In this document: in pieces, positions 1 to 64,000 of the stretch | Position numbering within the stretch: the first letter of the stretch is position 1 | How the letters are laid out: every line of letters starts with the position of its first letter | NCBI GenBank assembly: GCA_963757525.1 | Contig: CAVWRM010000001.1 | Span: 3,591,862 to 3,655,861, forward strand | DNA from: an uncultured Gemmatimonadales bacterium | GTDB lineage: Bacteria > Gemmatimonadota > Gemmatimonadetes > Gemmatimonadales > GWC2-71-9 | DNA length: 64,000 nt | Reading direction: 5' to 3' | Notes under the pieces: model-generated | The model's input: the letters and a program-made list of their open reading frames with translations, nothing else | What the model was told of the DNA's origin: nothing | Databases searched by the model: none | Made by a program: the position numbers and the translations under genes

Positions 1-122
1 CCGCGTCGCCCAGCTTTCCGTAAGGCACATCGAGATGCCATTGGCAGACCAGCATACCCCTCCCGGCCGGCGGGGGCGCCGCCTATGTTGTCGAGTGAAA
101 CGGTAATCCGGTGCGCCCGACG

Positions 123-344
123 ATGAACGCCTCTCGCGAAGCTCGCCTCAAGCCTGAATACGCCCACCTGTATCCCGGCCTCACGCCCGGCGTCTGGTAC
201 AAGGCCGCCTGGTTATCCGCTCGTCAGTTCGCGCGGGAACCCAGCGACGGTGGGGCCGCCTCCATCGCCCGTATGGTCGACGAGAACCACTTCGAATTCC
301 GCGGCGGCAGGCCGCGCCGCGGAGAGCAATCCAGCTCCGGCTAG
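123..344 (+). CDS. small hypothetical protein (REARLKPEYAHLYP...HFEFRGG type)
   Basis: ATG at 123, protein-like composition, converges on the MOSC-DinB gene with a 4-bp overlap. Confidence 0.7.
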   Translation: MNASREARLKPEYAHLYPGLTPGVWYKAAWLSARQFAREPSDGGAASIARMVDENHFEFRGGRPRRGEQSSSG

Positions 345-1306
345 ATCCCGTACCGCGTCCGTAGAGTGTCGAGGTGGTGCCGTTCGTGCCCCGCGATGAT
401 ATACGCCAGCGCCCGTACCGAGATCGCCACTCCGTTGGCGGTCCCCCGCCGGATCCAGGCCTCGGGCGCGAGCCCGCCGAACATCGTGACACTCGCCTTC
501 CGAACCGCGACCCATTCCTCGATGAGTGCATCCAGGCCGAGATCGTCGAAGCGCGCCACGGGGACATAGGCGTTCTCGTCGAAGCCGGGCAGTGGCGTCT
601 CGTCGCCGCGGGCGATCCGGAGCGCCCGATAGGCGAAGATCCGCTCCGTGTCGCTCAGATGGCCGATGACCTGCTTGATGCTCCACTTGCCCGGCTGGTA
701 CCGAAAAGAGCCCCGCTCTCCTGGGATGTTGGCGAGCACCGCGGCCGTGCTCTCCCGCTGCGCCGCCAGGAGCGCGACGATGTCGGCTTCGGGTGGCACG
801 CGGCCGATATACTGGCCGTAGTAGGGGTCGTACTCGTTTTCCACCGGCGGGGCGGTGACACCGTGCTCCCAGGCCACCGGGGCGCCCACGGCGATCGCTC
901 CACCCTCGAGCACCTCGGCGAACGCGCCGCCGCCCCAATCGCTCTTCATGGCGCCGCGCAATCCCGGCAGGGCCTCATCCATCCGCTCGCAGGGACGGGT
1001 CTCGCCGAGAATCCGGAGGCGGCAGTCGCCGATACGCAGCGTGCGATAGGTGGTGCGTGCGAGGGAGAGTCCGCTGACCATCACGTTGGCCCGGCGCGCC
1101 CCGGGCGAGACATCGCCACCGAGCTCCCGCATCAGCCGTTCCCACACTTCCCGTTCGATCAGGGTCACCTGGCGCCGGCGACCCTGATCCGCGCTGCCGA
1201 CGACCCCCCGCCCGGCCGCCAGCTCGGCATCGGGTACCGGGTCCATGGGACCGCGGTGGGCGCGCTTGATCCAGATCGCTTCGACCCGCCCCGTCGCCTC
1301 GGTCAT
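341..1306 (-). CDS. MOSC domain-DinB family fusion protein
   Basis: N-half RQVTLIE...RRANV...TRPCERM (MOSC); C-half YQPGKWSIKQVIGHLSDTE...HERHH (DinB). Confidence 0.85.
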   Translation of the reverse strand: MTEATGRVEAIWIKRAHRGPMDPVPDAELAAGRGVVGSADQGRRRQVTLIEREVWERLMRELGGDVSPGARRANVMVSGLSLARTTYRTLRIGDCRLRILGETRPCERMDEALPGLRGAMKSDWGGGAFAEVLEGGAIAVGAPVAWEHGVTAPPVENEYDPYYGQYIGRVPPEADIVALLAAQRESTAAVLANIPGERGSFRYQPGKWSIKQVIGHLSDTERIFAYRALRIARGDETPLPGFDENAYVPVARFDDLGLDALIEEWVAVRKASVTMFGGLAPEAWIRRGTANGVAISVRALAYIIAGHERHHLDTLRTRYGI

Positions 1307-1321
1307 CTCACCATCTCCGTC

Positions 1322-1606
1322 TTATCCCTCGCTCCCCAACATGTTTCGCCGGCGATAGCTGCCGCACGGGGGATCCCCGATGCGCGCCCCGGCCGGAGTG
1401 GGCGGCACCCACGCATCCACGCGCGCGCTGTCGGCGGCGGTGACGGCGCCGTGGTACCGGTCGCGGCACTCCGAGAGAACGGTGCTCAGCTCCGCCCGCA
1501 TCCGCTGCACGTTGCGTCCCCGCGCGACGAGCCTGATTCCGGCCCCGAGCGCCACGGCGAACAGGACGAGCGCAAGGACCAGGAGTTTCGAGCCGCCCCG
1601 GCTCAC
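1322..1606 (-). CDS. small membrane-anchored hypothetical protein
   Basis: GTG start overlapping upstream TGA (GTGA); N-terminal hydrophobic helix LLVLALVLFAVALGAG. Confidence 0.6.
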   Translation of the reverse strand: MSRGGSKLLVLALVLFAVALGAGIRLVARGRNVQRMRAELSTVLSECRDRYHGAVTAADSARVDAWVPPTPAGARIGDPPCGSYRRRNMLGSEG

Positions 1607-2082
1607 TGCGCCTCGAGCCGCGCGACCGGCCCGTGCTGCCCCAGCAGGTCGAGCCCCCGGGACGAGAGTCGATAGGCGCGCGTCTGGTCCAGTGCGGCCA
1701 CGAAGCCCTGCTCCAGCTCCATGCCCTTGGCGCACGCCATCCTGGTCATGGCAATCGGACCGAGCCGCAGGCTGTCTCCGCTGACCTCGTACGTCCCCGC
1801 TATCCCGTTGCACCCCGCGAATCCCTCGACCCGCTTCCCGTCCAGCGTCAGCTCGAGCGTGGCCACTTTTCCGTCGTTGCCCAGCGGCGCCGGTTTGCCG
1901 TCCAATTCGGTGAGCCGCCAGGTCGTCCCGACGAGCATCGGCTCCTGCGCCACCCCTGAGTCGGCCTCAGCCGCAGGACGCGAGGAGTCGGCGCGGCCGG
2001 ACGCCGAGTTGCCGCGGTCCGTCCCTCCGCACGCCAGCGAGACGGCTAGGAAGCAGGGCCAGAACATGCACAAGGTATTCAT
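1603..2082 (-). CDS. META domain (HslJ-like) lipoprotein
   Basis: lipobox-like SLAC; LVGTTWRLTELDG, GFAGCN, IAMTRMAC motifs. Confidence 0.85.
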   Translation of the reverse strand: MNTLCMFWPCFLAVSLACGGTDRGNSASGRADSSRPAAEADSGVAQEPMLVGTTWRLTELDGKPAPLGNDGKVATLELTLDGKRVEGFAGCNGIAGTYEVSGDSLRLGPIAMTRMACAKGMELEQGFVAALDQTRAYRLSSRGLDLLGQHGPVARLEAQ

Positions 2083-2110
2083 GGAGCGTCCTCGTGGACG
2101 GGATGGCGGC

Positions 2111-2857
2111 CTAGGCGAGCCGGGCGGCACGGATCACCATCGGCCAGGTGACCCGCCGGCGGGTCTCGCGATCGCCCCACTGGGACTGGAGGCGCGCGCC
2201 CAGGGATGACAATGGGTCCTTGCCTCTCGCGACGCGATACCTGGTTACCGCCGACCACGTACCAACGTATCCGAGCACCTCGGCGAGGGTCCAGTCCGCC
2301 GCCATCACGAAATCGGTAGCCGGCAGCTCATCGAAAGGAAAGGGAACGTCCCGGTACCGCTCGTCGACCAGCCTGCGTTGGGATGGCCAGAAGTCGCCCA
2401 CCTCACCGTCGTAGAAATCGCGGACGATCTCGTCGAGACTCCTGTCGCCGAGCTGCATGAGATCGTAACTCCACACCGCGATGGCGCCATCGGGCACCAC
2501 CACGCGGCGCACTTCCGCGTAGAAGGTGTCGTGGTCGAACCAGTGGAGCGCCTGCGCGACGATCACGAGGTCGACGCAGCGAGGCGCGAGAGGCGCCTGT
2601 TCCGCGGAGGATACGATCCGGCACAGTCCGCGGCCGCTCGCCGCGGCGAGCTGGGACCGGCTGATATCCGTGGCGATGACGGATTCGAAGTGAGAACACA
2701 GGGCCAGGGCTGCCTGTCCACTCCCGGCGCCGCAGTCCCACACGCGGCGGCGCTGAGCGGGCAGCCCGGCCAGGTAGGTGAAGAGCGCCGGGGGATAGGT
2801 CGGGCGATAGGCGGCGTAGGCGTCCGCGACGGTCGAGAAGTGGTCGGTATGGGTCAA
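2111..2857 (-). CDS. class I SAM-dependent methyltransferase
   Basis: DHFS..A..YA.YRPTYP, WDCGAGSGQ, AQALHWFD. Confidence 0.9.
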   Translation of the reverse strand: MTHTDHFSTVADAYAAYRPTYPPALFTYLAGLPAQRRRVWDCGAGSGQAALALCSHFESVIATDISRSQLAAASGRGLCRIVSSAEQAPLAPRCVDLVIVAQALHWFDHDTFYAEVRRVVVPDGAIAVWSYDLMQLGDRSLDEIVRDFYDGEVGDFWPSQRRLVDERYRDVPFPFDELPATDFVMAADWTLAEVLGYVGTWSAVTRYRVARGKDPLSSLGARLQSQWGDRETRRRVTWPMVIRAARLA

Positions 2858-2934
2858 CCGTGTCTACCTTTCGAGCTCGGATGAAGCATAGCCGGTTCTC
2901 TCGAACGTCATGATCCGGAAGGAATATCGCTCCA

Positions 2935-3441
2935 ATGAAGTCCGACGAGCTTCGGGCACGCCAGGGGCCGCTCAAGGAACGGTATCGGTCGGATCCCGCC
3001 GCTGCCCTCATCACTCTTCGCGCGGTAGGCAAGATCGGGGGACCGGGCATCAGCTGCCGGGTCGAGACCGGCCGCGCGCTGGTCGAGGCAGGGCTGCACC
3101 CGGCCACCGGCGGCTCGGGGCTCGATGCGTGCTCGGGGGACATGCTCCTCGAGGCACTCGCCGCCTGCGCCGGTGTGACGCTCAGCGCCGTGGCGACGTC
3201 GCTCGCGATCGGGGTCGAAGGGGGGACCATCGTGGCGGAGGGCGATCTGGACTTCCGGGGCACCCTCGGCGTAGCCAAGGACGTGGCCGTGGGCTTTCGC
3301 GAAATCAGGCTCCGCTTCGAGCTCGTGACTCAGGCGACGGCGGAACAGCTCGAGACCCTGCTCCGCCTGACCGAGCGCTACTGCGTGGTGCTACAGACCC
3401 TGCGGACGCCGCCGACGGTCACGGTCACGCGGGCTGCTTAG
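2935..3441 (+). CDS. OsmC family protein
   Basis: CSGDMLLEALAAC...GDLDFRGTLGV...TERYCVV. Confidence 0.9.
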   Translation: MKSDELRARQGPLKERYRSDPAAALITLRAVGKIGGPGISCRVETGRALVEAGLHPATGGSGLDACSGDMLLEALAACAGVTLSAVATSLAIGVEGGTIVAEGDLDFRGTLGVAKDVAVGFREIRLRFELVTQATAEQLETLLRLTERYCVVLQTLRTPPTVTVTRAA

Positions 3442-4046
3442 GGCGTTCCGCGCTTCAGCTCCTTGAGACTGTAGTTGTGCTTCACCGTCCAGGTCCCGGG
3501 AGCCGCGGGATCGGGAATCTCGACCAAACCGTTCGTGGCCGCGGCGAGCGACAGGGCGAACCGCTCGCGGATCCGGCGGCGCGGCCGCCCCTTCGCATCC
3601 ACCGTGGTGATCGTCGTGCTCACCACCGGGATCGCCACGCCGGAGATCAGATCCTCGCCCAGGGCGCCGGTCTCATAGAGAACGCTGTCCCCTCTCGACG
3701 TCACGATCGACAGCGTCATGTCCGGGCCCACCGGCCGCGAAACGGACCAATCCTTGTCTCCCGCCTCCGAGCGGTAGAGCGTATCGCCCGAAACGCAGAC
3801 CCTACTTCGCTCGGGATTCGGATCCGATGGCCGCCGCCGGATAGTCATGCTCGCGCAATCCGCGTTGGGACGGAACGGCTGGCCGGTCTGCACCGAATCC
3901 ACGATCAACGGGGGCTGCGCCCGCCCGTCGGTGAAGTAAAAGAGCTGCGCGCCCGGGTTCAACTGGGAAGCCACCGTGCTTCCCTGCTGCGGCAGCGCGA
4001 CCGAAAGCGCCGCCATCGCGGCACAGACCGTCATGGAAGCGTTCAC
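3438..4046 (-). CDS. secreted hypothetical protein
   Basis: GTGA overlap with upstream gene; signal-peptide-like N-terminus; beta-rich body. Confidence 0.6.
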   Translation of the reverse strand: MNASMTVCAAMAALSVALPQQGSTVASQLNPGAQLFYFTDGRAQPPLIVDSVQTGQPFRPNADCASMTIRRRPSDPNPERSRVCVSGDTLYRSEAGDKDWSVSRPVGPDMTLSIVTSRGDSVLYETGALGEDLISGVAIPVVSTTITTVDAKGRPRRRIRERFALSLAAATNGLVEIPDPAAPGTWTVKHNYSLKELKRGTP

Positions 4047-4495
4047 GGCACCTCCACGCGCAAAGGTTGCGTGGTCACCACGACCGTATGACTGCTCGGA
4101 TCCCAGCGCCCCACCCAGATCTCGTACGGGCCGGGCGCCAGCGGACCGAACTCGGCTTCGTAGACCACCTGCCGCCAGCCGGGCGCCGGCGAGGTGGTCT
4201 GCACGGTCTGTCCCGGCACCGAATCGAACAGTGTCAGTCGAAGCGTGCCCCGCTGGGTCGAGTCCACGTCGCCGTAGAGACCGCCATCCGTGCGCTGCTG
4301 ATCCACTCCCCGGATGGTGATGACTCCATCCAACAGGAGCAGCGTCGGCGCACCCGTGTCGGAAGGAGCAGCGTCCCGAAGAACGCGGAAACCGGACGCC
4401 GATACCGGTGGCGGCATCGGCGGCGGATGATGGGCGCACGCGACGATCGCAGCGATGACCGCCGGCGCCACTACCCTAGGCCACGCCATCGCCAT
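4043..4495 (-). CDS. hypothetical lipoprotein
   Basis: hydrophobic N-terminus ending AIVAC, Pro-rich linker. Confidence 0.65.
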   Translation of the reverse strand: MAMAWPRVVAPAVIAAIVACAHHPPPMPPPVSASGFRVLRDAAPSDTGAPTLLLLDGVITIRGVDQQRTDGGLYGDVDSTQRGTLRLTLFDSVPGQTVQTTSPAPGWRQVVYEAEFGPLAPGPYEIWVGRWDPSSHTVVVTTQPLRVEVP

Positions 4496-4799
4496 CCGGC
4501 GTACTCAACACATCGAAGTGGGTCACCGTCGGCTCGAGCTCCAGCAGAAAGCCGGTGTCTGCCGGATAGTATCGGGCGCGCTCGATGTCGTCTCCGGCAA
4601 ATGCGCGAATGCTTTCCAGCGTGTCCCACAGGCTCGTGAGCAGAAAGTGGGCCACGTCGCCCTCGAGGCGCTTGAAGACGTAGACACCCATGTTGCCCGG
4701 CGTCCGACGATAGTCCGGGATACCCGTCCGCAGCAGATACTCGTAGTACTCCTCCGCGCGTCCGGCCGGTACCCGGCCGTGCCACGTTCGTGCAATCAT
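4476..4799 (-). CDS. antibiotic biosynthesis monooxygenase (ABM) family protein
   Basis: MIARTWHG...TPGN.G...WDTLESIRAFAG...ARYYP. Confidence 0.85.
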   Translation of the reverse strand: MIARTWHGRVPAGRAEEYYEYLLRTGIPDYRRTPGNMGVYVFKRLEGDVAHFLLTSLWDTLESIRAFAGDDIERARYYPADTGFLLELEPTVTHFDVLSTPDGDGVA

Positions 4800-4812
4800 C
4801 GTCGCGACTCGG

Positions 4813-5322
4813 TCATGGGACGTACCGGGCCACGGCCATGGCCGCGGTCGCGAGCACCAGCAGCAGGGAGGCGAACCTCGTCAGCGTGGCCGTGCGGGCC
4901 TGCAGCGACTGCATCTCGGCCACGGCCTCCGGTGCGGGCGGGCCTCCTCCCGTGCGCATCGAGGCCGCCAGCATTCCCAGCCGTCGGGTTGCCGGTGAGA
5001 TGATCACCATCCCGAGGACCGCGACGACGATGCCCAGCAGAGCGCCGGTGCTGAACACGATGCCAGGGCCGGTGCGCATCCATGCCCCGCTGAAGCCGGC
5101 CGAGTCGCGCCAGTACAGCGCGATCCCCGAGAGGATCGTGAGAATTATGGCACCCATCATGTAGAGGGGCAGACGGCGGACCTGGCCGATCTGCTCCATG
5201 ACCGGACCGGCCGCCGGCCCGACCGCCCGCAGGCTGGGCATGAGGAAGAACGCGGTAAAGAGCGCGGCCCCCACCCAGAACGCCCCGGCGAGAATGTGAA
5301 TCAAGCGATACACGAAGATCAT
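4813..5322 (-). CDS. four-TM membrane protein (DUF2269/CopD-like)
   Basis: RLIHILAGAFWVG motif, four hydrophobic segments. Confidence 0.7.
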   Translation of the reverse strand: MIFVYRLIHILAGAFWVGAALFTAFFLMPSLRAVGPAAGPVMEQIGQVRRLPLYMMGAIILTILSGIALYWRDSAGFSGAWMRTGPGIVFSTGALLGIVVAVLGMVIISPATRRLGMLAASMRTGGGPPAPEAVAEMQSLQARTATLTRFASLLLVLATAAMAVARYVP

Positions 5323-5367
5323 GGTCCTGCCTTCCGTGTCTGCGGATGAAGGAGCGGGGGTGCGGGC

Positions 5368-6654
5368 TCAGCCGAGGGGGCGGTCGATCGCGGAACTCTG
5401 CGCCGTGAAGAAGCGGGGACCATCGGCCGTCAGATGGAGGCAGTCCTCGAGGCGGATGCCGAACTCCCCGTAGATCACGATGGTTGGCTCGTCGCTGAAG
5501 CACATTCCCGGCGCCAGAACGGTGGTGTCGCCCCGCACGAAGTTCGGGGACTCGTGGCCATCCATGCCGATGCCGTGTCCCGTCCGGTGCGGCAGACCCG
5601 GCACCTTGTACCCCGGTCCGAATCCGGCGTCCGTGATCACCTTCCGCGCCGCGGCATCCACCGACTGGCAGGTCGCCCCGATCCGCGCCGCGGCGAATGC
5701 CGCGTCCTGGGCGCGGCGCTCGAGGTTCCAGATCTCGGTTTGCCGCGCCGTGGGCGGGCCGAAGACGGTGGTCCGGGTAATGTCGGACTGGTAGCCTTCC
5801 ACCGCGCACCCCGCATCCATGAGGACGATGTCGCCCTCGCGCAGGTGCTGGCTCGCGTTGGTGCCGTGGGGATAGGCCGATGCGACGCCGAAGCCGACCA
5901 GCGCCCAGGGATCGGAACCCCCGAGTCGCTCGAGCGCGGCCATCATGGTGCTGGACAGCTCATGTTGCGTCATCCCCGGGCGCATCGTGGCGAACGCTGC
6001 GCGAAACGCGGCGATGGTGAGATCGCTGGCTCGTTGCATCAGGGCCAGCTCTGCATCGCTCTTGATCTTCCGGCACCCTACCGTGACATCGCGCGCGGCC
6101 ACCCATCGAGTCGCGGGGGCGGCGGTCCGGAGCCCGTCGGCCACGAAGAACCGTACCTGGCCTTCGACCCCGACCTGGCCGGTGGCGATGCGGCGGTCGT
6201 GGAGGACACCCGCCAGCACTGCGTACGGGCTCTCGTCCTCCTGCCAGACCCGGACCTCGGTCGATGAAGAGAGCCGTTCGCGCGCGCGGGCTTCCTCGAA
6301 AGCCGGAGAGATGCAGGCGAGGTCGCCGAGCCGTGGGAGCAGGATCAGGAACGGCCGCTCGGAGAGTCCCCACTGCACGCCGGTAAAATACGTCATGCTT
6401 GTGCCCGGCTCGAGCACGATCGCGTCGATCCGGTTGTCCGCCATGAGCCGGCGGGCCTTCTCCCGCCGCTCCTCCCGTTCCTGATCGGAGATGGGCACGA
6501 TGCCTTTCGTCATCGGGCTCAAGGCGCGAATCGAGGGCGCGAGGGTGCAGGGGTCGGGTGGATCGCTCGCGACGCCAGTCGGGTTCGCGGGCGACCAGGC
6601 CGCGGCGCCGACCAGGCCCGGCACCATGCCGACGAACGAGCGACGGTTCAGCAT
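5368..6654 (-). CDS. Tat-exported Xaa-Pro peptidase (M24B)
   Basis: NRRSF twin-Arg signal; D..GYQSDITRT, HRTGHGIG, EP, IRLED motifs. Confidence 0.9.
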   Translation of the reverse strand: MLNRRSFVGMVPGLVGAAAWSPANPTGVASDPPDPCTLAPSIRALSPMTKGIVPISDQEREERREKARRLMADNRIDAIVLEPGTSMTYFTGVQWGLSERPFLILLPRLGDLACISPAFEEARARERLSSSTEVRVWQEDESPYAVLAGVLHDRRIATGQVGVEGQVRFFVADGLRTAAPATRWVAARDVTVGCRKIKSDAELALMQRASDLTIAAFRAAFATMRPGMTQHELSSTMMAALERLGGSDPWALVGFGVASAYPHGTNASQHLREGDIVLMDAGCAVEGYQSDITRTTVFGPPTARQTEIWNLERRAQDAAFAAARIGATCQSVDAAARKVITDAGFGPGYKVPGLPHRTGHGIGMDGHESPNFVRGDTTVLAPGMCFSDEPTIVIYGEFGIRLEDCLHLTADGPRFFTAQSSAIDRPLG

Positions 6655-6756
6655 GTCCTCAGCCCTCCCGGAGTCGTGCGGGCCACGCGCCATGCCGGAT
6701 CGTCGGCCCGAACCATGTCCCCGCCGCGAGGCCTTCCACCAGCTGCCGCGGACAGG

Positions 6757-8325
6757 TCATTGCGACACGGGTCTCAGGTCCAGATCCTGGAAATCGAAAC
6801 TGAAGTCCACGTCCGGCGAAGCCGGAATCATCCGGGCCCGGTCGATGCTCCCATCGGGATTCAGGTCGAAGGTGAGGTAGGCATCGGCCCGGAGCTCACG
6901 GTCGCGCCACCGGACCAGGAACGAGTCGTGCTGCCAGTGCGACAGATCGCCGACCAGCGACGGGGAGTGTCCAAAGCGCATCACGAGCGCACCATTCTCC
7001 AGGGTCACCGACACGTCGCCGTACCACGCGTCGCGATAAGTGCCGGCGTAGCGTGCCAATGGCAGTGCGGGGCCGGACGTGGAATCGCGGCTCGCAGCCG
7101 CCTTCTGGGCGGCTTCGGCGAGCTGGGCTTTGCCCTGGGTCTCGAGCTTCGCGAAGATGCCGACGTAGTCCGGCGGCTTGGCGTCGAGATAGTAGTCCAG
7201 CGCCCGGAGGGTAATGGCATTGAAGGCGAGCCCGGACTCCTGATTGGTCAGCACCACCACGCCGAGCCGAAGATCAGGGATCATCGTCACCTTGGAGACG
7301 TACCCGGGAAGGCCGCCGGTGTGCTGCAGCAGCTTGTGCCCCCGATAATCCCGCACCCCCAGTCCCAGGGCATAGCCGCTGAAGTCGGCCTGCAGATGCG
7401 GGAGGCCGGGCGGCGGCGGATCGATCGGGACGGGCGTCACGTCCCGCCAGATCTGGACGGTGCTCGCCGGGGTGAAGATTCGCTCGCCGCCTGCGGTGCG
7501 GCCCGAATCGAGCTGCACCATCAGCCATTTGGCCATGTCCTCCGCCCCAGACATGATGCCGCCCGCCGGGTTGGTATTGTCGCTCAGGAACGGTGCCACG
7601 GGCCGGACCGTGTCGTTGACTTCGGCGTGCGGGGTGGCCACGTCGCCGCCGGCGCCGGCGCCCGAGTGAAGCACGTCGCTGTGCGTCATCCCCACCTTGG
7701 CCAGGATGCGGCTCCGTACGAAGTCTTCCCACGTGGTTCCACTCACCGCCTCGATCACCTCGCCCGCCACGAGGTACAGCACGTTGTCGTAGGCGTAGGC
7801 GCTGCGAAACGACGTGGCGGGCTTGATGAACCGGATTCTTCGGGCGATCTCCTTGCGGTCATACGTCGACGGCGGCCACCAGAGCAGGTCACCGGCGCCG
7901 AGTCCCAACCCGCTCCGGTGCACGAGGAGATCGCGCACGGTGAGCTCGTGGGTTACGAAGGGGTCGTACATCGCGAACCACGGCAGGTATCGAGTCACCG
8001 GCGCATCCCACTCGAGCTTGCCGTCCTCCACCAGCATGGCGACGGCCGTCGCCGTGAACACCTTGGTGTTGGAGGCGATCCCGAACCGGGTCTGCGGGTC
8101 CACCGGCGCGGAGTCGCCCAGGGTGCGCACGCCGTAGCCCCTCGCCAGCACCACCTTGCCGTCCTTGACGATGGCGACGGCGACGCCGGGCACGCGAAAG
8201 GTCCGCAGCACCTGCGTGACGTACGCGTCGAAGCGCGGAGGTGGACCCGCCCGTTGCGCCGATACCGGCGATGCCACGAGGGCCGACAGAAAGGGGAACG
8301 CGAACCGGTGCGGGCGGAAGTGCAT
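6757..8325 (-). CDS. secreted serine hydrolase (class C beta-lactamase-like) with DUF3471-like C-terminus
   Basis: SNTK (SxxK), YDN, HTG motifs; YAGTY.DAWYG tail; signal peptide. Confidence 0.9.
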   Translation of the reverse strand: MHFRPHRFAFPFLSALVASPVSAQRAGPPPRFDAYVTQVLRTFRVPGVAVAIVKDGKVVLARGYGVRTLGDSAPVDPQTRFGIASNTKVFTATAVAMLVEDGKLEWDAPVTRYLPWFAMYDPFVTHELTVRDLLVHRSGLGLGAGDLLWWPPSTYDRKEIARRIRFIKPATSFRSAYAYDNVLYLVAGEVIEAVSGTTWEDFVRSRILAKVGMTHSDVLHSGAGAGGDVATPHAEVNDTVRPVAPFLSDNTNPAGGIMSGAEDMAKWLMVQLDSGRTAGGERIFTPASTVQIWRDVTPVPIDPPPPGLPHLQADFSGYALGLGVRDYRGHKLLQHTGGLPGYVSKVTMIPDLRLGVVVLTNQESGLAFNAITLRALDYYLDAKPPDYVGIFAKLETQGKAQLAEAAQKAAASRDSTSGPALPLARYAGTYRDAWYGDVSVTLENGALVMRFGHSPSLVGDLSHWQHDSFLVRWRDRELRADAYLTFDLNPDGSIDRARMIPASPDVDFSFDFQDLDLRPVSQ

Positions 8326-8341
8326 GCGACCTCGCGATGGA

Positions 8342-9769
8342 TCAGTAGTCGTAGATCTCGATGCCGCCGACGCGATCGGCGGCGGAATAGTACACGGTGG
8401 CGAGCACCCTCGCCGCCTGACCCGAGCCGCGCACGTAGCAGGCACGGGCGACGGGGGTGTCCAGATAGGTCAGCAGGCCTGGAGGGAGCGCATCACAGGT
8501 CACCACCTCCCAGGACGACGCCGGCTCCATCTCCTCCCGCAGCTCCTTTCGCCATGCGGCCGTGATGAAGCGGCGAAAGCCCGGGGTGATGACGGACGTA
8601 TCGGCGGTGCCCTGCGCGAGGCGGCGCAGCACGGCCGGGGCCAGCGCCGCGACGGAATCGGGCGCGGGGTCGCGTGGGAGCGTCTGCGGCACCGCCAGCG
8701 CGGGCACCACGATCCCGGCAATGGCGAGGGACATCGCCCCGGGGTGTGAGCCGGCGAGATTCGAGAGCGCGACCACGGTCAAGTCGTACTCGGGGTACCG
8801 CTGAATGCTGGTCTGGAACCCCTGCCAGGCGCCCGTGTGTCCGATCTTGCGGTGGTCACGCTGCGGGACCAGAAACCATCCGGCCCCGTAGGGATAGGTC
8901 CCGATCCCGGCGATGGCCGCCGGGGTCCAGGCCGTCTGGAGGGCTCGCCGGCTGGGGCGCTCCTGGTGATTCAACGCCACCGCCCACCTGATGTAGTCTC
9001 CGAGCGAAAGGTAGAGCGAACCGTCGGCCGTGGTATTGAGCGACGGCGAGACCCACTCCTGGTTCGCGATGGCGCCGTCGACCAGCCGGTAGCCGGCCGC
9101 GCGGTTCGGGACGATGTCGGCCTCGCTGATGATACGGGCCGATGGCATGCTCAGCGGGCGAAACAGCGAATCGCGAAGGAGGTCGCCGTAGAACGTTCCC
9201 GTCGCGCGATGGATGAGGGCGCCGAGAAGGAGATAGCCGGTATTGCTGTAGCTCCATCGGGTGCCCGGCCGGAACGCCAGCGGAAGCGACGCCGCCATGC
9301 GGACGAGCCGGTCCTCGGTGTATTCGCGGTGAAGATCGACGGCGTCGTCGGTGTACTCTGGTATGCCGGACGTATGGGTGAGCAGATGCCTGATCGTGAT
9401 ACCGGCCCATCGCGCCCGCCCCTCGGGCAGGAGGCGGACGATCGGATCGTCAAGCGTGAAGCGCCCCTGTTCCGCCAGCATCAGGATAAGGGCGGCGGTG
9501 AACTGCTTGCCGATCGACCCCGACTGGTACACGGTGCTGTCAGAGGCGGCAACGCGCAGCTCCAGGTTGGCGTAGCCGTAGCCCTGCGCCATCATCACGC
9601 TGTCGCCCACCAATACCGCCACGGACATGCCCGGGATGTGCTGCCGCTCCATCTCGGCGTGGACGAATCGGTCGATGGAGTCGCGGGGGAACGGGGAGGT
9701 CTGCGCATCCGAATGGGAGGTCATGCCTGCCACGGCGACCAGGAGGGCCGACGCCGTCCGCGCGATCAA
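8342..9769 (-). CDS. secreted serine hydrolase (class C beta-lactamase-like)
   Basis: SIGK, LLTHTSG, YSN, HTG; TTG start in TTGA overlap. Confidence 0.9.
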   Translation of the reverse strand: MIARTASALLVAVAGMTSHSDAQTSPFPRDSIDRFVHAEMERQHIPGMSVAVLVGDSVMMAQGYGYANLELRVAASDSTVYQSGSIGKQFTAALILMLAEQGRFTLDDPIVRLLPEGRARWAGITIRHLLTHTSGIPEYTDDAVDLHREYTEDRLVRMAASLPLAFRPGTRWSYSNTGYLLLGALIHRATGTFYGDLLRDSLFRPLSMPSARIISEADIVPNRAAGYRLVDGAIANQEWVSPSLNTTADGSLYLSLGDYIRWAVALNHQERPSRRALQTAWTPAAIAGIGTYPYGAGWFLVPQRDHRKIGHTGAWQGFQTSIQRYPEYDLTVVALSNLAGSHPGAMSLAIAGIVVPALAVPQTLPRDPAPDSVAALAPAVLRRLAQGTADTSVITPGFRRFITAAWRKELREEMEPASSWEVVTCDALPPGLLTYLDTPVARACYVRGSGQAARVLATVYYSAADRVGGIEIYDY

Positions 9770-10308
9770 CCGGCGACCGACCGGGCCATCACCCGGTCGC
9801 ACTGCTGGTCGTTGCCGAGCAGGAAGACTTTGCTCCCCACGTCGACAAACCCGCACTTCCCGTAGAACGCCTTGGCACGCTCGTTACGCTCCCAGACCGC
9901 GAGCCAGATGGTCGCTGCTCCTCGCCGCGCCGCTTCCGCGTCGATGGCTCGTAATAGATCGCGAGCCAGCCCCAGCCCGTGCCAGGGACGATCGACGTAG
10001 AACCTGAGCAGCTCGACGGGAGCGCCTCCCCGCACGGCCTCGGGAGCGGGCCCCTCGCGGAGCTGTGCAAAGCCGGCGAGACGGCCCTCCGACTCGGCCA
10101 CGATCGTCGACATAGCCGGATTGGCGATCTCGACGGCTTGCTGCGCCGGACCATACGCTCTGGCGAGGTACAGCGCCATGTTCTCGGCCGTATTCTCGGC
10201 GGCGAACGCATCGTAGAAGGTGCGCGCGCCCAACTCGGCGAGACGGGCGGCATCGGCGGGCCGGGCGCGGCGGATGGCGAAGTCGGCCTGGTGAGTGTCG
10301 GTGGGCAT
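9766..10308 (-). CDS. GNAT acetyltransferase (PaiA-like)
   Basis: RFYV...HGLGLA, WLAVWERNERAKAFY. Confidence 0.9.
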   Translation of the reverse strand: MPTDTHQADFAIRRARPADAARLAELGARTFYDAFAAENTAENMALYLARAYGPAQQAVEIANPAMSTIVAESEGRLAGFAQLREGPAPEAVRGGAPVELLRFYVDRPWHGLGLARDLLRAIDAEAARRGAATIWLAVWERNERAKAFYGKCGFVDVGSKVFLLGNDQQCDRVMARSVAG

Positions 10309-10430
10309 GGCCCTCGTAGACTGAACGGAACCGCGAGCCGGCGCAAGCGCGGACCCGTCAGCGGGCTCACCCGGCCGGATCTCGAGCACTCGGCGACCCG
10401 GACCCACTCGGCGGCCGGGAAAGGAACGCG

Positions 10431-10931
10431 TCAGCGTCGGGACGAGGGACGCCGCTCCAGCCGTCTCTCCAGGAGGTCGTCACCCAGCGCGAAGCCGTGC
10501 CGCTCGTAAAGCGCACGGCTCCGAGGGGTCGGCCAGAGAAAGACCGCATCGGCACCACACGACTCGCACTCGTCGAGGCATGCCGCAAGAAGCGCCGATC
10601 CGATGCCCGCGCCGCGGCGCTCCGACCGTACGAAAAGGCTGCTCACATAGCCGTGCATCTCGGGCTCTCCCACCGGATTCGGGAGCTTCTCGAGGAGCTG
10701 CAGCCAGCTCATGCCGAGCACCACCTCCGGAGTCTCGGCCATCCAGCACCGCCAGGTTGCCGGGGGATCCAGTCGCGACGCCATCCATCGCCTGCACCGC
10801 TCGAGAAAGGCGGTTTCGTCCTCGACCGGGGGGTCGATCTCCACCCGAAAATCGAAACGAAGCCGCGCGAGGGCGGGCGCATCCGCCGGCCCGGCTCTCC
10901 GAACCGTCGCCGTCGCGTCGTCCGGCCTCAA
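10431..10931 (-). CDS. GNAT acetyltransferase
   Basis: LFVRSERRGAGIG, LYERHGF; TTGA overlap start. Confidence 0.85.
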   Translation of the reverse strand: MRPDDATATVRRAGPADAPALARLRFDFRVEIDPPVEDETAFLERCRRWMASRLDPPATWRCWMAETPEVVLGMSWLQLLEKLPNPVGEPEMHGYVSSLFVRSERRGAGIGSALLAACLDECESCGADAVFLWPTPRSRALYERHGFALGDDLLERRLERRPSSRR

Positions 10932-11524
10932 CCCGGACGCTCGGTGGGCGCCGCCGCGCCTGGGCCGGGCAGCGGCGGCCGCGACCCTCCCTGCCGCTCT
11001 TCCTCCAGCAGCGCCTCGACGGATGGGTATCGGTAGATGACCCGCGCCCCGGCGGTGAACAGGCCGCCGGTGTCCGCCGTCGGGCCATACGTCGAATAGA
11101 GCGGCTGGTTGAGCAGACGGAGGTATACCGTGAGCTGACCCCGATGGTGGGCCGAGTGGGCGATGCGCCGAACCAGCACCCAGGCTCGCGACCGACGGGC
11201 GTCGAAAAAGTTCGTGCTCTCCTCGAACCACTGTGGCGTCATTGCCCGGAGCCGCTCCAGCCGGCGCCGCGACGCCTCGGCATAATGATCGAGAAACTCC
11301 TGCCGGGTTTCCCTGGCCGGCAGTGCCGGCCAGGAGACGTCGATGTCCAGCATCCCAGTCATCCAGACCTCTTCCGACAGACACTGGTGCACCATGTGCT
11401 CGAGCGGGGTGCGCGCCCGGGGCTCGGGCCGCAGACCGAGATCGTCGTCCCGGAATTGGGACCAGACGCTCAGCGTCTTGAGACGCTCGGTCTCATAGGT
11501 ATCGGCGAGGAAGGCGTAGAGCAT
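10928..11524 (-). CDS. DinB family protein
   Basis: RTPLEHMVHQC, AHSAHHRGQL. Confidence 0.85.
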   Translation of the reverse strand: MLYAFLADTYETERLKTLSVWSQFRDDDLGLRPEPRARTPLEHMVHQCLSEEVWMTGMLDIDVSWPALPARETRQEFLDHYAEASRRRLERLRAMTPQWFEESTNFFDARRSRAWVLVRRIAHSAHHRGQLTVYLRLLNQPLYSTYGPTADTGGLFTAGARVIYRYPSVEALLEEERQGGSRPPLPGPGAAAPTERPG

Positions 11525-11582
11525 GCTCTCAAGCTACTCGATGAGCGCATGAAGGAGAGAGGATGAGGGAGTGCGGCGGAGA

Positions 11583-11602
11583 GCCCCGGCACGCGCCGGG
11601 GC
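11583..11602 (-). terminator. GC hairpin downstream of glnK (putative terminator)
   Basis: GCCCCGGC-ACGC-GCCGGGGC perfect 8-bp stem just after the stop; weak U-tract. Confidence 0.4.
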
Positions 11603-11614
11603 CCGTGCTGCAGG

Positions 11615-11977
11615 TCAGACCGGGGTGGGTACTGCCGGCGTGACGGCGGCCTCGTCGCATTCACCGGTGCGGATTCTGCGCACCTGGGCCACGTCGAGGA
11701 CGAAGATCTTGCCGTCACCGACCTCACCGGTATGGGCGGCCGTGAGAATGGCCTTCACTGTTGGATCGACGAACGGTTCGGACACGCCGATCTCCAGGCG
11801 GACCTTTTCCTGCAACTCGACCTTCACCGTGGTCCCCCGGTACGTCTCCACCCGGTCGGTCTCGCCACCGTGGCCAAGCACCCTCGACACCGTCAGACCG
11901 CGGACTTCCGCGCGATACAACGCTTCGAGCACTTCGTTGAGCCGGTCAGGCCGGATGATCGCGACGATCAGCTTCAT
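11615..11977 (-). CDS. glnK: P-II nitrogen regulatory protein
   Basis: MKLIVAIIRP, T-loop YRG, TGEVGDGKIF, RIRTGE; adjacent to amtB. Confidence 0.95.
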   Translation of the reverse strand: MKLIVAIIRPDRLNEVLEALYRAEVRGLTVSRVLGHGGETDRVETYRGTTVKVELQEKVRLEIGVSEPFVDPTVKAILTAAHTGEVGDGKIFVLDVAQVRRIRTGECDEAAVTPAVPTPV

Positions 11978-11992
11978 GACGAGCCTCCGGCG

Positions 11993-13336
11993 TCAGCGCG
12001 CCGCGGGATAGGGGTGGAGAGCCGCGACGGGTGAATCGACGGCCGCCGACTCGGGGATGACCAGGATCGACCCCTCGCCGTTGGAGTAGGCCTCCTCGCC
12101 GTGCTCGGTGATGTCCATTCCCAGACCCTCGGTCCCGCGCACCGCGCGGAGCGACGTCACGAATGCCATCGCCTTCAGGATGAGGAATGTCATGAGGCCG
12201 GCGTAGGCCAGCGAGGTCAGCACGCCGAGCGCCTGCACGCCAAGCTGCGCGGCATTGCCGGCCAGGAGGCCGTCGTTGCCCGCGGCGTTCCACGCTTTCT
12301 GGGCGAAGACGCCGGTCAACAGGGCGCCGGTCATGCCGCCGATCCCGTGGCCCGCGAACACGTCGAGCGAATCATCGAGCCGGGTGCGTGAGCGATAGAC
12401 GATCGCGAAATAGCTGGGCAGCGCGGCGATGCCGCCGAGGAGCAACGCACCGGCTGGACTTACAAACCCGGCGGCGGGCGTGATCGCGACGAGGCCCACC
12501 ACGATGCCCGTCGCTCCACCGACGGCGGTCGCGCGACCGGTGCGGACATAGTCGAGCAGGACCCAGACCACCAGCGTGGCCATGGGGGCCAGGAACGTGT
12601 TGGTAAAGGCGAGCCCGGCGAGCTCGTTGGCCGCGAGCGCGCTGCCGCCGTTGAAGCCGAACCAGCCGAACCAGAGCAGGCCGGCTCCCAGGAGCACGAA
12701 CGGCACGTTGTGCGGGAGAATGGCCTGCCGCCCGTAATCCTTGCGAGCGCCAAGCACGAGCGCCGCGACCAGCGCCGATACGCCGGCGTTGATGTGCACG
12801 ACGGTGCCGCCCGCGAAATCGAGGACGCCGCGGCTCATGAGCCAGCCGCCGCCCCAGACCCAGTGCGCGACGGGCGCATAGACCAGCAAGGTCCAGAGGG
12901 CGATGAAGACGAGATACGGTCCGAACCGCATCCGCTCGACGATCGCGCCGGAGATGAGGGCGGCCGTGATGATCGCGAAGGTGCCCTGGTAGGCCATGAA
13001 GAGCACGTGGGGTATCGTCCCCTTCGCCTCGGTGCCCACCCCGCCCAGCAGCGCGTTCGCGGTGCCGCCGATCCACGCATTCCCTTCGCCGAAGGCCAGG
13101 GTGTACGCCAGGAGAGCCCACACGATGCCGACGACGCCCAGGGAGGCGAAGCTCATCATCATCGTATTGAGCGAGTTCTTGGAGCGGACCAGTCCGCCGT
13201 AGAAGAAGGCGAGGGCGGGCGTCATGAGCAGCACCAGGGCGGTGGCAACCAGCATCCATGCCGTGTCGGCGGGCACCACGGCGGAAGCCGCGGGGGCCCC
13301 GTCCTGGAGCGAGGCGACGAGAGCGAGATGGGTCAC
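11993..13336 (-). CDS. amtB: ammonium transporter
   Basis: DTAWML, LDFAGGTVVH, WFGWFGFNGGS, DDSLDVF..HG. Confidence 0.97.
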   Translation of the reverse strand: MTHLALVASLQDGAPAASAVVPADTAWMLVATALVLLMTPALAFFYGGLVRSKNSLNTMMMSFASLGVVGIVWALLAYTLAFGEGNAWIGGTANALLGGVGTEAKGTIPHVLFMAYQGTFAIITAALISGAIVERMRFGPYLVFIALWTLLVYAPVAHWVWGGGWLMSRGVLDFAGGTVVHINAGVSALVAALVLGARKDYGRQAILPHNVPFVLLGAGLLWFGWFGFNGGSALAANELAGLAFTNTFLAPMATLVVWVLLDYVRTGRATAVGGATGIVVGLVAITPAAGFVSPAGALLLGGIAALPSYFAIVYRSRTRLDDSLDVFAGHGIGGMTGALLTGVFAQKAWNAAGNDGLLAGNAAQLGVQALGVLTSLAYAGLMTFLILKAMAFVTSLRAVRGTEGLGMDITEHGEEAYSNGEGSILVIPESAAVDSPVAALHPYPAAR

Positions 13337-13391
13337 ATCGGTCTCCTCAGGGAACAGGTTGAGGGCGGGCTCACCTGCCCCGGCCTACAAA

Positions 13392-13420
13392 ATTGTACGG
13401 TCCCCGCCTGTCCCGCACAA
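13392..13420 (-). promoter_or_regulatory. putative sigma70 promoter of amtB-glnK
   Basis: minus strand TTGTGC-N17-TACAAT; -10 lies within palindrome TACAA-AA-TTGTA (13386-13397). Confidence 0.55.
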
Positions 13421-13549
13421 GTCCCCTGTCAGCAGAAATATGCAGTTTTGACACGAATGGAGCCGCATTGCTCCAGATTTGCCCTCATTTTCGAGTTTCT
13501 GAACACCCTTCGGTGCCTGTTATGCGCTCTCGTGCATACATGAACCGGC

Positions 13550-13903
13550 TCAGGCCCCGGCCGGCCGGGCCTTCTCGATCGTCCGCGCCAGCTCCCCCGC
13601 CGCAGTCCCCAGAGCCGGCAGCTCCTCGTGCCGGGTGCTCATGGCCCCGGAGCGGAGGTCCGACTCGAGCCCCCGGCAAATCTCCTTGGCCCGCCGGAGC
13701 CGGAAGCTCTCCTGGAAAGCGCGGTAGTCGTTCGCGCTCCCCGCGCTCAGCAGGCCCCAGAGGCGCAACCGGAGGTCGTCCACGGAACTCTTGAACTCGC
13801 CCAGCGCGCTGCTGGGTATCTCGCCCTGTGTCATGCGCCGCTCGATCGCCTGCAGTGCCGAGTTGAGTACCGTGACCTGCTCAGCGAAGCTTGCCTCTGC
13901 CAT
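13550..13903 (-). CDS. hypothetical helical protein
   Basis: GGAGG SD, ATG start, amphipathic helical composition. Confidence 0.7.
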   Translation of the reverse strand: MAEASFAEQVTVLNSALQAIERRMTQGEIPSSALGEFKSSVDDLRLRLWGLLSAGSANDYRAFQESFRLRRAKEICRGLESDLRSGAMSTRHEELPALGTAAGELARTIEKARPAGA

Positions 13904-13936
13904 TCACCCTCCCGGTTGAGCGCGAGAACATCCGAG

Positions 13937-14392
13937 CTAGGAGTCCGCCCCCACGCCTCTGGCCATTGCGGTGGCGGCGGCAACCATGACGATGAGGAGC
14001 ACGACCTGGAGGTAGCTGATCGCCGCGAGCCGCGAGGCGGGACCGGTGTCGACCGCCTGGCCCTTCGCGACGGCCACGCGCCACCTGATCAACGTGATCA
14101 TCGGCCAGAGCTCGAGCAGCAAGATCGCGGCCAGCGACGTCATCTTGAGCCAGAACACATGATTATGCAGGTAATAGCCGGTAGGCTTCTCGATGCTCGC
14201 CAGCAGCCGCCACAATCCACTGCCGATCAGCAGAATCGCCGAGACACCCCACCACGCGTCGGCGGTGAAGAGCCGGCGAAGTCCGGACCCGTCGAGGGTA
14301 CCCCGGAAGCTCTCCGCTCTCGCCCAGATCGATCCGAGACCGATCCCGAACCCCAGCAGGTGCACGGCGGCGAGCATTACCCTGGCGGTCAC
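13937..14392 (-). CDS. DUF2214 family membrane protein
   Basis: HLLG, ADAWWG, EKP..YY.HN.VFWLK, LE.WPM..L..WR, MARG. Confidence 0.85.
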   Translation of the reverse strand: MTARVMLAAVHLLGFGIGLGSIWARAESFRGTLDGSGLRRLFTADAWWGVSAILLIGSGLWRLLASIEKPTGYYLHNHVFWLKMTSLAAILLLELWPMITLIRWRVAVAKGQAVDTGPASRLAAISYLQVVLLIVMVAAATAMARGVGADS

Positions 14393-15009
14393 GTCCCGTC
14401 TTCCCATGCCGACTCCCACAACTCGGGATAGTGAACGACCACTCCAGCCGCGTTCACCTCGAGTTCCGCGGAGACGGAGCCGCCGAGCGCCTCATAGCGA
14501 TATCGCCGATCGGCGATATGGCGGTAGACCTGGGACAGGGGCCGCAGCGTGAGCTCGGGAACCTGAAGCCACGCGGCGGTGACGTCGGCCGAGTGCCCCA
14601 CGGGGAGGTCGAGGCGGCGGATGGGCAGCATGTTGGTGGATGGACTGAACGACAGGTCGAGATCGATGCAGCCGGATACCTCGGGACACGGCCGGCCGTT
14701 GAGACGCCAGTCGTGACGAGCATCCGCCGCCAGGTCCAGGCGGATGCAGCGGCCGCCCATCCATCCGGTGATCTTGGCGTGGAGGGTCTGCCAACCCGCG
14801 GAACAGGCGACGAGGTACTCGAGCCGACAGGGCAGCCCTTCATGGGCAAAGACCGCGCTGCCGCTCAGGTGCCAGAACGGATCATGAAAGATCAGCCGCG
14901 CCGCTTCATGACCCGGCTGATCGAGCCTTCGCCACAACATCAATTGCTCCGTCAAGGGTCCTTCCCCGGAAGCGCGGGATGCCTGCTCGTCCCCTTGGAT
15001 CCGCATCAC
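14389..15009 (-). CDS. putative glycolipid-binding domain protein
   Basis: WRRLDQPGHE, GCIDLDLSFSPSTNMLPIRRL, YPELW. Confidence 0.85.
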   Translation of the reverse strand: MMRIQGDEQASRASGEGPLTEQLMLWRRLDQPGHEAARLIFHDPFWHLSGSAVFAHEGLPCRLEYLVACSAGWQTLHAKITGWMGGRCIRLDLAADARHDWRLNGRPCPEVSGCIDLDLSFSPSTNMLPIRRLDLPVGHSADVTAAWLQVPELTLRPLSQVYRHIADRRYRYEALGGSVSAELEVNAAGVVVHYPELWESAWEDGT

Positions 15010-15302
15010 TCGTAATCAGTATAGGCCGGCGTGTCTATGCGCGAGCCGGTCCGCACGTCGCGCAGCTCATGAACCAGTGTGACGGTGCCGGGTCCCCGGG
15101 TCACCCGTGACTCCAACAGCTCGAAGCGGGCGGCATCACCGAAGCCCTGCTCGTTCAGTCGCTCCGCCTCACCGCGACACACATCGCCTGGGGTCGGCCG
15201 ACTGGCCGGATAGGCGTCCTCGTGGTGCTGCACGAGCGCGCGCCAATGCTCGTCGCCGGCCCGTTCCACGGAGGCCCGAACGTCATCTCGCGTCAGCGCC
15301 AT
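15006..15302 (-). CDS. hypothetical protein
   Basis: ATGA overlap with next gene; protein-like composition. Confidence 0.7.
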   Translation of the reverse strand: MALTRDDVRASVERAGDEHWRALVQHHEDAYPASRPTPGDVCRGEAERLNEQGFGDAARFELLESRVTRGPGTVTLVHELRDVRTGSRIDTPAYTDYE

Positions 15303-15369
15303 CGCAATGCCCCGTCGGTCATAGGGTCCGCCGGTTTTCGCGCGGATGTGCGACCTGCCTGCTGCCCGG

Positions 15370-15522
15370 TCATCCTCGCCGCTTGAAGTACTGGACGGCG
15401 CGCTCGTGCCGCTCCGCCGCGGCCCGCGACTTGAAGGTGCCGAGGTTGCGACGCCTTCCCGTCCTGGGATTCTTCTTCTTCGAGTACAGACGATACTCGC
15501 CCGAAGCCAGTTTGCGAATCAT
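15370..15522 (-). CDS. 50-aa basic small protein (MIRKLASGEYRLYSKKKNPRTGRRRNLGTF...HERAVQYFKRRG), not in ORF track
   Basis: translated by hand; GGAG SD, ATG 15522, TGA 15370-15372. Confidence 0.8.
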   Translation of the reverse strand: MIRKLASGEYRLYSKKKNPRTGRRRNLGTFKSRAAAERHERAVQYFKRRG

Positions 15523-15695
15523 GTCATCTCCGATGCACGTCGGTCGTCCCGCGGTGCGGGCCGGTATCCATCGTTACAAACTCCACTGGGCCGCTTGCCC
15601 GGAGCGTGATTCAAGTCACCTCATGAGGGCCGGAGGGTTCCTATGTTCGCATCGCGAAGGCAATACGGCCTGTGGACCGACGAAAGGACGATCCT

Positions 15696-15941
15696 ATGAA
15701 ATGGCATACAGTTGCACTCCCCGCGATCGTAGCAGCCGCTCTGGTCGGCTGCACGAACAAGTCCGGGACGGGCGGCGAGACCGGCGCCGTGCCGGGCGGA
15801 GCCGCGACGGACACGAGCATGGCCGCTCCGGCGCCGACACCCTCGGCAACCGACACGACGGCTATGGGGGCGCCCGGGACGGACACGATGGGCACGTCAT
15901 CCGATACGGGCAGCAACACCGCCGACAGCAGCGCGAAGTAG
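15696..15941 (+). CDS. low-complexity Thr/Ser/Asp-rich lipoprotein
   Basis: AAGGA SD; lipobox ALVGC; disordered tail. Confidence 0.75.
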   Translation: MKWHTVALPAIVAAALVGCTNKSGTGGETGAVPGGAATDTSMAAPAPTPSATDTTAMGAPGTDTMGTSSDTGSNTADSSAK

Positions 15942-15952
15942 GCCGATCCCGT

Positions 15953-15980
15953 CGGAGGGGGGCCCGCTGGCCACCCTCCG
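15953..15980. terminator. hairpin between convergent genes (putative terminator)
   Basis: CGGAGGG-G-GGCC / GGCC-A-CCCTCCG stem with one mismatch. Confidence 0.45.
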
Positions 15981-16031
15981 CGGGCGATGCCCGCCATCTG
16001 ACCCCCACCGACATCGGTTCGAGACTCACCG

Positions 16032-16517
16032 TCACGCGCTCCCCGCGGGCCAGTCTCCGAGGAGCCGCCGCACGACGATCAGCTGGCCGACGTGATAGGC
16101 GGAATGATCCGCGACGAGCAGCAATTCCCGCAGGTAAGTCTGCCCGCCGCCGTGGGGAATCTTCGCATCGAGCTGGATCGCGTCATCGAGCGCCATCGCG
16201 CGGAGCGCCCCCCTGTCGTCTCGAAAACGCCGCAGACTCTCGGCCCAGGCCTGCTCCGATCCCGGTGCTCTCGACGCAGGCCAGTAGTCGTCGGGCCACT
16301 TCATCTCCCGATAGCCCGGATTGCGGCAGAAATCCAGGATGTCGAATTGGGTGATGCGGAGATGCTCCACCAGTTGCCACGGCGAGTATGGGAGTCCCTC
16401 GGGCTGAGCCCCGCGAAGCCGGGCCGGGACCGCGTGGACCACGGTGTCGAAGGAAGCGTGCGCGTCTTCCCAGTCGAGCAGGCGCGCCAGGTGCTCGCGA
16501 AGCGATCGATCGGACAT
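16032..16517 (-). CDS. DinB family protein
   Basis: PYSPWQLVEHLRITQ.DIL, ADHSAYHVGQ. Confidence 0.9.
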   Translation of the reverse strand: MSDRSLREHLARLLDWEDAHASFDTVVHAVPARLRGAQPEGLPYSPWQLVEHLRITQFDILDFCRNPGYREMKWPDDYWPASRAPGSEQAWAESLRRFRDDRGALRAMALDDAIQLDAKIPHGGGQTYLRELLLVADHSAYHVGQLIVVRRLLGDWPAGSA

Positions 16518-16524
16518 GCGTTTG

Positions 16525-17838
16525 TTATCCCGTGAGCCCCGGCGCGCGGGCCCGCCGGCTGACGATGAATACGAGGGCGGCCACGAGGAGCGTGCCCACG
16601 ACCGACCCGAGCTCGTGCCAGGTGGATTGCGCGGCCAGCCAGATCATGGCAAGGGCCCCGAGCGCGGCGACAAGACGCTGCAGGAGGAGCGGCACGGGCG
16701 GGTGGCCGCCCCCCGGCGACCGCTCCGCAAAGAGGAACGCGGCACAGCAGACCATTCCGTACAATATCGCGATGGTCACGCTCGCGAGAATGGCCAGCTT
16801 CGCGAAGGTGCGCGTAGCGGCGAAGACCATGGTAATGCCGGCGTGGAGCAGCACGGCCACGAAGGGGATGCGCGTGCGCGGATGCAGCGCGGCCAGCGCG
16901 CCGGGCAGAATGCGGTCCCGGCCGAACGCGTAGAGAATCCTCGAGCAGCCGAGCAGGGTCCCCGCCAGATGGCCGAGCATGCTGAACACCATGCCTCCCA
17001 GCATCAACTCGCGTCCCGCCGGCAGCGCGACCCCGACGGCGTCGGCCAGCGGCGCGGGCGAGCCGGCCAGTCGGCTGCCGAGGACGCCCTGCGCGACGAG
17101 ATGGGTGGCGGTGTACAGGACCACGACCAGCGCGATCCCGCTGAGCATCCCGATCGGCACCGTGCGTCGCGAATCGCGGATCTCACCGCTCGCGCCCACC
17201 GCCGCCTCCATGCCCGCGAGCGCGAACAGAATGAGAATCGTCGCGCGACCGAGATGGCCGGCGTCCACCTCATCGGGCCAGCGCAGGTTTCCGGGGTCTA
17301 CGGCTCGCGATGCGACGACGAGGAAGAGGAGCAGCGTGCCCAGCTTCACGGCCGTGGTCGCCACGATGAGTCGGCTGCCGAGGCGAATCGCGACGAGACT
17401 CAGCGCCACCGGGCCCGCGTATACGATGCCGACGAGGATGAGTCGGGCGATGGCGCTCTGGAGCCGAGGGTCGGCCTCGATGGCGAGACCCACCAGGGCG
17501 GCGATCAGACTCGCGCTGGCGAGCGCCCCGGAGAGCCACGTCAGGACGCCGGCCAGATAGCCGACGAAGGGACCGAACGCCGCCTCGACGTAGGCGTAGG
17601 CTCCTCCGGTACGGGTGACCCTCGCACCGACGATGCCGAACGAGCAGGCGACGAGCAGCAGCGCGCTCCCGCAAATGACATACGCGAGCACGCCGGCTGC
17701 GCCGACCTCGCCGGCCACGACAGCCGGCAGTACGAAGATCCCTCCGCCCACGACGACGTTGACCACCGCCGCGGTCATGGCCACCGGTCCGATCCCGCGG
17801 ACCAGTCCTTCGTCCTCCTTCGCCGCGGGTCTTAACAC
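16525..17838 (-). CDS. APC family amino acid permease
   Basis: VGGGIFVLP, GGAYAYV..AFG, SRILYAFGRD, about 12 TMs. Confidence 0.9.
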   Translation of the reverse strand: MLRPAAKEDEGLVRGIGPVAMTAAVVNVVVGGGIFVLPAVVAGEVGAAGVLAYVICGSALLLVACSFGIVGARVTRTGGAYAYVEAAFGPFVGYLAGVLTWLSGALASASLIAALVGLAIEADPRLQSAIARLILVGIVYAGPVALSLVAIRLGSRLIVATTAVKLGTLLLFLVVASRAVDPGNLRWPDEVDAGHLGRATILILFALAGMEAAVGASGEIRDSRRTVPIGMLSGIALVVVLYTATHLVAQGVLGSRLAGSPAPLADAVGVALPAGRELMLGGMVFSMLGHLAGTLLGCSRILYAFGRDRILPGALAALHPRTRIPFVAVLLHAGITMVFAATRTFAKLAILASVTIAILYGMVCCAAFLFAERSPGGGHPPVPLLLQRLVAALGALAMIWLAAQSTWHELGSVVGTLLVAALVFIVSRRARAPGLTG

Positions 17839-17888
17839 GGGGGGCGCCGGGGCGTCCCTCTGTGTGCCTTACGCATGGAGCGTCGACA

Positions 17889-18203
17889 ATGAGATCGAGT
17901 CATCGCCTGCGGATCCTTGCGCTCTCGGCGGGGCTGGCCGTCGCCGCGGGCTGCGCCGCGAGCCCGCCGCCGGGCCGCGTATATGTCGTGGAGCGCCCGC
18001 CGCCCACCCGCGTCGACGTGATTCCGCGGCGACCGGGGCCGGCGTATGTGTGGGTGCCCGGCTACTGGAGCCGGGCGCCGCGCGGGTACGCGTGGGTGAC
18101 GGGACGCTACCTGGTTCCGCCCCGGGCCCGCCGAGCCTGGGTGCCGGGCGAATGGCATCACGCACGCGGCGGCTGGTATTTCGTGGAGGGACATTGGCGG
18201 TGA
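17889..18203 (+). CDS. YXWGXW-repeat lipoprotein
   Basis: AAGC lipobox; WVPGYW, WVTGRY, WVPGEW, FVEGHW repeats. Confidence 0.85.
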   Translation: MRSSHRLRILALSAGLAVAAGCAASPPPGRVYVVERPPPTRVDVIPRRPGPAYVWVPGYWSRAPRGYAWVTGRYLVPPRARRAWVPGEWHHARGGWYFVEGHWR

Positions 18204-18227
18204 AGTGGCGCCGGCGCGGGCGTCGCT

Positions 18228-18698
18228 TCACGCGCCGAGCGTTCGCGTCAGTCGGTCGAGCAACTCGCTCTGGGCCGGATTGATCCTTCCCCTAGCTTCG
18301 GCCAACGCGAACCACGCGCACCGATCGACCTCCGGAAAGGTGAGGAATCGTCCGGACCCTCGAGGCCACTCCATCGTCGCCGCGTTGCTGCGGGCGGTGC
18401 GTGGATCGGCATCCCCCTCCCACGCCCACGCGTGAACCACCTTCCCCCCCTTCTGCTTCACCGTCCCGAGCGAGTGAAAGGGACCTGACGGCACGACGCC
18501 GGTCTCTTCCTCAAACTCCCGCCGGGCCGCGTCGAGCGGCGACTCACCCGAATCGATCATGCCCTTGGGAATGGTCCACGCTCCGGCGTCGCGCGCCTGC
18601 CAGAACGGGCCACCAGGATGGGCCAGAAAGACCTCGAGGCCGGCCGGCGTGTGGCGAAACAACAGGAGCCCGGCGCTGAGATTCGAAGACGCGGTCAT
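18228..18698 (-). CDS. NUDIX hydrolase
   Basis: HPGGPFW, WTIPKG...AARREFEEETG. Confidence 0.9.
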   Translation of the reverse strand: MTASSNLSAGLLLFRHTPAGLEVFLAHPGGPFWQARDAGAWTIPKGMIDSGESPLDAARREFEEETGVVPSGPFHSLGTVKQKGGKVVHAWAWEGDADPRTARSNAATMEWPRGSGRFLTFPEVDRCAWFALAEARGRINPAQSELLDRLTRTLGA

Positions 18699-18715
18699 CG
18701 CCGGAGAGAATGGCG

Positions 18716-19042
18716 TCAGTAGCCGGTGTTGTGGAATCCCCGGAGCCGTGTGGGCAGGTCGTACGGCTCGGTCATCAGGATCTTGCCGGTCGGGGCGACG
18801 TAGATGCGCACGCTCGACGCGCCGGGTATCAGCGTGGGGCCGAACGCGAATCGCCACGCCCGCGGATGGCCACGCAACTGCGACATCCCGTGCCAGAGGA
18901 AGGTGGTGGACCGATTCCCCATCTGGGGAGGAGGAGCGCCGAGCAGCTCGCCTACGCTGTTGAACGCCACGGCCCAGGACGCACCATAGAGGAGCGCGCC
19001 GACGAACGCGAGAATCAGGACCCACCAGAAGAGACGCGCCAC
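18716..19042 (-). CDS. membrane-anchored hypothetical protein
   Basis: GGAGG SD; N-terminal TM helix. Confidence 0.65.
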   Translation of the reverse strand: MARLFWWVLILAFVGALLYGASWAVAFNSVGELLGAPPPQMGNRSTTFLWHGMSQLRGHPRAWRFAFGPTLIPGASSVRIYVAPTGKILMTEPYDLPTRLRGFHNTGY

Positions 19043-19048
19043 CGGTCA

Positions 19049-19504
19049 TCACCTCCGGCCGAATGTCCACTCGGTATTGAGACCGACCCAGATACAGACC
19101 GCCGCCACCACGAGGTACAGTGCCGCCGTCGGCGCGTCGCCAATCATCCGGCGCAGCCAGCGCGCCTTGTAGTGCTCCCAGAACCACCAGGGTCGCAGCA
19201 CGGTCAGCACCCCGATGAAGACTCCGCATCCCACCCAGAACACGCGGTCGAGGCTCCATCCCGCCGACCACGATACCAGCCAAAGCGTGCCGCCGACGGC
19301 GATGGTGACGGCCATCAGCACGACACCGCCGCGCCAGCCGGAGCGCGGGCGCCCGCCGGCCGGCCCCGCGCCACCGGAGAAGTAGTCGCCGGCGGCGACG
19401 GCAAAGAGCGTAAGACTGGTGAGCGTGAGCGCGAGGGCGGTTGCCTTGAGATGTCCGGGAGACACGATATCGCCTCGTCCGACGGGAACATCCGGGTCCA
19501 TCAC
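19049..19504 (-). CDS. hypothetical membrane protein (start uncertain)
   Basis: several hydrophobic segments, Trp-rich RPWWFW. Confidence 0.5.
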   Translation of the reverse strand: MMDPDVPVGRGDIVSPGHLKATALALTLTSLTLFAVAAGDYFSGGAGPAGGRPRSGWRGGVVLMAVTIAVGGTLWLVSWSAGWSLDRVFWVGCGVFIGVLTVLRPWWFWEHYKARWLRRMIGDAPTAALYLVVAAVCIWVGLNTEWTFGRR

Positions 19505-19543
19505 GTCACGTCATCGTAAAAGTGCGCTGCCGTGCGGTGCGAG

Positions 19544-19966
19544 TCAAAGCCGGCGGATCCCATCGCAGCTCCCGCGCAGGGCGGCCCGATGTTCCCGCAC
19601 CGCCAGCCACAAACATACGAATCCGAGCGGCACCGCGAGGCCGACGATGCCGGCGCCCGCCAGCACCCACGACCCCTTGAGGCGGGCCATGATGGGGATC
19701 CGGTGCCGAAGAGCGGAAATGACGATCGGCGCCCAACACCCGACGACCGCCGCCACCGCAACGGCAGCCAGCGAACGCTCTCGCCGCCACCGCCAGATCA
19801 GCGGAGCAACCGCCACCACGGCGACCGTACCCCAGAGAATCATCCAGGCACCGTCGTACACGCCGAGCGTGGGAATCGATTGGGTGTAGGCGGTGACCGC
19901 CGCGAGGAGGAGGGAGGCGACCCCGGCGCCCGCGGCGATCCGCCGGCCCGCGCGTCGTGAGGTCAC
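19544..19966 (-). CDS. hypothetical membrane protein
   Basis: GTGA overlap start; four hydrophobic segments. Confidence 0.6.
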   Translation of the reverse strand: MTSRRAGRRIAAGAGVASLLLAAVTAYTQSIPTLGVYDGAWMILWGTVAVVAVAPLIWRWRRERSLAAVAVAAVVGCWAPIVISALRHRIPIMARLKGSWVLAGAGIVGLAVPLGFVCLWLAVREHRAALRGSCDGIRRL

Positions 19967-20340
19967 GCGGCGGCGGGGTCGGGTCCCATGGCGTAGTGCG
20001 CCTGCACTCGGCGGATTCTGCGGCTCGCATCGAGCTCCATGCATTCCGCGCTCATGAGTCCCTGAATGCTCTCGTAGTGGAGCACGAGACTGTCCACGCC
20101 GGCGTAAGCGCGATGCAGCACGAAATGGAGCTCCGGGTAGCGAATGAGCATGGGCCCCCAATAGGCGCGCAGGGCGGACTTGCCCATGACGGTCTTCCGG
20201 CCTGGGCCAAGCACGGTCTCGACGAAGGGTGAGGTGACCTCGGCATCCTCGGCGTAATGACTCAGGATCTGCTCGAGGTCGCGAGTGTTCCACGCCTCGA
20301 TCCATTCGACGGCGAAACGCTGCGCGTCGGCCTCGGTCAT
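19963..20340 (-). CDS. SnoaL-like / NTF2 family protein
   Basis: FAVEWIEAWNTRDLEQILSHY...GK.ALRAYW. Confidence 0.9.
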   Translation of the reverse strand: MTEADAQRFAVEWIEAWNTRDLEQILSHYAEDAEVTSPFVETVLGPGRKTVMGKSALRAYWGPMLIRYPELHFVLHRAYAGVDSLVLHYESIQGLMSAECMELDASRRIRRVQAHYAMGPDPAAA

Positions 20341-20521
20341 GGCGTCTAACCTACGCGTTCGCTTCCGCCAGGCCAGCGCGCCCACGAGGAGGCGGCCGTA
20401 GTCGATCGGGACTCGGGCGAGCGCCGGCCGAGCTCACAATTCACTGAACGTGAGCGGTGTAACTGGCTGTTGGAGACGGTATTACCTCCTTGGCCGCAGA
20501 GACGTGACGGCGCGGGCCCCA

Positions 20522-20794
20522 TCACTCGCGCTGCTTCCATTGCTCTCCCGTTGGCGGAGTGGCCGCAAGCGTATAGTCGTCCTTCCCCGTTCGGGCGGTC
20601 CGCAGAATCAGCAGGCCGATGAACAGATTTCCAAAGCCGAGCCAGAGTCCCAGGTGAACGGCGCGCGACCAGTCCGGCCATCCATGAGGATGGCGGCCGA
20701 TGAGGTCCAGCACGACCATGAGCACGCCCGCGCCAAGCAACAGGGGCCCGAAAACCCAGGCCAGAGCCCGGAACATCGGCCGCACCGCCGTCAC
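20522..20794 (-). CDS. small two-TM membrane protein
   Basis: GTGA overlap start; two hydrophobic helices. Confidence 0.55.
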   Translation of the reverse strand: MTAVRPMFRALAWVFGPLLLGAGVLMVVLDLIGRHPHGWPDWSRAVHLGLWLGFGNLFIGLLILRTARTGKDDYTLAATPPTGEQWKQRE

Positions 20795-21417
20795 ACGAAC
20801 CCCTCGCCCAGCAAGCGCGACCCCTCGGCCGTGATCTCGTGCAGCTGGCCCGAGCCGGTAACGACGCGCGACCAGCTCTCGGTCATGAGCCGGAGGCGCT
20901 TGGACGCGGGATCCCACCAGTACTTGAAGCCGCCGTGCATCCCATCGACCGGAAACCAGGCGGGATCGTCCTGCGTCCCCGCCTCGGGACCAAGCGTCGG
21001 GAGCGCGATGTCCGTAGCCCGCACGGCCTCGCCGGCACGGGCACGAATCAGCGCGTGGAAGTGTGCCTGGACCCGCGTCATCTCGGGGGCGTCCTCCGCG
21101 ATTGCATCCAGGGCGGGCGCATCGCCCGCCGCGAGTGCCTGGCGAAGTCCAGCCAGAAACTCCTCCGAAAAGACCTCGGTGCGAATGGCCTCCGAGAGAA
21201 GCGGCAGCAGATCGGACTCCGGGAGCGTGAGCGCCTTGGGCATCATCTTCGCCCCCTGCCATGAGGAGAATCGAATCTCGACCTGCTTCGACTTCTTGAC
21301 CAGGATCCGCTCGATCGCCGAGAGCGATTTGGGCGACGATCCGGAGGGCTGCGTGGCCCTGGCCAGCTCCTTGACGTACCTCGTCTCCTTGAGCGAGTCG
21401 GTCGCGCGCGGGCTCAT
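20791..21417 (-). CDS. hypothetical protein (HFH..I..RA...WFPV.GM.GGF...ESWSRV..GSGQ.HEI domain)
   Basis: conserved-looking C-terminal motifs; N-terminus uncertain. Confidence 0.65.
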   Translation of the reverse strand: MSPRATDSLKETRYVKELARATQPSGSSPKSLSAIERILVKKSKQVEIRFSSWQGAKMMPKALTLPESDLLPLLSEAIRTEVFSEEFLAGLRQALAAGDAPALDAIAEDAPEMTRVQAHFHALIRARAGEAVRATDIALPTLGPEAGTQDDPAWFPVDGMHGGFKYWWDPASKRLRLMTESWSRVVTGSGQLHEITAEGSRLLGEGFV

Positions 21418-21518
21418 CCGGATTGACCGGTGGGCCGCGGGCGAACCTGCCCGCTCAACAACTCGAGGGGAATGACGGCGGAGGATTTTACGTGGTTATC
21501 GGGCATGAGAGTTTCCGG

Positions 21519-22013
21519 TTAGGACCGACAGACCGTCGTCGTCTCCGTCTCCACGAACCGGGTCGGCCCGGTGCTGACGGGCCCGCTGACGACGTGCACG
21601 GGCTGCGTCAGCGCCTGGGTCGTGGCGCACGCTCGTCCCGGCCTGCTGGTCGTGACGAAGACGTCGCGGCCGTCGGCGGCGGCCCGGATGCTGTCGATGT
21701 GGATCATGAAGCCGCCGGTGGAGCGCTCACCGAGCGCGGCAACGATGATCGATTCCTGTGACAAGTCCACGGACGGCCGGGGAGGCGGCGGACTCAGATG
21801 GGCCGTGACCGTCGCCCACAGCGAGGTCCAATCGGCGGCACTGGTGACCACGGAGCGCTGCGCCTCGAGCAGGCCCGAGGAGTTCCCCGAGTAGAGCTCG
21901 TGGAGACCGGGTGCCGAAGCGCTCGAGCCCGACGAGGCGGGGTGGGCGTTGCAGCCGCCCGCGAATGCGGCCAGGAAGCCCAGCGCCGCCAGAGAATGGG
22001 AGTCGCGAAGCAT
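21519..22013 (-). CDS. PrcB C-terminal domain lipoprotein
   Basis: AAGGAG SD; AGGC lipobox; P.VD...LGERSTGGF, C..TQALTQPVH. Confidence 0.85.
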   Translation of the reverse strand: MLRDSHSLAALGFLAAFAGGCNAHPASSGSSASAPGLHELYSGNSSGLLEAQRSVVTSAADWTSLWATVTAHLSPPPPRPSVDLSQESIIVAALGERSTGGFMIHIDSIRAAADGRDVFVTTSRPGRACATTQALTQPVHVVSGPVSTGPTRFVETETTTVCRS

Positions 22014-22027
22014 ATGACTCCTTGATG

Positions 22028-22489
22028 TTAAGGGAGCGTCGCCATGCACTCCAGTTCCAGCCGTGCCCCGAGCGCCAATCCCGTCGTGCCGAAGGCGCTG
22101 CGGGCCGGAAGGTGGGTGGTGAAGACCGTGGTGTACACCGCGTTCAGCGCGGACCACTCGCGCATGTCCGCCAGCATCGCCGTGCACTTGACCACCCGGT
22201 CGAGAGAGGAGCCGTGCCGGGCAAGCACGTCGGCGATATTGGCCAATGCCTGGCGTGTCTCCGGGCCGATGCCGCCCCGCACCAGGCGTCCGGTGCTGTC
22301 GGTGCCGAGCTGGCCGGAGAGATAGAGCAGGTCGCCGACACGGACGGCCTCCGAGAACGGCAGAGGCCGTCCGCCCGGCACGGGGTAGTATGCCACCGAC
22401 GCGGTATTCCCGCCGTGCCCGGCGCAGGCGGCCAGGAGGAGCAGCGCGCCTGGCAGCACACGCCCCGTGGTCCTTCGGATTCGGGGCAC
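22028..22489 (-). CDS. RidA/YjgF family protein with lipoprotein signal
   Basis: PFSEAVRVGDLLYLSGQLG, PARSAF, LELEC; LLLLAAC lipobox. Confidence 0.85.
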   Translation of the reverse strand: MPRIRRTTGRVLPGALLLLAACAGHGGNTASVAYYPVPGGRPLPFSEAVRVGDLLYLSGQLGTDSTGRLVRGGIGPETRQALANIADVLARHGSSLDRVVKCTAMLADMREWSALNAVYTTVFTTHLPARSAFGTTGLALGARLELECMATLP

Positions 22490-22490
22490 C

Positions 22491-22847
22491 TCAGGGTCGG
22501 TCGAACTCCATGATCGGCCGCACCTCGATCGAGCCCAGGCGTGCGGAGGGAATGCGAGAGGCCACCTGAATCGCATCGTTGAGATCCTTGGCGTTGATGA
22601 GGTAGAACCCGCCGAGCTGCTCCTTGGTCTCCGCGAAGGGACCATCGGTCGTCGCCATCTTACCGTTGCGGACCCGGACGGTGGTGGCCGTCTGAACCGG
22701 CTGCAGGGCCTCGCCGCCGATGTACTGGCCGCTCTTTCGAATGCCCTCCGTGAAGGCAAAGTACTCTCCCATGAAGGCTTCGGACTCCTTCGGGGACATG
22801 CCCGCGACCTTCTTCTCGTCGTCGTAGATCAGGCAGAGGTATCGCAT
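22491..22847 (-). CDS. YciI family (DGPF domain) protein
   Basis: TDGPFAETKEQLGGFYLI, GSIEVRP. Confidence 0.95.
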   Translation of the reverse strand: MRYLCLIYDDEKKVAGMSPKESEAFMGEYFAFTEGIRKSGQYIGGEALQPVQTATTVRVRNGKMATTDGPFAETKEQLGGFYLINAKDLNDAIQVASRIPSARLGSIEVRPIMEFDRP

Positions 22848-22888
22848 GACTCCCTCGAGTAGGGGGGTGCAACGACAGTGGATGCAGA

Positions 22889-22917
22889 TAGTCGTTCGGG
22901 GGAGCACCAAATCGACA
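22889..22917 (-). promoter_or_regulatory. ECF42-type promoter upstream of the YciI/DGPF gene
   Basis: minus strand TGTCGA (22917-22912)-N17-CGACTA; matches the described ECF42 TGTCGA / CG(A/T)C elements. Confidence 0.75.
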
Positions 22918-22921
22918 TCGA

Positions 22922-23299
22922 TCACTCCGCCTCGAGCTTGGCCGCGCATTCGGGACACAGGCCGTGGCTGGTATTGGCCTGGTGAGCGGCAAGAAAAGAC
23001 TCGAAGGTGAGCCACTCGCCCTCGTTCCGGATTCGCCGGCACCAACCGCACAGGACGACGAACGACTCCAGCGCGACGATACGGCGGGTCAGGCGGGCCG
23101 TGATGGTCGTGGTGAGCACGCCGAGGAGGGCCACGACCGCCGATTCGAAGGCCGCTTCGGAAAGTCGTCTGGGTGTCGGCGTCGCGTTGAACAGCAGGTG
23201 GGGTAGATCGAGCAGCTCGTCCGCCCACAGGGTGGCGAGCACGAGAGCGAAACCGAGCGACTGCAGCAGAACGATCAGCCGCGGGACGCGTACGGACAA
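22922..23299 (-). CDS. two-TM protein with C-terminal CxxC...HGxCxxC putative Zn-binding domain
   Basis: LCGWCRRIR...W...E...SHGLCPEC. Confidence 0.75.
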   Translation of the reverse strand: MSVRVPRLIVLLQSLGFALVLATLWADELLDLPHLLFNATPTPRRLSEAAFESAVVALLGVLTTTITARLTRRIVALESFVVLCGWCRRIRNEGEWLTFESFLAAHQANTSHGLCPECAAKLEAE

Positions 23300-23428
23300 C
23301 GAAGACTCCGGTGCGGGATAATGCCCAAAGCTAACCGGCCGTCACGTCCGCCGCCTGAGTCCAGTCGCACGGCTGGGGCGCCGCTCGAGAGTCGGAGTGC
23401 TGAGGCACGGTCCACCGCCACGTCGAGG

Positions 23429-24433
23429 CTATTCGCCTGGCAACGAGTCCGGCGCCCGCGGGAGGCGCCTGACGGAGTCGACGAACGCCGCGATGCCCTC
23501 CACCAGCGCGGGCGCGACGGCCAGGGTGGAGTCGGCATAGGACTGACGCTGCTGGCCCGGTCCGCCGCTCACCAGCTCGAGGACGTGATTCATTCCGTTC
23601 ACGCTGAGATAGGTCGCGTCGGGACGCGCCCTGTGCAGCAGGTTTCCTTCGGAAGGGTCCGCCTGAAGGTCGGTCGTTCCCTGAACGATCAGCACCGGCA
23701 TGCGAAGCCCGCGCAGCACCGCCGCCGGGTCGTACCGGAACCAGCTGATCAGGTACGGCTGGACGCTCGGACGATAGAGTGCCTCCAGCTCGGCGGGCAC
23801 GCGGGCCACTTGCCGCCCACGCTCGAGGTCAGCCAGGATACGCTCGTTCTCCGCCAAGAGTGGCGGCGGCAGCTTGGACTGCAGCTGCCACCGCAACAGA
23901 TCGGACGCCCGACGGCCGGCGCCGGCCACCGACACGTAGCCATCCGCACCCGCCGTTTCGGCCGCGAGCGCCGAGATCAGCGCCCCCTCGCTGTGCCCGA
24001 GCGCGATGACACGGTCGAAGCGCGAATCGGCGCGGAGCCGGGCGAGCCACGCCGCGGCGTCGTTGGCGTAGGTCTCGATCCGGAGGGCCGACTCCGTCGT
24101 CATTGCCGGCGCGCTCGCGCCGATCCCACGCTTGTCCACCCGGAGCGTGGCGATGCCGCGCGCAGCGAGAGCCTCGGCCAGGAGGCGCAGACTGTTGTTC
24201 TTGCCGGGAAGGATGGGGTTGTTACCGTCGCGATCCGTGGGGCCCGAGCCCGGATGGATGAACACGACCGGGACGAGAGACCCTCGGGTGGGAACCAGGA
24301 GCGTGCCGTAGAGCGCGCCGGTCCGGGTCGTGAGTGTCTCAGCGGTTTCCACGGAGGCACCCAGCGCCGGTGCGGCCTGCGCCTCGGCAGTCGACGCGAG
24401 GGACATGAGCAGGCACAATAGGCGGGGCGTCAC
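23429..24433 (-). CDS. secreted alpha/beta hydrolase
   Basis: GSGPTDRDGN, GHSEG nucleophile elbow, MNHVL. Confidence 0.9.
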   Translation of the reverse strand: MTPRLLCLLMSLASTAEAQAAPALGASVETAETLTTRTGALYGTLLVPTRGSLVPVVFIHPGSGPTDRDGNNPILPGKNNSLRLLAEALAARGIATLRVDKRGIGASAPAMTTESALRIETYANDAAAWLARLRADSRFDRVIALGHSEGALISALAAETAGADGYVSVAGAGRRASDLLRWQLQSKLPPPLLAENERILADLERGRQVARVPAELEALYRPSVQPYLISWFRYDPAAVLRGLRMPVLIVQGTTDLQADPSEGNLLHRARPDATYLSVNGMNHVLELVSGGPGQQRQSYADSTLAVAPALVEGIAAFVDSVRRLPRAPDSLPGE

Positions 24434-24456
24434 CGGGCAGCGCGGCGCACGGAAGG

Positions 24457-24891
24457 CTACTCGAACCGCGCGCAGGTCGGCGTGCGCTCGCGCAGGACCG
24501 CCTCCTGCTGAAAACGCCGCTTGTATTCGCCGATGACCTCACCGATCGCGCGAAGCGCCGCTTCGTTGCCCCCATGCAACAGGATGACCACCTCCGAGTT
24601 CTCTTCCTCGACTACGCCGCTCTGGCCCTCCCACCGGCCGGTGGCCTGGATGACGGTCAGGCCGGCCGGGAAGCGCGGCGTCAGCACCTCATCCAGAAAG
24701 CGACGCCACTCGGCCTCGCTCACGACGCCCCCGTCCGGGCGGTTGCGTCCGAAATAGAGGACCTCGCGAACCAGCGCCGTGTCTCCGACGGCGCAACTTG
24801 CCGGGAAGTTTGCGGCGGGCCCGGGATGTCCGGCACAGGCCGCGGCGAGGGTGACCCACACCCGGGCCGCGCGGCTACGGGCGCGGGACAC
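24457..24891 (-). CDS. DUF3574 family lipoprotein
   Basis: LYFGR, EW..FLDEV.TPRFP.GLT, YKRRFQQEAVL. Confidence 0.85.
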   Translation of the reverse strand: MSRARSRAARVWVTLAAACAGHPGPAANFPASCAVGDTALVREVLYFGRNRPDGGVVSEAEWRRFLDEVLTPRFPAGLTVIQATGRWEGQSGVVEEENSEVVILLHGGNEAALRAIGEVIGEYKRRFQQEAVLRERTPTCARFE

Positions 24892-25363
24892 CCGGCGATC
24901 CGCCTGCGGCGACCACTGCGGCGTCGAGCCGCTCGCGCAGGTCCACGGCAGATATCGGTCCGAGGGCGGCGATCGTCGCCCGATGCGCCGCCTCCCACAA
25001 GGGGGTAGCATCCTCGATGACGCGCCGGCCGGCCGGTGTCAGCACTACGAGGCGCGCCCGCCCATCATCCGGAGCAGGTACGACATTGACGAGGCCGCCC
25101 CGCTCAAGCGGACGCAGATTGCGCGACAGGGTCGTGCGATCCATGACCAGAATGTCCGCGATCGTGCCCATGCCACCGCCGCCGGCACCGCACAGCGCCA
25201 CCACGTTGAGCAGACCGAGTTGGGAGATCTGAATACCGAGAGGCCGCAGGGCCTCGTCATAGGCCCGAGTCATGACCCGCGACAAGCGGCGCGCGCGGAG
25301 CCAGAGGCATTCGCCGGCCATCATGCGGGCGCCTGGAGGTGGAGGGGTCACGACCGTATGCAT
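24875..25363 (-). CDS. MarR family transcriptional regulator
   Basis: C...R..SR..TR.YD..L, MDRTTLSRNLRPLE, D.R.R.V.LT..G. Confidence 0.9.
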   Translation of the reverse strand: MHTVVTPPPPGARMMAGECLWLRARRLSRVMTRAYDEALRPLGIQISQLGLLNVVALCGAGGGGMGTIADILVMDRTTLSRNLRPLERGGLVNVVPAPDDGRARLVVLTPAGRRVIEDATPLWEAAHRATIAALGPISAVDLRERLDAAVVAAGGSPGVPRP

Positions 25364-25437
25364 AGGGGCATCCCGGGAGCCCGTCAAACACCTCGCGCCG
25401 GACACCCCCGCGATCCAGGCCGCCTTATGTTTGAAGA

Positions 25438-27099
25438 ATGCTCTCCACGAGTCGTGAGCACGTGACCGCAGCGGCGTCGGCATTGGATCGGGGGCGGAAG
25501 GCGTTCGGACGGGCGGCCTGGGCCGAGTCGTACGCCCAACTCTCGATCGCGGATGGCGAGCACCCGCTCGATCCAGAGGACATCGTCAGACTGGCCACGT
25601 CCGCGCAACTCCTCGGCAAGGACACCGACAGCGCCGAGCTGTGGGCCAGAGCCCACCGGGGGTTTCTGGCCGGGGGCGGAATCCAGCAGGCCGTCCGGTG
25701 TGCCTTTCGCCTCGCCGTCCCGTTGCTGTTCAAGGGCGAAGTGGCCCGCGCGAGCGGCTGGCTGGCCCGGGGACGCCGGCTGCTCGACGAGCGGGACCTG
25801 GACTGTGTCGAGCGCGGCTATCTCCTCTACCCCCAGGGAATCCAGGCCATCCTCGGCGGCGATCCGGGCGACGGCTACCGGATCTTCGGCGAGGCCGCCG
25901 ATATCGGGGCACGCTTTCGCGACACGGATCTCCTGACGCTGGCCCGGCACGGCCAGGGTCGGGCCCAGCTTCGCCTCGGCGACGTGGCTCGCGGCATGGC
26001 GCTGCTCGATGAAGTCATGGTCGCGGTGACCGCCGACGAGGTCTCGCCCCTCGTGGCGGGTGACGTCTACTGCAGCGTGATCGAGGCCTGTCAGGAAACC
26101 TACGACGTGCGCCGCGCGCAGGAGTGGACGGCGGCGATGACCCGCTGGTGCGCGTCGCAGGGCGACCAGGTCTCCTACCGCGGAGCGTGTCTCATCCGGC
26201 GCGCCGAGCTGATGCAGCTGCACGGGGCATGGTCGGAGGCCGTGGAGTCGGCGGAACAGGCGCGGGACTGGCTCTCCCGAGCGCGCGCGCACGGATCGGC
26301 GGGCGCGGCCTTCTACCAGCTCGCCGAGGTCTCCCGTCTCCGGGGAGAATGGGAGCAGGCCGCCACGAGCTACCGGGAGGCCAGCCGCTGGGGTCACGAG
26401 CCACAACCCGGTCTGGCACTCCTGCGTCTGGCGCGGCGCCAGAGGGATGCGGCCAGGAACGCGATCGCGCGTGCCCTGGGTGAGACAACGGACCGGCACG
26501 CCAGAGCGGGATTGCTACCGGCGTATGTCGAGATCATGCTGGCCGCGGACGAGGTCCCGGCGGCCCAGTCGGGCGCCGACGAGCTCGGGGCGATCGCCGC
26601 CGCGCTCGGCGCTCCCCTGCTGCTGGCGCTCGCGTGTCAGGCCCGCGGGGCTGTGCTGCTTGCCCAGGGCGATGCCGCCGGCTCTCTCACCTCGCTGCGC
26701 CGGGCGTTGTCGGGTTGGCAGACCCTGGAGGCACCGTACGAGGCCGCCCGTGTCCGCGTGCTGGTCGGGATGGCGTGCCGGGCGCTGGGCGACCAGGATG
26801 CGTCGGAGCTGGAGCTCGAGGCCGCCAGACGCACCTTCGAGGAGCTGGGCGCTCAGCCGGACGCGGCTCGAACGCGACAACTGGCACATCCGGAAACTGC
26901 CGGCGTCCCCGCTCTCACCGCGCGCGAGCTGCAGGTACTGGGGCTGCTCGCCACGGGAATGACCAACCGGGCCATTGCCTCGGAGCTCGCCATCAGCGAG
27001 AAAACGGTCGCCCGTCACGTCAGCAACATCTTCACCAAGCTCGGGATCTCCAGCCGCGCGGCCGCGGCCGCATACGCCTTCCGCCACCAGCTCGCCTAA
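25438..27099 (+). CDS. LuxR family regulator with TPR-like helical region
   Basis: C-terminal LTARELQVL...TNRAIA.EL.ISEKTVARHVSNIF.KLG. Confidence 0.92.
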   Translation: MLSTSREHVTAAASALDRGRKAFGRAAWAESYAQLSIADGEHPLDPEDIVRLATSAQLLGKDTDSAELWARAHRGFLAGGGIQQAVRCAFRLAVPLLFKGEVARASGWLARGRRLLDERDLDCVERGYLLYPQGIQAILGGDPGDGYRIFGEAADIGARFRDTDLLTLARHGQGRAQLRLGDVARGMALLDEVMVAVTADEVSPLVAGDVYCSVIEACQETYDVRRAQEWTAAMTRWCASQGDQVSYRGACLIRRAELMQLHGAWSEAVESAEQARDWLSRARAHGSAGAAFYQLAEVSRLRGEWEQAATSYREASRWGHEPQPGLALLRLARRQRDAARNAIARALGETTDRHARAGLLPAYVEIMLAADEVPAAQSGADELGAIAAALGAPLLLALACQARGAVLLAQGDAAGSLTSLRRALSGWQTLEAPYEAARVRVLVGMACRALGDQDASELELEAARRTFEELGAQPDAARTRQLAHPETAGVPALTARELQVLGLLATGMTNRAIASELAISEKTVARHVSNIFTKLGISSRAAAAAYAFRHQLA

Positions 27100-27233
27100 G
27101 CCCTCTACATAGAATTACCCATGCCGCCGGCGGCCAGCGCTCAACAGTTCGCCCGATGCGCGCGGCGGCGGATCTCGCTACCGTGTTCCTCAGAACCTGT
27201 TACAGGTCACACGCTCGAGAGACGGGGGTCATC

Positions 27234-28343
27234 ATGAGCTTTTCGCGAGAGGCGGAGCAGGTCGACACGATCGTGATCGGAGCGGGCCAGGCGGGCCTGT
27301 CCGTCGGCTACCATCTGGCGCAGCGAGGCGTTCCGTTCCTCATCCTGGAGGCCAACCAGCGCGTCGGGGACGCCTGGCGCCACCGTTGGGACTCGCTCCG
27401 TCTTTTCACCCCCGCCCGGTTCGATGGCCTCGACGGGATGCCCTTCCCCGCCCCACCAGACTCCTTCCCGAGCAAGGATGAGATGGCGGACTACCTCGAG
27501 GCCTATGTCGCGCGATTCAGGCTGCCGGTTCGCACCGGCATCTCGGTGACCCGGCTCGCACGAGACGGGGACCGCTACCTCATCGAGGCGGGCGACCAGC
27601 GGTTCGAGGCCGCGCACGTCGTGGTGGCCATGGCGACCTATCAGCGGCGACGGGTACCCGGGTTCGCCCACGACCTCGATCCATCCATCGTGCAGCTGCA
27701 CTCGAGCGACTACCGGAACCTCACCCAGCTCCGGCCGGGTGGCGTGCTCATCGTGGGGGCCGGCAACTCCGGGTCGGAGATCGCGCTCGAGGCGGCGCGG
27801 GGCGGCCACCGGGTGGTGATGTCGGGGCGCGATACCGGCCACATTCCCTTCCGGATCGATGGGCTGGCCGGCCGGACCTTACTGGTGCGTCTCGTGCTCC
27901 GATTCCTGTTTCACCGGCTCATGACGATGGATACGCCCATCGGCCGGCGGGTCCGTCCTGCGGTGGTGAGCCGCGGGGGACCACTGATCCGCGTCAAGCC
28001 GAGGGACCTGGCCCGGGCGGGGGTCGAACGGGCGCCCAGGATGGCGGGGGTGCGCGACGGACGGCCGATCCTCGAGGATGGCCAGGCGGCGGATGTCGCC
28101 AACGTGGTATGGTGCACCGGGTACCACCCCGGGCTCTCGTGGATCGACCTGCCGGTATTCGAGACGGACGGCGAGCCGCGGCACCATCGCGGCATCGTGC
28201 AGGGAGAGCCAGGGCTCTATTTCGTGGGGCTGCATTTCCTCTATGCGATGTCGTCGACGATGATCCACGGGGTAGGCCGCGACGCCAGGCACGTCGTGGA
28301 GACGATCGCCGCCGCTGGCCTCCGGGCACGGGACGCAGCATGA
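27234..28343 (+). CDS. FAD/NAD(P)-dependent oxidoreductase (flavin monooxygenase-like)
   Basis: GAGQAG, WRHRWDSLRLFTP, QLHSSDYRN, GAGNSG, WCTGY. Confidence 0.9.
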   Translation: MSFSREAEQVDTIVIGAGQAGLSVGYHLAQRGVPFLILEANQRVGDAWRHRWDSLRLFTPARFDGLDGMPFPAPPDSFPSKDEMADYLEAYVARFRLPVRTGISVTRLARDGDRYLIEAGDQRFEAAHVVVAMATYQRRRVPGFAHDLDPSIVQLHSSDYRNLTQLRPGGVLIVGAGNSGSEIALEAARGGHRVVMSGRDTGHIPFRIDGLAGRTLLVRLVLRFLFHRLMTMDTPIGRRVRPAVVSRGGPLIRVKPRDLARAGVERAPRMAGVRDGRPILEDGQAADVANVVWCTGYHPGLSWIDLPVFETDGEPRHHRGIVQGEPGLYFVGLHFLYAMSSTMIHGVGRDARHVVETIAAAGLRARDAA

Positions 28344-28352
28344 TTAGCCGTT

Positions 28353-29822
28353 ATGGCCAGGGACACCGATGATGATCTGCTGAACCGCCTCCGCCGGCTC
28401 GAGCGGGCCGCCCGGCCCCTGGAGCCCGGTGCCACGCGGCGCAAACGGCTTCGCAACGCCGTGGTGGCATCCTCCGAGCGGCACCTCCGGCGCCTGGCCA
28501 ATCTCCCCGCATACACCGATACCGATGACAAGGGCGTCGGGATCCTGAGCGAGCCGATCGCCGAAGAGGGCCGGTCGATCGACGCGGCGATCGCCCTGCT
28601 GGAGGAGCACGTGTTCCGACCGGGGCTGCATCCCGCCTCCGCCGGGCATCTCGCCTACGTCCCAGGCGGAGGTCTCTACTGCTCCGCGCTGGGCGACTAT
28701 CTCGCCGCGGTGAGCAACGAATACGCGGGTGTGTTCTTTGCCGGGCCCGGGGCGGTCCGGATGGAGAATCTGCTCGTCCGATGGGTGGCCGATCTCGTCG
28801 GCTATCCCGGGACGGCTGGCGGCAGCCTCCTGTCGGGCGGCAGCCTCGCCACACTGGCCGCGATCGCGACCGCTCGGCAGGCACATGGATTAAGGGGAGC
28901 GGACTACGCCTCGGCCGTCGTCTATCTCACCAGCCAGGCTCACCACTGCATCCAGAAGTCTCTCGCTCTGGCCGGCCTGGGCGATGTCCAGGTCCGCTCC
29001 ATTCGGGTCGACGCTCGTTACCGCATGCAGCCGGACGCCCTCGCCGAGACGATCGCGGCGGACCGCGGCCAGGGCCTGCGGCCGTGGCTCGTCATCGCAT
29101 CGGCCGGCACCACCGACACGGGTGCGATCGATCCGCTCGACGCGATCGCGACGATCGCCGCCCGGGAGCGCTGCTGGTTTCACGTGGATGCGGCCTACGG
29201 GGGATTCTTCCTGTTGACCGAGGAGTCTCGCGACGCCTTCAAGGGAATCGAGCGATCCGATTCCGTGATCCTCGATCCGCACAAGGGGCTCTTCCTGCCC
29301 TACGGCGCCGGCATGGTGCTGGTTCGCAACGTCGAGCAGCTCGCCGCCGCGCACGACTACACCGGCCACTACATGCAGGACGCCGACCGGGAACCCGGGG
29401 AGATCTCGCCCGCCGACGTCTCACCCGAGCTGTCGCGCCACTTCCGGGCGCTCCGCATGTGGCTGCCGCTCATCGTGGCGGGGGTCCGCCCGTTCCGGGC
29501 GGCACTCGAGGAGAAGCTGCTGCTGGCCCGCTACTTCTATCGCGTGATCCAGGACGCCGGTTTCGCGGTGGGTCCGCCGCCCGAGCTGTCGATCGTGACG
29601 TATCGCTGGGCCCCGGGCGGCATGAGCCTCGATCGGGCCAACGACCTCAACCGCCGGATCGTGGACGGGGTCCGTCGGGACGGGCGCGTGTTCATCTCGT
29701 CGACGATGCTCGATGACCACTTTACCATGCGGCTGGCCGTGCTGGCCTTCCGGACCCACCGGCGCACGATCGATCTGGCGATCCGCGTGCTGCGGGAGCA
29801 GGCGGCATTGCTGGCGCGCTGA
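28353..29822 (+). CDS. group II PLP-dependent (aromatic) amino acid decarboxylase
   Basis: SGGS, AGTTDTGAID, HVDAAYGG, DPHK (PLP Lys). Confidence 0.92.
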   Translation: MARDTDDDLLNRLRRLERAARPLEPGATRRKRLRNAVVASSERHLRRLANLPAYTDTDDKGVGILSEPIAEEGRSIDAAIALLEEHVFRPGLHPASAGHLAYVPGGGLYCSALGDYLAAVSNEYAGVFFAGPGAVRMENLLVRWVADLVGYPGTAGGSLLSGGSLATLAAIATARQAHGLRGADYASAVVYLTSQAHHCIQKSLALAGLGDVQVRSIRVDARYRMQPDALAETIAADRGQGLRPWLVIASAGTTDTGAIDPLDAIATIAARERCWFHVDAAYGGFFLLTEESRDAFKGIERSDSVILDPHKGLFLPYGAGMVLVRNVEQLAAAHDYTGHYMQDADREPGEISPADVSPELSRHFRALRMWLPLIVAGVRPFRAALEEKLLLARYFYRVIQDAGFAVGPPPELSIVTYRWAPGGMSLDRANDLNRRIVDGVRRDGRVFISSTMLDDHFTMRLAVLAFRTHRRTIDLAIRVLREQAALLAR

Positions 29823-29858
29823 CCGCGATCATCCCGCGACCCCCGCCGACCGACAAGG

Positions 29859-30263
29859 CTACGGCTCCTCGCCGGCTCTCGGAGCGAGGCAAACGGTGAG
29901 CAGCATGTCGCTCTCGATGGTCGCGCGCACGCTGTGCGGCACACTGGGGTCGAGAAACAACGCCTCACCCATCTTGAGCACGCCGACAGCGCCGGCCGCC
30001 TCGACCGTCAGCTCCCCCCGCAGGCAGTGGATCACGACGTGGCCGGGCGCGCGGTGCTCGGGCAGCTCGCCACCGGCCTCGAACGCGAACAGCACGAGCC
30101 GTGTCTGTCCGCGGTGCACCAGCCCCGCTTGGCGGTGACCCTGGGTCGACGGGTGCGGCTCCGCGTGCAACGCGCGAGCGAGGTCGGGCAGGTTGAGCGT
30201 GACCGCGGGCCCCGCCAGTCGTACACTCGGATGCGGTCGCAGCCGCTGCTCGCTCTCAGTCAT
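29859..30263 (-). CDS. cupin domain protein
   Basis: LPEH.APG...H.L.G, PHSV; ATGA overlap. Confidence 0.85.
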   Translation of the reverse strand: MTESEQRLRPHPSVRLAGPAVTLNLPDLARALHAEPHPSTQGHRQAGLVHRGQTRLVLFAFEAGGELPEHRAPGHVVIHCLRGELTVEAAGAVGVLKMGEALFLDPSVPHSVRATIESDMLLTVCLAPRAGEEP

Positions 30264-30850
30264 GCCCGTCTCCCTCTGGCCGCCGTATCCTGGTCGAGTC
30301 GTGCCCGAATGTCGGCCAGCAGCGGATCCACGGCGGTGTACTGCCGGCCGTACTGCAGATTGAAATCGTAGTCGAAGTCGGCGGGGTTCTTGCCCTGATT
30401 GTGCTGCAGAATCGTCTCGAGCTTGTCCAGACCCTTGGCGAGCCGCGCCTCGGGCGAGACGGCCGCCTCGTACTCGTCCCACAATTCGACGATCTCCGCA
30501 CGGAGCGGCGGCGGCAGCGGCTCGATCAGCCGGAGGAGATCGGCCCGCTCTTCCCCCGCCTTGCTGCCTTGGCCCGCCTGGAGGGGAGCCGGGATGTCAC
30601 CGCGGATCGCTTCGCCCAGGTCGTGGATCAGGCACATCTTGATCAGCCGCGGGAAGCGGACCTCGGGGAAGTACCGGTGACACACCATCGCCATGAGGCA
30701 CAGTCGCCAGGTGTGCTCGGCCACGCTCTCCGGCTGGCCGGTGGAGGTCCACGCGCTCCGGGTCAGCGTCTTCAGCCGCTCGGCCGCACGGAGGAACGAC
30801 AACACCCCGTCGATCTCGTCGTCAGGTCCGAGGTCGCGTTCGTCGCGCAT
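30260..30850 (-). CDS. HD domain phosphohydrolase (HD_3/YfbR-like)
   Basis: ESVAEHTWRL, IHDLGEA..GD, LDKLE. Confidence 0.9.
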   Translation of the reverse strand: MRDERDLGPDDEIDGVLSFLRAAERLKTLTRSAWTSTGQPESVAEHTWRLCLMAMVCHRYFPEVRFPRLIKMCLIHDLGEAIRGDIPAPLQAGQGSKAGEERADLLRLIEPLPPPLRAEIVELWDEYEAAVSPEARLAKGLDKLETILQHNQGKNPADFDYDFNLQYGRQYTAVDPLLADIRARLDQDTAARGRRA

Positions 30851-30859
30851 GGGGGGAAT

Positions 30860-31031
30860 CTAGGAGCGCCCTGGTCCCACCGCATCGGGCATCCGTCGCA
30901 CGATGATGGTGGACAGCATGGTGGCCACGAGCGTGGGCTCCACCTGGTCCGCGGCGGAGGTAGCCGTTCTGCTGGGTGAAGCGAGGCGAAAAGGGCAGCC
31001 GCAGATCCACCTCGCCGGGCGCGGGGCTCAT
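30860..31031 (-). pseudogene. PaaI-like thioesterase remnant with internal deletion and frameshift
   Basis: PGEVDLRLPF...FTQQNGYL in one frame joins TLVATMLSTIIV* in another; hotdog core missing. Confidence 0.6.
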
Positions 31032-31036
31032 CGGCG

Positions 31037-31642
31037 CTAATGGATCCGGTAGAAGAGGACGAGGTCGAGGCCGGCCACCAGCAGCATCGCCGGCAGCACC
31101 GCGCGTCCGATCGGGTAGGGCCGATCGGTCCGGGTCGCGAACGCGTGCACCAGACCACCACCGGCCATCGCGGTGCCCATGATCCAGTGGTGGAGCTGTT
31201 CCCCGAAACGCGGCAGATGGGTATGCGTCCCTCCGTGCACCCCGATAGCCAATCCGGCGAGGATGGCCGTGATGGGCATCGTCCACCGCCACCCGCCAGC
31301 GGGCAGCCCGCCGGCGGCGCGTGCACCTTCCACGCCCCCGGCCACCATCGCGCAGATCCCCGCCGTCTTGTGCTGAATGACGTGGACCTTCTGCACGGTG
31401 GCAAGCCAGACCGACAGGCTATTGGGAAAGACGCTGAGGAAGGTGTCCCAGGCGCCGACGCGCGCATAGGTGCGCTCCTGCGTCTCGGTCGGGATGACGA
31501 GAAACAGGCCGATGAAGAAGAGCAGCGCCGGCCAGATGTATCGCAGCGGCGAGGCCGGAAATGCCTCCGCGCCGATCCAGCAGATGCCGGCCAGCGCCAG
31601 GCCGACGCCGAACAGGATGTGCACGTGCTCGGTGTGCGTCAC
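31037..31642 (-). CDS. His-containing integral membrane protein
   Basis: multiple TMs with His at helix ends (EHVH, IQHK, VHGGTH, QLHHW). Confidence 0.7.
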   Translation of the reverse strand: MTHTEHVHILFGVGLALAGICWIGAEAFPASPLRYIWPALLFFIGLFLVIPTETQERTYARVGAWDTFLSVFPNSLSVWLATVQKVHVIQHKTAGICAMVAGGVEGARAAGGLPAGGWRWTMPITAILAGLAIGVHGGTHTHLPRFGEQLHHWIMGTAMAGGGLVHAFATRTDRPYPIGRAVLPAMLLVAGLDLVLFYRIH

Positions 31643-31679
31643 CGGATCCTCCCCGGCCTCCCCGTGCCGGACGGCGCCT

Positions 31680-31913
31680 TCAGGCGTGATCGGCGACGGC
31701 GGTCACCCCCGACTCACGGGCACAGTGGGCGCAACAGTAGAACGCGCCGTTCGCCTCCATCCCGTGGCCTACGATCTTGCAGCCGCAGTGATCGCACACC
31801 GGCGCGAGCCGGTGAATGGCGCACTCGAAACTGTCGAACGTATGCTGTCGACCCGCCGCGATGACCTGGAACGACATGTGGTAGTCGTTCCCGCAGACTT
31901 CACACTTCGCCAT
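31680..31913 (-). CDS. prokaryotic metallothionein-like Cys-rich protein
   Basis: CEVCGN, FDSFECAIH, C.HCGC, YCCAHCA; AGGAG SD. Confidence 0.85.
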   Translation of the reverse strand: MAKCEVCGNDYHMSFQVIAAGRQHTFDSFECAIHRLAPVCDHCGCKIVGHGMEANGAFYCCAHCARESGVTAVADHA

Positions 31914-32004
31914 GAGATCCTCCTATGCTCGGGGCAGACCAGTGCCGGGTCTCATGGAGAGCCCCGGTGGATTCGGGTCCAGGTACATCCGTCACGACGG
32001 CTAC

Positions 32005-32547
32005 TCACGAACGCGGCTTCTCGTGGTCGGTGAGTATCGGCAGCACCGGCACCCATGGCCCGACGGCTTCACGGTACTGCTTGGCCATCACCCGGGCCAC
32101 CTGGGCGAGGTGCCCCAGGTCGTGGACGACCCATCCCGCCAGCAGCTGCCGGAGTGTCACCGGGCCATAGACGGGGTGAATGCCGTGGAGGTCGAGTTGT
32201 GCCTCTGTCAGGCGCCACGACGAGAGCAGGTCGAGGTTCGCGCCGCGCACGGTCGCGAACTCCGCGAGGAGGGACTGCAGGGTCCGCCCTACGTTGCGTG
32301 TGCGATGACGGAAGCGATCGTACGGCTCGAAGCGCGGCTCGGGACCACCAGCCAGGATGATTCGCGCCCGGGGAAGCCAGTCGGTCTCTTCCCCGTCGAT
32401 CAGATGGCCGACCACGTCGAACGGGCTGAACGTATCCGGGCCTTCCCTGGCCGTGACCCATGAATTACCGAGACCGTCGAGCAATGCCGCCAGCGTCGCG
32501 GGCGTGCGGCGCAGTACCGCGGCGGATTCCTGTAGATCGAAATGCAT
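32005..32547 (-). CDS. DinB family protein
   Basis: L.RTP..L, SPFDVVGHLIDGE..DW, WVVHDLGH. Confidence 0.9.
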   Translation of the reverse strand: MHFDLQESAAVLRRTPATLAALLDGLGNSWVTAREGPDTFSPFDVVGHLIDGEETDWLPRARIILAGGPEPRFEPYDRFRHRTRNVGRTLQSLLAEFATVRGANLDLLSSWRLTEAQLDLHGIHPVYGPVTLRQLLAGWVVHDLGHLAQVARVMAKQYREAVGPWVPVLPILTDHEKPRS

Positions 32548-32595
32548 GAGACCTTCTAGCTCCTCGCGAGTCGGAGACCGGCCGCCGACGTCCCC

Positions 32596-32627
32596 GTGAC
32601 AACCAATGTCACTATGACAATCGTCAT
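32596..32627. promoter_or_regulatory. tandem inverted repeats (putative operator) between dinB and DUF5916 genes
   Basis: GTGACA-N5-TGTCAC followed by ATGAC-N4-GTCAT. Confidence 0.5.
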
Positions 32628-32757
32628 GCGCCTGCGACGACGATGTACGTGACCCCCCCGAGCGAAACCAGCGTGTGCGGCTTCCCGTAAACATCCTGGA
32701 GGCTAATTTCCTCAACGGCCGACGTCGCGGCCAGTCCCCACTCCAACTCAGCCCAAC

Positions 32758-35022
32758 ATGCTCGCGTTCCTGCTGCTTCTCCAGGACCCCGTCGCCGGAA
32801 CCGTCGTCCCCGGCAAGGGGTCTCCCACCGCGAGCATCCCGCGCATCGAAGCGTCGGTCCGGATCGACGGCAGGCTGGACGAGCCGGTATGGGCGCAGGC
32901 GACTCGGCTCACCGGCTTCTGGCAGTATCAGCCGGTGGATGGCCGTCCCGCGGAAGAAGACACCGAAGTGCTCGTGTGGTACGCGCCGGATGCGATCCAT
33001 TTCGGGATCATCGCGCACGATCGCAACCCCACCGCGGTCCGCGCCACCGTAGCCGACCGCGACAACATCGACACCGACGATCACGTCGTCCTCGACATCG
33101 ACACCTTCCACGACCGCCGGCGCGCGTTCTTCTTCGGCGTCAATCCTCTCGGCGCCCAGAGCGACGGCGTGCGGAGTGAAGGCGCCGGCCAGGTGAGCAG
33201 CCTCATTCCCGGCAGCACGGACAAGAACCCCGACTTCATCTGGCAGTCCAAGGGCCGGCTTACCGACACGGGCTACGAGATCGAGATCCGGATCCCGTTC
33301 AAGAGCCTGCGCTACCCGGGAGGCGGGCCGCAGGAATGGGGATTCAACGTGACTCGCGTCGTGCAGCGCACGGGGTATACCGATACCTGGACCGATGTGC
33401 GCCGGGCCAACGCCAGTTTTCTCGGCCAGGAAGGCGCCATCGCGGGACTGCACGATCTGAAGCGGGGAGTGGCGGTGGAGGCCCAGCCGTTCGTCACCGC
33501 GACCGCCAATGGCACCCGCGACGTCGCCACGGGCAGGTTCGACCGGGAGGACGTCGATCCGGACGCAGGCCTGAGCTTCCGGCTCGGGTTCACGAGCTAC
33601 GCGCTCGACGCCACCATCAATCCCGACTTCAGCCAGGTCGAGAGCGACGCCGGCCAGGTCACCGTAAACGAGCGGTTCGCCCTGTTCTTTCCGGAGAAGC
33701 GTCCGTTCTTTCTCGAGGGCATCGAGCTGTTCGGGTCGCCCCAGACGCTGGTCTATACCCGACGGATCGTGAACCCGAAAGCTGGCGCCAAGTTCACCGG
33801 CAAGTTCGGCCAGCTCGGGGTGGCGCATCTGACGGCGGTGGACGAGACCGACACCGACGACGCCTGGTTCAACATCACCAGGCTTCGCCGGGACTTCGGC
33901 CGCAACTCCATCGCCGGCGTGACGTTCACGAATCGGGACCAGGGCGACCGGCACAACCGGGTCCTCGCCGGCGACTTCCGGTACGTATGGAGCCTCTATT
34001 ACGTGCAGGCCCAGTATGGCCAGGCATGGACCAGCGACGCCGCGGGGAGCCGCCACGCCCCGATCTGGCAGGCGGAGTACGACCGCACGGGGCGGTCGTG
34101 GGGATTCAACTACGTGCTGAACGGCCAGGGGATCGGGTTCGACGACCAGGCCGGGTTCGTGAACCGCCTTCGGAGCGGCGTGGCATACGGTCACGCCTTC
34201 AACCGGTTCACGATCTACGGCGCGCGGGGCGCGCTGCTGGAGAACCTCACCTTCTTCGGCGGGCCGGAGCGAACCTGGCTCTACCACAAGTTCGGATTCA
34301 CGCCGGGTCTCGAGGGAGACGAGTACGTCGATGCCACGTTTCAGCTCCGCGGCGGCTGGGCCCTGAACGGACGGATCGAGCGCGACTTCGTGACCTTTCA
34401 GGACAGCACCTACGCCGACTATACCATCGGCGGCGCGACCGGTCCCGTCTACCGGCCGACGTCGGATTTCTCGGGCTTCACCTGGTCCACCAAGATCACC
34501 GCCCCGGTGTGGCAGCGGATGGATGGCAACCTCCAGTACCGCCGGGGCCGGGCCGCGTTGTTCGAGGAGGGCGCCACCGGGCGTGGCTGGCAGCTCACCG
34601 GCAATCTCAACTTCCGCCCCGCCCCCACGATCCGCGTCGCGGCCACCGGGACGGTCTTCCGACTCTTCCGCCTCACCGGCGGGGAGTTCGCGCGCTCGAT
34701 CATCCCGCGGCTCAAGGTGGAGTACCAGCCGAACCGGGCGCTCTTCTTCCGGGTCATCGGGGAATACCGTTCCGAGCGTCGCACCGCCCTGGTCGAGCCC
34801 TCGTCGGCCGAATCGCTGTTCGTCTCGGGACAGGCACAGGGCGCCACCAGCTTCAACGGCCTCCGGGTGGACCTGCTCGCTTCGTTCGAGCCCACGCCGG
34901 GCACCGTCGCCTTCCTCGGGTACGGGAGCTCGCTCGAGACGGATGCCGACTTCAACTGGTCGCGTTTGTCGCGGGTGAACGACGGATTCTTCCTGAAGCT
35001 CGCCTACCAGATCCGGCAGTAG
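32758..35022 (+). CDS. CBM9-like / DUF5916 outer-membrane protein
   Basis: IDGRLDEPVW, E.RIPFKSLRY, TINPDFSQVE, EKRPFFLEG, C-terminal FFLKLAY. Confidence 0.88.
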   Translation: MLAFLLLLQDPVAGTVVPGKGSPTASIPRIEASVRIDGRLDEPVWAQATRLTGFWQYQPVDGRPAEEDTEVLVWYAPDAIHFGIIAHDRNPTAVRATVADRDNIDTDDHVVLDIDTFHDRRRAFFFGVNPLGAQSDGVRSEGAGQVSSLIPGSTDKNPDFIWQSKGRLTDTGYEIEIRIPFKSLRYPGGGPQEWGFNVTRVVQRTGYTDTWTDVRRANASFLGQEGAIAGLHDLKRGVAVEAQPFVTATANGTRDVATGRFDREDVDPDAGLSFRLGFTSYALDATINPDFSQVESDAGQVTVNERFALFFPEKRPFFLEGIELFGSPQTLVYTRRIVNPKAGAKFTGKFGQLGVAHLTAVDETDTDDAWFNITRLRRDFGRNSIAGVTFTNRDQGDRHNRVLAGDFRYVWSLYYVQAQYGQAWTSDAAGSRHAPIWQAEYDRTGRSWGFNYVLNGQGIGFDDQAGFVNRLRSGVAYGHAFNRFTIYGARGALLENLTFFGGPERTWLYHKFGFTPGLEGDEYVDATFQLRGGWALNGRIERDFVTFQDSTYADYTIGGATGPVYRPTSDFSGFTWSTKITAPVWQRMDGNLQYRRGRAALFEEGATGRGWQLTGNLNFRPAPTIRVAATGTVFRLFRLTGGEFARSIIPRLKVEYQPNRALFFRVIGEYRSERRTALVEPSSAESLFVSGQAQGATSFNGLRVDLLASFEPTPGTVAFLGYGSSLETDADFNWSRLSRVNDGFFLKLAYQIRQ

Positions 35023-35029
35023 GCGACCG

Positions 35030-35605
35030 CTACGGATTGTAGATCGATCCGCCCTGGCGCTGGTACAGCTCGAGGACGGCGACCGCTTCCCCGCGGAGCA
35101 CCCCCCGGCTCACCTCGACCCCGCGCGATTCGAGATAGGCGTAGGACTCCGGAAAGACGGGGCCCTCGTCGAAGCCCACCGCCGTCGCGTCGGTCCGATC
35201 GGCGCCGGTCACGAGGCGCCGAACTCCGCTCCAGAGGGCCGCGCCGAGACACATGGCGCAGGGATCGCACGAGGTGAAGAGCTCGTGCTGGGCCAGACCG
35301 GGCCCGAGCAGGGTGTACGAGCCCACCCGCTGCTCCGCCAGCATGAGCGCCAGCACCTCGGCGTGCAGCACGCTGTTGTTGAGCCGGGTGACGCTGTTCA
35401 CGCCTACCGCGACGAGGACCCCGCTTCCGATCTCGAACACCGCCGCGCCGAACGGTCCGCCGGCGCCGCGCAGCACGTTCTGGCGGGACAGCTCGATGGC
35501 GAGCGCCATCTTGCCGTCGTCGGTAACCCGGCGGGTCCCCCAGTCGACCACGTCCCTGGTCCATTCCGGACACCCTGCCGTAACTACCCTATCATGATCG
35601 GACAC
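35030..35605 (-). CDS. Zn-dependent nucleoside/nucleobase deaminase (guanine deaminase-like)
   Basis: GGPFGA, HAE, PCAMC, GFDEG; GGAG SD before GTG. Confidence 0.88.
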   Translation of the reverse strand: MSDHDRVVTAGCPEWTRDVVDWGTRRVTDDGKMALAIELSRQNVLRGAGGPFGAAVFEIGSGVLVAVGVNSVTRLNNSVLHAEVLALMLAEQRVGSYTLLGPGLAQHELFTSCDPCAMCLGAALWSGVRRLVTGADRTDATAVGFDEGPVFPESYAYLESRGVEVSRGVLRGEAVAVLELYQRQGGSIYNP

Positions 35606-35627
35606 AATACCTCTCCTCAAGGAGCCT

Positions 35628-35703
35628 AAAGCTCAAAGCTCAAAGCTGAAAGCGAGCGAGATTCAGCTTTCAGCTTTCAGCTTTGAGCTTTCAGCTTTCA
35701 GCT
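35628..35703. repeat. inverted pair of heptamer tandem repeats
   Basis: (AAAGCTS)x3+AAAGCGA, short spacer, then (SAGCTTT)x5+CAGCT. Confidence 0.9.
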
Positions 35704-36499
35704 GTTCCACCCTCCGCTCGAGAAATCGACGCTCGGGCCCCTGTTGGGTGAGTGCCAATGCCCGCTGATAGGATTCGCGAGCTTCCGTGGTCTTGCCGAG
35801 CCGCCGGTACAGGTCGGCCCGGGCTGAATACGCCAGGTGATAGGCCCCGAGATCACCGCGCGCCAGGATCGCATCGATCAGCGCGATGCCGGCGCCGGGC
35901 CCGTCGCGCATCGCGATCGCCACCGCACGGTTGAGCGCGACCACCGGCGAGGGGTCGGCCCCGATCAGCACGTCGTACAGCCCCACGATCTGGTCCCAGT
36001 CGGTGGCCGCCGCGGTGGGCGCCCCGCTGTGAACGGCGGCGATGGCCGCCTGCAGCGTGTAGGGGCCGAACCGCCGGGACGAGATCGCGCGCTCCACCAG
36101 GGCCGACCCTTCGGCGATCTGCTCGCGGTTCCAGCGCGAGCGATCCTGATCCTCAAGGAGGATGAGATCGCCCGCCGGCGAGGCTCGGGCGACGCGGCGC
36201 GACTCGGAGAGCAGCATCAACCCGAGCAGGCCCTGCACCTCCGCGTCGGGGAGCAGCTCGAAGAGCAGCCTCCCCAGCCGGATCGCCTCGGCGGACAGAT
36301 CGGCTCTCGTGAGCGAGGTCCCCGAGGAGGCGGAGTAGCCCTCGTTGAAGACGAGATACACCACCCGCAGCACGCCGTCGAGCCTCGCCGGCAGCTCCGC
36401 GGGCGAGGGCACCTCATAGGGGATTCCGGCGTCCCGGATCTTGGCCTTGGCGCGAACGATTCGCTGGGCCACCGTGGGCGCCGCCGAAAGAAAGGCCCG
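35663..36499 (-). pseudogene. 5'-truncated ECF42-like sigma factor (end of region 4 + DUF6596/TPR extension)
   Basis: [43 protein letters not shown]; in-frame TGA at 36509-36511, region 2 absent. Confidence 0.85.
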
Positions 36500-36630
36500 G
36501 AGCGGGCTTCAGCTCCGCGGGCGTTTCCCCCGTTCGCCGCGCGACCAGCGTGTGGGTGGACATGGTCCCTTTCCAGAGCGCTGTGGAGTGTAGCCGGACC
36601 CCGGCATCTTGTGCGAGGCGGCCTCCTGCG

Positions 36631-36659
36631 TGTCGAAACGGGAGCCCGTCGATCGACTA
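36631..36659 (+). promoter_or_regulatory. ECF42-type promoter upstream of the BNR propeller-MoaD operon
   Basis: TGTCGA (36631-36636)-N17-CGACTA, same architecture as upstream of YciI. Confidence 0.75.
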
Positions 36660-36718
36660 CATTCAGGCGGGCCGGGCCCGCCGGTTGGGCCATGTCGCAC
36701 GCACCGAAGGAGACTTCA

Positions 36719-37834
36719 ATGAGCGGAGTACGGGTACTGGTCGGCACGCGCAAAGGCGCGTTCGTCCTGACCTCGGACGGGAAACGCAGCCGATGGGAGG
36801 TCAGCGGCCCACACTTCGCGGGGTGGGAGATCTATCATCTCAAGGGATCGCCGGCCGATCCCGACCGACTCTACGCGTCGCAATCGAGCGGCTGGTCGGG
36901 TCAGGTGATGCAGCGCTCCGATGACGGCGGGAAGACGTGGGAAGCGGTGGGGAACACCTTCGCCTACGACGGCGTGCCGGGCACGCACCAGTGGTATGAC
37001 GGCACCCAGCACCCCTGGGAATTCAAGCGGGTCTGGCATCTCGAGCCGTCACTCACCGACCCGGATACGGTCTTCGCCGGGGTCGAGGACGCGGCGTTGT
37101 TCCGGTCGACCGACGGCGGCAATACCTGGCAGGAGCTGGCCGGCCTCCGTGGTCACGACTCGGGTCCTTCCTGGCAGCCGGGCGCAGGCGGCATGTGTCT
37201 CCATACGATCGTGCAGGACCCCGCGAGGCCGACGCGCATGTTCATCGCCATCTCCGCTGCCGGCGTCTTTCGGACCGACGACGCGGGCGCGACGTGGACG
37301 CCGGTGAATCGCGGGCTTCGCTCCCAGTATATCCCGAACCCCACGGCGGAGGTTGGCCACTGCGTGCACCGGATCGCGATGCACCCCTCGCGCCCGAACG
37401 TGCTGTTCATGCAGAAGCACTGGGACGTGATGCGGAGCGACGACGGGGGCGACTCCTGGGCGGAGATCAGCGGCAATCTCCCGAGTGATTTCGGGTTCCC
37501 CATCGACGTCCACCCGCACGAGCCGGAAACCGTCTACGTGGTCCCGATCAAGAGCGACTCCGAGCACTATCCCCCCGAAGGCAAGCTTCGGGTGTATCGG
37601 AGCCGGAGCGGCGGCAACGAATGGGAGGCGCTCACCAAGGGCCTGCCCCAGAAGGACTGTTACGTGAACGTGCTGCGCGACGCCATGTCGGTGGATTCGC
37701 TCGACGAGTGCGGCGTGTATTTCGGGACCACCGGCGGGCAGGTCTACGCGTCGGCGGACGGCGGCGACAGCTGGGGGCCCATCGTGCGAGACCTTCCCGG
37801 CGTCCTGTCGGTGGAGGTCCAGACGCTGCGATGA
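36719..37834 (+). CDS. BNR/Asp-box beta-propeller protein (sialidase-like, often annotated glycosyl hydrolase)
   Basis: AAGGAG SD; repeated S.DGG.TW Asp boxes; [10 protein letters not shown] start. Confidence 0.9.
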
Positions 37835-38127
37835 TCCGGGTCGCCCTCCCTCAGCACCTGCGGCAGCTGGCCCGGATCGACGGGGAGGTGGCGCTCGAGA
37901 TCGAGGGCCCCCCGACCCAGCGCGCGGTGCTCGACGCGCTCGAGGCACGGTATCCGGTGCTGAGGGGAACGGTCCGGAGCCAGACGGATCAGCGGCGCCG
38001 GCCCTTCATGCGGTTCTTCGCCTGCCAGCAGGACCTCTCGCACCAGAAACCCGACGAGCCGCTGCCGGACGCCGTCGCCTCGGGAGCGGAGCCGTTTCTC
38101 ATCGTGGGCGCCATCGCCGGCGGCTAG
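37831..38127 (+). CDS. MoaD/ThiS family ubiquitin-like protein
   Basis: ATGA overlap; L.ALE..YP.L, RRPF.RFF, C-terminal AIAGG. Confidence 0.9.
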
Positions 38128-38136
38128 CGCGCCCGA

Positions 38137-39288
<1,152 letters not shown>

Positions 39289-39299
39289 GTTCCGCTCCA

Positions 39300-39824
39300 T
39301 CATCGTGGTGGGCGGGTCGCTCCGCGAGTCGGGCCGACCAGCTGCTCGAGCAGCGTCATGGCAGTCGCGGGCGTGTCGGCCTCGAGAAGAGGCGACTCGC
39401 GAACGACCGCCGTGAAGAACGCCCTCGCCGCGGGGGCCGCGCCGAGCAGGATGATCGGACGCCCCGACGCCAGCGACAGGGCGACCTCGGACGCGGTGCC
39501 TGGTCCCTCGACCCCGCACGCCACCACGACGTCGCTGCTGAGAACGTTGATCGCGTTCCTCGCGTCGCCCATGCCGGTGAACACCGCGAGGTCGACGTGC
39601 TCGCTCACCGGCCCGTCGGGCCCCGAAGGCAGGATCCCGACCGTCAGGCTGCCCGCGACCGACTTGGCCCCGGCGCCGGCCGCGTCCATCACGCCGGCGG
39701 GCCGTCCGCCGGTGAGCAGCACCCACCCCGCCTGCGCCACGCGCCGGCCCAACTCATGGGCGGCCTGCCTGGCGGCGGCGGTGCACTCGCCCGCGCCGAC
39801 GATCCCGATGACCGGACGCCGCAT
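39300..39824 (-). CDS. TIGR00725/LOG-like Rossmann-fold protein
   Basis: IGIVGAG, TGG..GVMDA, TGMGDARN.IN, GTASEV. Confidence 0.85.
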   Translation of the reverse strand: MRRPVIGIVGAGECTAAARQAAHELGRRVAQAGWVLLTGGRPAGVMDAAGAGAKSVAGSLTVGILPSGPDGPVSEHVDLAVFTGMGDARNAINVLSSDVVVACGVEGPGTASEVALSLASGRPIILLGAAPAARAFFTAVVRESPLLEADTPATAMTLLEQLVGPTRGATRPPR

Positions 39825-39883
39825 GTTTCCGAGCCCTTTCGTGGAAGGCATGCCACCCCACAAGGTAGCGGGGACTCCGCGCC

Positions 39884-39916
39884 TTGACGGTCCGTCAACC
39901 TCTGACTAAAGTCAGA
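39884..39916 (+). promoter_or_regulatory. sigma70 promoter overlapped by two palindromes (putative MarR operator)
   Basis: TTGACG-N17-TAAAGT; TTGACGG-T-CCGTCAA and TCTGACT-AA-AGTCAGA. Confidence 0.7.
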
Positions 39917-39921
39917 GAATA

Positions 39922-40803
39922 ATGGACGACCGGATCGACCGGGTCCGCCGGTTCAATCGTCTCGTGACCCAGCGAGTCGGCGCGCTGGACGATCACTTTC
40001 TCGGCCGCGACCGCCCCCTCGGCGCCTCCCGTCTGCTGTTCGAGATCGGGGCCGGTGGCGCCGATCTTCGCGATCTCCGCCGGCGTCTCGACCTCGACTC
40101 GGGATATCTCAGCCGGCTGGTGAATCGACTCGCGCGCGAGGGACTCATCCATCTGCGCCCGAGGGCGGACGACGAACGGGTGCGCGAGGCCCGGCTCACC
40201 CCAAAAGGCCGGCGCGAGCTGCGTCTCATGAACGCGCGGGCGGACGATGTGGCGACCGCGCTTCTCACCCCCCTCACGCCCCCGCAACAGGCCCGCCTGG
40301 TCACCGCGATGGACGAGGTGCACCGGCTGCTGTACCTGGCGGGCCTGCGGATCGAGCGGGTCGACCCCGCCAGCCCCGACGCGCGCTGGTGCGTCGGGCA
40401 GTACTTCGAGGAGCTGAACCGGCGGTTCGAATCGGGATTCGATCCCGGTCTGAGCCTGCCCGCCGACGATGCCGACCTGGTTCCGCCGCACGGCGCCTTT
40501 CTGGTGGCGATCATCGACGGCGAGGTCGTCGCCGGAGGCGCGGTCAAGCGCATCTCGCGCGAAATGGGGTCACTCAAGCGGATGTGGGTAACCGAGATCG
40601 TCCGCGGCCTCGGCATCGGCCGGCGAGTGCTCGAGGCGCTCGAGCGGCAGGCACGTGAGCTCGGCGTCACCACGGTCAGGCTGGAAACGAATGGGGCGCT
40701 GAAGGAAGCGATCCGGCTCTATCGAACCGCGGGTTACACGGAGGTGCCCCCGTTCAACTCGGACCCCTACGCGCAACACTGGTTCGAGAAGCGTCTTGCA
40801 TAG
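39922..40803 (+). CDS. MarR-GNAT fusion regulator
   Basis: VRRFNR, LDSGYLSR, D.RVR...LT.KG; KRMWV...RGLGIG, RLETN. Confidence 0.92.
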   Translation: MDDRIDRVRRFNRLVTQRVGALDDHFLGRDRPLGASRLLFEIGAGGADLRDLRRRLDLDSGYLSRLVNRLAREGLIHLRPRADDERVREARLTPKGRRELRLMNARADDVATALLTPLTPPQQARLVTAMDEVHRLLYLAGLRIERVDPASPDARWCVGQYFEELNRRFESGFDPGLSLPADDADLVPPHGAFLVAIIDGEVVAGGAVKRISREMGSLKRMWVTEIVRGLGIGRRVLEALERQARELGVTTVRLETNGALKEAIRLYRTAGYTEVPPFNSDPYAQHWFEKRLA

Positions 40804-40830
40804 CGGGCTCGAGCCGGTGCGCCGACACGA

Positions 40831-41172
40831 TTAATCCGTGGACTCGAGCGGCTCGACGATGACGGCGGTGCCGTAGCAGAGCACTTCGGTCACCCCCGAC
40901 ATGATCTCGGTGGCGTCGTAGCGGACGCCGATGACGGCGTTGGCGCCGCGGCGCTGGGCGTGGGCCATGAGGATATCGAAGGCGTCGCCCCGCGCGCGCT
41001 CGCACAGGTTGGTCAGCAGGTTGATGTGGCCTCCGAACAGGGTTTCCACCTTGGCGCCGATGGTCCCGAACAGCGACCGCGACCGTACCGTGACGCCCCG
41101 GACTACGCCGAGTGAATGCATGATGCGATAGCCGTCGAGCGTGAAGGCGGTGGTCGTCATCTCCTCACCCAT
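40831..41172 (-). CDS. YbjQ/UPF0145 family protein
   Basis: GVVRGVTVRSR, GANAVIGVRYD, EVLCYGTAV. Confidence 0.9.
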   Translation of the reverse strand: MGEEMTTTAFTLDGYRIMHSLGVVRGVTVRSRSLFGTIGAKVETLFGGHINLLTNLCERARGDAFDILMAHAQRRGANAVIGVRYDATEIMSGVTEVLCYGTAVIVEPLESTD

Positions 41173-41202
41173 CGGCTCCTCCGATCACCGACCCCGGCGC
41201 CG

Positions 41203-41382
41203 TCATTCGGCGCTCCCGCCGAGCTGCTCCAGGAAACGCTCCACCGCGTCCTGGCGCTGCACGAGAAGATGCCGCAGGTCGTGCTGGTCGGTGCGCGCGA
41301 CCTCTCGCCGCAGCGTCGGGAGATAGTCGGCGAGGAGATCGCGCAGGAGGACGGTGTCCTCATCGGAAAGAACGAGTTGCAT
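41203..41382 (-). CDS. 59-aa helical hypothetical protein (MQLVLSDEDTVLLRDLLADYLPTLRREVARTD...), not in ORF track
   Basis: translated by hand; GGAGG SD, ATG 41382, TGA 41203-41205. Confidence 0.75.
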   Translation of the reverse strand: MQLVLSDEDTVLLRDLLADYLPTLRREVARTDQHDLRHLLVQRQDAVERFLEQLGGSAE

Positions 41383-41475
41383 ACATCCTCCAGGCGAGAG
41401 TGCGTGAGCAGGATGGAGGAATCACCATGACGGGGACGGGCTGACCGGATGCGGGAGGCGCTGCAGCCCGTCGCC

Positions 41476-41703
41476 TCAGCGATAATGCATGATGACGAAC
41501 CGGAGCAGCACCAGGACGATGACGAGCACCAGGATAATGACGAGGCCCACCGCGGCCTGGAGTCTCCGCGCCTTCGCGATGGCCTCCCGCTGGGCCCGTA
41601 CGGCTTCCTGCTGGTTGGCGAGCGCGCGCCCGTAGGCGTCCACCTGCTGCCGCTGCAGGTCGCGGATCTCCTCCAGGAGGCGTACGACGCGATCCTCGTC
41701 CAT
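41476..41703 (-). CDS. small protein with C-terminal TM helix
   Basis: LLEEIRDLQ coiled coil plus hydrophobic tail. Confidence 0.7.
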   Translation of the reverse strand: MDEDRVVRLLEEIRDLQRQQVDAYGRALANQQEAVRAQREAIAKARRLQAAVGLVIILVLVIVLVLLRFVIMHYR

Positions 41704-41720
41704 CGCCGGCTCTCCGGGCC

Positions 41721-41936
41721 TCAGGTCCGGTCTCGCTGCAGCACGATTTCGGTGCGGCCGTCGAAGCCGAGGTCGCCCATTCCGACGACACGCCAGCCCT
41801 CGCCGCCGAGCCGGTTGAGGATCCCGGGGAGATCACCGCCGAGCGGCGAGTCGATCCCGTTGAGATACCAGGTCACTCCGCCGACCTCTCCGGCCTGATC
41901 GCGTCCGATGAGGACCGCGTACTCGTATGTGGTCAT
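41721..41936 (-). CDS. small protein (DUF4177-like)
   Basis: YEY...LNRLG.EGWRVV. Confidence 0.65.
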   Translation of the reverse strand: MTTYEYAVLIGRDQAGEVGGVTWYLNGIDSPLGGDLPGILNRLGGEGWRVVGMGDLGFDGRTEIVLQRDRT

Positions 41937-41955
41937 CCGCGCCTCGAGCGTGTGG

Positions 41956-42765
41956 TCAATCGGGCTTCACCGCCGTCGCCACGACCGCTGGCGACGCGAA
42001 CGTGACTCCGGCGCGATCGTGGACGACGTGCGGCCGCAAGGCAGTCTCGGCCTCACTGAGAATCGCCTCGATGACGCGCTCCTCGAGCACGATGCCGACG
42101 ATCGGGAGCCAGTCGCGCACGTCGGCCTCGACCAGGCTCCGAATGCTGGGGAAGCGTCCCCGGCCCTGCTGGAGCCCGGTGCGGGCGTCCGGGATTCCGG
42201 CCGCTCGTAACGTGTCCGGCAGCCGGCTCCCCTCCCCCATGACGAACGGCGCCCCCAGTGCTTCGGCGACCTTCGGTCCCGCGTGACGCTGCGCCAGCTC
42301 GACCTCGGCCCGATAGACCGGTGTATCGGCGAGCGACCCCCAGACCGCGACCGCCAGACGGCCACCGGGCACCAGCACCCGCATCATCTCCCGAAGCGCT
42401 CGCACCGGGTCGGGAAAGAACATCAGGCCGAACTGGCTGACGACGGCGTCGAACGAATGGTCGGGAAACGGCAACGCGTCGGCGCTGCCCTGCCGCCAGG
42501 TGATGTCGGGACTCAGACGCGCGGCCACGGTGAGCATGCCCGCCGCCAGGTCGAGCCCGGTGACCGCTCCACCGGGCGCCGCGCGCACCGCGGCCGCCCG
42601 GGCGAGCACCCCCGTTCCGCATGCGACGTCGAGGACTCGATCGCCGGGACCGACCCGCGCGGCGCCGGCGACTCGAGGCGCCCACTCTTCCATCAAGGCC
42701 GGGACCAGCTTGTCCTGATAACCCGCGGCCGACTCGATCTGCTCGCGAAGGGCCGTCTCACTCAT
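41956..42765 (-). CDS. UbiE-like class I SAM methyltransferase
   Basis: VLDVACGTG, LPFPD.SFD, QFGLMFFPD. Confidence 0.9.
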   Translation of the reverse strand: MSETALREQIESAAGYQDKLVPALMEEWAPRVAGAARVGPGDRVLDVACGTGVLARAAAVRAAPGGAVTGLDLAAGMLTVAARLSPDITWRQGSADALPFPDHSFDAVVSQFGLMFFPDPVRALREMMRVLVPGGRLAVAVWGSLADTPVYRAEVELAQRHAGPKVAEALGAPFVMGEGSRLPDTLRAAGIPDARTGLQQGRGRFPSIRSLVEADVRDWLPIVGIVLEERVIEAILSEAETALRPHVVHDRAGVTFASPAVVATAVKPD

Positions 42766-43255
42766 GCGGCGTCCCATGCCGGTCTGACACCGGTAAGCTG
42801 GCCGCAGGCGTCTCCGCGGGCACGCCGCCGTCGAGGCGGAACGTGAACATCACCGGTGGATCTGCGAGATCCGTCCCTCCGGCCGATTCGTACAGCCGGA
42901 TCGCCGCGCCATTCGCGGGACTCGTGAGCACCCAGGCTTCCCGACAGCCGAGCGCCCGCCCGTGCGCGAACATGGTCTGCAGGACCCTCCGGCCGAGGCC
43001 CTGGCGCTGATGCGACGGGGCCACGCCCACCTCGTTGATCCATAGCTCCACGGGCTTGTCAGGATGGACGTAATGGACGGCCGACGCGAAGCCCACCACC
43101 ACGCCGTCCTCGAGAGCGACGGAGAGATGATGGCGCGCATCGCGGAGGAACTCGCGCGCGAGGGCGGGATCGACGTCGTGATCGAAGACGCCGGGGGCGA
43201 CTCGAGTCAGGACAGCCTCGTCATTCGGACCGAGAACGCGGAATTCTAAGCTCAT
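42758..43255 (-). CDS. GNAT acetyltransferase
   Basis: HPDKP.ELWINEVGV.PSHQRQGLG, N.AA.RLY. Confidence 0.9.
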   Translation of the reverse strand: MSLEFRVLGPNDEAVLTRVAPGVFDHDVDPALAREFLRDARHHLSVALEDGVVVGFASAVHYVHPDKPVELWINEVGVAPSHQRQGLGRRVLQTMFAHGRALGCREAWVLTSPANGAAIRLYESAGGTDLADPPVMFTFRLDGGVPAETPAASLPVSDRHGTPHE

Positions 43256-43644
43256 CGGGTCTCCGTTCCCGGGCCGGCCTGCCAGGGCGTCACCACCACC
43301 TGCATGCCGGCGCCCGTGCCGTCATCGGAGTCGAGCCGGATGTCGGCTCGACCCGCGCGCAGCGCCCGCACGACACCGGTGGAGTCCACGCTCGCGATGT
43401 CCGGGGCCGTGGACCGCCAGCGCACCCGGTGCGACCGATCCGCACAGTCGAGGCAGCTGGTCCCCCGCTCGCAGGTCAGGCCATTCACCCGCACCTGAAG
43501 CGTGCCGCCGACGGGAAGGTCGGTGCTGGACGGTTCGAGCCGGACAAAGGCGCAGAGGCCCTCGGGGCTGGTCGCGAGGCGACACTCAGTGGTCCGAGAC
43601 GACGCGGCCAGCAGCAACCAGAAGACGGCCTGAAATCGGAACAC
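43252..43644 (-). CDS. secreted Ig-like (Big_2) domain protein
   Basis: WRSTAPDIASVDSTGVV.A...G.A. Confidence 0.7.
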   Translation of the reverse strand: MFRFQAVFWLLLAASSRTTECRLATSPEGLCAFVRLEPSSTDLPVGGTLQVRVNGLTCERGTSCLDCADRSHRVRWRSTAPDIASVDSTGVVRALRAGRADIRLDSDDGTGAGMQVVVTPWQAGPGTETR

Positions 43645-43703
43645 GCGTGCCTCGCCTTCCCATCCGTCAATCTACGATGTCGCGCGTCCTTCGCACCCGG
43701 CGC

Positions 43704-44057
43704 TCAGCGGCTGCGACGAGCCTTTCTGCGCCTGGCATTCCGCGCGACCTCGATTGCGGCCTCCACCCAGGGGCGCAAGGCCTCCGGATCCTCCAGCAGA
43801 TCCTCGGGCACCCCGTAGTATTGCATGACCTCGCCCTGCTCGCCGCCGGGCCGAAACGGTCCCATGCCACGCTCCTCGAAGCGGCCACGGTTGGTATCGT
43901 CCACCTTCAGGTACAGCATGTCGTCGTCCATCAGGCCGAAGAAGAGATCGGTGGCGTAGATACCGACGCCGCCGAACATGCTTCGCGCCCGGATTCCCGG
44001 TGTCGCCCGGGCCAGCTGGTCGAGGACGAAGCTTCGGAAGCTGGGACTGACACTCAC
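43704..44057 (-). CDS. TfoX/Sxy N-terminal domain protein
   Basis: RSMFGGVGIY, LYLKVD, M.YY.VP. Confidence 0.9.
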   Translation of the reverse strand: MSVSPSFRSFVLDQLARATPGIRARSMFGGVGIYATDLFFGLMDDDMLYLKVDDTNRGRFEERGMGPFRPGGEQGEVMQYYGVPEDLLEDPEALRPWVEAAIEVARNARRRKARRSR

Positions 44058-44134
44058 CTCAATCGCCCCCGGGCCGTGGTCATGACTCAAAGATGAAGCC
44101 TCCGCCGGGGCGGGTCAAAACAGGGCCGTCTCCC

Positions 44135-44341
44135 TCAGAGGTCCTCCTGGATGAACCGGGGGCCGAGATGGATCGACCTGATGAACTGGACCTCGTCATA
44201 CGGGTGCCGGTGCGGCCCCGGCCCGCGCCCGGGGAGCGCGCTCAGGAGAAAGGCGCAGATATTGACGTCGCCGTTGTCGGCGCCGACGAACTCGTGAGAG
44301 CTGCCTCGAACGGGCAGGTCCTGCTGACGGACTCGAATCAT
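44135..44341 (-). pseudogene. cupin with in-frame internal deletion
   Basis: motif 1 PHRHPYDE runs straight into C-terminal IHLGPRFIQEDL; motif 2 missing. Confidence 0.6.
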
Positions 44342-44371
44342 CCAGACGATGCTCCGGTGAATGTGACGACA

Positions 44372-44626
44372 TCATGCCTCCGGCGGCCGCCGAACGCTCG
44401 TCTCCTCCCGCCGCTGAATCAGACGGCGTTCGGCGTCGTCCAGTCTCTCCTCGACGTCGATGACGCGATCACCGACGTGTTCGAGCGCATCGAGTCGCCG
44501 CCGCGTGTCTTCGAGCAGCTCGTGATGGCGGGCGATCCGGCGCCGCTCGCGCTGCACGAACACGATGCCGCCCCAGACCCCCCCGGTGATGAGCGCCGTA
44601 ACCAGCACCCAGACGATCTCGTTCAT
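44372..44626 (-). CDS. small TM + coiled-coil protein (ERLD..ER.L motif)
   Basis: N-terminal TM; VEERLDDAERRL. Confidence 0.7.
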   Translation of the reverse strand: MNEIVWVLVTALITGGVWGGIVFVQRERRRIARHHELLEDTRRRLDALEHVGDRVIDVEERLDDAERRLIQRREETSVRRPPEA

Positions 44627-44716
44627 GGCGCCGACAGTGCGCGGCCTGGGCCAGGATGAGGCCGGCGAACGTCGCCTGAAATCGGGTGAGCGGGTGGCGA
44701 TCCGGTCACCGCCGGC

Positions 44717-45139
44717 TCACTCCCGGTGGACCTGATGTCCTGCTCGGGCCAAGGCGGCCACCGCCTTGTCGAGGTCCCGGGCCTTCACCAGTACGTAATC
44801 GGTCTCGAAGGTCGAGATGGCGAAGATGCTGAGTCCGGCGTCGGCCAGCGGGTCGGCGATCGCGGCAAGAATCCCGATGAGGTCGAGCGGAAGGTTGCCG
44901 CGTACGCGGAGTGCTCGATAGCCACGCTCGCATCGCACATGTGCCGGCACGGCGGATTCCACCGTCGTAATGGACAGCTCCTCGGCGGTCCGACTGACAG
45001 TGAGGAACGGGCTGCCGGTCGCCGCCCAGGAAGGCGTCGTCGCGTCGGCCGGCAATCGGCAGACTGCCAGTGTATCCGGCAGCAGCTCCAGGGGCAGGTG
45101 GGGGCGAGAAACAGGAGCGGGCTGTTGCGCGGCGGCCAT
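44717..45139 (-). CDS. ACT domain protein (ACT_7/CASTOR-like)
   Basis: RTAEELS, GILA.I..PLA.AG.SIFAISTFETDYVLV. Confidence 0.9.
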   Translation of the reverse strand: MAAAQQPAPVSRPHLPLELLPDTLAVCRLPADATTPSWAATGSPFLTVSRTAEELSITTVESAVPAHVRCERGYRALRVRGNLPLDLIGILAAIADPLADAGLSIFAISTFETDYVLVKARDLDKAVAALARAGHQVHRE

Positions 45140-45192
45140 GACGAGTGGACTCCCCGCGAGCGCCGTGAAGGCGATCGCGAACCGAAGCAGGG

Positions 45193-45765
45193 TCAGGCGT
45201 GGCGTACGCCGCCCGCCGACTGAACGACGTCGCCGGCGCTTCGCACAGTCGCGAATTCGCCGTGGAGGCTGGCCAACGCGGCGCGATGCATGAGGTCGGC
45301 GCTGTAGTGACTTCCGTCCGGGCCCTGGCGCTCGAACGTCGCCGTCGCGTCCTCCACCACCGTGACCGTGAAGCCCAGGTTACCGGCCATCCGCACCGTG
45401 GTGGAGACGCAGTGGTCGGTCGTGATCCCCGCCACGACGAGCTCCTGGATGCCATTGTTCCGGAGGTGAGCCTCGAGACCCGTGCCGATGAAGGCGCTGT
45501 TGACGTGCTTCTGAAACACGGGCTCCCCGGCCCGCGGCAGCGCTTCCGCCTTGAAGGCGTGGCCGGGGCGATCCTGACGGAGTGGTGACTGTGGCTCCAG
45601 CGACAGGTGCTGGACATGGATGACCGGCCGGCCGGTTGCGCGCCAGGTGGAGAGCAGCTCGGCGATCCGGCGCTCCGCACCGGGATTGTTGCGCGACCCC
45701 CATTTGGGATCGTCCATCCCCTGCTGCACGTCCACCAGCAGCAGCGCGGCACGGGGAGAGAGCAT
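45193..45765 (-). CDS. isochorismatase / cysteine hydrolase
   Basis: ALLLVDVQ, KHVNSAF, GITTDHCVSTT. Confidence 0.92.
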   Translation of the reverse strand: MLSPRAALLLVDVQQGMDDPKWGSRNNPGAERRIAELLSTWRATGRPVIHVQHLSLEPQSPLRQDRPGHAFKAEALPRAGEPVFQKHVNSAFIGTGLEAHLRNNGIQELVVAGITTDHCVSTTVRMAGNLGFTVTVVEDATATFERQGPDGSHYSADLMHRAALASLHGEFATVRSAGDVVQSAGGVRHA

Positions 45766-45892
45766 CACCGGGCTCCTCGACGGAGACACGTACCACCCTT
45801 CGAGAAAGCCCACCGGGCTGATGTCGCACCCCTCGGCGTACGCCGGGCCGCGTCACGCGGCTCGGCGGCACGAACCAGAAACATGACCGAGC

Positions 45893-46270
45893 TCAGCGAA
45901 CCCGCTCGCAGGTGCCGCGCACCGGAAACCACGAGTCGCTGCTGGACGCGAAGCCGACCAGCTCTCCCGAGCCGAGATTCGCGACCACGGTCAGGGTGAA
46001 CCCGGAAGGGGCGAGGTAGGACACGGTGTACGTTTCGGGGCCTACCTCGAACGCCCCATACGGCACCCGCTCCGGAGTTCCGCTGGTTGACGGACCGCCG
46101 GCCTCGGGCGCGTCGCCGTCGACTTCACGCCATTCGACGGTGCCATCGCCGTGGAATACGTGCTCGTGGATCTTGCCCTTGGTCGGCCCCTCGGTCCAAC
46201 TCCAGCGCATGGTCGTCCCACGAATGGCGTCCGACCGGGGAATATCGGGGTTCTTCTTGTCCGGGCTCAT
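45893..46270 (-). CDS. MoaF-N / phenolic acid decarboxylase-like beta protein
   Basis: W.EGP..G, Y.VSY...SGFTLTV, GFAS. Confidence 0.6.
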   Translation of the reverse strand: MSPDKKNPDIPRSDAIRGTTMRWSWTEGPTKGKIHEHVFHGDGTVEWREVDGDAPEAGGPSTSGTPERVPYGAFEVGPETYTVSYLAPSGFTLTVVANLGSGELVGFASSSDSWFPVRGTCERVR

Positions 46271-46557
46271 GGGTGCGTCCCTCTAAGCTGGTGCGTGTCG
46301 AGGTGACGACCGCTGCTGTCGGTAGCGGCCGCAAAGACTGCCGGCGGCTCGGCCAGCCGTGTCTCCGGCATCGTGTCCTTCGCCACCGGCCGGCGGACAG
46401 GAAACCGGCCGGCCAGTGTCCAACAGGTCGACGCGGAGCGGAACGAGCAATCCGGCGCCCGCAGCGGCGCCATGGTCGTGCTTGGCGGCGCCGTGGCGCA
46501 CGCGGCCGCAAGGGTCAAACCGATCGCGCATGGCATCATGGGTACCAGTCGAGTCAT
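46267..46557 (-). CDS. hypothetical lipoprotein
   Basis: ATGA overlaps on both sides; LAAAC lipobox. Confidence 0.55.
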   Translation of the reverse strand: MTRLVPMMPCAIGLTLAAACATAPPSTTMAPLRAPDCSFRSASTCWTLAGRFPVRRPVAKDTMPETRLAEPPAVFAAATDSSGRHLDTHQLRGTHP

Positions 46558-47168
46558 GGTCGCCCCTCGCCGCCCGGTGCGTCACGGCTCACGCGCCACT
46601 CGAGATGGCGGCGCACGGCCGGCCATTCGGAAGCGATGATACTGTACATCACGGTGTCGCGCACCGAGCCGTCGCGGCGCGCGAAATGATGACGAAGCAC
46701 GCCATCCTTCCTGGCCCCCAGGCCCTCGATGGCTCGTTGCGACCGGAAGTTGAAGTTGTCGGTGCGGAAACCGACGAGCCGGCAGCCGAGCGTATCGAAG
46801 GCATGGGTCAGCAACAGCAGCTTGCAGCCGGAGTTGATGTGGCTGCGCTGTCGGCTCGCGGCATACCACGTGTATCCGATCTCGACCCGATCGATGCTCG
46901 GCACCATGTCGTGATAACGGGTGGAGCCGGCGATCGTGCCGCTGGCGAGATCGCGAACCGCCCACGGAAGCATGTGACTCTCCGCCTGGCCTGCGAGGGC
47001 ATCCGCGATGTAACCGGACATCTGGGCCGCCGTGGGCACGGATGTGAACCATAGCTCCCAGAGCCTGCCGTCGGCCGCGGCGGCGATCAGGCCCTCGGCG
47101 TGATCGGACCGGAGCGGCTCCAACCTCACGCCGTGTCCCTCGAGGGTCACCGGCCCGGGCGCCTTCAT
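46554..47168 (-). CDS. RimJ/RimL-type GNAT acetyltransferase
   Basis: VRLEPL, EIGYTW, KLLLLTHAF, N.RSQRAIE.LGA..DG. Confidence 0.92.
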   Translation of the reverse strand: MKAPGPVTLEGHGVRLEPLRSDHAEGLIAAAADGRLWELWFTSVPTAAQMSGYIADALAGQAESHMLPWAVRDLASGTIAGSTRYHDMVPSIDRVEIGYTWYAASRQRSHINSGCKLLLLTHAFDTLGCRLVGFRTDNFNFRSQRAIEGLGARKDGVLRHHFARRDGSVRDTVMYSIIASEWPAVRRHLEWRVSRDAPGGEGRP

Positions 47169-47171
47169 CGG

Positions 47172-47618
47172 CTACGACGCCCCGTAGGACTCGAGCAGAC
47201 GAAGAATCGAGGCCGCCTCGACCGATCGGGCGTGGTCATCGACGAACCTGTCGAGATGGCTCTGGAGCAGGTGGTACTCCTTCTGGTTTCGAATGTGTCC
47301 GCGGCGCAGGATCCCGGCAACCGCCCGGGCATCAGCCTGCAGCAGGTCCTGCAACGACGACCCGGTGGCCTGGTCCACCGCCTGCGCGATGTGCCGGCGT
47401 TGTTCGGCGGGCAGCGCGCTCAGCATATCTCCGAGGTCCCGCACCGCCGACCGCATGCCGCGCACGTTCTGGGTGTCGCGGGCGCCGTCCAGTGCGCGCT
47501 TGAACTGCTGGCCCAGGTCCCCGATCTGCCCCCGGTTCGCCAGCGCGCGCACGATCGCCTGGCCCAGCTCGTGGAGCCGGCGCAGCTCCGACAGATGTTC
47601 CGGCTTCAACCGGGCCAC
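47172..47618 (-). CDS. hypothetical helical protein
   Basis: protein-like; IL.RG.IRN..EY motif. Confidence 0.6.
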   Translation of the reverse strand: MARLKPEHLSELRRLHELGQAIVRALANRGQIGDLGQQFKRALDGARDTQNVRGMRSAVRDLGDMLSALPAEQRRHIAQAVDQATGSSLQDLLQADARAVAGILRRGHIRNQKEYHLLQSHLDRFVDDHARSVEAASILRLLESYGAS

Positions 47619-47645
47619 GGAATCTTCCTCCTGCCATCGGGTCCA

Positions 47646-47965
47646 CTACTGCAACGCCAGGAAGTCGATCAGCTTCTGATAAATGGCTGATGCCCCGGGA
47701 AAATCATAGTTGACCAGCACGATCGCGACATAGCTCCCGTCCTCCAACCAGCCGAGCTCCGACCCGATGCCAGACCCCGGTTCACCACCGCCGTGTCCGC
47801 GCACCGGCTTGCCGCCGGCCTGCTCGACGAGGAATCCATAGCCGTACCAGTCGCCCCGAGCGTGCGGGGCCAGCAGACGCCCGAGTCGGCCGCCGGCCGG
47901 GTCTGCGCAGAGACACCGGCTCGCGCGAAGATCAGCAGTCCGAGAGCTGCAGTCAGCCCCCGCAT
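47646..47965 (-). pseudogene. serine hydrolase (beta-lactamase-like) remnant: signal peptide joined out of frame to C-terminus
   Basis: [11 protein letters not shown]...SAQ in one frame; YGYGF...GHGGG...VIVLVNYD-type tail in another; catalytic core missing. Confidence 0.75.
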
Positions 47966-48078
47966 CGGCCACTTCCTGGCAGCCCGGTGATGTCGCTCAC
48001 GGCGTTCCACGTCGCTCCCGGGGTACCGTCAGACACTCGGCCGGGCGGTCTTCCGGCGTTCCATTTCTTGGAGGCACC

Positions 48079-48255
48079 ATGTTGCGCTGGGCCCTCATCT
48101 TCTTCATCATCGCTCTCGTGGCCGCGGCTCTTGGCTTCGGGGGGATCGCGTCGGCCGCGGCCGGCATCGCGAAGATCATCTTCTACCTCTTCCTGGCGCT
48201 GTTCCTCGTTGCCCTGATCGCGGGAGTCGCCGTGGGACGACGGGTTACCCACTGA
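48079..48255 (+). CDS. DUF1328 (UPF0391/YtjA-like) small membrane protein, not in ORF track
   Basis: GGAGG SD; [35 protein letters not shown]. Confidence 0.92.
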
Positions 48256-48270
48256 GTTGCAACCGGACCC

Positions 48271-48846
48271 TCAGCGCCCTACCGCCCGTTTGAGCTGCCC
48301 GAACGCTCGCTTCAGATCGGGCAGCTGGTGATTGGCGTTGAGGCCGCTCGGATTGGGCAACACCCAGACGATGGTCCCGCCGATCGTCTCAGCCTGGCGA
48401 CCGGCGATCGCGCGCGGGTCGTCGAACGCCAGCCGATAGGCGCCGATGCCGAGCACCGCAAGGGCGCGAGGATGCAAACGCCTGACCTTTCTCACCAGTC
48501 TCACGCGCCCGGCGCGCAGCTCGTGGGGGTCGAGCTCCGCCGCGGCCGCCGTGGCCCGCGCGACGAGGTTGGTGATGCCCAGTCGGTAATCCAGCAGCGA
48601 GCGTTCATCCCACGGACTGACGATCCGGTTCGTGAAGCCGGCGGCATGGAGCGCCGGCCAGAATCGATTTCCCGGCCGTGCGAAGTGATGGCGCGTGGCG
48701 CCGGAATAGAGGCCCGGATTGATCCCGCAGAACAGGACGTCGAGCCCCGGCGCGATGAGATCCGGCACGGTGCGTCCGGCGGCCTCGGCGATCTCGGCCC
48801 GTGTGGGACGACGTGGGGATGACGACGCTCGCTCTTCGCGATCCAT
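48271..48846 (-). CDS. mug: G/U mismatch-specific DNA glycosylase
   Basis: GINPG, HFARPGNRFW, LPNPSGLN. Confidence 0.92.
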   Translation of the reverse strand: MDREERASSSPRRPTRAEIAEAAGRTVPDLIAPGLDVLFCGINPGLYSGATRHHFARPGNRFWPALHAAGFTNRIVSPWDERSLLDYRLGITNLVARATAAAAELDPHELRAGRVRLVRKVRRLHPRALAVLGIGAYRLAFDDPRAIAGRQAETIGGTIVWVLPNPSGLNANHQLPDLKRAFGQLKRAVGR

Positions 48847-48852
48847 CCCCGG

Positions 48853-49119
48853 CTACGACGCTTCCCGCCGCCGCGACACTGCGACGAGCCCAAGGAGGGT
48901 GACCAGGACCAGCACCGGATAGATCAGCAGCAGATCCACCCGGATGTTGCACTCGCCGCTGCACAATACCCTCCAGCGCATGCCCAGCTCGTAGACCCCA
49001 TACGCCAGCCAGGCGACGCCGGCCAGCAGCACCATGCGATGCCGCGAGCGCCAGTAGAGAAACAGAAAGAGGATGCCGGGCACGGCCGCGAGCAGTGGCT
49101 GCTCGATGAACAGGCTCAT
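48853..49119 (-). CDS. small membrane protein
   Basis: three TMs; W..Y..YE, C..ECNIRVDLLLIYP. Confidence 0.75.
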   Translation of the reverse strand: MSLFIEQPLLAAVPGILFLFLYWRSRHRMVLLAGVAWLAYGVYELGMRWRVLCSGECNIRVDLLLIYPVLVLVTLLGLVAVSRRREAS

Positions 49120-49216
49120 TGGCGAGCGGTGAGTCGTGGACTCAAGCGAGCGACCTTGCGGGTGTACTCCTGGTACGGCGCCTGTGCGGGCGCGATGGAG
49201 ACGGATCGTCGAAACC

Positions 49217-49669
49217 TCAGGCCGAGATCAGTGACCGGCCTCGCCGTTCCAGGAAGGCGGCGATGTCCCGCACGCCGACCTGCCACTGCACGATTTGCCG
49301 GCCCTCGACGGACTGTTCCTGGCGCTGGCCGGCGTGAACCTCGGGGCTTTGGGGATCGAAGTGCCCGTTCAGATGGTCCCGCAGAAAGAGGCGCTCCTGC
49401 ACGAACACCCGGTCACCTTCGCGCCAGGCGGGCCAGCCCAGATGATAGGGCGCCTCCGGATGGAGCATATGCGTGAGGAAAACGGCGACAGGAGCTCCCT
49501 TGATCAGTCGCTGCGCCATGTCCAGCCAGTGCGCGGCATAGTCACCCGGAGCCCACTCGTACAGCGGAGCCTGGAACTCCTCTCGAAAATGGCCCAGGGT
49601 GAGCCGGCCCCAATTGAACAGCCCTTCCCCCTTCCCTTCGGGCCGGCCGATCAATTCGATATCGAACAT
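49217..49669 (-). CDS. hypothetical protein resembling CdiI-type immunity proteins
   Basis: G.LTLG.F.E.F..PL..W...DY...W, W..WREG..VFVQ. Confidence 0.5.
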   Translation of the reverse strand: MFDIELIGRPEGKGEGLFNWGRLTLGHFREEFQAPLYEWAPGDYAAHWLDMAQRLIKGAPVAVFLTHMLHPEAPYHLGWPAWREGDRVFVQERLFLRDHLNGHFDPQSPEVHAGQRQEQSVEGRQIVQWQVGVRDIAAFLERRGRSLISA

Positions 49670-49731
49670 CCTCGGAACACCTCGCGGTGGTTGTCACCGA
49701 CGGCGGATTACGGCATCCATTCAAGGAGAAA

Positions 49732-51474
49732 ATGACCGGTTCATCGGCGGCGCGCCACCTCGGCTGTATCACGCTGGCCGCCTGCTCCGCGCTCGCATCG
49801 TGGCCTCGGGCGGCCGCGCGCGCCCTGGCGGAGCCGGCCGCGGATTCTTCATTGCCCGATACGGCGGCCCTGAACCGGGACCTCCCGAGGATCCTGCGGG
49901 CCAGCGGGATCCCGGGACTGTCCATGGCGGTCGTGAAGAACGGCCGAGTAATTTGGACCGGCGCCTTCGGTACCACCCACGATCCCGCCCACCCACGGGT
50001 CGACGCCGCCACGATTTTCGAGGCGGCGTCGCTCAGCAAGCCAGTCTTCTCCTATCTGGTTCTGCGCCTCGCCGACCGGGGAGAGCTCGACTTGGACCGC
50101 CCGCTATCCGAGCTGCTCGACTATCCCCGGCTGGCCCGCGACGAGCGTGTCAAGGGGATAACGGCCCGCATGGTTCTTTCCCACGGCAGCGGACTGCCCA
50201 ACTGGGGCGGCGCAAGGCTTGGCCTGCGCTTCGACCCGGGGACCGGGTACGGCTACTCCGGCGAGGGCTTCATTTACCTGCAGAAGGCGCTGGAGCACAT
50301 GACCGGGCGGTCGCTCGACGATCTGGCGCTCGAGGAGGTCTTCCAGCCGCTCGGCATGACGCGCTCGAGCTTCACCTGGCGGGATCGCTTCGCCGGCGAC
50401 GCCGCGTACGGCAAGGACTGGCTCTGGCGTATCACGCCGATCGATCACTACACCGAGGCGGAGGCCGGATCGGCCTACTCGTTGCTGACGACGGCGGGCG
50501 ACTACGCGCGGTTTGTCTCGGCGGTACTGACCGGTCAGGGATTGTCTCCCGAAATGTGGCAGACCTTCGTCACGCCCGTTCGGGAAACAACCCCGGGCAT
50601 GTTCATGGCGCTCGGTATCCGGGTCGAGCAGGGGCCCCGCGGCCGCACGTTCTATCACAGCGGCAACAACGGGCGACGGTTCACCTGCTACATGACGGGA
50701 GACCTCGCCACCCGCGACGGATTCGTCTACTTCACCAATGGCCCCAATGGGACGTCGCTCGTGGAGGCGTTGGCCTCGCGGGTGTTCGGCCGCCGATATC
50801 CGGCGCGCCATCTCGGGGATTTCAATCGATTCGACGACCCGCGCATCCTCGCGCTGGAGTCGGTAAAGCGGGCGGCGCTCGACAGCGGTGCCGATGCCGC
50901 GCGTCGCCGGCTGCGGGCGGTCTCCGCGAAGACGGCCACCCGCCCGGATCTCGACGGCACGATGGAGCTCGGTGAATTCCTCGCCGGGCGGGGCTTCGCT
51001 GCGCTTGCCATCGAGATCCTCCAACAGGCGGTGGCTGCCGCGCCGGAGTCGGTCAGCGCCAACCTGGCGCTGGGCCGGGGGTTCGAGTCGGCCGGCGACC
51101 TCGACCAGGCCATGGCGTCGTATCGGCAGGCTCGGACGTTGGAGGGAGACGGCGGCGAGGCCGAGCAGCACATGCGGTGGACGGAAGAGCGGCTCGCCTC
51201 GCGGGGCCACTTGGTGACGATTCCCGAGCATGCGCTGGAGCGCCTGGCCGGTCGCTATCAGGATCGCAGCGTCACCGTACGTGACGGCCGTCTCTGGTAC
51301 GAGGGGGGCCCCACCTCGGCGTCGTGGCTCACGCCGATGTCGGATACGCTGTTCGAAGTCCAGGCCGAGCCTGCCACCAGGCTCCACTTCGCCGGCGGTG
51401 GACCGGAGCCACCCGTGAAGCTGGTCGGGATCTACCGCGACGGGACGATGGACGAGTGGCCGAGGTCGCCCTGA
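49732..51474 (+). CDS. secreted serine hydrolase (beta-lactamase-like) with TPR
   Basis: AAGGAG SD; SLSK, YSG, HSG; TPR-like segment. Confidence 0.88.
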   Translation: MTGSSAARHLGCITLAACSALASWPRAAARALAEPAADSSLPDTAALNRDLPRILRASGIPGLSMAVVKNGRVIWTGAFGTTHDPAHPRVDAATIFEAASLSKPVFSYLVLRLADRGELDLDRPLSELLDYPRLARDERVKGITARMVLSHGSGLPNWGGARLGLRFDPGTGYGYSGEGFIYLQKALEHMTGRSLDDLALEEVFQPLGMTRSSFTWRDRFAGDAAYGKDWLWRITPIDHYTEAEAGSAYSLLTTAGDYARFVSAVLTGQGLSPEMWQTFVTPVRETTPGMFMALGIRVEQGPRGRTFYHSGNNGRRFTCYMTGDLATRDGFVYFTNGPNGTSLVEALASRVFGRRYPARHLGDFNRFDDPRILALESVKRAALDSGADAARRRLRAVSAKTATRPDLDGTMELGEFLAGRGFAALAIEILQQAVAAAPESVSANLALGRGFESAGDLDQAMASYRQARTLEGDGGEAEQHMRWTEERLASRGHLVTIPEHALERLAGRYQDRSVTVRDGRLWYEGGPTSASWLTPMSDTLFEVQAEPATRLHFAGGGPEPPVKLVGIYRDGTMDEWPRSP

Positions 51475-51485
51475 AGCGGCATCGC

Positions 51486-52523
51486 TCAGGGCTTGAGCAC
51501 CGTCCATTCGATCTCGTTGAGCAGATTGCCCACGGCCTCCGCCGATCCGGTGGTGTAGGCGAAGCAGCCCCGGCCCCCCTCGGCGCTCACGCCGTCCAGC
51601 CGACCAACGGTCTCGCGCACCCAGTCGTCCTCGGTGAACGATCGGCGCAGGCAGAACCGTACCCGGTAGGGCTTCGCCATCTCGAGGGGGCGAAGCTCGC
51701 CCGCCTGCACCCGCCGCACGGCTCGCGCGGCCGCCTGCCGCAGCATCCGGTGAACGGTCGCGGGCGGAAGCACCGCCGCGGCGGAACGCGAGAAGGCGGT
51801 CTTCACCGTCACCGTCTCCAGCGGACCGAGCATGTCCCGGGTCTCGGCCGTGAGGACGTCGTCGCCGCTGGCGAGCGCCATCGGCACCCCCATCTCCCCG
51901 CCGATGAATCCCGCGATGCCGGCCTCGTTGAGCGCCTTGCCGTTCACGGTGAAGGAGTCGAACGCGAAGTTGTGGGAAATAACCGACGGAGTGCCCGCGT
52001 TCGCGTGCGCGCCCACGATCATCATCGCGTCCACCATCGGGTTCAGGCCGGTGGACATGACGATCGGCTTGGGATAGCCGCGGATCAGGATCGCCTCGGG
52101 ATCGAGCTCGTCCACCAGGATGTTACGGAACAGCGTCCCGCCATGCCCCTCGTTGACGATGAACTGGGTCGCTCCCGCTGCACGCGCGCCGGCGATGAGG
52201 GCGTTCACCTCTTCGGTCAGCTCGTGGCGAAACACCTCATGTTGAGGTGATCCACCCCGGCTGACCGGGCGCATCTCGGTCTGGTTGCGGACCACGCCGG
52301 CCAGACCCTCCATGTCGGCGATGATGTAGACGCTGAACCCGCGTCGCTGCATGTCCAGCTCCAGCTTCCGGCGGGCAAGCTGGTATTCCGTTACCCCGAA
52401 GACGGCGGCTGGTGGGGTGGTGTCGCGCGGCATCGTGTCGCGAGCCGTCTGCGCCTGCATCTGGCCCTGTGCCCACGCGGTCCCCGGGATGGCCATGGCG
52501 GCGGCGAGCAGGAGGCGTGTCAT
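51486..52523 (-). CDS. secreted M55 (DppA-like) D-aminopeptidase
   Basis: DMEG, EVNA.I.GA, EGHG, GAHA, SHN, SGDD; signal peptide. Confidence 0.88.
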   Translation of the reverse strand: MTRLLLAAAMAIPGTAWAQGQMQAQTARDTMPRDTTPPAAVFGVTEYQLARRKLELDMQRRGFSVYIIADMEGLAGVVRNQTEMRPVSRGGSPQHEVFRHELTEEVNALIAGARAAGATQFIVNEGHGGTLFRNILVDELDPEAILIRGYPKPIVMSTGLNPMVDAMMIVGAHANAGTPSVISHNFAFDSFTVNGKALNEAGIAGFIGGEMGVPMALASGDDVLTAETRDMLGPLETVTVKTAFSRSAAAVLPPATVHRMLRQAAARAVRRVQAGELRPLEMAKPYRVRFCLRRSFTEDDWVRETVGRLDGVSAEGGRGCFAYTTGSAEAVGNLLNEIEWTVLKP

Positions 52524-53500
52524 CGGAGCACCGTCTCTTCGATCGCGTCGAGCAGCCAGCCCATCTGCCTGGCGCTGTCGGTCGTGTAGCGGAAGGCGCG
52601 GTTGCCGGTCTTCTCCAGTGTGAACTCGGTGAGGCCGGCGACCGCCGTCACCACGCTGTCGGGAAAGCTGCGCCGGAGGGTGAACTCGACCGTGTACGGC
52701 CGGTCCATCGTGAAGGGCTTGAAGTCTCCCCGCCGCTCTCGCCGGACCGCCTCGGCCGCGCCGTTCTGCAGCATGCTCCGCACTTTGGCCGGGCTATACG
52801 TGATCGCCGCACTCCGCCCCACGGCCCGTTTGGTCACGATGGCGACGAACCCGTTCGGGACCATCTTCCTGGTCTCCTCGATCAGGACGTCGTCCCCGCT
52901 CACCAGCGACACCGAGACCCCCATCTCGCCGGCGATCAGGGCGTTGATGCCGACCTCGTTGAGCGGCTTGCCGTTCACCGTGAACGAATCAAACGCGAAG
53001 TTGTGGGACAGCACGCCCGGGCTCCCGGCATTGGCGTGGGCTCCCGTGAACATCAGGGTTCCGAAACTGCTGTCGATGCCCGTCACCATTACGAGCGGCT
53101 TGGGGAACCCTCGCACCAGAATCGCCGAGCTGTCGAGCTCGTCGGGCAGCACGTTGGCGAACAGGTTGCCGCCGTGGCCCTCGTTCACGACGAAGCTCCG
53201 GGCCCCCGCCAGCCGGGCTCCCCGGATGGTGGCGTTTACTTCCTTGGTGAGCAGCAGGCGGAAGCGGTCCCAGTAGTCGGGCCCGGTGAGGTCCTTGTAG
53301 CGTGGTGCCTCGTTACCCGCGATGACCTCGTGGATGTCCACCACGCTCCCCATGCCCTCCATGTCGGGCACGATGAAGACGCGGAACCCCGACTCGTGCG
53401 GGATCTGCTTGTCGCGGAATGGCGCCGACGAGGGGGGCGGCGTCTGGGCACGGAGCGTCGTCGCGAGGCAGAGCATCGCGGACACGAGGAACGATCGCAT
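52520..53500 (-). CDS. secreted M55 (DppA-like) D-aminopeptidase paralogue
   Basis: same motifs; ATGA overlap with paralogue; signal peptide. Confidence 0.88.
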   Translation of the reverse strand: MRSFLVSAMLCLATTLRAQTPPPSSAPFRDKQIPHESGFRVFIVPDMEGMGSVVDIHEVIAGNEAPRYKDLTGPDYWDRFRLLLTKEVNATIRGARLAGARSFVVNEGHGGNLFANVLPDELDSSAILVRGFPKPLVMVTGIDSSFGTLMFTGAHANAGSPGVLSHNFAFDSFTVNGKPLNEVGINALIAGEMGVSVSLVSGDDVLIEETRKMVPNGFVAIVTKRAVGRSAAITYSPAKVRSMLQNGAAEAVRRERRGDFKPFTMDRPYTVEFTLRRSFPDSVVTAVAGLTEFTLEKTGNRAFRYTTDSARQMGWLLDAIEETVLR

Positions 53501-53524
53501 CGGGTCTCCCAGGGGTTGACGGTC

Positions 53525-54967
53525 TTACACGGCGTTGAGCACGAGCAGCCGGAGCTCGGTCATGTCCTCGATGGCGTACCGCACGCCTTCGCGGCCCCGG
53601 CCCGACGCCTTGACGCCGCCGTACGGTGCGTGATCGACGCGGTAGCCGGGCACGTCATTGACCACGACGCCAGCCACGTCGAGTCGCTCGAAGGCATGGA
53701 GAATGCGGCGCATGTCGTTGGTGAAGAGACCGGTCTGGAGCCCATAGGGCGAGTCGTTCACCACGGCGATCGCTTCGTCGAAGTCGCCATAGACCCGCAC
53801 CGTGGTAACCGGGGCGAAGATCTCTTCGCAATTGACCCGCATGTCGGACGCCGTATCGAGCAGGACGGCGGGCTCGATGACGGCCCCCTCGCGTCGTCCA
53901 CCCACCGCGATCCTTGCGCCGGCCGCGACCGCTTCCGCAATCCACTGCGAGGCCCGCTCGGCGCTCGCCCGGTCGATCATCGGCCCCACGTCGGTGTCCT
54001 CGGCCATCGGATTACCGGTGCGGAGCGCGCCGACCGCGGCCACGAAGCGCTCGACGAACCGGCGGTACAGCGATTCGTGTACGAGGATCCGCTGGGTGGA
54101 GATGCACGACTGCCCGGCGTAGAGATAGCCGCCGGCCACGCAGCGCCGGACGGCGTGGTCGAGGTCGGCGTCCGGCTCGATCACCACCGCCGCGTTGCCG
54201 CCGAGCTCGAGCGTCACCCGCTTGGTGAACGCGCGGCGGCGGATCTCCCAGCCTGCCCGGGCCGAGCCCGTGAAGGTGATCATCCTCACTCTGGGATCGT
54301 CGATCAGGGGGGCCGCATGGTCGTTGGTGCAGAGCAGAATCGAGAGGGCACCGGACGGATAGCCGCTTTCCCGGACGATGTCCGCGAGCAGCAAAGTCGA
54401 CAGCGGGTCCTGTGGCGGTGGTTTGAGCACCATGGTGGCGCCACAGGCCATCGCGGGGGCCAGCTTGTGGGCGGCCAGCAGCACCGGAAAGTTGAATGGG
54501 ATGATCGCCGAGATGGGCGACAGCGGAAAGCGGCGGGTGAGACCCCACCGCCCCTCACCATGCGGCTGCAGGTCCATCGGGATCACCTCACCGCCCTGCC
54601 GGGTGGCCTCCTGCGCTCCGTGGCGGAAGACGAAGATCGCGCGATCGATCTCCGTGCGCGCGAGGGCAAGCGGCTTCCCCGCTTCGGCGGCCAGGAGTCG
54701 GGCCATCTCCTCGCGGCGGTCGGTGATGCCGGCGGCGACCCGGTCGATCGCCGCGGCGCGTGCGTGCGACGGCAGCGCGGCCGCGACGGGGGCAGCGGCT
54801 ACGGCGGCATCGAGCGCGGCGGCGACATCATTGGGGCCGGCCAGGCTGGCGCGCCCGACAGGGTCGCCGGAGTATGGGCTCCGGATCTCGACCGAATCGG
54901 CACCGTGGCGGGATTCGCCGGCGAGGAGAAACGGATATGTGCGGAGGGATTGTTCGGTGACAGTCAT
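53525..54967 (-). CDS. aldehyde dehydrogenase
   Basis: PFNFP, FTGS, LELGGN, GQSCIS, EEIFAP, PYGGVK.SG. Confidence 0.95.
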   Translation of the reverse strand: MTVTEQSLRTYPFLLAGESRHGADSVEIRSPYSGDPVGRASLAGPNDVAAALDAAVAAAPVAAALPSHARAAAIDRVAAGITDRREEMARLLAAEAGKPLALARTEIDRAIFVFRHGAQEATRQGGEVIPMDLQPHGEGRWGLTRRFPLSPISAIIPFNFPVLLAAHKLAPAMACGATMVLKPPPQDPLSTLLLADIVRESGYPSGALSILLCTNDHAAPLIDDPRVRMITFTGSARAGWEIRRRAFTKRVTLELGGNAAVVIEPDADLDHAVRRCVAGGYLYAGQSCISTQRILVHESLYRRFVERFVAAVGALRTGNPMAEDTDVGPMIDRASAERASQWIAEAVAAGARIAVGGRREGAVIEPAVLLDTASDMRVNCEEIFAPVTTVRVYGDFDEAIAVVNDSPYGLQTGLFTNDMRRILHAFERLDVAGVVVNDVPGYRVDHAPYGGVKASGRGREGVRYAIEDMTELRLLVLNAV

Positions 54968-55084
54968 GGCCCGGAAAACATGCCTCGGGACGGGCGCGGG
55001 CGGAAGGCACGATACGCGTTTGCGATACACATGAGTCGGCGCGCTCGTTCGGGAGTCGGCCGTCCCCTCGGGAGAGACCTCCCC

Positions 55085-56536
55085 ATGACCCGGAACACGG
55101 TCACGACAGTATCGGTGGCGGCTCTGCTGCTCGCTGCCGCCTGCAGCGATGGGCAGGCAGGCAGTGGCAGGGTACCCTCCGAGATCCGGCTGCTCACACC
55201 CTTTACCCAATCCGGAACCCCCGGCTGGCCCTTGCGCGATTCCGTCGTCGTGGAGGTGCTTGACGCGGAGGGCGACGCGGTGCCGGGGGTACCCGTGACG
55301 TGGACGGCCGCAAACGGGGCGGACGTCATCGGACGCCCCGCCGATACCACGAACCTGTCCGGGCGGGCCGCCGCTGAGTGGACCCTCGGCCGCACCGAGG
55401 GGCAGCAAACGCTCTCCGTCAGGGCCGGCGCCCTGGCCCCCGTCACGGTCTCGGCCACCGCGACGATCTTCCATGCTTCCATCGTCAGCACCGGGAACGC
55501 GTTCGCATGCGCACTGGCCGCTGGGGAGACGTTCTGCTGGGGTACGAACTTCGCCGGCCAGCTCGGCTCCGGCGCTCTGGGAGACTCGGCACGGGCGCCG
55601 GTACCGGTCGCCGGCTCGGCCACGTTCGCGTCGCTGAGCGTTGGCGGCGCACACGTGTGCGGGCTCACGGCGGACGGCATCGCATACTGCTGGGGATCCA
55701 ACGCGAGCGGTGAGACTGGAACGGGAGCGGTCAGTCAGTCCGTTCCTGTTCCGACGCCGGTACAGACGACACTGCGCTTCACCCAGATCTCGGCCGAAGG
55801 TGTAGGACCCTTCGCCAACTCGACCTGCGGGCTTTCGAACGCGGGCGAGGTCTGGTGCTGGGGCGACAACAGTTTCGCCAAGCTCGGCGACGGCACGACC
55901 ACAAGCTCGGCTGTGCCGGTTCGGGTTCAGAGCAACTTGACGTTCTCTGCCGTTCATACCGGCTTCTTCCACTCCTGCGCGATGTCGACGGCCGGGGAGC
56001 TATGGTGCTGGGGCGAGCAGGAGACCGACACCGGGGCCTTCGGCGAGCGCCCCGCCGGGCTGTACGCCACGCCGATACCCGTTCAGGAGAGTTTCCGCTT
56101 CGTGGAGATCTCGGCCGGGAGGAATTACACGTGCGGGCTCACCGGAGACCACGCGGCCTTCTGCTGGGGTGCCGATTGGTTCGGTAGCCTCGGGAATGGC
56201 GCCTCCGAGACGCTCATCCCGCTACCCGTGATCGGCGGACATTCCTTCGCAACGATCAGGGCGCCGAGCTTCGAGGAGAATCACGCTCTCACGACGGACG
56301 GGGAGCTGTATCGGTGGGGATCGCCCGGAGGCGACGTGGTGCAAAGCTCACCCGTCGCCGTCACCGACCTTCGCTTCCTCCAGGTGGACAGCGGTGAAGA
56401 TCCGTTCGGAGGCGGAAATGCCGCGTGCGGGATCGCCGAGGGTCAGACGGTCTACTGTGCACGCGACGACGGCCTGGTCCGTGGGGTGCGCCTCCGGAGA
56501 GCCCATGAACTGTCAGCCTGGGTCTGGTCGCAGTAG
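55085..56536 (+). CDS. lipoprotein with Ig-like domain and RCC1/BLIP-II repeats
   Basis: LAAAC; repeated H.CGL...G..YCWG.N..G.LG. Confidence 0.88.
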   Translation: MTRNTVTTVSVAALLLAAACSDGQAGSGRVPSEIRLLTPFTQSGTPGWPLRDSVVVEVLDAEGDAVPGVPVTWTAANGADVIGRPADTTNLSGRAAAEWTLGRTEGQQTLSVRAGALAPVTVSATATIFHASIVSTGNAFACALAAGETFCWGTNFAGQLGSGALGDSARAPVPVAGSATFASLSVGGAHVCGLTADGIAYCWGSNASGETGTGAVSQSVPVPTPVQTTLRFTQISAEGVGPFANSTCGLSNAGEVWCWGDNSFAKLGDGTTTSSAVPVRVQSNLTFSAVHTGFFHSCAMSTAGELWCWGEQETDTGAFGERPAGLYATPIPVQESFRFVEISAGRNYTCGLTGDHAAFCWGADWFGSLGNGASETLIPLPVIGGHSFATIRAPSFEENHALTTDGELYRWGSPGGDVVQSSPVAVTDLRFLQVDSGEDPFGGGNAACGIAEGQTVYCARDDGLVRGVRLRRAHELSAWVWSQ

Positions 56537-56742
56537 ACGCCCCCTATGCGCGGACGGACGGGGTCGACATCGTCGACCTCATCCCTCCAGGCAGTTACAT
56601 AGTCACGTGGGGAGAGGTCACCGTGGGAGGCACGACGTATCTTCCCGACCCCGCGACCGCACCCGCGACGATGGATCCCAGGCTCGAGCCATACGAATTC
56701 GTGGTCGTGTACTCCGCCGGGCCCTGAGCGTGGGCGTCCTGT

Positions 56743-57066
56743 TCAGTGCTCGGGTCCGACCCGGCGGGACTCCTGGACCTGTGCCAGTACCCGCTCCGTG
56801 AAGTCCAGGCGCTCCTGCACCTCGGCCAGCTCCTCCCGCAGCTTGCCCACTTCGAGCTCGAGCGCTTCGATCGGTGGCTGGAGCTCGCCCGAAGGCGCCG
56901 TCGTCTGCCGCAGGCGCTGGGCCCAGACTCCGAAGGCCACCGCCAGCGCCGCGTGGATCGCCGCGTGCCACGGCTCGCCGGGTTGCACGGCGAATCCGAC
57001 CGCCACCAGGTTCAGGGCGCTGAGGCCCACGGCGATCGGGTACCAGATCTTCGGCTTGAAGGTCAT
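56743..57066 (-). CDS. two-TM + coiled-coil protein (ERLDFTER.L motif)
   Basis: two TMs; VQERLDFTERVLAQ. Confidence 0.8.
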   Translation of the reverse strand: MTFKPKIWYPIAVGLSALNLVAVGFAVQPGEPWHAAIHAALAVAFGVWAQRLRQTTAPSGELQPPIEALELEVGKLREELAEVQERLDFTERVLAQVQESRRVGPEH

Positions 57067-57255
57067 ATCGCGTCCAATCGGCCCACTGGTGGATCGTTGA
57101 CGGCGACCGCACAGTCCCTCCGAAGCTACAGCTTTACGAAGCTACCCGCGGTTGGTGCCACCGAACTCGCAGCGAGTCGTAGCCTCTCAGCGTCACGGGA
57201 ACGCCGAGAAACAGAACTGACGTCCGGAGAAGGGGTCACCGAATGGTGAAACGGG

Positions 57256-58548
57256 TCACTCCACGAAGTTGGCACATCCCGACTCGTCCGCAATCACCGC
57301 CAGCCCGCCGGAGAGGCCGAAGGCAATGCGACGCGGCATCGCGCCGCAGCTCGTGATCGTCTGCGAGACCGTGCGGGTAGCCACATCGATGATCTGGATC
57401 TCTCCCGGCCCATCGGCGGTGGTGACGCCGGCGTACACGGCGGTGCCATCGGGTGACAAGGCCAGCGCGAACGGCCCACCGATGGTCGAGGTCGCGCCCG
57501 AGGGGATCGAGGTGACCAGCGTGTCTCCCACCACATCGTAGACGTCGACCTCTCCGTTGCCGCCCTCGTTCGCCACGAAGAGCTCGGTGCCGTCGGGCGA
57601 TATGACGATGCCCTGCGGCTGTCCGCCCACGAAGAAGGTGCGGGCAACGGACCCCGTGGCCACGTCCACCTCGGAAACCGTGCCGGTCGTGAAGGAGCTC
57701 GCGTAAAGCAGCGTACCGCCCGCGTCGAGAGCGAGATGATTCACGCGGCTCAGCTCGACGTCGAGATCGATGGATCCCGTTACCTGGGAGGAGGCGGCGT
57801 CGAACACGAGGATCCGCCCATCGTTGGTTCCCAGATACACGGTGTGACTGTCCGGTGCCGTCACGGCGGAGAACGCGCGCACATGCAGCGGGACCCGGCT
57901 CAGGACCCGGTCGGAAGACAGCTCGATGACACTCGCGTCGCTGTTGTCGGGGCCGGTAGGTGTCACGAGCGCGGCACCTCCGGCGAGGAGCGCGATGGAG
58001 GTGGGGCTGCCGCCGAGGTCCCGGGTGGCAAAGCCGGTGACCGGATACAGGTCGGAGGCCACCCGGCCACTGTTGGTTTGCGAGATGAATACCCGACCAT
58101 CGCCGTCCACCGCGGCGCCGAATGGCCCATCGCCCTGGCCGTCGCCGGGCAAGCGCTTGAAGGTGACCGCCGCGGCCAGCGGGTGGCCTGCCCGGAGCCC
58201 GGCATAGACGACGACGGCCAGCAAGCCTTCGCTCGTAGCCCTGATCTCCGCTTCGCCGACTCCGACGTAGCTCACCAGGCCGTCGGGCGTGACGGAGGCG
58301 ACCCCCGGGTCGGTGGAGACGAACTCGATGTCGGCGTCGGAGATGGGTGCGCCGGTTTCGTCCACGACATTCGCCGACAGCCGGCGCGACATCCCCACTC
58401 CAAGGACGAGACGGGATGGCGTGACGACAAGGGAATGTGCGGGGTTGGACGACATCGGCTCGTCGGAGCCGCAGGCCGTGGCCAGCGCCCAAAGGAGCGC
58501 GACCAGGGGTCCCTGAAATCGACGAGGTACGCGGATGCTCGTTTCCAT
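57256..58548 (-). CDS. lipoprotein with Big_2 domain and YncE/YVTN-like beta-propeller
   Basis: ATAC lipobox; STDPGVASV; P.GI.ISPDG..L.VAN repeats. Confidence 0.85.
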   Translation of the reverse strand: METSIRVPRRFQGPLVALLWALATACGSDEPMSSNPAHSLVVTPSRLVLGVGMSRRLSANVVDETGAPISDADIEFVSTDPGVASVTPDGLVSYVGVGEAEIRATSEGLLAVVVYAGLRAGHPLAAAVTFKRLPGDGQGDGPFGAAVDGDGRVFISQTNSGRVASDLYPVTGFATRDLGGSPTSIALLAGGAALVTPTGPDNSDASVIELSSDRVLSRVPLHVRAFSAVTAPDSHTVYLGTNDGRILVFDAASSQVTGSIDLDVELSRVNHLALDAGGTLLYASSFTTGTVSEVDVATGSVARTFFVGGQPQGIVISPDGTELFVANEGGNGEVDVYDVVGDTLVTSIPSGATSTIGGPFALALSPDGTAVYAGVTTADGPGEIQIIDVATRTVSQTITSCGAMPRRIAFGLSGGLAVIADESGCANFVE

Positions 58549-58552
58549 CGCT

Positions 58553-59302
58553 CTAGAGACGCCGGGCTCTCCCATCGGGTGCACAGGCAACGACGACTCC
58601 GAACACCGTGAGCGCCACGGCCAGCGCCGCCATGCCGCCGACCGCGGCGTACCCCAGGTTCCCGGCAAGGCCATGGCGAACCCCACGGAGCCCGTTGAGC
58701 ACCGCCCCGAGTGTCCCAGCGGCGAGCAGGACCAGCACGATTCGCTGGGCTCGCATCCGCTGTGCCGGGGTGTAGACCCGGAGCTCCGGCGGCTGGTCAC
58801 TCACCCAGTCGGTCACCCACGCCACGACCATCGCGAGCCCCACGACCGTGCTGAAGTGCTGGAGGATTCGGAAGACCGCTACGTCTTCACCGGCCACCGG
58901 CACCGAGTGCGCGAGGATGGGCAGGTGACTCACGCCCCAGCCCTTGGCATGGGTGAAGCCGTCCCACACGATGTGGCTGAAGGCTCCGACGAGCACGCCC
59001 GCGGCGACCGCGAGCAGGCCGGTGGCCGGCGCGTTCCAGCGTGCCCCGATGCCGGCTGGGAGCAGCGTGCGCAGCGCGGGACGCACCAGCTTACGAAACT
59101 CCAGCCATGCGGCGACGCCGAGAGGGAGACAGAACAGGAACAAGCCGGGCGGCGAATGCCCAAACCGACCTCGCGGCGCCAGTCGCAGCAGGTACTCGAA
59201 ATCGGGGGCCATCGTGCCGAGCACCAGCGCATCGAGAGGCAGTCTGGAGAGTAGACGATGTAAGGGCCAGGCGGCAGCGGCGTGAGCCGGAGTCAGCGGC
59301 AG
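58553..59302 (-). CDS. DUF4184 family protein, probable CTG start
   Basis: PLTPAHAAAA, G.MAPDFEY, SHIVWDGFTH, LQH.ST..G; CTG at expected Met position after GAGGA. Confidence 0.8.
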   Translation of the reverse strand: MPLTPAHAAAAWPLHRLLSRLPLDALVLGTMAPDFEYLLRLAPRGRFGHSPPGLFLFCLPLGVAAWLEFRKLVRPALRTLLPAGIGARWNAPATGLLAVAAGVLVGAFSHIVWDGFTHAKGWGVSHLPILAHSVPVAGEDVAVFRILQHFSTVVGLAMVVAWVTDWVSDQPPELRVYTPAQRMRAQRIVLVLLAAGTLGAVLNGLRGVRHGLAGNLGYAAVGGMAALAVALTVFGVVVACAPDGRARRL

Positions 59303-59317
59303 AAGTAATCCTCGGAT

Positions 59318-59599
59318 TCAGGCCGGACGCCGGGCGATGGCCAGCAGATGCGCGCTCGCGCCCACCATCGCCGGCTCCACTTCGAGCCTCCGGGCCACGT
59401 CGAGTAACGACGCGCGCCTCCCCGGGTCCGCCATCCGCTCCGATACGTCGGGCAGTATCCAGCCCGGCCCCTCGACCCCGTAGATGCCGGTCACGTCCAG
59501 ACCCGCCCCGCTGACCTCGTTGCCCAGCTCGTCGGGCCGGTGAAAGTATGCCGTGGTGAAGTAGTCGAGCCGATCCAGGGGCCGCGGAGCCTTGGTCAT
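59318..59599 (-). pseudogene. C-terminal remnant of a class I SAM methyltransferase
   Basis: DYFTTAYFHRPDEL...GVEGPGW...ASAHLLAIAR directly after a short N-terminus; SAM-binding core absent. Confidence 0.7.
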
Positions 59600-60021
59600 C
59601 TCCGTCCCGCCCGGGTCTGCTTGCGCTTCGTGGTCCGCCGGGTCGCCGCCGGTGTATCCGGGTCGATCTCCTTTGGAGCCTGACTCCGCCACGCCTCCGT
59701 AATCAGTGAGCGGAGCTCGCCGGCCGTCACGGCCGGAAGCCGGACCAGAACGGCCGGAAATCCGTTGTAGTGCGGCTCGGTGAAGAACTTCTCCGGGTCC
59801 TGCGCGAGCAGAAAGTCCTTGTCGAAGAGGTTGGCAACCCTGAGAGCGACGACCTGAGGCTGCGGCACACGTGGCTTCCTCGGGGCGACTCGCTCCAGCC
59901 ACACCCAGACGAATCCCTTGAGCTTGCCCCTGTTGCGCACGGAGAAGGCGAAACGGCCCGGTGTCTCTTCCGTCTCGGGCAGCGAGAGCGCGATGCGGCG
60001 GACGTCCGCCTGAGTTGCCAT
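59596..60021 (-). CDS. MmcQ/YjbR family protein
   Basis: VRRIALSLP, FFTEPHYNGFPAVLVRL, ITEAW. Confidence 0.9.
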   Translation of the reverse strand: MATQADVRRIALSLPETEETPGRFAFSVRNRGKLKGFVWVWLERVAPRKPRVPQPQVVALRVANLFDKDFLLAQDPEKFFTEPHYNGFPAVLVRLPAVTAGELRSLITEAWRSQAPKEIDPDTPAATRRTTKRKQTRAGRR

Positions 60022-60032
60022 GTGTTCCTCGA

Positions 60033-60218
60033 TTACGGCGATGGGCGGTGTCGCCTCACCTGCTGTCTACCGATTGCGCATGTCTCGCTCACGAGCGCTC
60101 GCAGCGCCCGGTCGATTTGGTCGGCGCGCTCCAGCCGGAAGTGATGGACCTGAGCCAGGTGGCCGTAGTCCTGGTTGAGCTCGTAGAGCGTGGCGAACGG
60201 TGCCACTCGTGGATCCAT
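60033..60218 (-). pseudogene. short, probably chimeric ORF (DinB-like N-terminus)
   Basis: AGGAGG SD; MDPRVAPFATLYELN then unrelated-looking sequence. Confidence 0.4.
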
Positions 60219-60256
60219 GCGCCCTCCTGGGCATGGTGCAGTCCTGCGGGTTCGAG

Positions 60257-60832
60257 CTACAAGCGTCCCAACATGGGGTGATCGAGCCCGCCGCTCATCG
60301 CCAGCCGCAGGCTGTCCTGACACTCCTCGCAAATTCCGTGGGTCAGCTGCGGGGGATACGGCTCATTGAACAGGGATAGCGCGACGACCGCGTCCTCCAC
60401 CTCCAGCCATCCGTTCGGCGGTACCGACACCCGCTTGCACCAGCCGCACATGGTGACGAACAGCTCGGACCGCGGTACGTGCGGGCTCAGGAGCGGGACG
60501 ACATCGCGGTCTTCCTCCTTGACCGTCTGCACCCGATAGCACAGCGTCTCGTGCTCGCCGGCGGAGATGGTGAGCTCCAGCAGCCGACGCCGCTCCGGAG
60601 CGTCGCAGCGAAGCGACAAGCCGATCGGGACGCCGTGGGCCCGAACCCGGCGGTGCAGGATCCGGTAGATGTGCCGCGTCTCGAGGTCGGCGATGAAGTC
60701 CCAAATCGAACGACCGAGGATCACCGGCGGCAGCACCGGCTCGCCGCCGTTGGCCCGGGCGAACGAGAGCCACTCCTCGTTGACCGAGGAGATTTCGTCC
60801 CTGGCGTTCAGCTTGTACAGAAGCGCGGACAT
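60257..60832 (-). CDS. PAS-like domain + CxxC...HGxCxxC protein
   Basis: VN.EW..FA..N, LGRSIWDFI, RCDAP..RR; MCGWCKRV...W.EVE...THGICEEC. Confidence 0.8.
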   Translation of the reverse strand: MSALLYKLNARDEISSVNEEWLSFARANGGEPVLPPVILGRSIWDFIADLETRHIYRILHRRVRAHGVPIGLSLRCDAPERRRLLELTISAGEHETLCYRVQTVKEEDRDVVPLLSPHVPRSELFVTMCGWCKRVSVPPNGWLEVEDAVVALSLFNEPYPPQLTHGICEECQDSLRLAMSGGLDHPMLGRL

Positions 60833-60842
60833 TCAGCTCCGA

Positions 60843-61478
60843 TCATGCGGCCCGCTCGGACAGATAGGCATGCCAGAGGATCCGGGCCGCTACGCCGCGA
60901 TACGGCCGCCACCGTTCGGCCAGCCTCTCCGCGTCGACCAGCGACAAGACTCCATCGAATCCGTGCAACCGGATCAAGGCCTTATGCAACGCGAGGTCAC
61001 CAGGCGGCCAGATGTCGGGACGTCTCAGAGCCATCAGCAGATAGATGTTCGCGGTCCACGGTCCGATCCCCCGAACCCGGACCAGGAGATCGCGGGCCTC
61101 GTCGTCGGGAAACCGGGACAGACGCCGCAGCGGCAGCCGGCCGTCGAGCACCGACTCCGCAAGGCCGACGGCGTAACTTGCCTTCTGCCGGGTCAGGCCG
61201 AGCCTCTGGAGCCCGGGCATCCCGAGCATGGCGATCGTCAGGGGACCGACCTCGCCCAGAGCCGTCTCGAGACGGAGAAATAGGGCCCGCGCCGAAGCGA
61301 GCGACACCTGCTGCTCGAGAATGATGCGGAGCAGCGTGGCGAATCCTGGACGGCGGGCCCAGAGCGGAGGCGGCCCGTAACGCGCCACCAGCCTGGCCAG
61401 CCGCCTGTCGGCGCGAGCCAGCCTCCGGACCGCCGAGAGAAGGGATGCGCGCTGGAGCGTCGTCGGGGGCCGCACCAT
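60843..61478 (-). CDS. alkA: DNA-3-methyladenine glycosylase II (HhH-GPD family)
   Basis: ILEQQVS, VRGIGPWTA, WPPGDLAL, WRPYR. Confidence 0.88.
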   Translation of the reverse strand: MVRPPTTLQRASLLSAVRRLARADRRLARLVARYGPPPLWARRPGFATLLRIILEQQVSLASARALFLRLETALGEVGPLTIAMLGMPGLQRLGLTRQKASYAVGLAESVLDGRLPLRRLSRFPDDEARDLLVRVRGIGPWTANIYLLMALRRPDIWPPGDLALHKALIRLHGFDGVLSLVDAERLAERWRPYRGVAARILWHAYLSERAA

Positions 61479-61635
61479 GGGAGTATAGCCTCTCCGACAT
61501 CTCGCCAACGGGGCTTCGCCGTCCACGCGGGTCCCTCGAAAGCTCCATCTCGAACCGCCCCCCGAGACTCTCCTGCCGGCTGTTCGCGCGATCGGCGTGC
61601 CGGCCGCATCGAGCAGGATCAGGTCGATCCCGTCA

Positions 61636-62151
61636 TCATTCCGCGAGCCGGGTGAAGGCCGGCGGGTACAACGCCGCGCTCCCGTCGAGGTCGCCTGTCT
61701 CGGCATATGTCATCGGCGTGGAGCCGCTCGCCAGGACCCGCCCACCTACCGGCTCCGCCACCACGATCGTGTGGTCGCCGGCGGTGTGCCGGCTCACGAC
61801 GCGGCAATCCAGCCAGGCTGCCGCGTCGGAGAGGACCGGAGCCCCACCGATGCCAGGCTCCCATCGTTGCCCCACGAGCTTGTCGACCGTCCGGCCGGAC
61901 TGGGTGCCGAAATGCCGGGCCAGATCGAGCTGTCCCTGCCGGAGCACGTTGACCGTGAATGTCCCCGCGGCGTTCAGGATCGGAAATGAGGCATGGGTGG
62001 GATTGAGGCTGAGCGCGAGCAGCAGCGGGTCGAAGCTGACCTGGGTGATCCACGCGGCGGTGAAGGCATTGCGCTGGCTGCCGTGGGCCACCCCGACAAC
62101 GTACACCCCGTTGGTGAGGCTGCGGAACAACTCGAGTGGTGTGACGCTCAT
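61636..62151 (-). CDS. flavin reductase family protein
   Basis: GVYVV, TQVSFDP, FTVNVL, AGDHT. Confidence 0.9.
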   Translation of the reverse strand: MSVTPLELFRSLTNGVYVVGVAHGSQRNAFTAAWITQVSFDPLLLALSLNPTHASFPILNAAGTFTVNVLRQGQLDLARHFGTQSGRTVDKLVGQRWEPGIGGAPVLSDAAAWLDCRVVSRHTAGDHTIVVAEPVGGRVLASGSTPMTYAETGDLDGSAALYPPAFTRLAE

Positions 62152-62275
62152 CAATCCGCCATAGGTCGAACCGTCACATTCCATGATCATCGGACTCGCT
62201 GGCATCCCGACGCTTCAGCGAATTCTCACGTGTCGTCGAAGTCTGGTCGCTCGAACCGTGCCGGCAGGAGTGAGG

Positions 62276-62722
62276 TCAGAGCCGCTTCCGATACACGTGT
62301 TGGGTCTTGGTCCGTCCATAGCCGAGCCGCTCGTAGAAGGGATGCGACTCGAGCCGGACGACGTTGCTCCGCACGGACATCTCCGTGATGCCCCGGTCCT
62401 GAGCCCATCGCTCCACGACGCGCACGAGCTGCCGTCCCACACCCACTCCACGATGATCCTGGTCCACCACGAGCCCGAGCAGCTCGCAACGGACAGGAGC
62501 CTCCAGGAACCGCTGCTCCGCCCCGTGCACCCATCCGATCACGACGTCGCCCTCACACCCGACCAGGACGACTTCGTCATCCCGCTCGAGCACCATCCCG
62601 AGACGCTCGGCCATCACGCCGGCAGAGACGGGGTAATCGAGCTGAGCGCTGAGCGCGGCGATGGCGACCCCATCCTCGTCCGTGGCCGGCCGGACCTTCA
62701 TCGGGGGTGAATGCCGCATCAT
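62276..62722 (-). CDS. GNAT acetyltransferase
   Basis: QLDYP, LVVD..HRG.GVG, SH.FYERLGY. Confidence 0.88.
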   Translation of the reverse strand: MMRHSPPMKVRPATDEDGVAIAALSAQLDYPVSAGVMAERLGMVLERDDEVVLVGCEGDVVIGWVHGAEQRFLEAPVRCELLGLVVDQDHRGVGVGRQLVRVVERWAQDRGITEMSVRSNVVRLESHPFYERLGYGRTKTQHVYRKRL

Positions 62723-62724
62723 GA

Positions 62725-63152
62725 CTACCCGCCCGCGAGCCAGATCGAGGGAACGTCCGCCACCGTCTCGACGATATGGGTACGCGGAGCGGCGCGTAGG
62801 GTGTCGCGGTCGTGGGCGCCGGTCAGGACCGCCACCCGATAGGCCACTCCGGCGTTCCTGCCTGCTTCCATGTCCCGCACGGTGTCACCCACCACGGCGA
62901 CGTCGCGGACGTCGATGACCGCGCTCCGCTCCATCGCGCGAAAAATCATGTAGGGGGCCGGACGTCCCTCAGGAACGTCGTCGCTGCAGATGCACGCGTC
63001 GATCTGGTCCGCCCAGTCCACTGCGTTCATGATCAGATCCACGATCTGCCGGTCGAAGCCGCTCGTCACAGCCACTCTGATGCCGGCGGCACGCAGCCGC
63101 GCGAGCGCCTCACCCACGTGCCGCCGAGGTCGAACGCGACGAGGGCGACCAT
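62725..63152 (-). pseudogene. phosphonatase-like HAD hydrolase with internal deletion and frameshift
   Basis: motif I VAFDLGGT in one frame, then TSGFDR, GRPAPYMI, VGDT..D..AG in another; cap domain absent. Confidence 0.75.
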
Positions 63153-63154
63153 GG

Positions 63155-63616
63155 TCAGACCTCGACGCTGTACACGATGAACCCCGAGTGCGTCGCGATC
63201 TGGTCGTACAAGCGGCGGGCGGCCGCGTTCGCTTCCTGCGTCTGCCAGTAGACCCGGCACACACCCGCGGCTCGGGCGCGCTCGTACACCGCGTCGATCA
63301 ATGCCCTCCCGATCCCGCGGCCACGTTCGGCCGGCGCGGTGAACAGGTCCTGGAGGTAGCACGTCAGCTCGAGTCTCGTGGTGCTCCGATGAAAAAGATA
63401 ATGGGCCAGCCCGACTACCCTGCCCTCGAGCGCCGCCACCAGAGCGAACACCGGCTCGGCGGAATCGAAGAAGCGCCGCCACGTTGTGGCCGTCACCTCG
63501 GGTGGCAAGGCCGTGGCGCCGCTCCGGCCGTAGAATGCGTTGTACCCATCCCAGAGCGGTTGCCACCCTGACAAGTCGTCCTGGCGAATCGGGCGAACGA
63601 TCACCGGGCTAGGCAT
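63155..63616 (-). CDS. GNAT acetyltransferase
   Basis: W.PLWDGYN.FY, YLQDLFT....RGRGIG, YWQT...N..ARRLYD. Confidence 0.92.
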   Translation of the reverse strand: MPSPVIVRPIRQDDLSGWQPLWDGYNAFYGRSGATALPPEVTATTWRRFFDSAEPVFALVAALEGRVVGLAHYLFHRSTTRLELTCYLQDLFTAPAERGRGIGRALIDAVYERARAAGVCRVYWQTQEANAAARRLYDQIATHSGFIVYSVEV

Positions 63617-63619
63617 GAC

Positions 63620-63735
63620 TCTTTGGGCCACCCGAAGACGGCAAACCCCGCCTGCGCGACGCTGCCGACGGCCTCAGTCGCAAGACCCTGCCTCGTGTAA
63701 CTGGTGCGGACCCGGTAGCCGACAGCGACATGCAG
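63620..63735 (-). pseudogene. internal fragment of a RimJ/RimL-type GNAT
   Basis: VGYRVRTSYTRQGLATEAV...AGF.VFG with no credible start. Confidence 0.45.
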
Positions 63736-63743
63736 AGGCGCCC

Positions 63744-64000
63744 CTAGACTCGAAAGAGGGTCTGACTCAGCAGAAGCGCCCACCCGTACAGGCCGGCGCC
63801 GAATATCGTGTGAGTCACGAGACTCTTGACTCTGGCCTGGTTCGGCTTCGGCGTCTTCGACGCCGCGACGCCGAGCCCGAAGGAGGGCTGCATGACCAGG
63901 AAAGGAATGAGCGTGGTCACGACGCCGAACGTCAACGCGGGCAGCAGCGTCGGCTGCATGAGCCAGCGTTGCGGCGCGAGCAGGACGAACACCATGGCAA
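63744..64000 (-). CDS. DUF2938 family membrane protein (3' part; start outside window)
   Basis: PTLLPAL..G, PFLVMQPSFGLGVAASKTP, H.IFG.GLY. Confidence 0.85.
   Translation of the reverse strand, partial: AMVFVLLAPQRWLMQPTLLPALTFGVVTTLIPFLVMQPSFGLGVAASKTPKPNQARVKSLVTHTIFGAGLYGWALLLSQTLFRV

Follow-up and report, generated by a model that had tools for sequence, protein, structure and literature searches.

The window analysed here is a stretch of 64,000 nucleotides (C1:3,591,862-3,655,861; window positions carry the prefix w) from the genome of an uncultured Gemmatimonadales bacterium. This genome is labelled G000, while G003, G004, G007 etc. are the genomes of relatives. According to a home-made codon-usage gene caller, 91 genes touch the window, 80 of them on the minus strand, which agrees with an earlier note on this DNA (roughly 80 of about 95 genes). 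At least two ORFs were missed by the caller (w46267-46557 and, near w55.1-56.5 kb, an RCC1-repeat gene on the plus strand). Tandem repeats were considered for an apparent gene gap at w54.9-56.8 kb; none were found, and the gap is the missed plus-strand gene. The following features are distinguished:

w1..64000, minus strand: zone without attC, made up of small accessory genes that are unrelated and mostly single (gene calls, running median length, Pfam, attC search, spacer structure)
Limits of this zone: from ~6.9 kb left of the window (C1:3,585,000) to about C1:3,656,200 (running median gene length)
w341..1306, minus strand: MOSC-DinB fusion gene (Pfam)
w10928-11524, w16032-16517, w32005-32547: further DinB genes (Pfam)
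w9766..10844, minus strand: two adjacent GNAT genes (Pfam)
w39922-40803 (plus strand, MarR-GNAT), w42758-43255, w46554-47168, w62276-62701, w63155-63604: further GNAT genes (Pfam)
w11615..13336, minus strand: glnK-amtB, a conserved two-gene operon within the zone (Pfam)
w20522..20794, minus strand: small membrane protein gene without Pfam match (attC-flanked homologue in G151)
w25438..29822, plus strand: island of a LuxR-family regulator, a flavin monooxygenase-like protein and a PLP decarboxylase (gene calls, Pfam)
w59596..60021, minus strand: YjbR-family gene (orthologues just distal to attC arrays in several Gemmatimonadales)
w2935-3441, w17889-18203, w32758-35022, w36719-38127, w39922-40803, w48079-48255, w49732-51474, about w55100-56536: remaining plus-strand genes

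The recurrence of gene families described in the earlier note is borne out by Pfam, with 7 GNAT, 4 DinB, 3 Beta-lactamase-family (PF00144; the serine hydrolases of that note) and 2 Methyltransf_11 proteins. The 71-kb zone holds 7 of the genome's 20 PF00583 matches and 6 of its 12 DinB_2 matches. Scans of the window with Rfam (gathering thresholds) and for tRNAs gave zero matches. Gene size is a real anomaly of the window. The median is 156 aa, compared to 291 aa genome-wide, which places the window between the 1st and 5th percentiles, and 91 genes are packed into 64 kb, compared to about 55 elsewhere. The least probable account of this anomaly is an artefact, either short ORFs called spuriously in DNA of high GC content or an assembly that is chimeric. 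The gene calls come from a home-made program, some starts are uncertain, and the integron platform described below is present in duplicate on C1 and C2 (98.4%), possibly through the assembly of variants. However, 60 of 89 window proteins have a Pfam family at E<=0.001, zone orthologues with 50-85% aa identity are found in many genomes, and it is the same caller that yields the 291-aa median elsewhere.

Strand bias and gene junctions are properties of the genome background. The thirteen NTGA overlaps that had been listed as a special feature are all present on the minus strand (5 ATGA, 6 GTGA, 2 TTGA), although the one at w20791 is probably an ORF artefact, because a homologue from a congener begins six codons later, at a conserved ATG. 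Among same-strand pairs, 4-bp overlaps are found in 10 of 74 cases in the window (13.5%), in 552 of 2489 on the chromosome (22%) and in 30% in the 3.008-3.584 Mb neighbourhood. They are no signature, because they are less frequent in the window than in the rest of the genome. The strand bias (88%) is below the 95th percentile (0.90) of sliding 91-gene windows and is like that of the flanking bins between 3.33 and 3.71 Mb (64-95% minus). It spans about 400 kb of ordinary genes around the window and therefore needs no integron. At 3.01-3.26 Mb, 5-18% of the genes are on the minus strand, and the bias flips at about 3.27-3.3 Mb, where the cumulative GC skew peaks (~3.26 Mb). In the rest of the chromosome the skew is weak and the bias patchy. 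The mundane alternative of the earlier note, leading-strand bias, would account for the strand bias itself.

Both statistics fit an ordinary accessory-gene hotspot, which we regard as possible, though doubtful. In such a permissive part of the chromosome, small and dispensable genes for stress and detoxification would build up by generic horizontal transfer, duplication and deletion, co-orientation with replication would be selected, and an integron would merely happen to lie in the same plastic region.

The window contains neither an integrase nor attC sites, as had been stated from the letters alone and is now confirmed with Pfam (PF00589) and a covariance model. This model (R1), applied with default filters and with filters off, detected no attC in the window; its best match (16.9 bits) is inside a permease CDS. 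R1 was trained on the attC family of G000 itself, so that very divergent attC types could escape it. No tyrosine recombinase is encoded in the window, and the six PF00589 matches of the genome are all elsewhere. In terms of a complete integron, intI and attC are both absent from the window and both present outside. According to Cury et al. 2016 (PMC4889954), a CALIN comprises two or more attC sites with no integrase. The window differs in having 0 attC sites, and it has no other trace of this kind: paired R-box motifs occur in zero zone spacers, and the hairpin energy of 60-250 nt zone spacers shows no excess over genome spacers (-0.184 vs -0.188 kcal/mol per nt, p 0.92). The complete lack of attC relics is as expected for a hotspot.

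Beyond the right end of the window, where the earlier note had advised looking for a recombinase, an integron is found. The integrase gene (C1:3,703,314-3,704,276, minus strand) begins 47.5 kb beyond window base 64000 and has one in-frame TAG. With the stop read as X, the product scores 415.4 bits with TIGR02249 (cut-off 265); PF00589 and Phage_int_SAM_4 also match. The cassette array (C1:3,672,487-3,702,925, minus strand) begins 16.6 kb beyond the window and was delineated by spacer listing, alignment A1 and fold, regional scan, nhmmer and R1. It contains 22 attC sites (C1:3,678,963-3,702,925, by R1) plus 2 weak relics. Integrase, attC sites and window genes are all co-oriented. attC scores drop toward the window, from 146 bits near intI to 70-92 and finally 17 bits. 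The integrase gene reads toward its array, attC quality decays with distance, and a co-oriented zone of small single genes follows for at least 70 kb. Window and array are separated by a 10-kb block for glycogen metabolism (glgE, glgB, treS-mak). A second intI copy is on C2, and both copies carry a stop codon. A true CALIN is located elsewhere in the genome (C1:1,047,762-1,060,784).

None of the 76 proteins from the three arrays of G000 has a zone paralogue (BLASTP, E<1e-5). Among the array proteins of relatives with any match in G000, the best match is in the zone for 3 of 57, one of them close, which is not clearly above the expected 2.7%. Pfam assignment covered 144 of 191 array proteins from relatives, the other 47 being from G043 and G025, the "arrays" of which contain long genes with few attC sites. 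According to Pfam, toxin-antitoxin pairs and IS elements abound in arrays, and the window has neither. The median protein length is 156 aa in the zone and 127-138 aa in the arrays of G000. GC3 is 0.84 in the zone, 0.73-0.78 in cassettes and 0.865 in the rest of the genome; the zone is intermediate in composition and near-native. Within the zone, composition shows no gradient (Spearman rho -0.03), and therefore any cassette origin must be old. Both the missing paralogy and the nearly native composition fit a hotspot; the intermediate GC3 counts in favour of an integron link.

Gene order and content of the zone were compared with those of congeners. A core control region is collinear in all five congeners; region C1:3.40-3.42 Mb, also tried as a synteny control, has almost no match in five congeners. 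In the zone, order is shuffled, not conserved. For orthologues in G004, G007, G009 and G151, the zone contigs of which share genes with G000 only in part, 12 of 72 neighbour pairs are kept, and orientation is kept in 74 of 77 cases. In the one collinear relative, the differences are insertions, deletions or replacements of single genes; this collinearity result depends on the unpublished genome G003. The comparison indicates that zone units have been gained, lost and reshuffled singly between species with orientation kept, and the earlier idea of a zone of accretion and turnover, in which single genes come and go in a fixed orientation, is supported. The MOSC-DinB fusion has its halves as separate genes in G007, with another gene in between. 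The glnK-amtB pair has 76-81% DNA identity in congeners and is at other genomic places in G004. Random translocation, as in a hotspot, would need very strong selection to keep orientation to this extent.

In horizontal-transfer hotspots, gene content varies between species while the core flanks are conserved. The zone likewise has variable content between conserved flanks. It shares with such hotspots a conserved left anchor (C1:3,586,620-3,591,061, collinear in G003, G004 and G009, as expected between conserved anchors) and the absence of mobile-element genes inside. Its own traits are single-gene modularity, near-total co-orientation and its position on the distal side of an array in several species.

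This position is seen in G151, where a 28.5-kb array is directly followed by 60 genes (median 130 aa, 87% co-oriented), among which no attC was detected with filters off. For 12 of the 60, the best G000 match is inside the zone of the window, and 38 have no G000 match. In G007:C62, G009:C340, G009:C222, G012:C300 and G014:C8, too, window orthologues are on the distal side of arrays and have the same orientation as these. Those of the YjbR-family gene are immediately distal to attC arrays and share their strand in G007:C62, G009:C340 and G151. In 80 loci with homologues, 16 attC matches were detected in 5 loci, all 16 on the strand of the gene, and attC is upstream of the homologue in four of these five. 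In all nine Gemmatimonadales genomes with long contigs, attC sites are solely downstream of intI and on its strand, and the median gene length is smaller after the array than upstream of intI. In G151 and G149, the small-gene zone is on the array side of intI and absent from the other side. This asymmetry counts against a hotspot. In G004, however, some 150 kb lie between the main zone and the attC array, and the two are on opposite strands, which would fit a hotspot.

Between species, the same genes vary in having attC, decayed attC or no attC, which also argues against an ordinary hotspot. The homologue of the w20522 gene in G151 is a true cassette, flanked by attC on either side (63% aa identity across 59 residues, E 2e-19). 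Conversely, a G000 cassette (C1:1051208) is attC-free in G007 (91% aa identity), with homology only from the 5'UTR to the stop codon. For two G000 genes with decayed attC (C1:3673997 and 3677945), orthologues (82%) are found in zones of G004 without attC, at the place orthologous to the second integron. Distal cassettes of G151 carry zone-like enzyme families (TfoX_N, DinB/DUF1572, SnoaL-like).

We lean towards the view that the window belongs to an integron-linked turnover zone, composed at least partly of former cassettes without attC, and that it represents the distal part, free of attC, of the neighbourhood of a sedentary chromosomal integron. New genes would arrive as cassettes on the integrase side and push older ones outward, and the attC sites of the older ones would erode and be deleted. 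The genes left behind could become fixed, ameliorated and tightly packed chromosomal genes, probably transcribed in long co-directional units. Two causes would account for the uniform strand, the fixed orientation of cassette insertion and the replichore-wide co-orientation that covers the flanking ~400 kb. Several observations count against an integron origin: the window is without any attC vestige, array proteins have no zone paralogues, and the cargo differs. The glycogen block between window and array and the remote, oppositely oriented zone of G004 further count against it.

The earlier note had proposed that single genes enter by a non-integron route. A dedicated mechanism by which genes are inserted singly at stop/start boundaries, in a fixed orientation, would fit the single-gene differences at gene boundaries and the absence of attC from the window. 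We consider it highly improbable. The window has no recombinase, transposase or boundary repeat, no conserved junction motif was found, and 4-bp junctions are commoner elsewhere in the genome. Such a route is unneeded, as the adjacent integron does exactly such a job. It is also very unlikely, though a little less so, that the direction is reversed and the zone is a source of new cassettes, with small co-oriented genes beside the array acquiring attC. The origin of cassettes is described as unknown in PMC4889954, and the coexistence of cassette and attC-free versions of the same genes, as well as the zone-like families in G151 cassettes, would be compatible with this direction. However, attC quality falls rather than rises toward the zone, cassettes are less native in composition than the zone, and no mechanism or intermediate was seen.

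The integron-linked reading can be taken further, albeit tentatively. The integron might feed the Gemmatimonadales chromosome like a conveyor, on which cassettes drift outward, lose attC and accumulate in a lasting compartment, co-oriented and at least 70 kb long, with a third to half of the genome's GNAT and DinB genes. Cassette domestication might then be readable from genome comparisons in this order. If the zone is cassette-derived, the contribution of the integron to the genome would be far above what array counts indicate (about 100 genes vs about 50-60 recognisable cassettes). Integrons have mostly been studied as attC-bounded arrays, integron-finding tools stop at the last attC, and the fate of cassettes after mobility is rarely traced. 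The zone may show what becomes of captured genes after loss of their recombination sites. Integron integrases above the curated cut-off are encoded in 115 of 201 sampled genomes of the order, which would therefore offer a natural setting in which to date the decay of attC and the domestication of genes. Should the zone be an ordinary hotspot instead, the first reading is still corrected with respect to 4-bp junctions and strand bias.

Large Vibrio-type arrays typically carry acetyltransferases and other small enzymes. The window shares with them the gene size and the families GNAT, DinB, SnoaL, cupin, NUDIX and isochorismatase; it differs by the absence of toxin-antitoxin pairs and attC and by its near-native codon usage. 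In a literature search that covered few subscription journals, no description of such attC-free zones or detailed account of Gemmatimonadota integrons was found, although one review names this phylum among the carriers of integrons (PMC8618304). For sedentary chromosomal integrons, transcription of intI toward the cassettes is described as the "atypical" Treponema denticola-type layout (PMC3607928). The locus next to the window shares with this type an IntI-family integrase, attC on the intI strand, small promoter-poor cassettes, toxin-antitoxin modules and IS insertions. It differs in that a further compartment of at least 70 kb, without attC or intI in the window, extends past the array and in that both intI copies of G000 have a stop codon. 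The idea that platforms are inactivated and arrays turn static is shared with work on CALINs, decayed integrons and the Xanthomonas integrons with inactivated integrases (bioRxiv 10.1101/2025.06.18.660453). These accounts, in the parts drawn on here, describe the loss of intI and not the wholesale loss of attC with genes retained as a large compartment. According to PMC5371416, 25 of 30 sedentary integrons have their attC bottom strand on the template for the leading strand. The sense strand of the array cassettes in G000 is the strand with negative GC skew, which agrees with the rule as stated there.

The window occupies C1:3,591,862-3,655,861 in a genome of three contigs (4.11 Mb, 68% G+C). 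Genes were called by codon-usage log-likelihood, with the long ORFs of this genome as training set, and one caller was used for both the window and the genome statistics. It returned 3,715 genes genome-wide at a coding density of 90.7%. The window had been described, in an earlier note, as a near-unidirectional, cassette-like array of small unrelated genes. The array-like appearance is real. Of the 91 genes touching the window, 80 are on the minus strand, and the reported family counts match Pfam (7 GNAT, 4 DinB, one of them fused to MOSC, 3 PF00144 serine hydrolases and 2 Methyltransf_11). The remaining families are unrelated small enzymes (META, OsmC, NUDIX, SnoaL, YCII, RidA, cupin, HD, deaminase, isochorismatase, UDG, flavin reductase and HAD), and 29 of 89 window proteins are without a Pfam family. 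The zone, which is the small-gene stretch of ~71 kb that includes the whole window, makes up 1.7% of the DNA and holds 7 of the 20 genome matches to PF00583 and 6 of the 12 to DinB_2. An integrase had been reported as lacking, and no tyrosine recombinase was found in the window; Rfam families and tRNAs were not found there either.

At least two genes were overlooked by the caller (w denotes positions counted from the first window base). A plus-strand gene at ~w55,100-56,536 codes for a lipoprotein with RCC1-like repeats, which account for numerous short, multi-copy matches to other genomes at the DNA level; another is the ORF w46267-46557 on the minus strand. Instead of the MOSC-DinB fusion (w341-1306, minus strand, 321 aa), the relative G007 (contig C47) has two genes of 180 and 152 aa, with a 70-aa gene in opposite orientation between them. 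The fusion has thus probably arisen by deletion.

The 13 gene junctions listed earlier all show NTGA on the minus strand. As a hallmark of the window, however, 4-bp overlaps do not hold: they occur in 10 of 74 same-strand pairs (13.5%) versus 22% for the chromosome and 30% for the 3.008-3.584 Mb region, and the median spacer is 44.5 bp against a background of 15 bp. At least the one at w20791 is probably not real, because the congener homologue starts at a conserved ATG six codons downstream. The strand bias of 88%, also taken as distinctive, is a regional property. Bins of 64 kb are 64-95% minus at 3.33-3.71 Mb and 5-18% minus at 3.01-3.26 Mb, and the cumulative GC skew has its maximum at ~3.26 Mb on contig C1. 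Neither the 4-bp junctions nor the strand bias sets the window apart from the background of this genome. Gene size is the outlier. The median is 156 aa in the window versus 291 aa genome-wide; among sliding windows of 91 genes, this ranks between the 1st and 5th percentile, and 69% of the window genes are below 200 aa. This anomaly spans from near C1:3.585 Mb to the contig end. Gene strands on C1 converge at ~3.27-3.3 Mb, at the skew maximum; the strand bias is extreme only at ~3.0-3.7 Mb, the rest of the chromosome being patchy with weak skew. A 20-kb stretch at C1:3,400,001-3,420,000 has normal-sized, strongly co-oriented genes with almost no DNA match in five congeners, and may be a large strain-specific island.

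A search for a recombinase beyond the window ends had been proposed. When the right flank was annotated over 72 kb, a split tyrosine recombinase was encountered (C1:3,703,314-3,704,276, minus strand). This is an intI, which scores 415.4 bits with the integron-integrase model TIGR02249 (cut-off 265) when its single in-frame TAG is read as X. To its left, spacers between small minus-strand genes carry an element of ~135-140 nt that is bounded by GCCTAAC and GTTAGGC and has paired arms with bulges; judged by these features, it is a classical attC. A covariance model (R1, the source of all bit scores below) was built from 13 copies and detects 22 attC sites at C1:3,678,963-3,702,925, all on the minus strand. 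Their scores drop with distance from intI, from 100-146 bits via 70-92 bits to two relics. These relics and the other attC-bearing regions are as follows.

C1:3,672,487-3,673,170: two 17-bit attC relics (R1)
C2:250,458-268,874: second attC array, preceded by another intI copy that has the same TAG
C1:1,047,762-1,060,784, plus strand: third attC cluster, ~9-10 sites without a nearby integrase (CALIN)

The last relic is 16.6 kb, and intI 47.5 kb, from the window end; a glgE/glgB/treS-mak block lies between window and array. Transcription of intI is directed toward its own cassettes, a layout also described for Treponema integrons (PMC3607928). An inverted 7.3-kb block is shared by the C1 and C2 ends (C1:3,702,433-3,709,754 and C2:243,624-250,951, 98.4% identity). 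Within it are intI, with the same TAG in both copies, the region upstream of intI and the first two attC sites; several cassettes are common to both arrays at 97.5-99.8%. Either a true duplication or the separate assembly of two variants would explain this. A CAP12/Pycsar-type TIR effector domain protein (310 aa; C1:3,674,616-3,675,545, plus strand, equivalent to L009:18755-19684) is encoded in reverse to the surrounding decayed cassettes. Further on, the array is broken by two IS110 and two IS3 copies. The CALIN falls into a small-gene bin (median 209 aa).

Several results argue against the window genes having originated as cassettes. That attC is lacking in the window was borne out, R1 giving nothing credible there with filters off. 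Window spacers of 60-250 nt have no hairpin excess over spacers elsewhere, while array spacers are more structured. None of the genome's own 76 array proteins has a paralogue in the zone. Among 57 array proteins from relatives with any match in this genome, the zone provides the best match for 3, only one of them close, and 12 match array genes. Toxin-antitoxin pairs and IS elements abound in arrays, and Pfam finds none of them in the window. The GC3 of the zone (0.84) is nearly native (rest 0.865, cassettes 0.73-0.78), and there is no composition gradient within the zone. In the relative G004, a long distance separates the main zone from the array, and the two are on opposite strands. Relatives' cassettes share a modest set of families with the window (GNAT, DinB/DUF1572, TfoX_N, PF00144, two SnoaL-like, flavin reductase), as scored on 144 of 191 proteins. 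Such results would fit an ordinary leading-strand hotspot in which the integron is merely housed, an explanation that we rank second and regard as possible rather than probable. Strand does not separate the readings. According to PMC5371416, sedentary integrons show an orientation bias relative to replication (25 of 30), with which the orientation of our array agrees; therefore, a hotspot and an integron-fed zone both predict the observed strand.

R1 matches are present in 14 of 21 relatives, and of 201 genomes sampled in the order, 115 have an IntI above the curated cut-off, a tally that counts the genome under study and one unpublished genome. DNA searches with three 20-kb window segments (w1-60,000) gave single-gene matches only, scattered over contigs; the core region taken as control (C1:2.30-2.32 Mb) shows collinearity in all five congeners. 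The proposed gene turnover is seen in the relatives. Window orthologues (at least 50% aa identity) occur in similar small-gene zones, with order shuffled and orientation kept. Relative orientation is consistent for 74 of 77 orthologues (22/22 in G007:C47, 19/19 in G009:C241, 19/21 in G004, 4/5 in G009:C222 and 10/10 in G151), but only 12 of 72 consecutive pairs are neighbours in our genome, and many zone genes have no counterpart between genomes. On its left side, the zone has an anchor (C1:3,586,620-3,591,061) that is kept in G003, G004 and G009. The sole collinear relative, G003 (orientation 33/33, adjacency 27/31), differs in the zone by single-gene insertions, deletions or replacements; these statements depend on an unpublished genome, and their publication requires the depositors' consent. 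We conclude that small genes do turn over one unit at a time with their orientation preserved, and that this turnover is linked to the distal side of integron arrays across the genus.

In the congener G151, a 28.5-kb attC array comes after intI and leads directly into a stretch of 60 genes (median 130 aa, 87% co-oriented) in which R1 finds no attC with filters off (best 12.7 bits). Twelve of these 60 genes match our genome best within the window zone. Of the 41 genes upstream of intI, 37 are ordinary core genes. Window orthologues are also distal to, and co-oriented with, arrays on G007:C62, G009:C340, G009:C222, G012:C300 and G014:C8. In nine genomes with long contigs, R1 places attC solely downstream of intI on the intI strand, with none in 40 kb upstream, although it may overlook divergent attC in other genera. 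In all nine, genes after the array are shorter than those upstream of intI, strongly so in five and slightly in four; being related, these genomes are not independent samples. We lean towards an integron-fed zone of fixed former cassettes as the somewhat more probable explanation. Post-array compartments free of attC were not described in the literature searched, which did not cover the older Xanthomonas/Vibrio literature and most subscription journals.

Some genes are seen both with and without attC. The G151 homologue of w20522-20794 (63% aa identity over 59 residues) is attC-flanked on both sides. The gene at C1:1051208 has attC on both sides and is a cassette in G151 too, and its G007 counterpart (91% aa identity) is attC-free; DNA homology to the latter begins ~43 nt before the start codon and ends exactly at the stop codon. 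Two genes beside decayed attC (C1:3673997 and C1:3677945) have 82% orthologues in a co-oriented, attC-free small-gene run of G004, at ~9-16 kb within C1:1,870,001-1,890,000. The run occupies the place orthologous to the C2 integron, has neither intI nor attC, and may be a fully eroded integron. Cassette proteins from C1:3,688,120 and C1:1,053,036 are 95% and 100% identical to proteins from another G004 locus (C1:1,630,001-1,650,000), while ordinary orthologues between the two genomes are ~75-80% identical at the DNA level, which indicates that cassettes have recently been exchanged in the genus.

Relatives of the YjbR-like gene (w59596-60021, minus strand) were collected from 80 loci. Five of these, one of them not independent of a contig analysed before, contain 16 attC hits, all on the strand of the gene and upstream of it in four of the five. 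Relatives with 67-76% protein identity are found in contigs labelled Planctomycetota, Isosphaeraceae and other phyla (loci L113, L114, L118, L121, L125 and L127). Because such identity is unusually high across phyla, this sequence comparison suggests lateral movement of the gene.

Follow-up and report, generated by a model that had tools for sequence, protein, structure and literature searches.

A conserved beta-propeller and ubiquitin-like gene pair downstream of a predicted ECF42-type promoter in an uncultured Gemmatimonadales bacterium

The stretch of DNA analysed here (hereafter the window) comprises 64,000 nt from an uncultured Gemmatimonadales bacterium (assembly GCA_963757525.1, contig CAVWRM010000001.1, positions 3,591,862-3,655,861, forward strand). 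It carries two adjoining genes, encoding a beta-propeller and a small ubiquitin-like protein (Ubl), which are preceded by a candidate promoter and flanked by the divergent remnant of an ECF42 sigma gene (table 1). The same promoter-like sequence recurs with identical spacing ahead of a YciI/DGPF-type gene, at a motif-to-gene distance of 71 nt, as compared with 88 nt for the propeller gene (the YciI ATG, at 22846, lies 43 nt past the motif end). YciI/DGPF-type genes are the usual target class of ECF42 sigma factors. An earlier note on this DNA had already described the repeated motif, the GG end of the Ubl, its ATGA coupling to the propeller gene and the sigma remnant, and each of these elements was recovered in our analysis.

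Table 1. Features of the propeller-Ubl locus and of the YciI locus, in window coordinates.
Feature	Position	Strand	Details
ECF42-type promoter candidate	36631..36659	+	-35 TGTCGA at 36631-36636; 17-nt spacer; -10 CGACTA at 36654-36659
5'-UTR stem-loop	36666..36682	+	GGCGGGC-CGG-GCCCGCC; at or near the predicted mRNA 5' end
Propeller gene	36719..37834	+	Cytoplasmic seven-bladed Asp-box beta-propeller, 371 aa, 3B7F family; AAGGAG at 36707-36712; ATG at 36719; stop TGA at 37832-37834
Ubl gene	37831..38127	+	Ubiquitin-like beta-grasp protein, 98 aa, C-terminus IAGG; ATG at 37831 overlaps the propeller stop (ATGA); stop at 38125-38127
ECF42 sigma gene remnant	35663..36472	-	Sigma-4 end, DUF6596 and TPR; without sigma-2
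Terminator-like hairpin	36517-36495		Directly upstream of the sigma remnant
Promoter candidate of the YciI gene	22889..22917	-	Second TGTCGA-N17-CGACTA
YciI/DGPF-type gene	22491..22846	-	PF03795, 81 bits versus a threshold of 24; TDGPFAETKE in the translation

The association of the two genes is remarkably constant. The Ubl gene lies directly downstream of the propeller gene at all 80 loci retrieved from genome contigs, with a 4-nt gene overlap at 59 of them, and downstream of it at all 16 orthologous loci of relatives. The propeller itself retains 74-86% identity across more than 10 phyla, and the substitution rates (dN approx. 0.12, dS approx. 1.15, GC3 0.87) indicate strong purifying selection. 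Recent horizontal transfer was rejected as the cause of this high identity, because synonymous sites are near saturation. Each homologue search returned at least 8000 distinct clusters at 90% identity, and at least 592 stretches of species-representative genomes contain relatives. In a distant proteobacterial clade, which includes 3B7F, the order is reversed, a ThiS-family gene standing directly upstream of the propeller gene in all four annotated loci. We also found three natural Ubl-linker-propeller fusion proteins, in which the GG is internal, and a kinase-propeller fusion (P0257). Other neighbours include VOC/PhnB, DoxX, DinB and SRPBCC genes, and, in the proteobacterial clade, AhpCF, thioredoxin-family, DJ-1 and GST genes. 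As judged from gene order and sequence conservation, these results support the earlier proposal that propeller and Ubl form a real and tightly conserved module. Structure prediction of the complex gave scores of 0.16 and 0.07 with alignments A2 and A1, respectively (mark: 0.32), values that do not bear on binding in either direction. Our literature searches found no paper describing the pair, and PMC1779556 makes no mention of propeller, BNR, sialidase or WD40 proteins. Very widespread and almost unchanging, the pair is one of the best conserved sets of bacterial proteins that lack an assigned function, even though one relative, 3B7F, has a crystal structure, which is still without interpretation.

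The propeller is a full-length homologue of 3B7F (Reut_B4987 from Ralstonia eutropha JMP134, deposited as 'glycosyl hydrolase, BNR repeat'; E 1.9e-71 and 1.4e-78; Foldseek TM 0.89; 36% identity), and its blade count is based on the grouping of strands in the predicted model and on the listing of 3B7F as 7-bladed. However, 3B7F belongs to a distant clade, without the Cys residues and H107 of the window propeller, and its annotated relatives have the ThiS-family gene first. Many His and Cys residues are invariant across 69 propeller orthologues. The clustered motifs GMCLH (158-162), GHCVH (213-217) and QKHW (232-235), to which the earlier note had drawn attention, are indeed present, with most residues invariant in this set and C160 nearly so. 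H40, H162, H214, H217, H234, H265 and R320 are kept in 3B7F, whereas C160, C215, H107, H267, H283, C314 and C331 are not. According to the strand map of the model, the conserved His are placed on inner strands, probably at the start of the innermost strand in consecutive blades. Carotenoid cleavage oxygenases, the CuZ centre of nitrous oxide reductase and peptidyl-hydroxyglycine lyase likewise hold an axial metal through inner-strand His. A metal site at the hub of the window propeller may be envisaged from the residue pattern and the predicted strand map, although these axial-metal enzymes are absent from its top 50 Foldseek matches.

The annotation of the propeller as a glycosyl hydrolase or sialidase, which would make its Ubl neighbour incidental, draws on the Asp-box (BNR) repeats (Pfam BNR: 35.5 bits; Sortilin-Vps10: 57.8 bits) and on GH74 xyloglucanases being the next structural matches after 3B7F. 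However, the sialidase model BNR_2 reaches 20.4 bits versus a cut-off of 31.4, which does not allow an assignment to GH33, and the target-normalised TM of the GH74 matches is at most 0.36. GH74 enzymes have approximately 700-770 residues and two tandem propellers forming a cleft, whereas the window protein is one propeller of 371 aa, with no signal peptide seen by eye in its N-terminus. Moreover, 3B7F is itself listed without a known function, and an incidental neighbour is difficult to reconcile with a Ubl link that holds at 80/80 loci and, in reverse order, in a second clade. We thus regard this reading as hardly credible; the glycosyl hydrolase label, which the earlier note suspected to be wrong, finds no support.

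The score of the Ubl against Pfam ThiS (PF02597) is below threshold (12.7 versus 22.5 bits; E 0.9 in the genome scan), and neither its profile nor its single sequence matched a solved MoaD or ThiS chain among PDB sequences, so that a fold search was needed. The best Foldseek matches of its model (pLDDT 91.2) are SAMP1 (3po0, TM 0.76) and CysO (4n6e_B and 3dwg_C), the SAMP1/CysO range being 0.73-0.76; the MoaD-related 1v8c reaches 0.72 and classic MoaD chains 0.57-0.65. The model thus points to a divergent beta-grasp fold of the MoaD/CysO/SAMP type. Residues A96, G97 and G98 are invariant in 69/69 sequences, and the stop codon directly follows the GG in 68 of the 76 Ubl ORFs evaluated, the other 8 having extra residues or domains after it. 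A remote link was detected between the Ubl and its Ralstonia counterpart (hhalign E 2.5e-4), which itself passes the ThiS threshold at 27.7 bits; in the proteobacterial clade, the partner is an ordinary member of the ThiS family and ends in SGG.

As the earlier note had observed, no MoeB/ThiF-type E1, MoaE, ThiG or JAB gene neighbours the Ubl of the window: all lie elsewhere in the genome, each beside its own ThiS-family gene. The single MoaE (C1:3365234-3365569) adjoins such a gene (C1:3365586-3365813) 226 kb from the window, and ThiG (C1:2273449-2274183) adjoins ThiS (C1:2274261-2274452). The only strong JAB of the genome (C2:63978-64328) is followed by another Ubl, fused in frame to a MoeZ-type E1; this ThiF-rhodanese protein, on a contig other than that of the window, is the only E1 of the genome. 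The window Ubl was accordingly rejected as MoaD proper and as ThiS proper, being without a MoaE or ThiG partner, and as a CysO-type carrier by linkage, being without a link to JAB (Mec+) or a MoeZ E1. No E1 was found within 6 kb of the pair at any of the 80 loci. A ThiF-family match above the cut-off is present in 47 of 50 pair-carrying genomes (the remaining three are MAGs whose completeness is not known), but 11 of 14 control genomes also have an E1, a gene so common that finding it in carriers of the pair says little.

The pair resembles the known carrier systems MoaD-MoaE, ThiS-ThiG, CysO-CysM (3DWG) and CysO-BexX (4N6E) in that the gene of a GG-ended beta-grasp protein adjoins that of its partner and is translationally coupled to it; the fold match of the Ubl to CysO, SAMP1 and MoaD (TM up to 0.76) and the MoeZ-type E1 of the genome extend the likeness. 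It differs from them in that the Ubl scores below the ThiS threshold, in that separate MoaD-MoaE, ThiS-ThiG and JAB-Ubl-E1 sets are already present in the genome, and in its partner, an Asp-box propeller with seven blades, which to our knowledge is a fold not described so far as the partner of a Ubl carrier.

The motif upstream of the pair was evaluated against chance in the window, in the genome and in orthologous loci. The possibility that both copies arose by chance in GC-rich DNA and have no promoter function is favoured by the loose pattern TGTCGA-N16-18-CGWC, which by itself is not significantly enriched in the window (4 matches versus 2.13 expected; 14/100 shuffles reach 4), and by the exact TGTCGA-N16/17-CGACTA, which occurs at only 4 sites in the genome versus 2 for the control. 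On the other hand, the full 12-base motif with at most one mismatch has 2 matches in the window versus 0.35 expected, a number reached in 3/100 shuffles, and TGTCGA-N17-CGAC has 10 sites genome-wide versus 1 for the reversed control, 5 of the 10 preceding a YciI gene, a YciI remnant or the propeller gene. The extended -10 of the window promoter (G-A-T-CGAC) also fits the consensus of 33 sites. Conservation of position also argues against chance: the -35 and -10 blocks keep their distance from the gene (-88 to -95) in the relatives L107, L108, L109 and L008, where the surrounding sequence is unalignable, and in three of the nine same-genus loci with enough upstream DNA the motif lies at -88 to -90, with only these two blocks conserved. 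Among the 80 orthologous loci, which represent other lineages, 8 carry the motif directly upstream of the pair versus approximately 0.5 expected, a count that is unchanged when one mismatch is allowed in the -35 (L052 being gained and L014 lost), and all motif sites within these loci number 52 versus 7 for the control. The chance reading is thus already disfavoured, and we give it almost no weight. The comparison, in which the motif keeps its position while its flanks diverge, supports a predicted ECF42-type promoter whose position is conserved within the genus and, outside it, in a minority of lineages. The earlier note's expectation of finding the motif upstream of orthologous pairs holds as an enrichment, and not as a rule, the motif being absent from most loci. 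No sigma-70-like promoter was detected in a scan of 36300-38500, and an Rfam search of the promoter and pair region returned no family match.

The sigma remnant beside the pair aligns to residues 162-431 of a full-length ECF42 sigma of the same genome. Its Pfam content is limited to DUF6596 and TPR, and no trace of sigma-2 was found in any frame of 35500-36800. Cognate ECF42 sigmas are nevertheless available, as the genome encodes two of full length, in open frames of 442 and 426 aa; the sigma-2/sigma-4/DUF6596-TPR make-up of a full-length ECF42 sigma was checked on the orthologue in L087. Around the pair, an ECF42 sigma gene lies within 6 kb at 10 of the 80 loci, and four same-genus relatives display the order propeller-Ubl-ECF42 sigma, in which the gaps range from -8 to 81 nt. 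In P. aeruginosa, the pair belongs to a cluster of YciI, VOC and ECF-sigma genes, where the motif precedes YciI. Gene neighbourhoods thus support an enrichment of ECF42 sigma genes next to the pair, in agreement with the co-occurrence that the earlier note had suggested. By contrast, approximately 85% of the 80 loci have neither motif nor sigma nearby, and HxlR or ArsR regulators stand at other pair loci. Membership of the pair in the ECF42 regulon, as inferred in the earlier note, is therefore predicted for this genus and for minority lineages; judged by motif and sigma linkage, ECF42 control does not extend to the pair in general.

The ECF42 systems of S. meliloti (RpoE10), P. putida (ECF-10) and, reportedly, S. 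venezuelae resemble the present case in a -35 of TGTCGA/G, a -10 of CG(A/T)C and a 17-nt spacing, and in targets of the YciI/DGPF, glyoxalase-like and SRPBCC-like kinds, which also neighbour the pair. Published RpoE10 promoters (TGTCGG-N17-CGTC; PMC6180224) and YciI/DGPF targets are consistent with the recognition sequence and DGPF targets given in the earlier note; the propeller-Ubl pair is not named among ECF42 targets in the portions of the literature used here, and the sigma adjoining the pair in the window differs from known ECF42 systems in being a remnant. In this genus, the propeller-Ubl unit would then belong to an ECF42 stress set together with YciI, and the pair may have a role under stress.

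The explanation that we tentatively prefer, while according it somewhat less than an even chance, is that of a sulfur carrier paired with its acceptor enzyme, a propeller with a His-lined hub. With similar reserve, positions 36631-38127 would constitute, as part of this explanation, an operon of two genes transcribed from an ECF42-type promoter, whose products would work together as a unit. The MoeZ-type E1 of the genome would adenylate the terminal Gly of the Ubl and convert this end to a thiocarboxylate. The propeller would act as acceptor, its central channel being lined by H40, H107, H162, H217 and H265 at the starts of the innermost strands, with H214, H234, R320, C160 and C215 probably near the same channel opening; the hub would bind a metal, take in the Ubl tail and pass the sulfur to a substrate. 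Both the activation of the Ubl by E1 and the transfer of sulfur are thus postulated steps. The constant pairing with a Ubl, the invariant AGG end, the SAMP1/CysO fold and the E1 of the genome speak for such a carrier. Against it stand the lack of a nearby E1 at all 80 loci, the score of the Ubl below the ThiS threshold, the several propeller Cys and His residues not shared with 3B7F and the kinase-propeller fusion, which would suit a binding or sensor domain no less than an enzyme; in the Ubl-linker-propeller fusions, the internal GG offers no free carboxylate unless the protein is cut. The ECF42 part is weakened by the approximately 85% of orthologous loci without an ECF42 link. If the propeller were a new acceptor enzyme for a Ubl thiocarboxylate, a new branch of sulfur-transfer chemistry would be at hand.

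Several of these objections fit a rather unlikely alternative, in which the Ubl would remain permanently and non-covalently bound to the propeller as a subunit or lid, its GG tail plugging the channel or serving as its ligand, with neither adenylation nor sulfur involved. The fusions that keep an internal GG, the count of zero for E1-linked loci, the translational coupling at 59/80 loci, suited to equimolar subunits, and a Ubl sequence atypical for ThiS are all in keeping with such a subunit. However, the strictly kept A-G-G-stop (68/76 ORFs; A96-G98 invariant) is a hallmark of activated carriers, the nearest folds, SAMP1 and CysO, are activated proteins, and the SGG-ended partner in the proteobacterial clade is an ordinary ThiS-family protein. 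We consider it improbable that the Ubl modifies proteins in the manner of Urm1 and the SAMPs, being conjugated to targets under oxidative or electrophile stress with the propeller as target, receptor or ligase-like partner. Urm1 and the archaeal SAMPs act both as carriers and as protein modifiers, and the likeness of the window pair to them lies in SAMP1 as the best structural match of the Ubl and in a stress-type context (HxlR, DoxX, DinB and VOC neighbours, and the AhpCF, thioredoxin-family, DJ-1 and GST genes of the proteobacterial clade); the 8/76 orthologues extended beyond the GG also recall precursors. Nevertheless, no conjugation machinery is linked to the pair: there is neither a JAB peptidase nor an E1 beside it, the only strong JAB sitting with the other Ubl-E1 fusion, and no recurrent E2- or E3-like gene in the neighbourhood. 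We know of no conjugates of this Ubl.

Finally, the pair could take part in ECF42 signalling, for instance as a partner needed by the TPR/DUF6596 extension of the sigma, and not only as regulon output, a role that we hold to be quite improbable. It would account for the propeller-Ubl-sigma order of the four same-genus relatives, in which the pair holds the place usually held by YciI, and for the sigma within 6 kb at 10/80 loci and also in P. aeruginosa; moreover, according to a review, ECF42 sigmas have been proposed to be activated by protein interaction with a partner not yet known (PMC8999054). However, 70/80 loci are without a nearby sigma, YciI is the commoner sigma neighbour, and in the window the adjacent sigma is broken while the pair is kept. 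More speculative still, and in our opinion very improbable, the pair would be the missing ECF42 input: the state of the Ubl C-terminus (carboxylate, thiocarboxylate or conjugate) would report thiol or electrophile stress, and the Ubl, together with the propeller, would bind the TPR/DUF6596 part of the sigma and switch it on. Such an input would connect ubiquitin-like chemistry with the activation of bacterial sigma factors, and a Ubl acting as modifier or as sigma-factor input would represent a new bacterial ubiquitin-like pathway. Besides these alternatives, the predicted ECF42 link may indicate when the pair is expressed, which would be a first handle on its use, and the ECF42 regulon gains a defined, testable candidate member.

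The 5'-UTR stem-loop downstream of the promoter candidate is kept in four relatives, and in L008 it is changed on both sides (GGCGAGCA/TGCTCGCC). It was rejected as a general feature of the family, being confined to the window's own lineage, where it may contribute to the stability of the mRNA 5' end or to regulation.

The propeller gene and the gene of the ubiquitin-like beta-grasp protein (Ubl) are the real unit at this locus. Indeed, the Ubl gene lies downstream of the propeller gene in 80/80 orthologous loci of species-representative genomes from other lineages (885,541 nt in total), with a 4-nt overlap in 59/80, as well as in 16/16 orthologous loci of relatives; the sole 46%-identical propeller paralogue examined (L121) is without a Ubl. 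Propellers 78–86% identical to that of the window occur in Gemmatimonadota, Acidobacteriota, Actinomycetota, Chloroflexota, Planctomycetota, Verrucomicrobiota, Armatimonadota and others, and those of same-genus or same-order relatives (74–85%) are no closer. Recent transfer as the source of this high identity is ruled out by a newly observed saturation of synonymous sites (median pS 0.59, dS approx. 1.15 at GC3 0.87, versus dN 0.12). The pair is accessory, as it gave no match in three same-genus genomes of 93–96% completeness. One genome counted in that comparison is unpublished, and none of the conclusions depends on it. No paper on the propeller–Ubl pair was found in the literature searched.

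Coordinates of the features discussed (window positions unless a contig, C, or an orthologous locus, L, is named)
Feature	Position	Strand	Remarks
-35 box TGTCGA	36631-36636	+	17 nt before -10; upstream of propeller
-10 box CGACTA	36654-36659	+	upstream of propeller
Ribosome site AAGGAG	36707-36712	+	ahead of propeller ATG at 36719
Propeller ORF	36719-37834	+	371 aa, TGA stop
Ubl ORF	ATG at 37831	+	ATG overlaps the propeller TGA; 98 aa, C-terminus ...VGAIAGG
Second motif copy	22917-22889	-	12 specified bases and spacing identical; 43 nt ahead of YCII ATG (22846)
Ubl-AAA ATPase read-through	L042:7110-8864		585 aa
Ubl-YjbR read-through	L080:1200-1883		228 aa
Exact motif site	C1:1942036	-	aldo-keto reductase, just 18 nt from its ATG
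Exact motif site	C1:822088	-	RND efflux pump gene downstream
Exact motif site	C1:1075136	+	63-aa YciI remnant downstream
Prok-JAB peptidase gene, CysO-like Ubl, ThiF-rhodanese E1	C2:63978-65824		outside window

The motif, the pair, the GG end and the motif copy ahead of YciI, as described in the earlier note, were all confirmed at the positions seen in the window; the YCII protein starting at 22846 (−) carries the DGPF motif and scores 81 bits with PF03795. Window-only statistics are modest, with two exact matches against 0.35 expected (3/100 shuffles attain two) and no enrichment of the loose pattern TGTCGA-N16-18-CGWC (4 versus 2.13). The putative promoter is read from comparison, without reliance on these statistics. 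TGTCGA-N17-CGAC occurs at 10 sites in the source genome (4.11 Mb) versus 1 for the reversed control, and 52 times versus 7 in the 80-locus set. The genomic sites lie ahead of three YciI genes (one with a full-length ECF42 sigma gene after it), one YciI remnant and the propeller, the remainder being those of an aldo-keto reductase, an RND pump and three without clear context; the reductase, the pump gene and the YciI remnant may also belong to the ECF42 set. In 8/80 loci, the motif was found no more than 300 nt ahead of the propeller, with a spacing of 17 and CGAC in 8/8, and a search within 250 nt that allowed one mismatch in the −35 and required T ahead of CGWC again returned 8/80, against approx. 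0.5 expected (background 0.006 per 250 nt). In four further loci (L032, L034, L046 and L059), the motif precedes a YciI gene that shares a co-directional array with the pair, a VOC gene lying between YciI and the pair in L034. A scan of 36300–38500 for sigma-70-like promoters found none. A study in S. venezuelae reportedly defined TGTCGA / CG(A/T)C and DGPF targets. For RpoE10, an ECF42 sigma of S. meliloti, the mapped promoters are TGTCGG-N17-CGTC, and the targets are glyoxalase-like and ligand-binding-fold genes beside a YCII–sigma operon (PMC6180224).

In same-genus relatives, the link between pair and sigma is tight: a sigma gene or the motif is present in 9/11 loci, window included, and neither was found in L105 and L112, which lie on short contigs. 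The motif stands at −88 to −90 in 3/9 loci with sufficient upstream DNA (−88 in the window). An alignment of three relatives, the window and the orthologous locus L008 yields a new promoter footprint, in which TGTCGA, TCG(A/T)TCGACT, a short hairpin and the ribosome site alone are conserved, the DNA upstream of −35 being unalignable. Also new are same-genus operons (L110, L111, L115 and L117) in which propeller, Ubl and full-length ECF42 sigma genes are co-directional, the gaps ranging from −8 to 81 nt. The 400 nt ahead of the propeller gave no ECF42 motif in L110, L111 and L115 (L117 ends at a contig edge), nor did the available sequence of all four; the sigma gene would then be transcribed together with the pair, without autoregulation. 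In another relative, L106, the sigma gene is divergent and the motif lies on its strand.

Outside the genus, 10/80 loci have an ECF42 sigma gene no farther than 6 kb from the pair, and YciI recurs in 12. The ECF42-regulon reading of the earlier note finds support in this genus and in a minority of other lineages, but is not a general rule for the pair. In the window, the ORF at 35663–36472, divergent from the pair, encodes DUF6596 and TPR domains and aligns at 50% identity with residues 162–431 of the genome's full-length ECF42 sigma, and no sigma-2 was found in any frame across 35500–36800. The ORF is a deletion remnant of an ECF42 sigma gene; the earlier note had read it as an ECF42-like remnant. 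The source genome has two full-length ECF42 genes at other sites (contigs C3 and C1), whose products could serve the promoter.

The motif is near-palindromic (TGTCGA...TCGACA). Both-strand matches were seen in four loci, the sites listed being window 36631–36659, L027, L032, L063, L065 and L101:4504–4530. The opposite strand reads xGTCGA-N17-CGAC at the window site and in P. aeruginosa, so that a single site might serve divergent genes. Seven nucleotides past the −10 box, at the likely mRNA 5′ end, lies a stem-loop, GGCGGGC-CGG-GCCCGCC (36666–36682), conserved in three same-genus relatives as well as in L008, in which both arms have changed (GGCGAGCA/TGCTCGCC); it was not seen in other phyla.

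Recurrent neighbours of the pair in the 80 loci (clustered and Pfam-named) are, besides YciI (12) and the ECF42 sigma (10), HxlR (13), VOC/PhnB-like (10 plus 4), DoxX (8), ArsR (5), DinB (4) and SRPBCC (4). In P. aeruginosa, the gene order is YciI, thioredoxin-family, ECF sigma, MFS, VOC and YciI, with MoaD/ThiS, propeller, YbaK and VOC divergent, and TGTCGA-N17-CGAC stands ahead of its YciI–VOC genes. We take the sigma to be PA1351, described in the literature as an ECF sigma without anti-sigma, and the pair to be PA1355/PA1356; the single literature mention of PA1356, as a colonisation factor, presumably derives from the ‘sialidase’ label. The shared neighbourhood is one of thiol, oxidant and electrophile stress, a theme rather than a function. 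In the window, an S58 (DmpA-type) peptidase gene (38137–39300, −) and a cytidine/deoxycytidylate deaminase-fold gene (35030–35620, −) flank the region, neither being recurrent beside the pair in other genomes.

The propeller (model pLDDT 83.3; no evident signal peptide by eye) has as full-length match 3B7F, the structure of Reut_B4987 of Ralstonia eutropha JMP134 (E 1.9e-71, TM 0.89, 36% identity), followed by GH74 enzymes of double the size, DAIP and Ycf48. When model strands are grouped into blades, the innermost are 362–369, 38–43, 105–110, 161–166, 216–221, 258–264 and about 316–325, and the invariant residues H40, H107, H162, H217, H265, then R320 and E366/Q368, fall at or beside their starts. 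C160, H214 and C215 immediately precede two innermost strands and H234 lies in a B–C turn, positions that the usual propeller topology places on the same face as the His ring. Several propeller enzymes hold metal through an axial ring of His, and in our hypothesis the active site is probably at this His-lined axis, where a metal might be held. A newly recognized residue set (H40, H162, H214, H217, H234, H265 and R320) is shared with 3B7F. The sialidase model BNR_2 stayed under threshold, and we saw no basis for a hydrolase name, in line with the doubt that the earlier note cast on the glycosyl hydrolase label. An Asp-box survey gives the function of 3B7F as not known (PMC2716378).

The Ubl (model pLDDT 91.2) best matches SAMP1 (3po0, TM 0.76), CysO in its BexX and CysM complexes, and MoaD chains; its sequence is atypical (PF02597 a mere 12.7 bits), and a profile search retrieved no solved relative. 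Across 69 sequences, P7, L10, E38, L44, G46, R49, R56, R57, R61, F62, D68, S70, P79, A96, G97 and G98 are invariant. A second clade, new in its reverse gene order, comprises proteobacterial propellers of 32–34% identity (Ralstonia, P. aeruginosa, Mitsuaria, Burkholderia), with an 89-aa ‘MoaD/ThiS family protein’ immediately upstream in 4/4 annotated loci. The two partners read, from Ralstonia and P. aeruginosa, end in SGG and pass PF02597 at 27 bits; hhalign relates the Ubl to the Ralstonia one (E 2.5e-4). The plasmid collection contains solely distant propeller homologues, and the two 41% homologues examined (Streptomyces, Fuscovulum) showed no MoaD/ThiS neighbour in PLSDB gene tables, which are incomplete. 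Natural fusions are likewise new: P0309, P0392 and P0393 join a ThiS domain, with SGG or AGG as its last residues, to a propeller through 8–9 residues, and P0257 joins a Ser/Thr protein kinase domain to a propeller of the 3B7F-type family. By eye, H162, H217, H234, H265 and R320 are retained in all these fusions.

The two gene orders and the fusion speak for a partnership, whether physical or functional. We tentatively favour, short of even odds, a Ubl that is a carrier and a propeller that is its acceptor enzyme. In the 80-locus set (three Ubl ORFs truncated by contig ends, one not evaluated), 68 stop directly after GG and eight read on: five of them by 2–3 residues, one by 18, and the last two into an AAA ATPase or a YjbR domain, through either genuine fusion or loss of the stop codon. 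A Ubl acting as a non-covalent subunit of the propeller is possible, if rather unlikely.

In the source genome, MoaE adjoins its own MoaD (C1:3.365 Mb), ThiG its own ThiS (C1:2.274 Mb), and the sole ThiF-family E1, of MoeZ type with a rhodanese domain (contig C2), is fused in frame, with no stop, to a CysO-like Ubl of its own (...SIAGG), and a JAB peptidase gene comes before them; this looks like a natural Ubl–E1 fusion with a likely processing peptidase. As each has its own carrier, the window Ubl is a fifth carrier-like protein, without known acceptor. The MoeZ-type E1 could act on it in trans. None of the 80 loci has an E1 within 6 kb of the pair, and the presence of E1 above cut-off in 47/50 pair-carrying genomes is non-discriminating because 11/14 control genomes also have it. 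A Ubl that modifies proteins is improbable in our view, and a role of the pair in sigma signalling is slightly less probable still.

A long hairpin (35628–35705), made up of two arrays of the heptamer GAAAGCT/AGCTTTC that face each other, separates the deaminase gene from the 3′ end of the sigma remnant and encodes the final residues of the remnant. At least 18 arrays of three or more units are scattered over the genome, consistent with a dispersed REP-like element.
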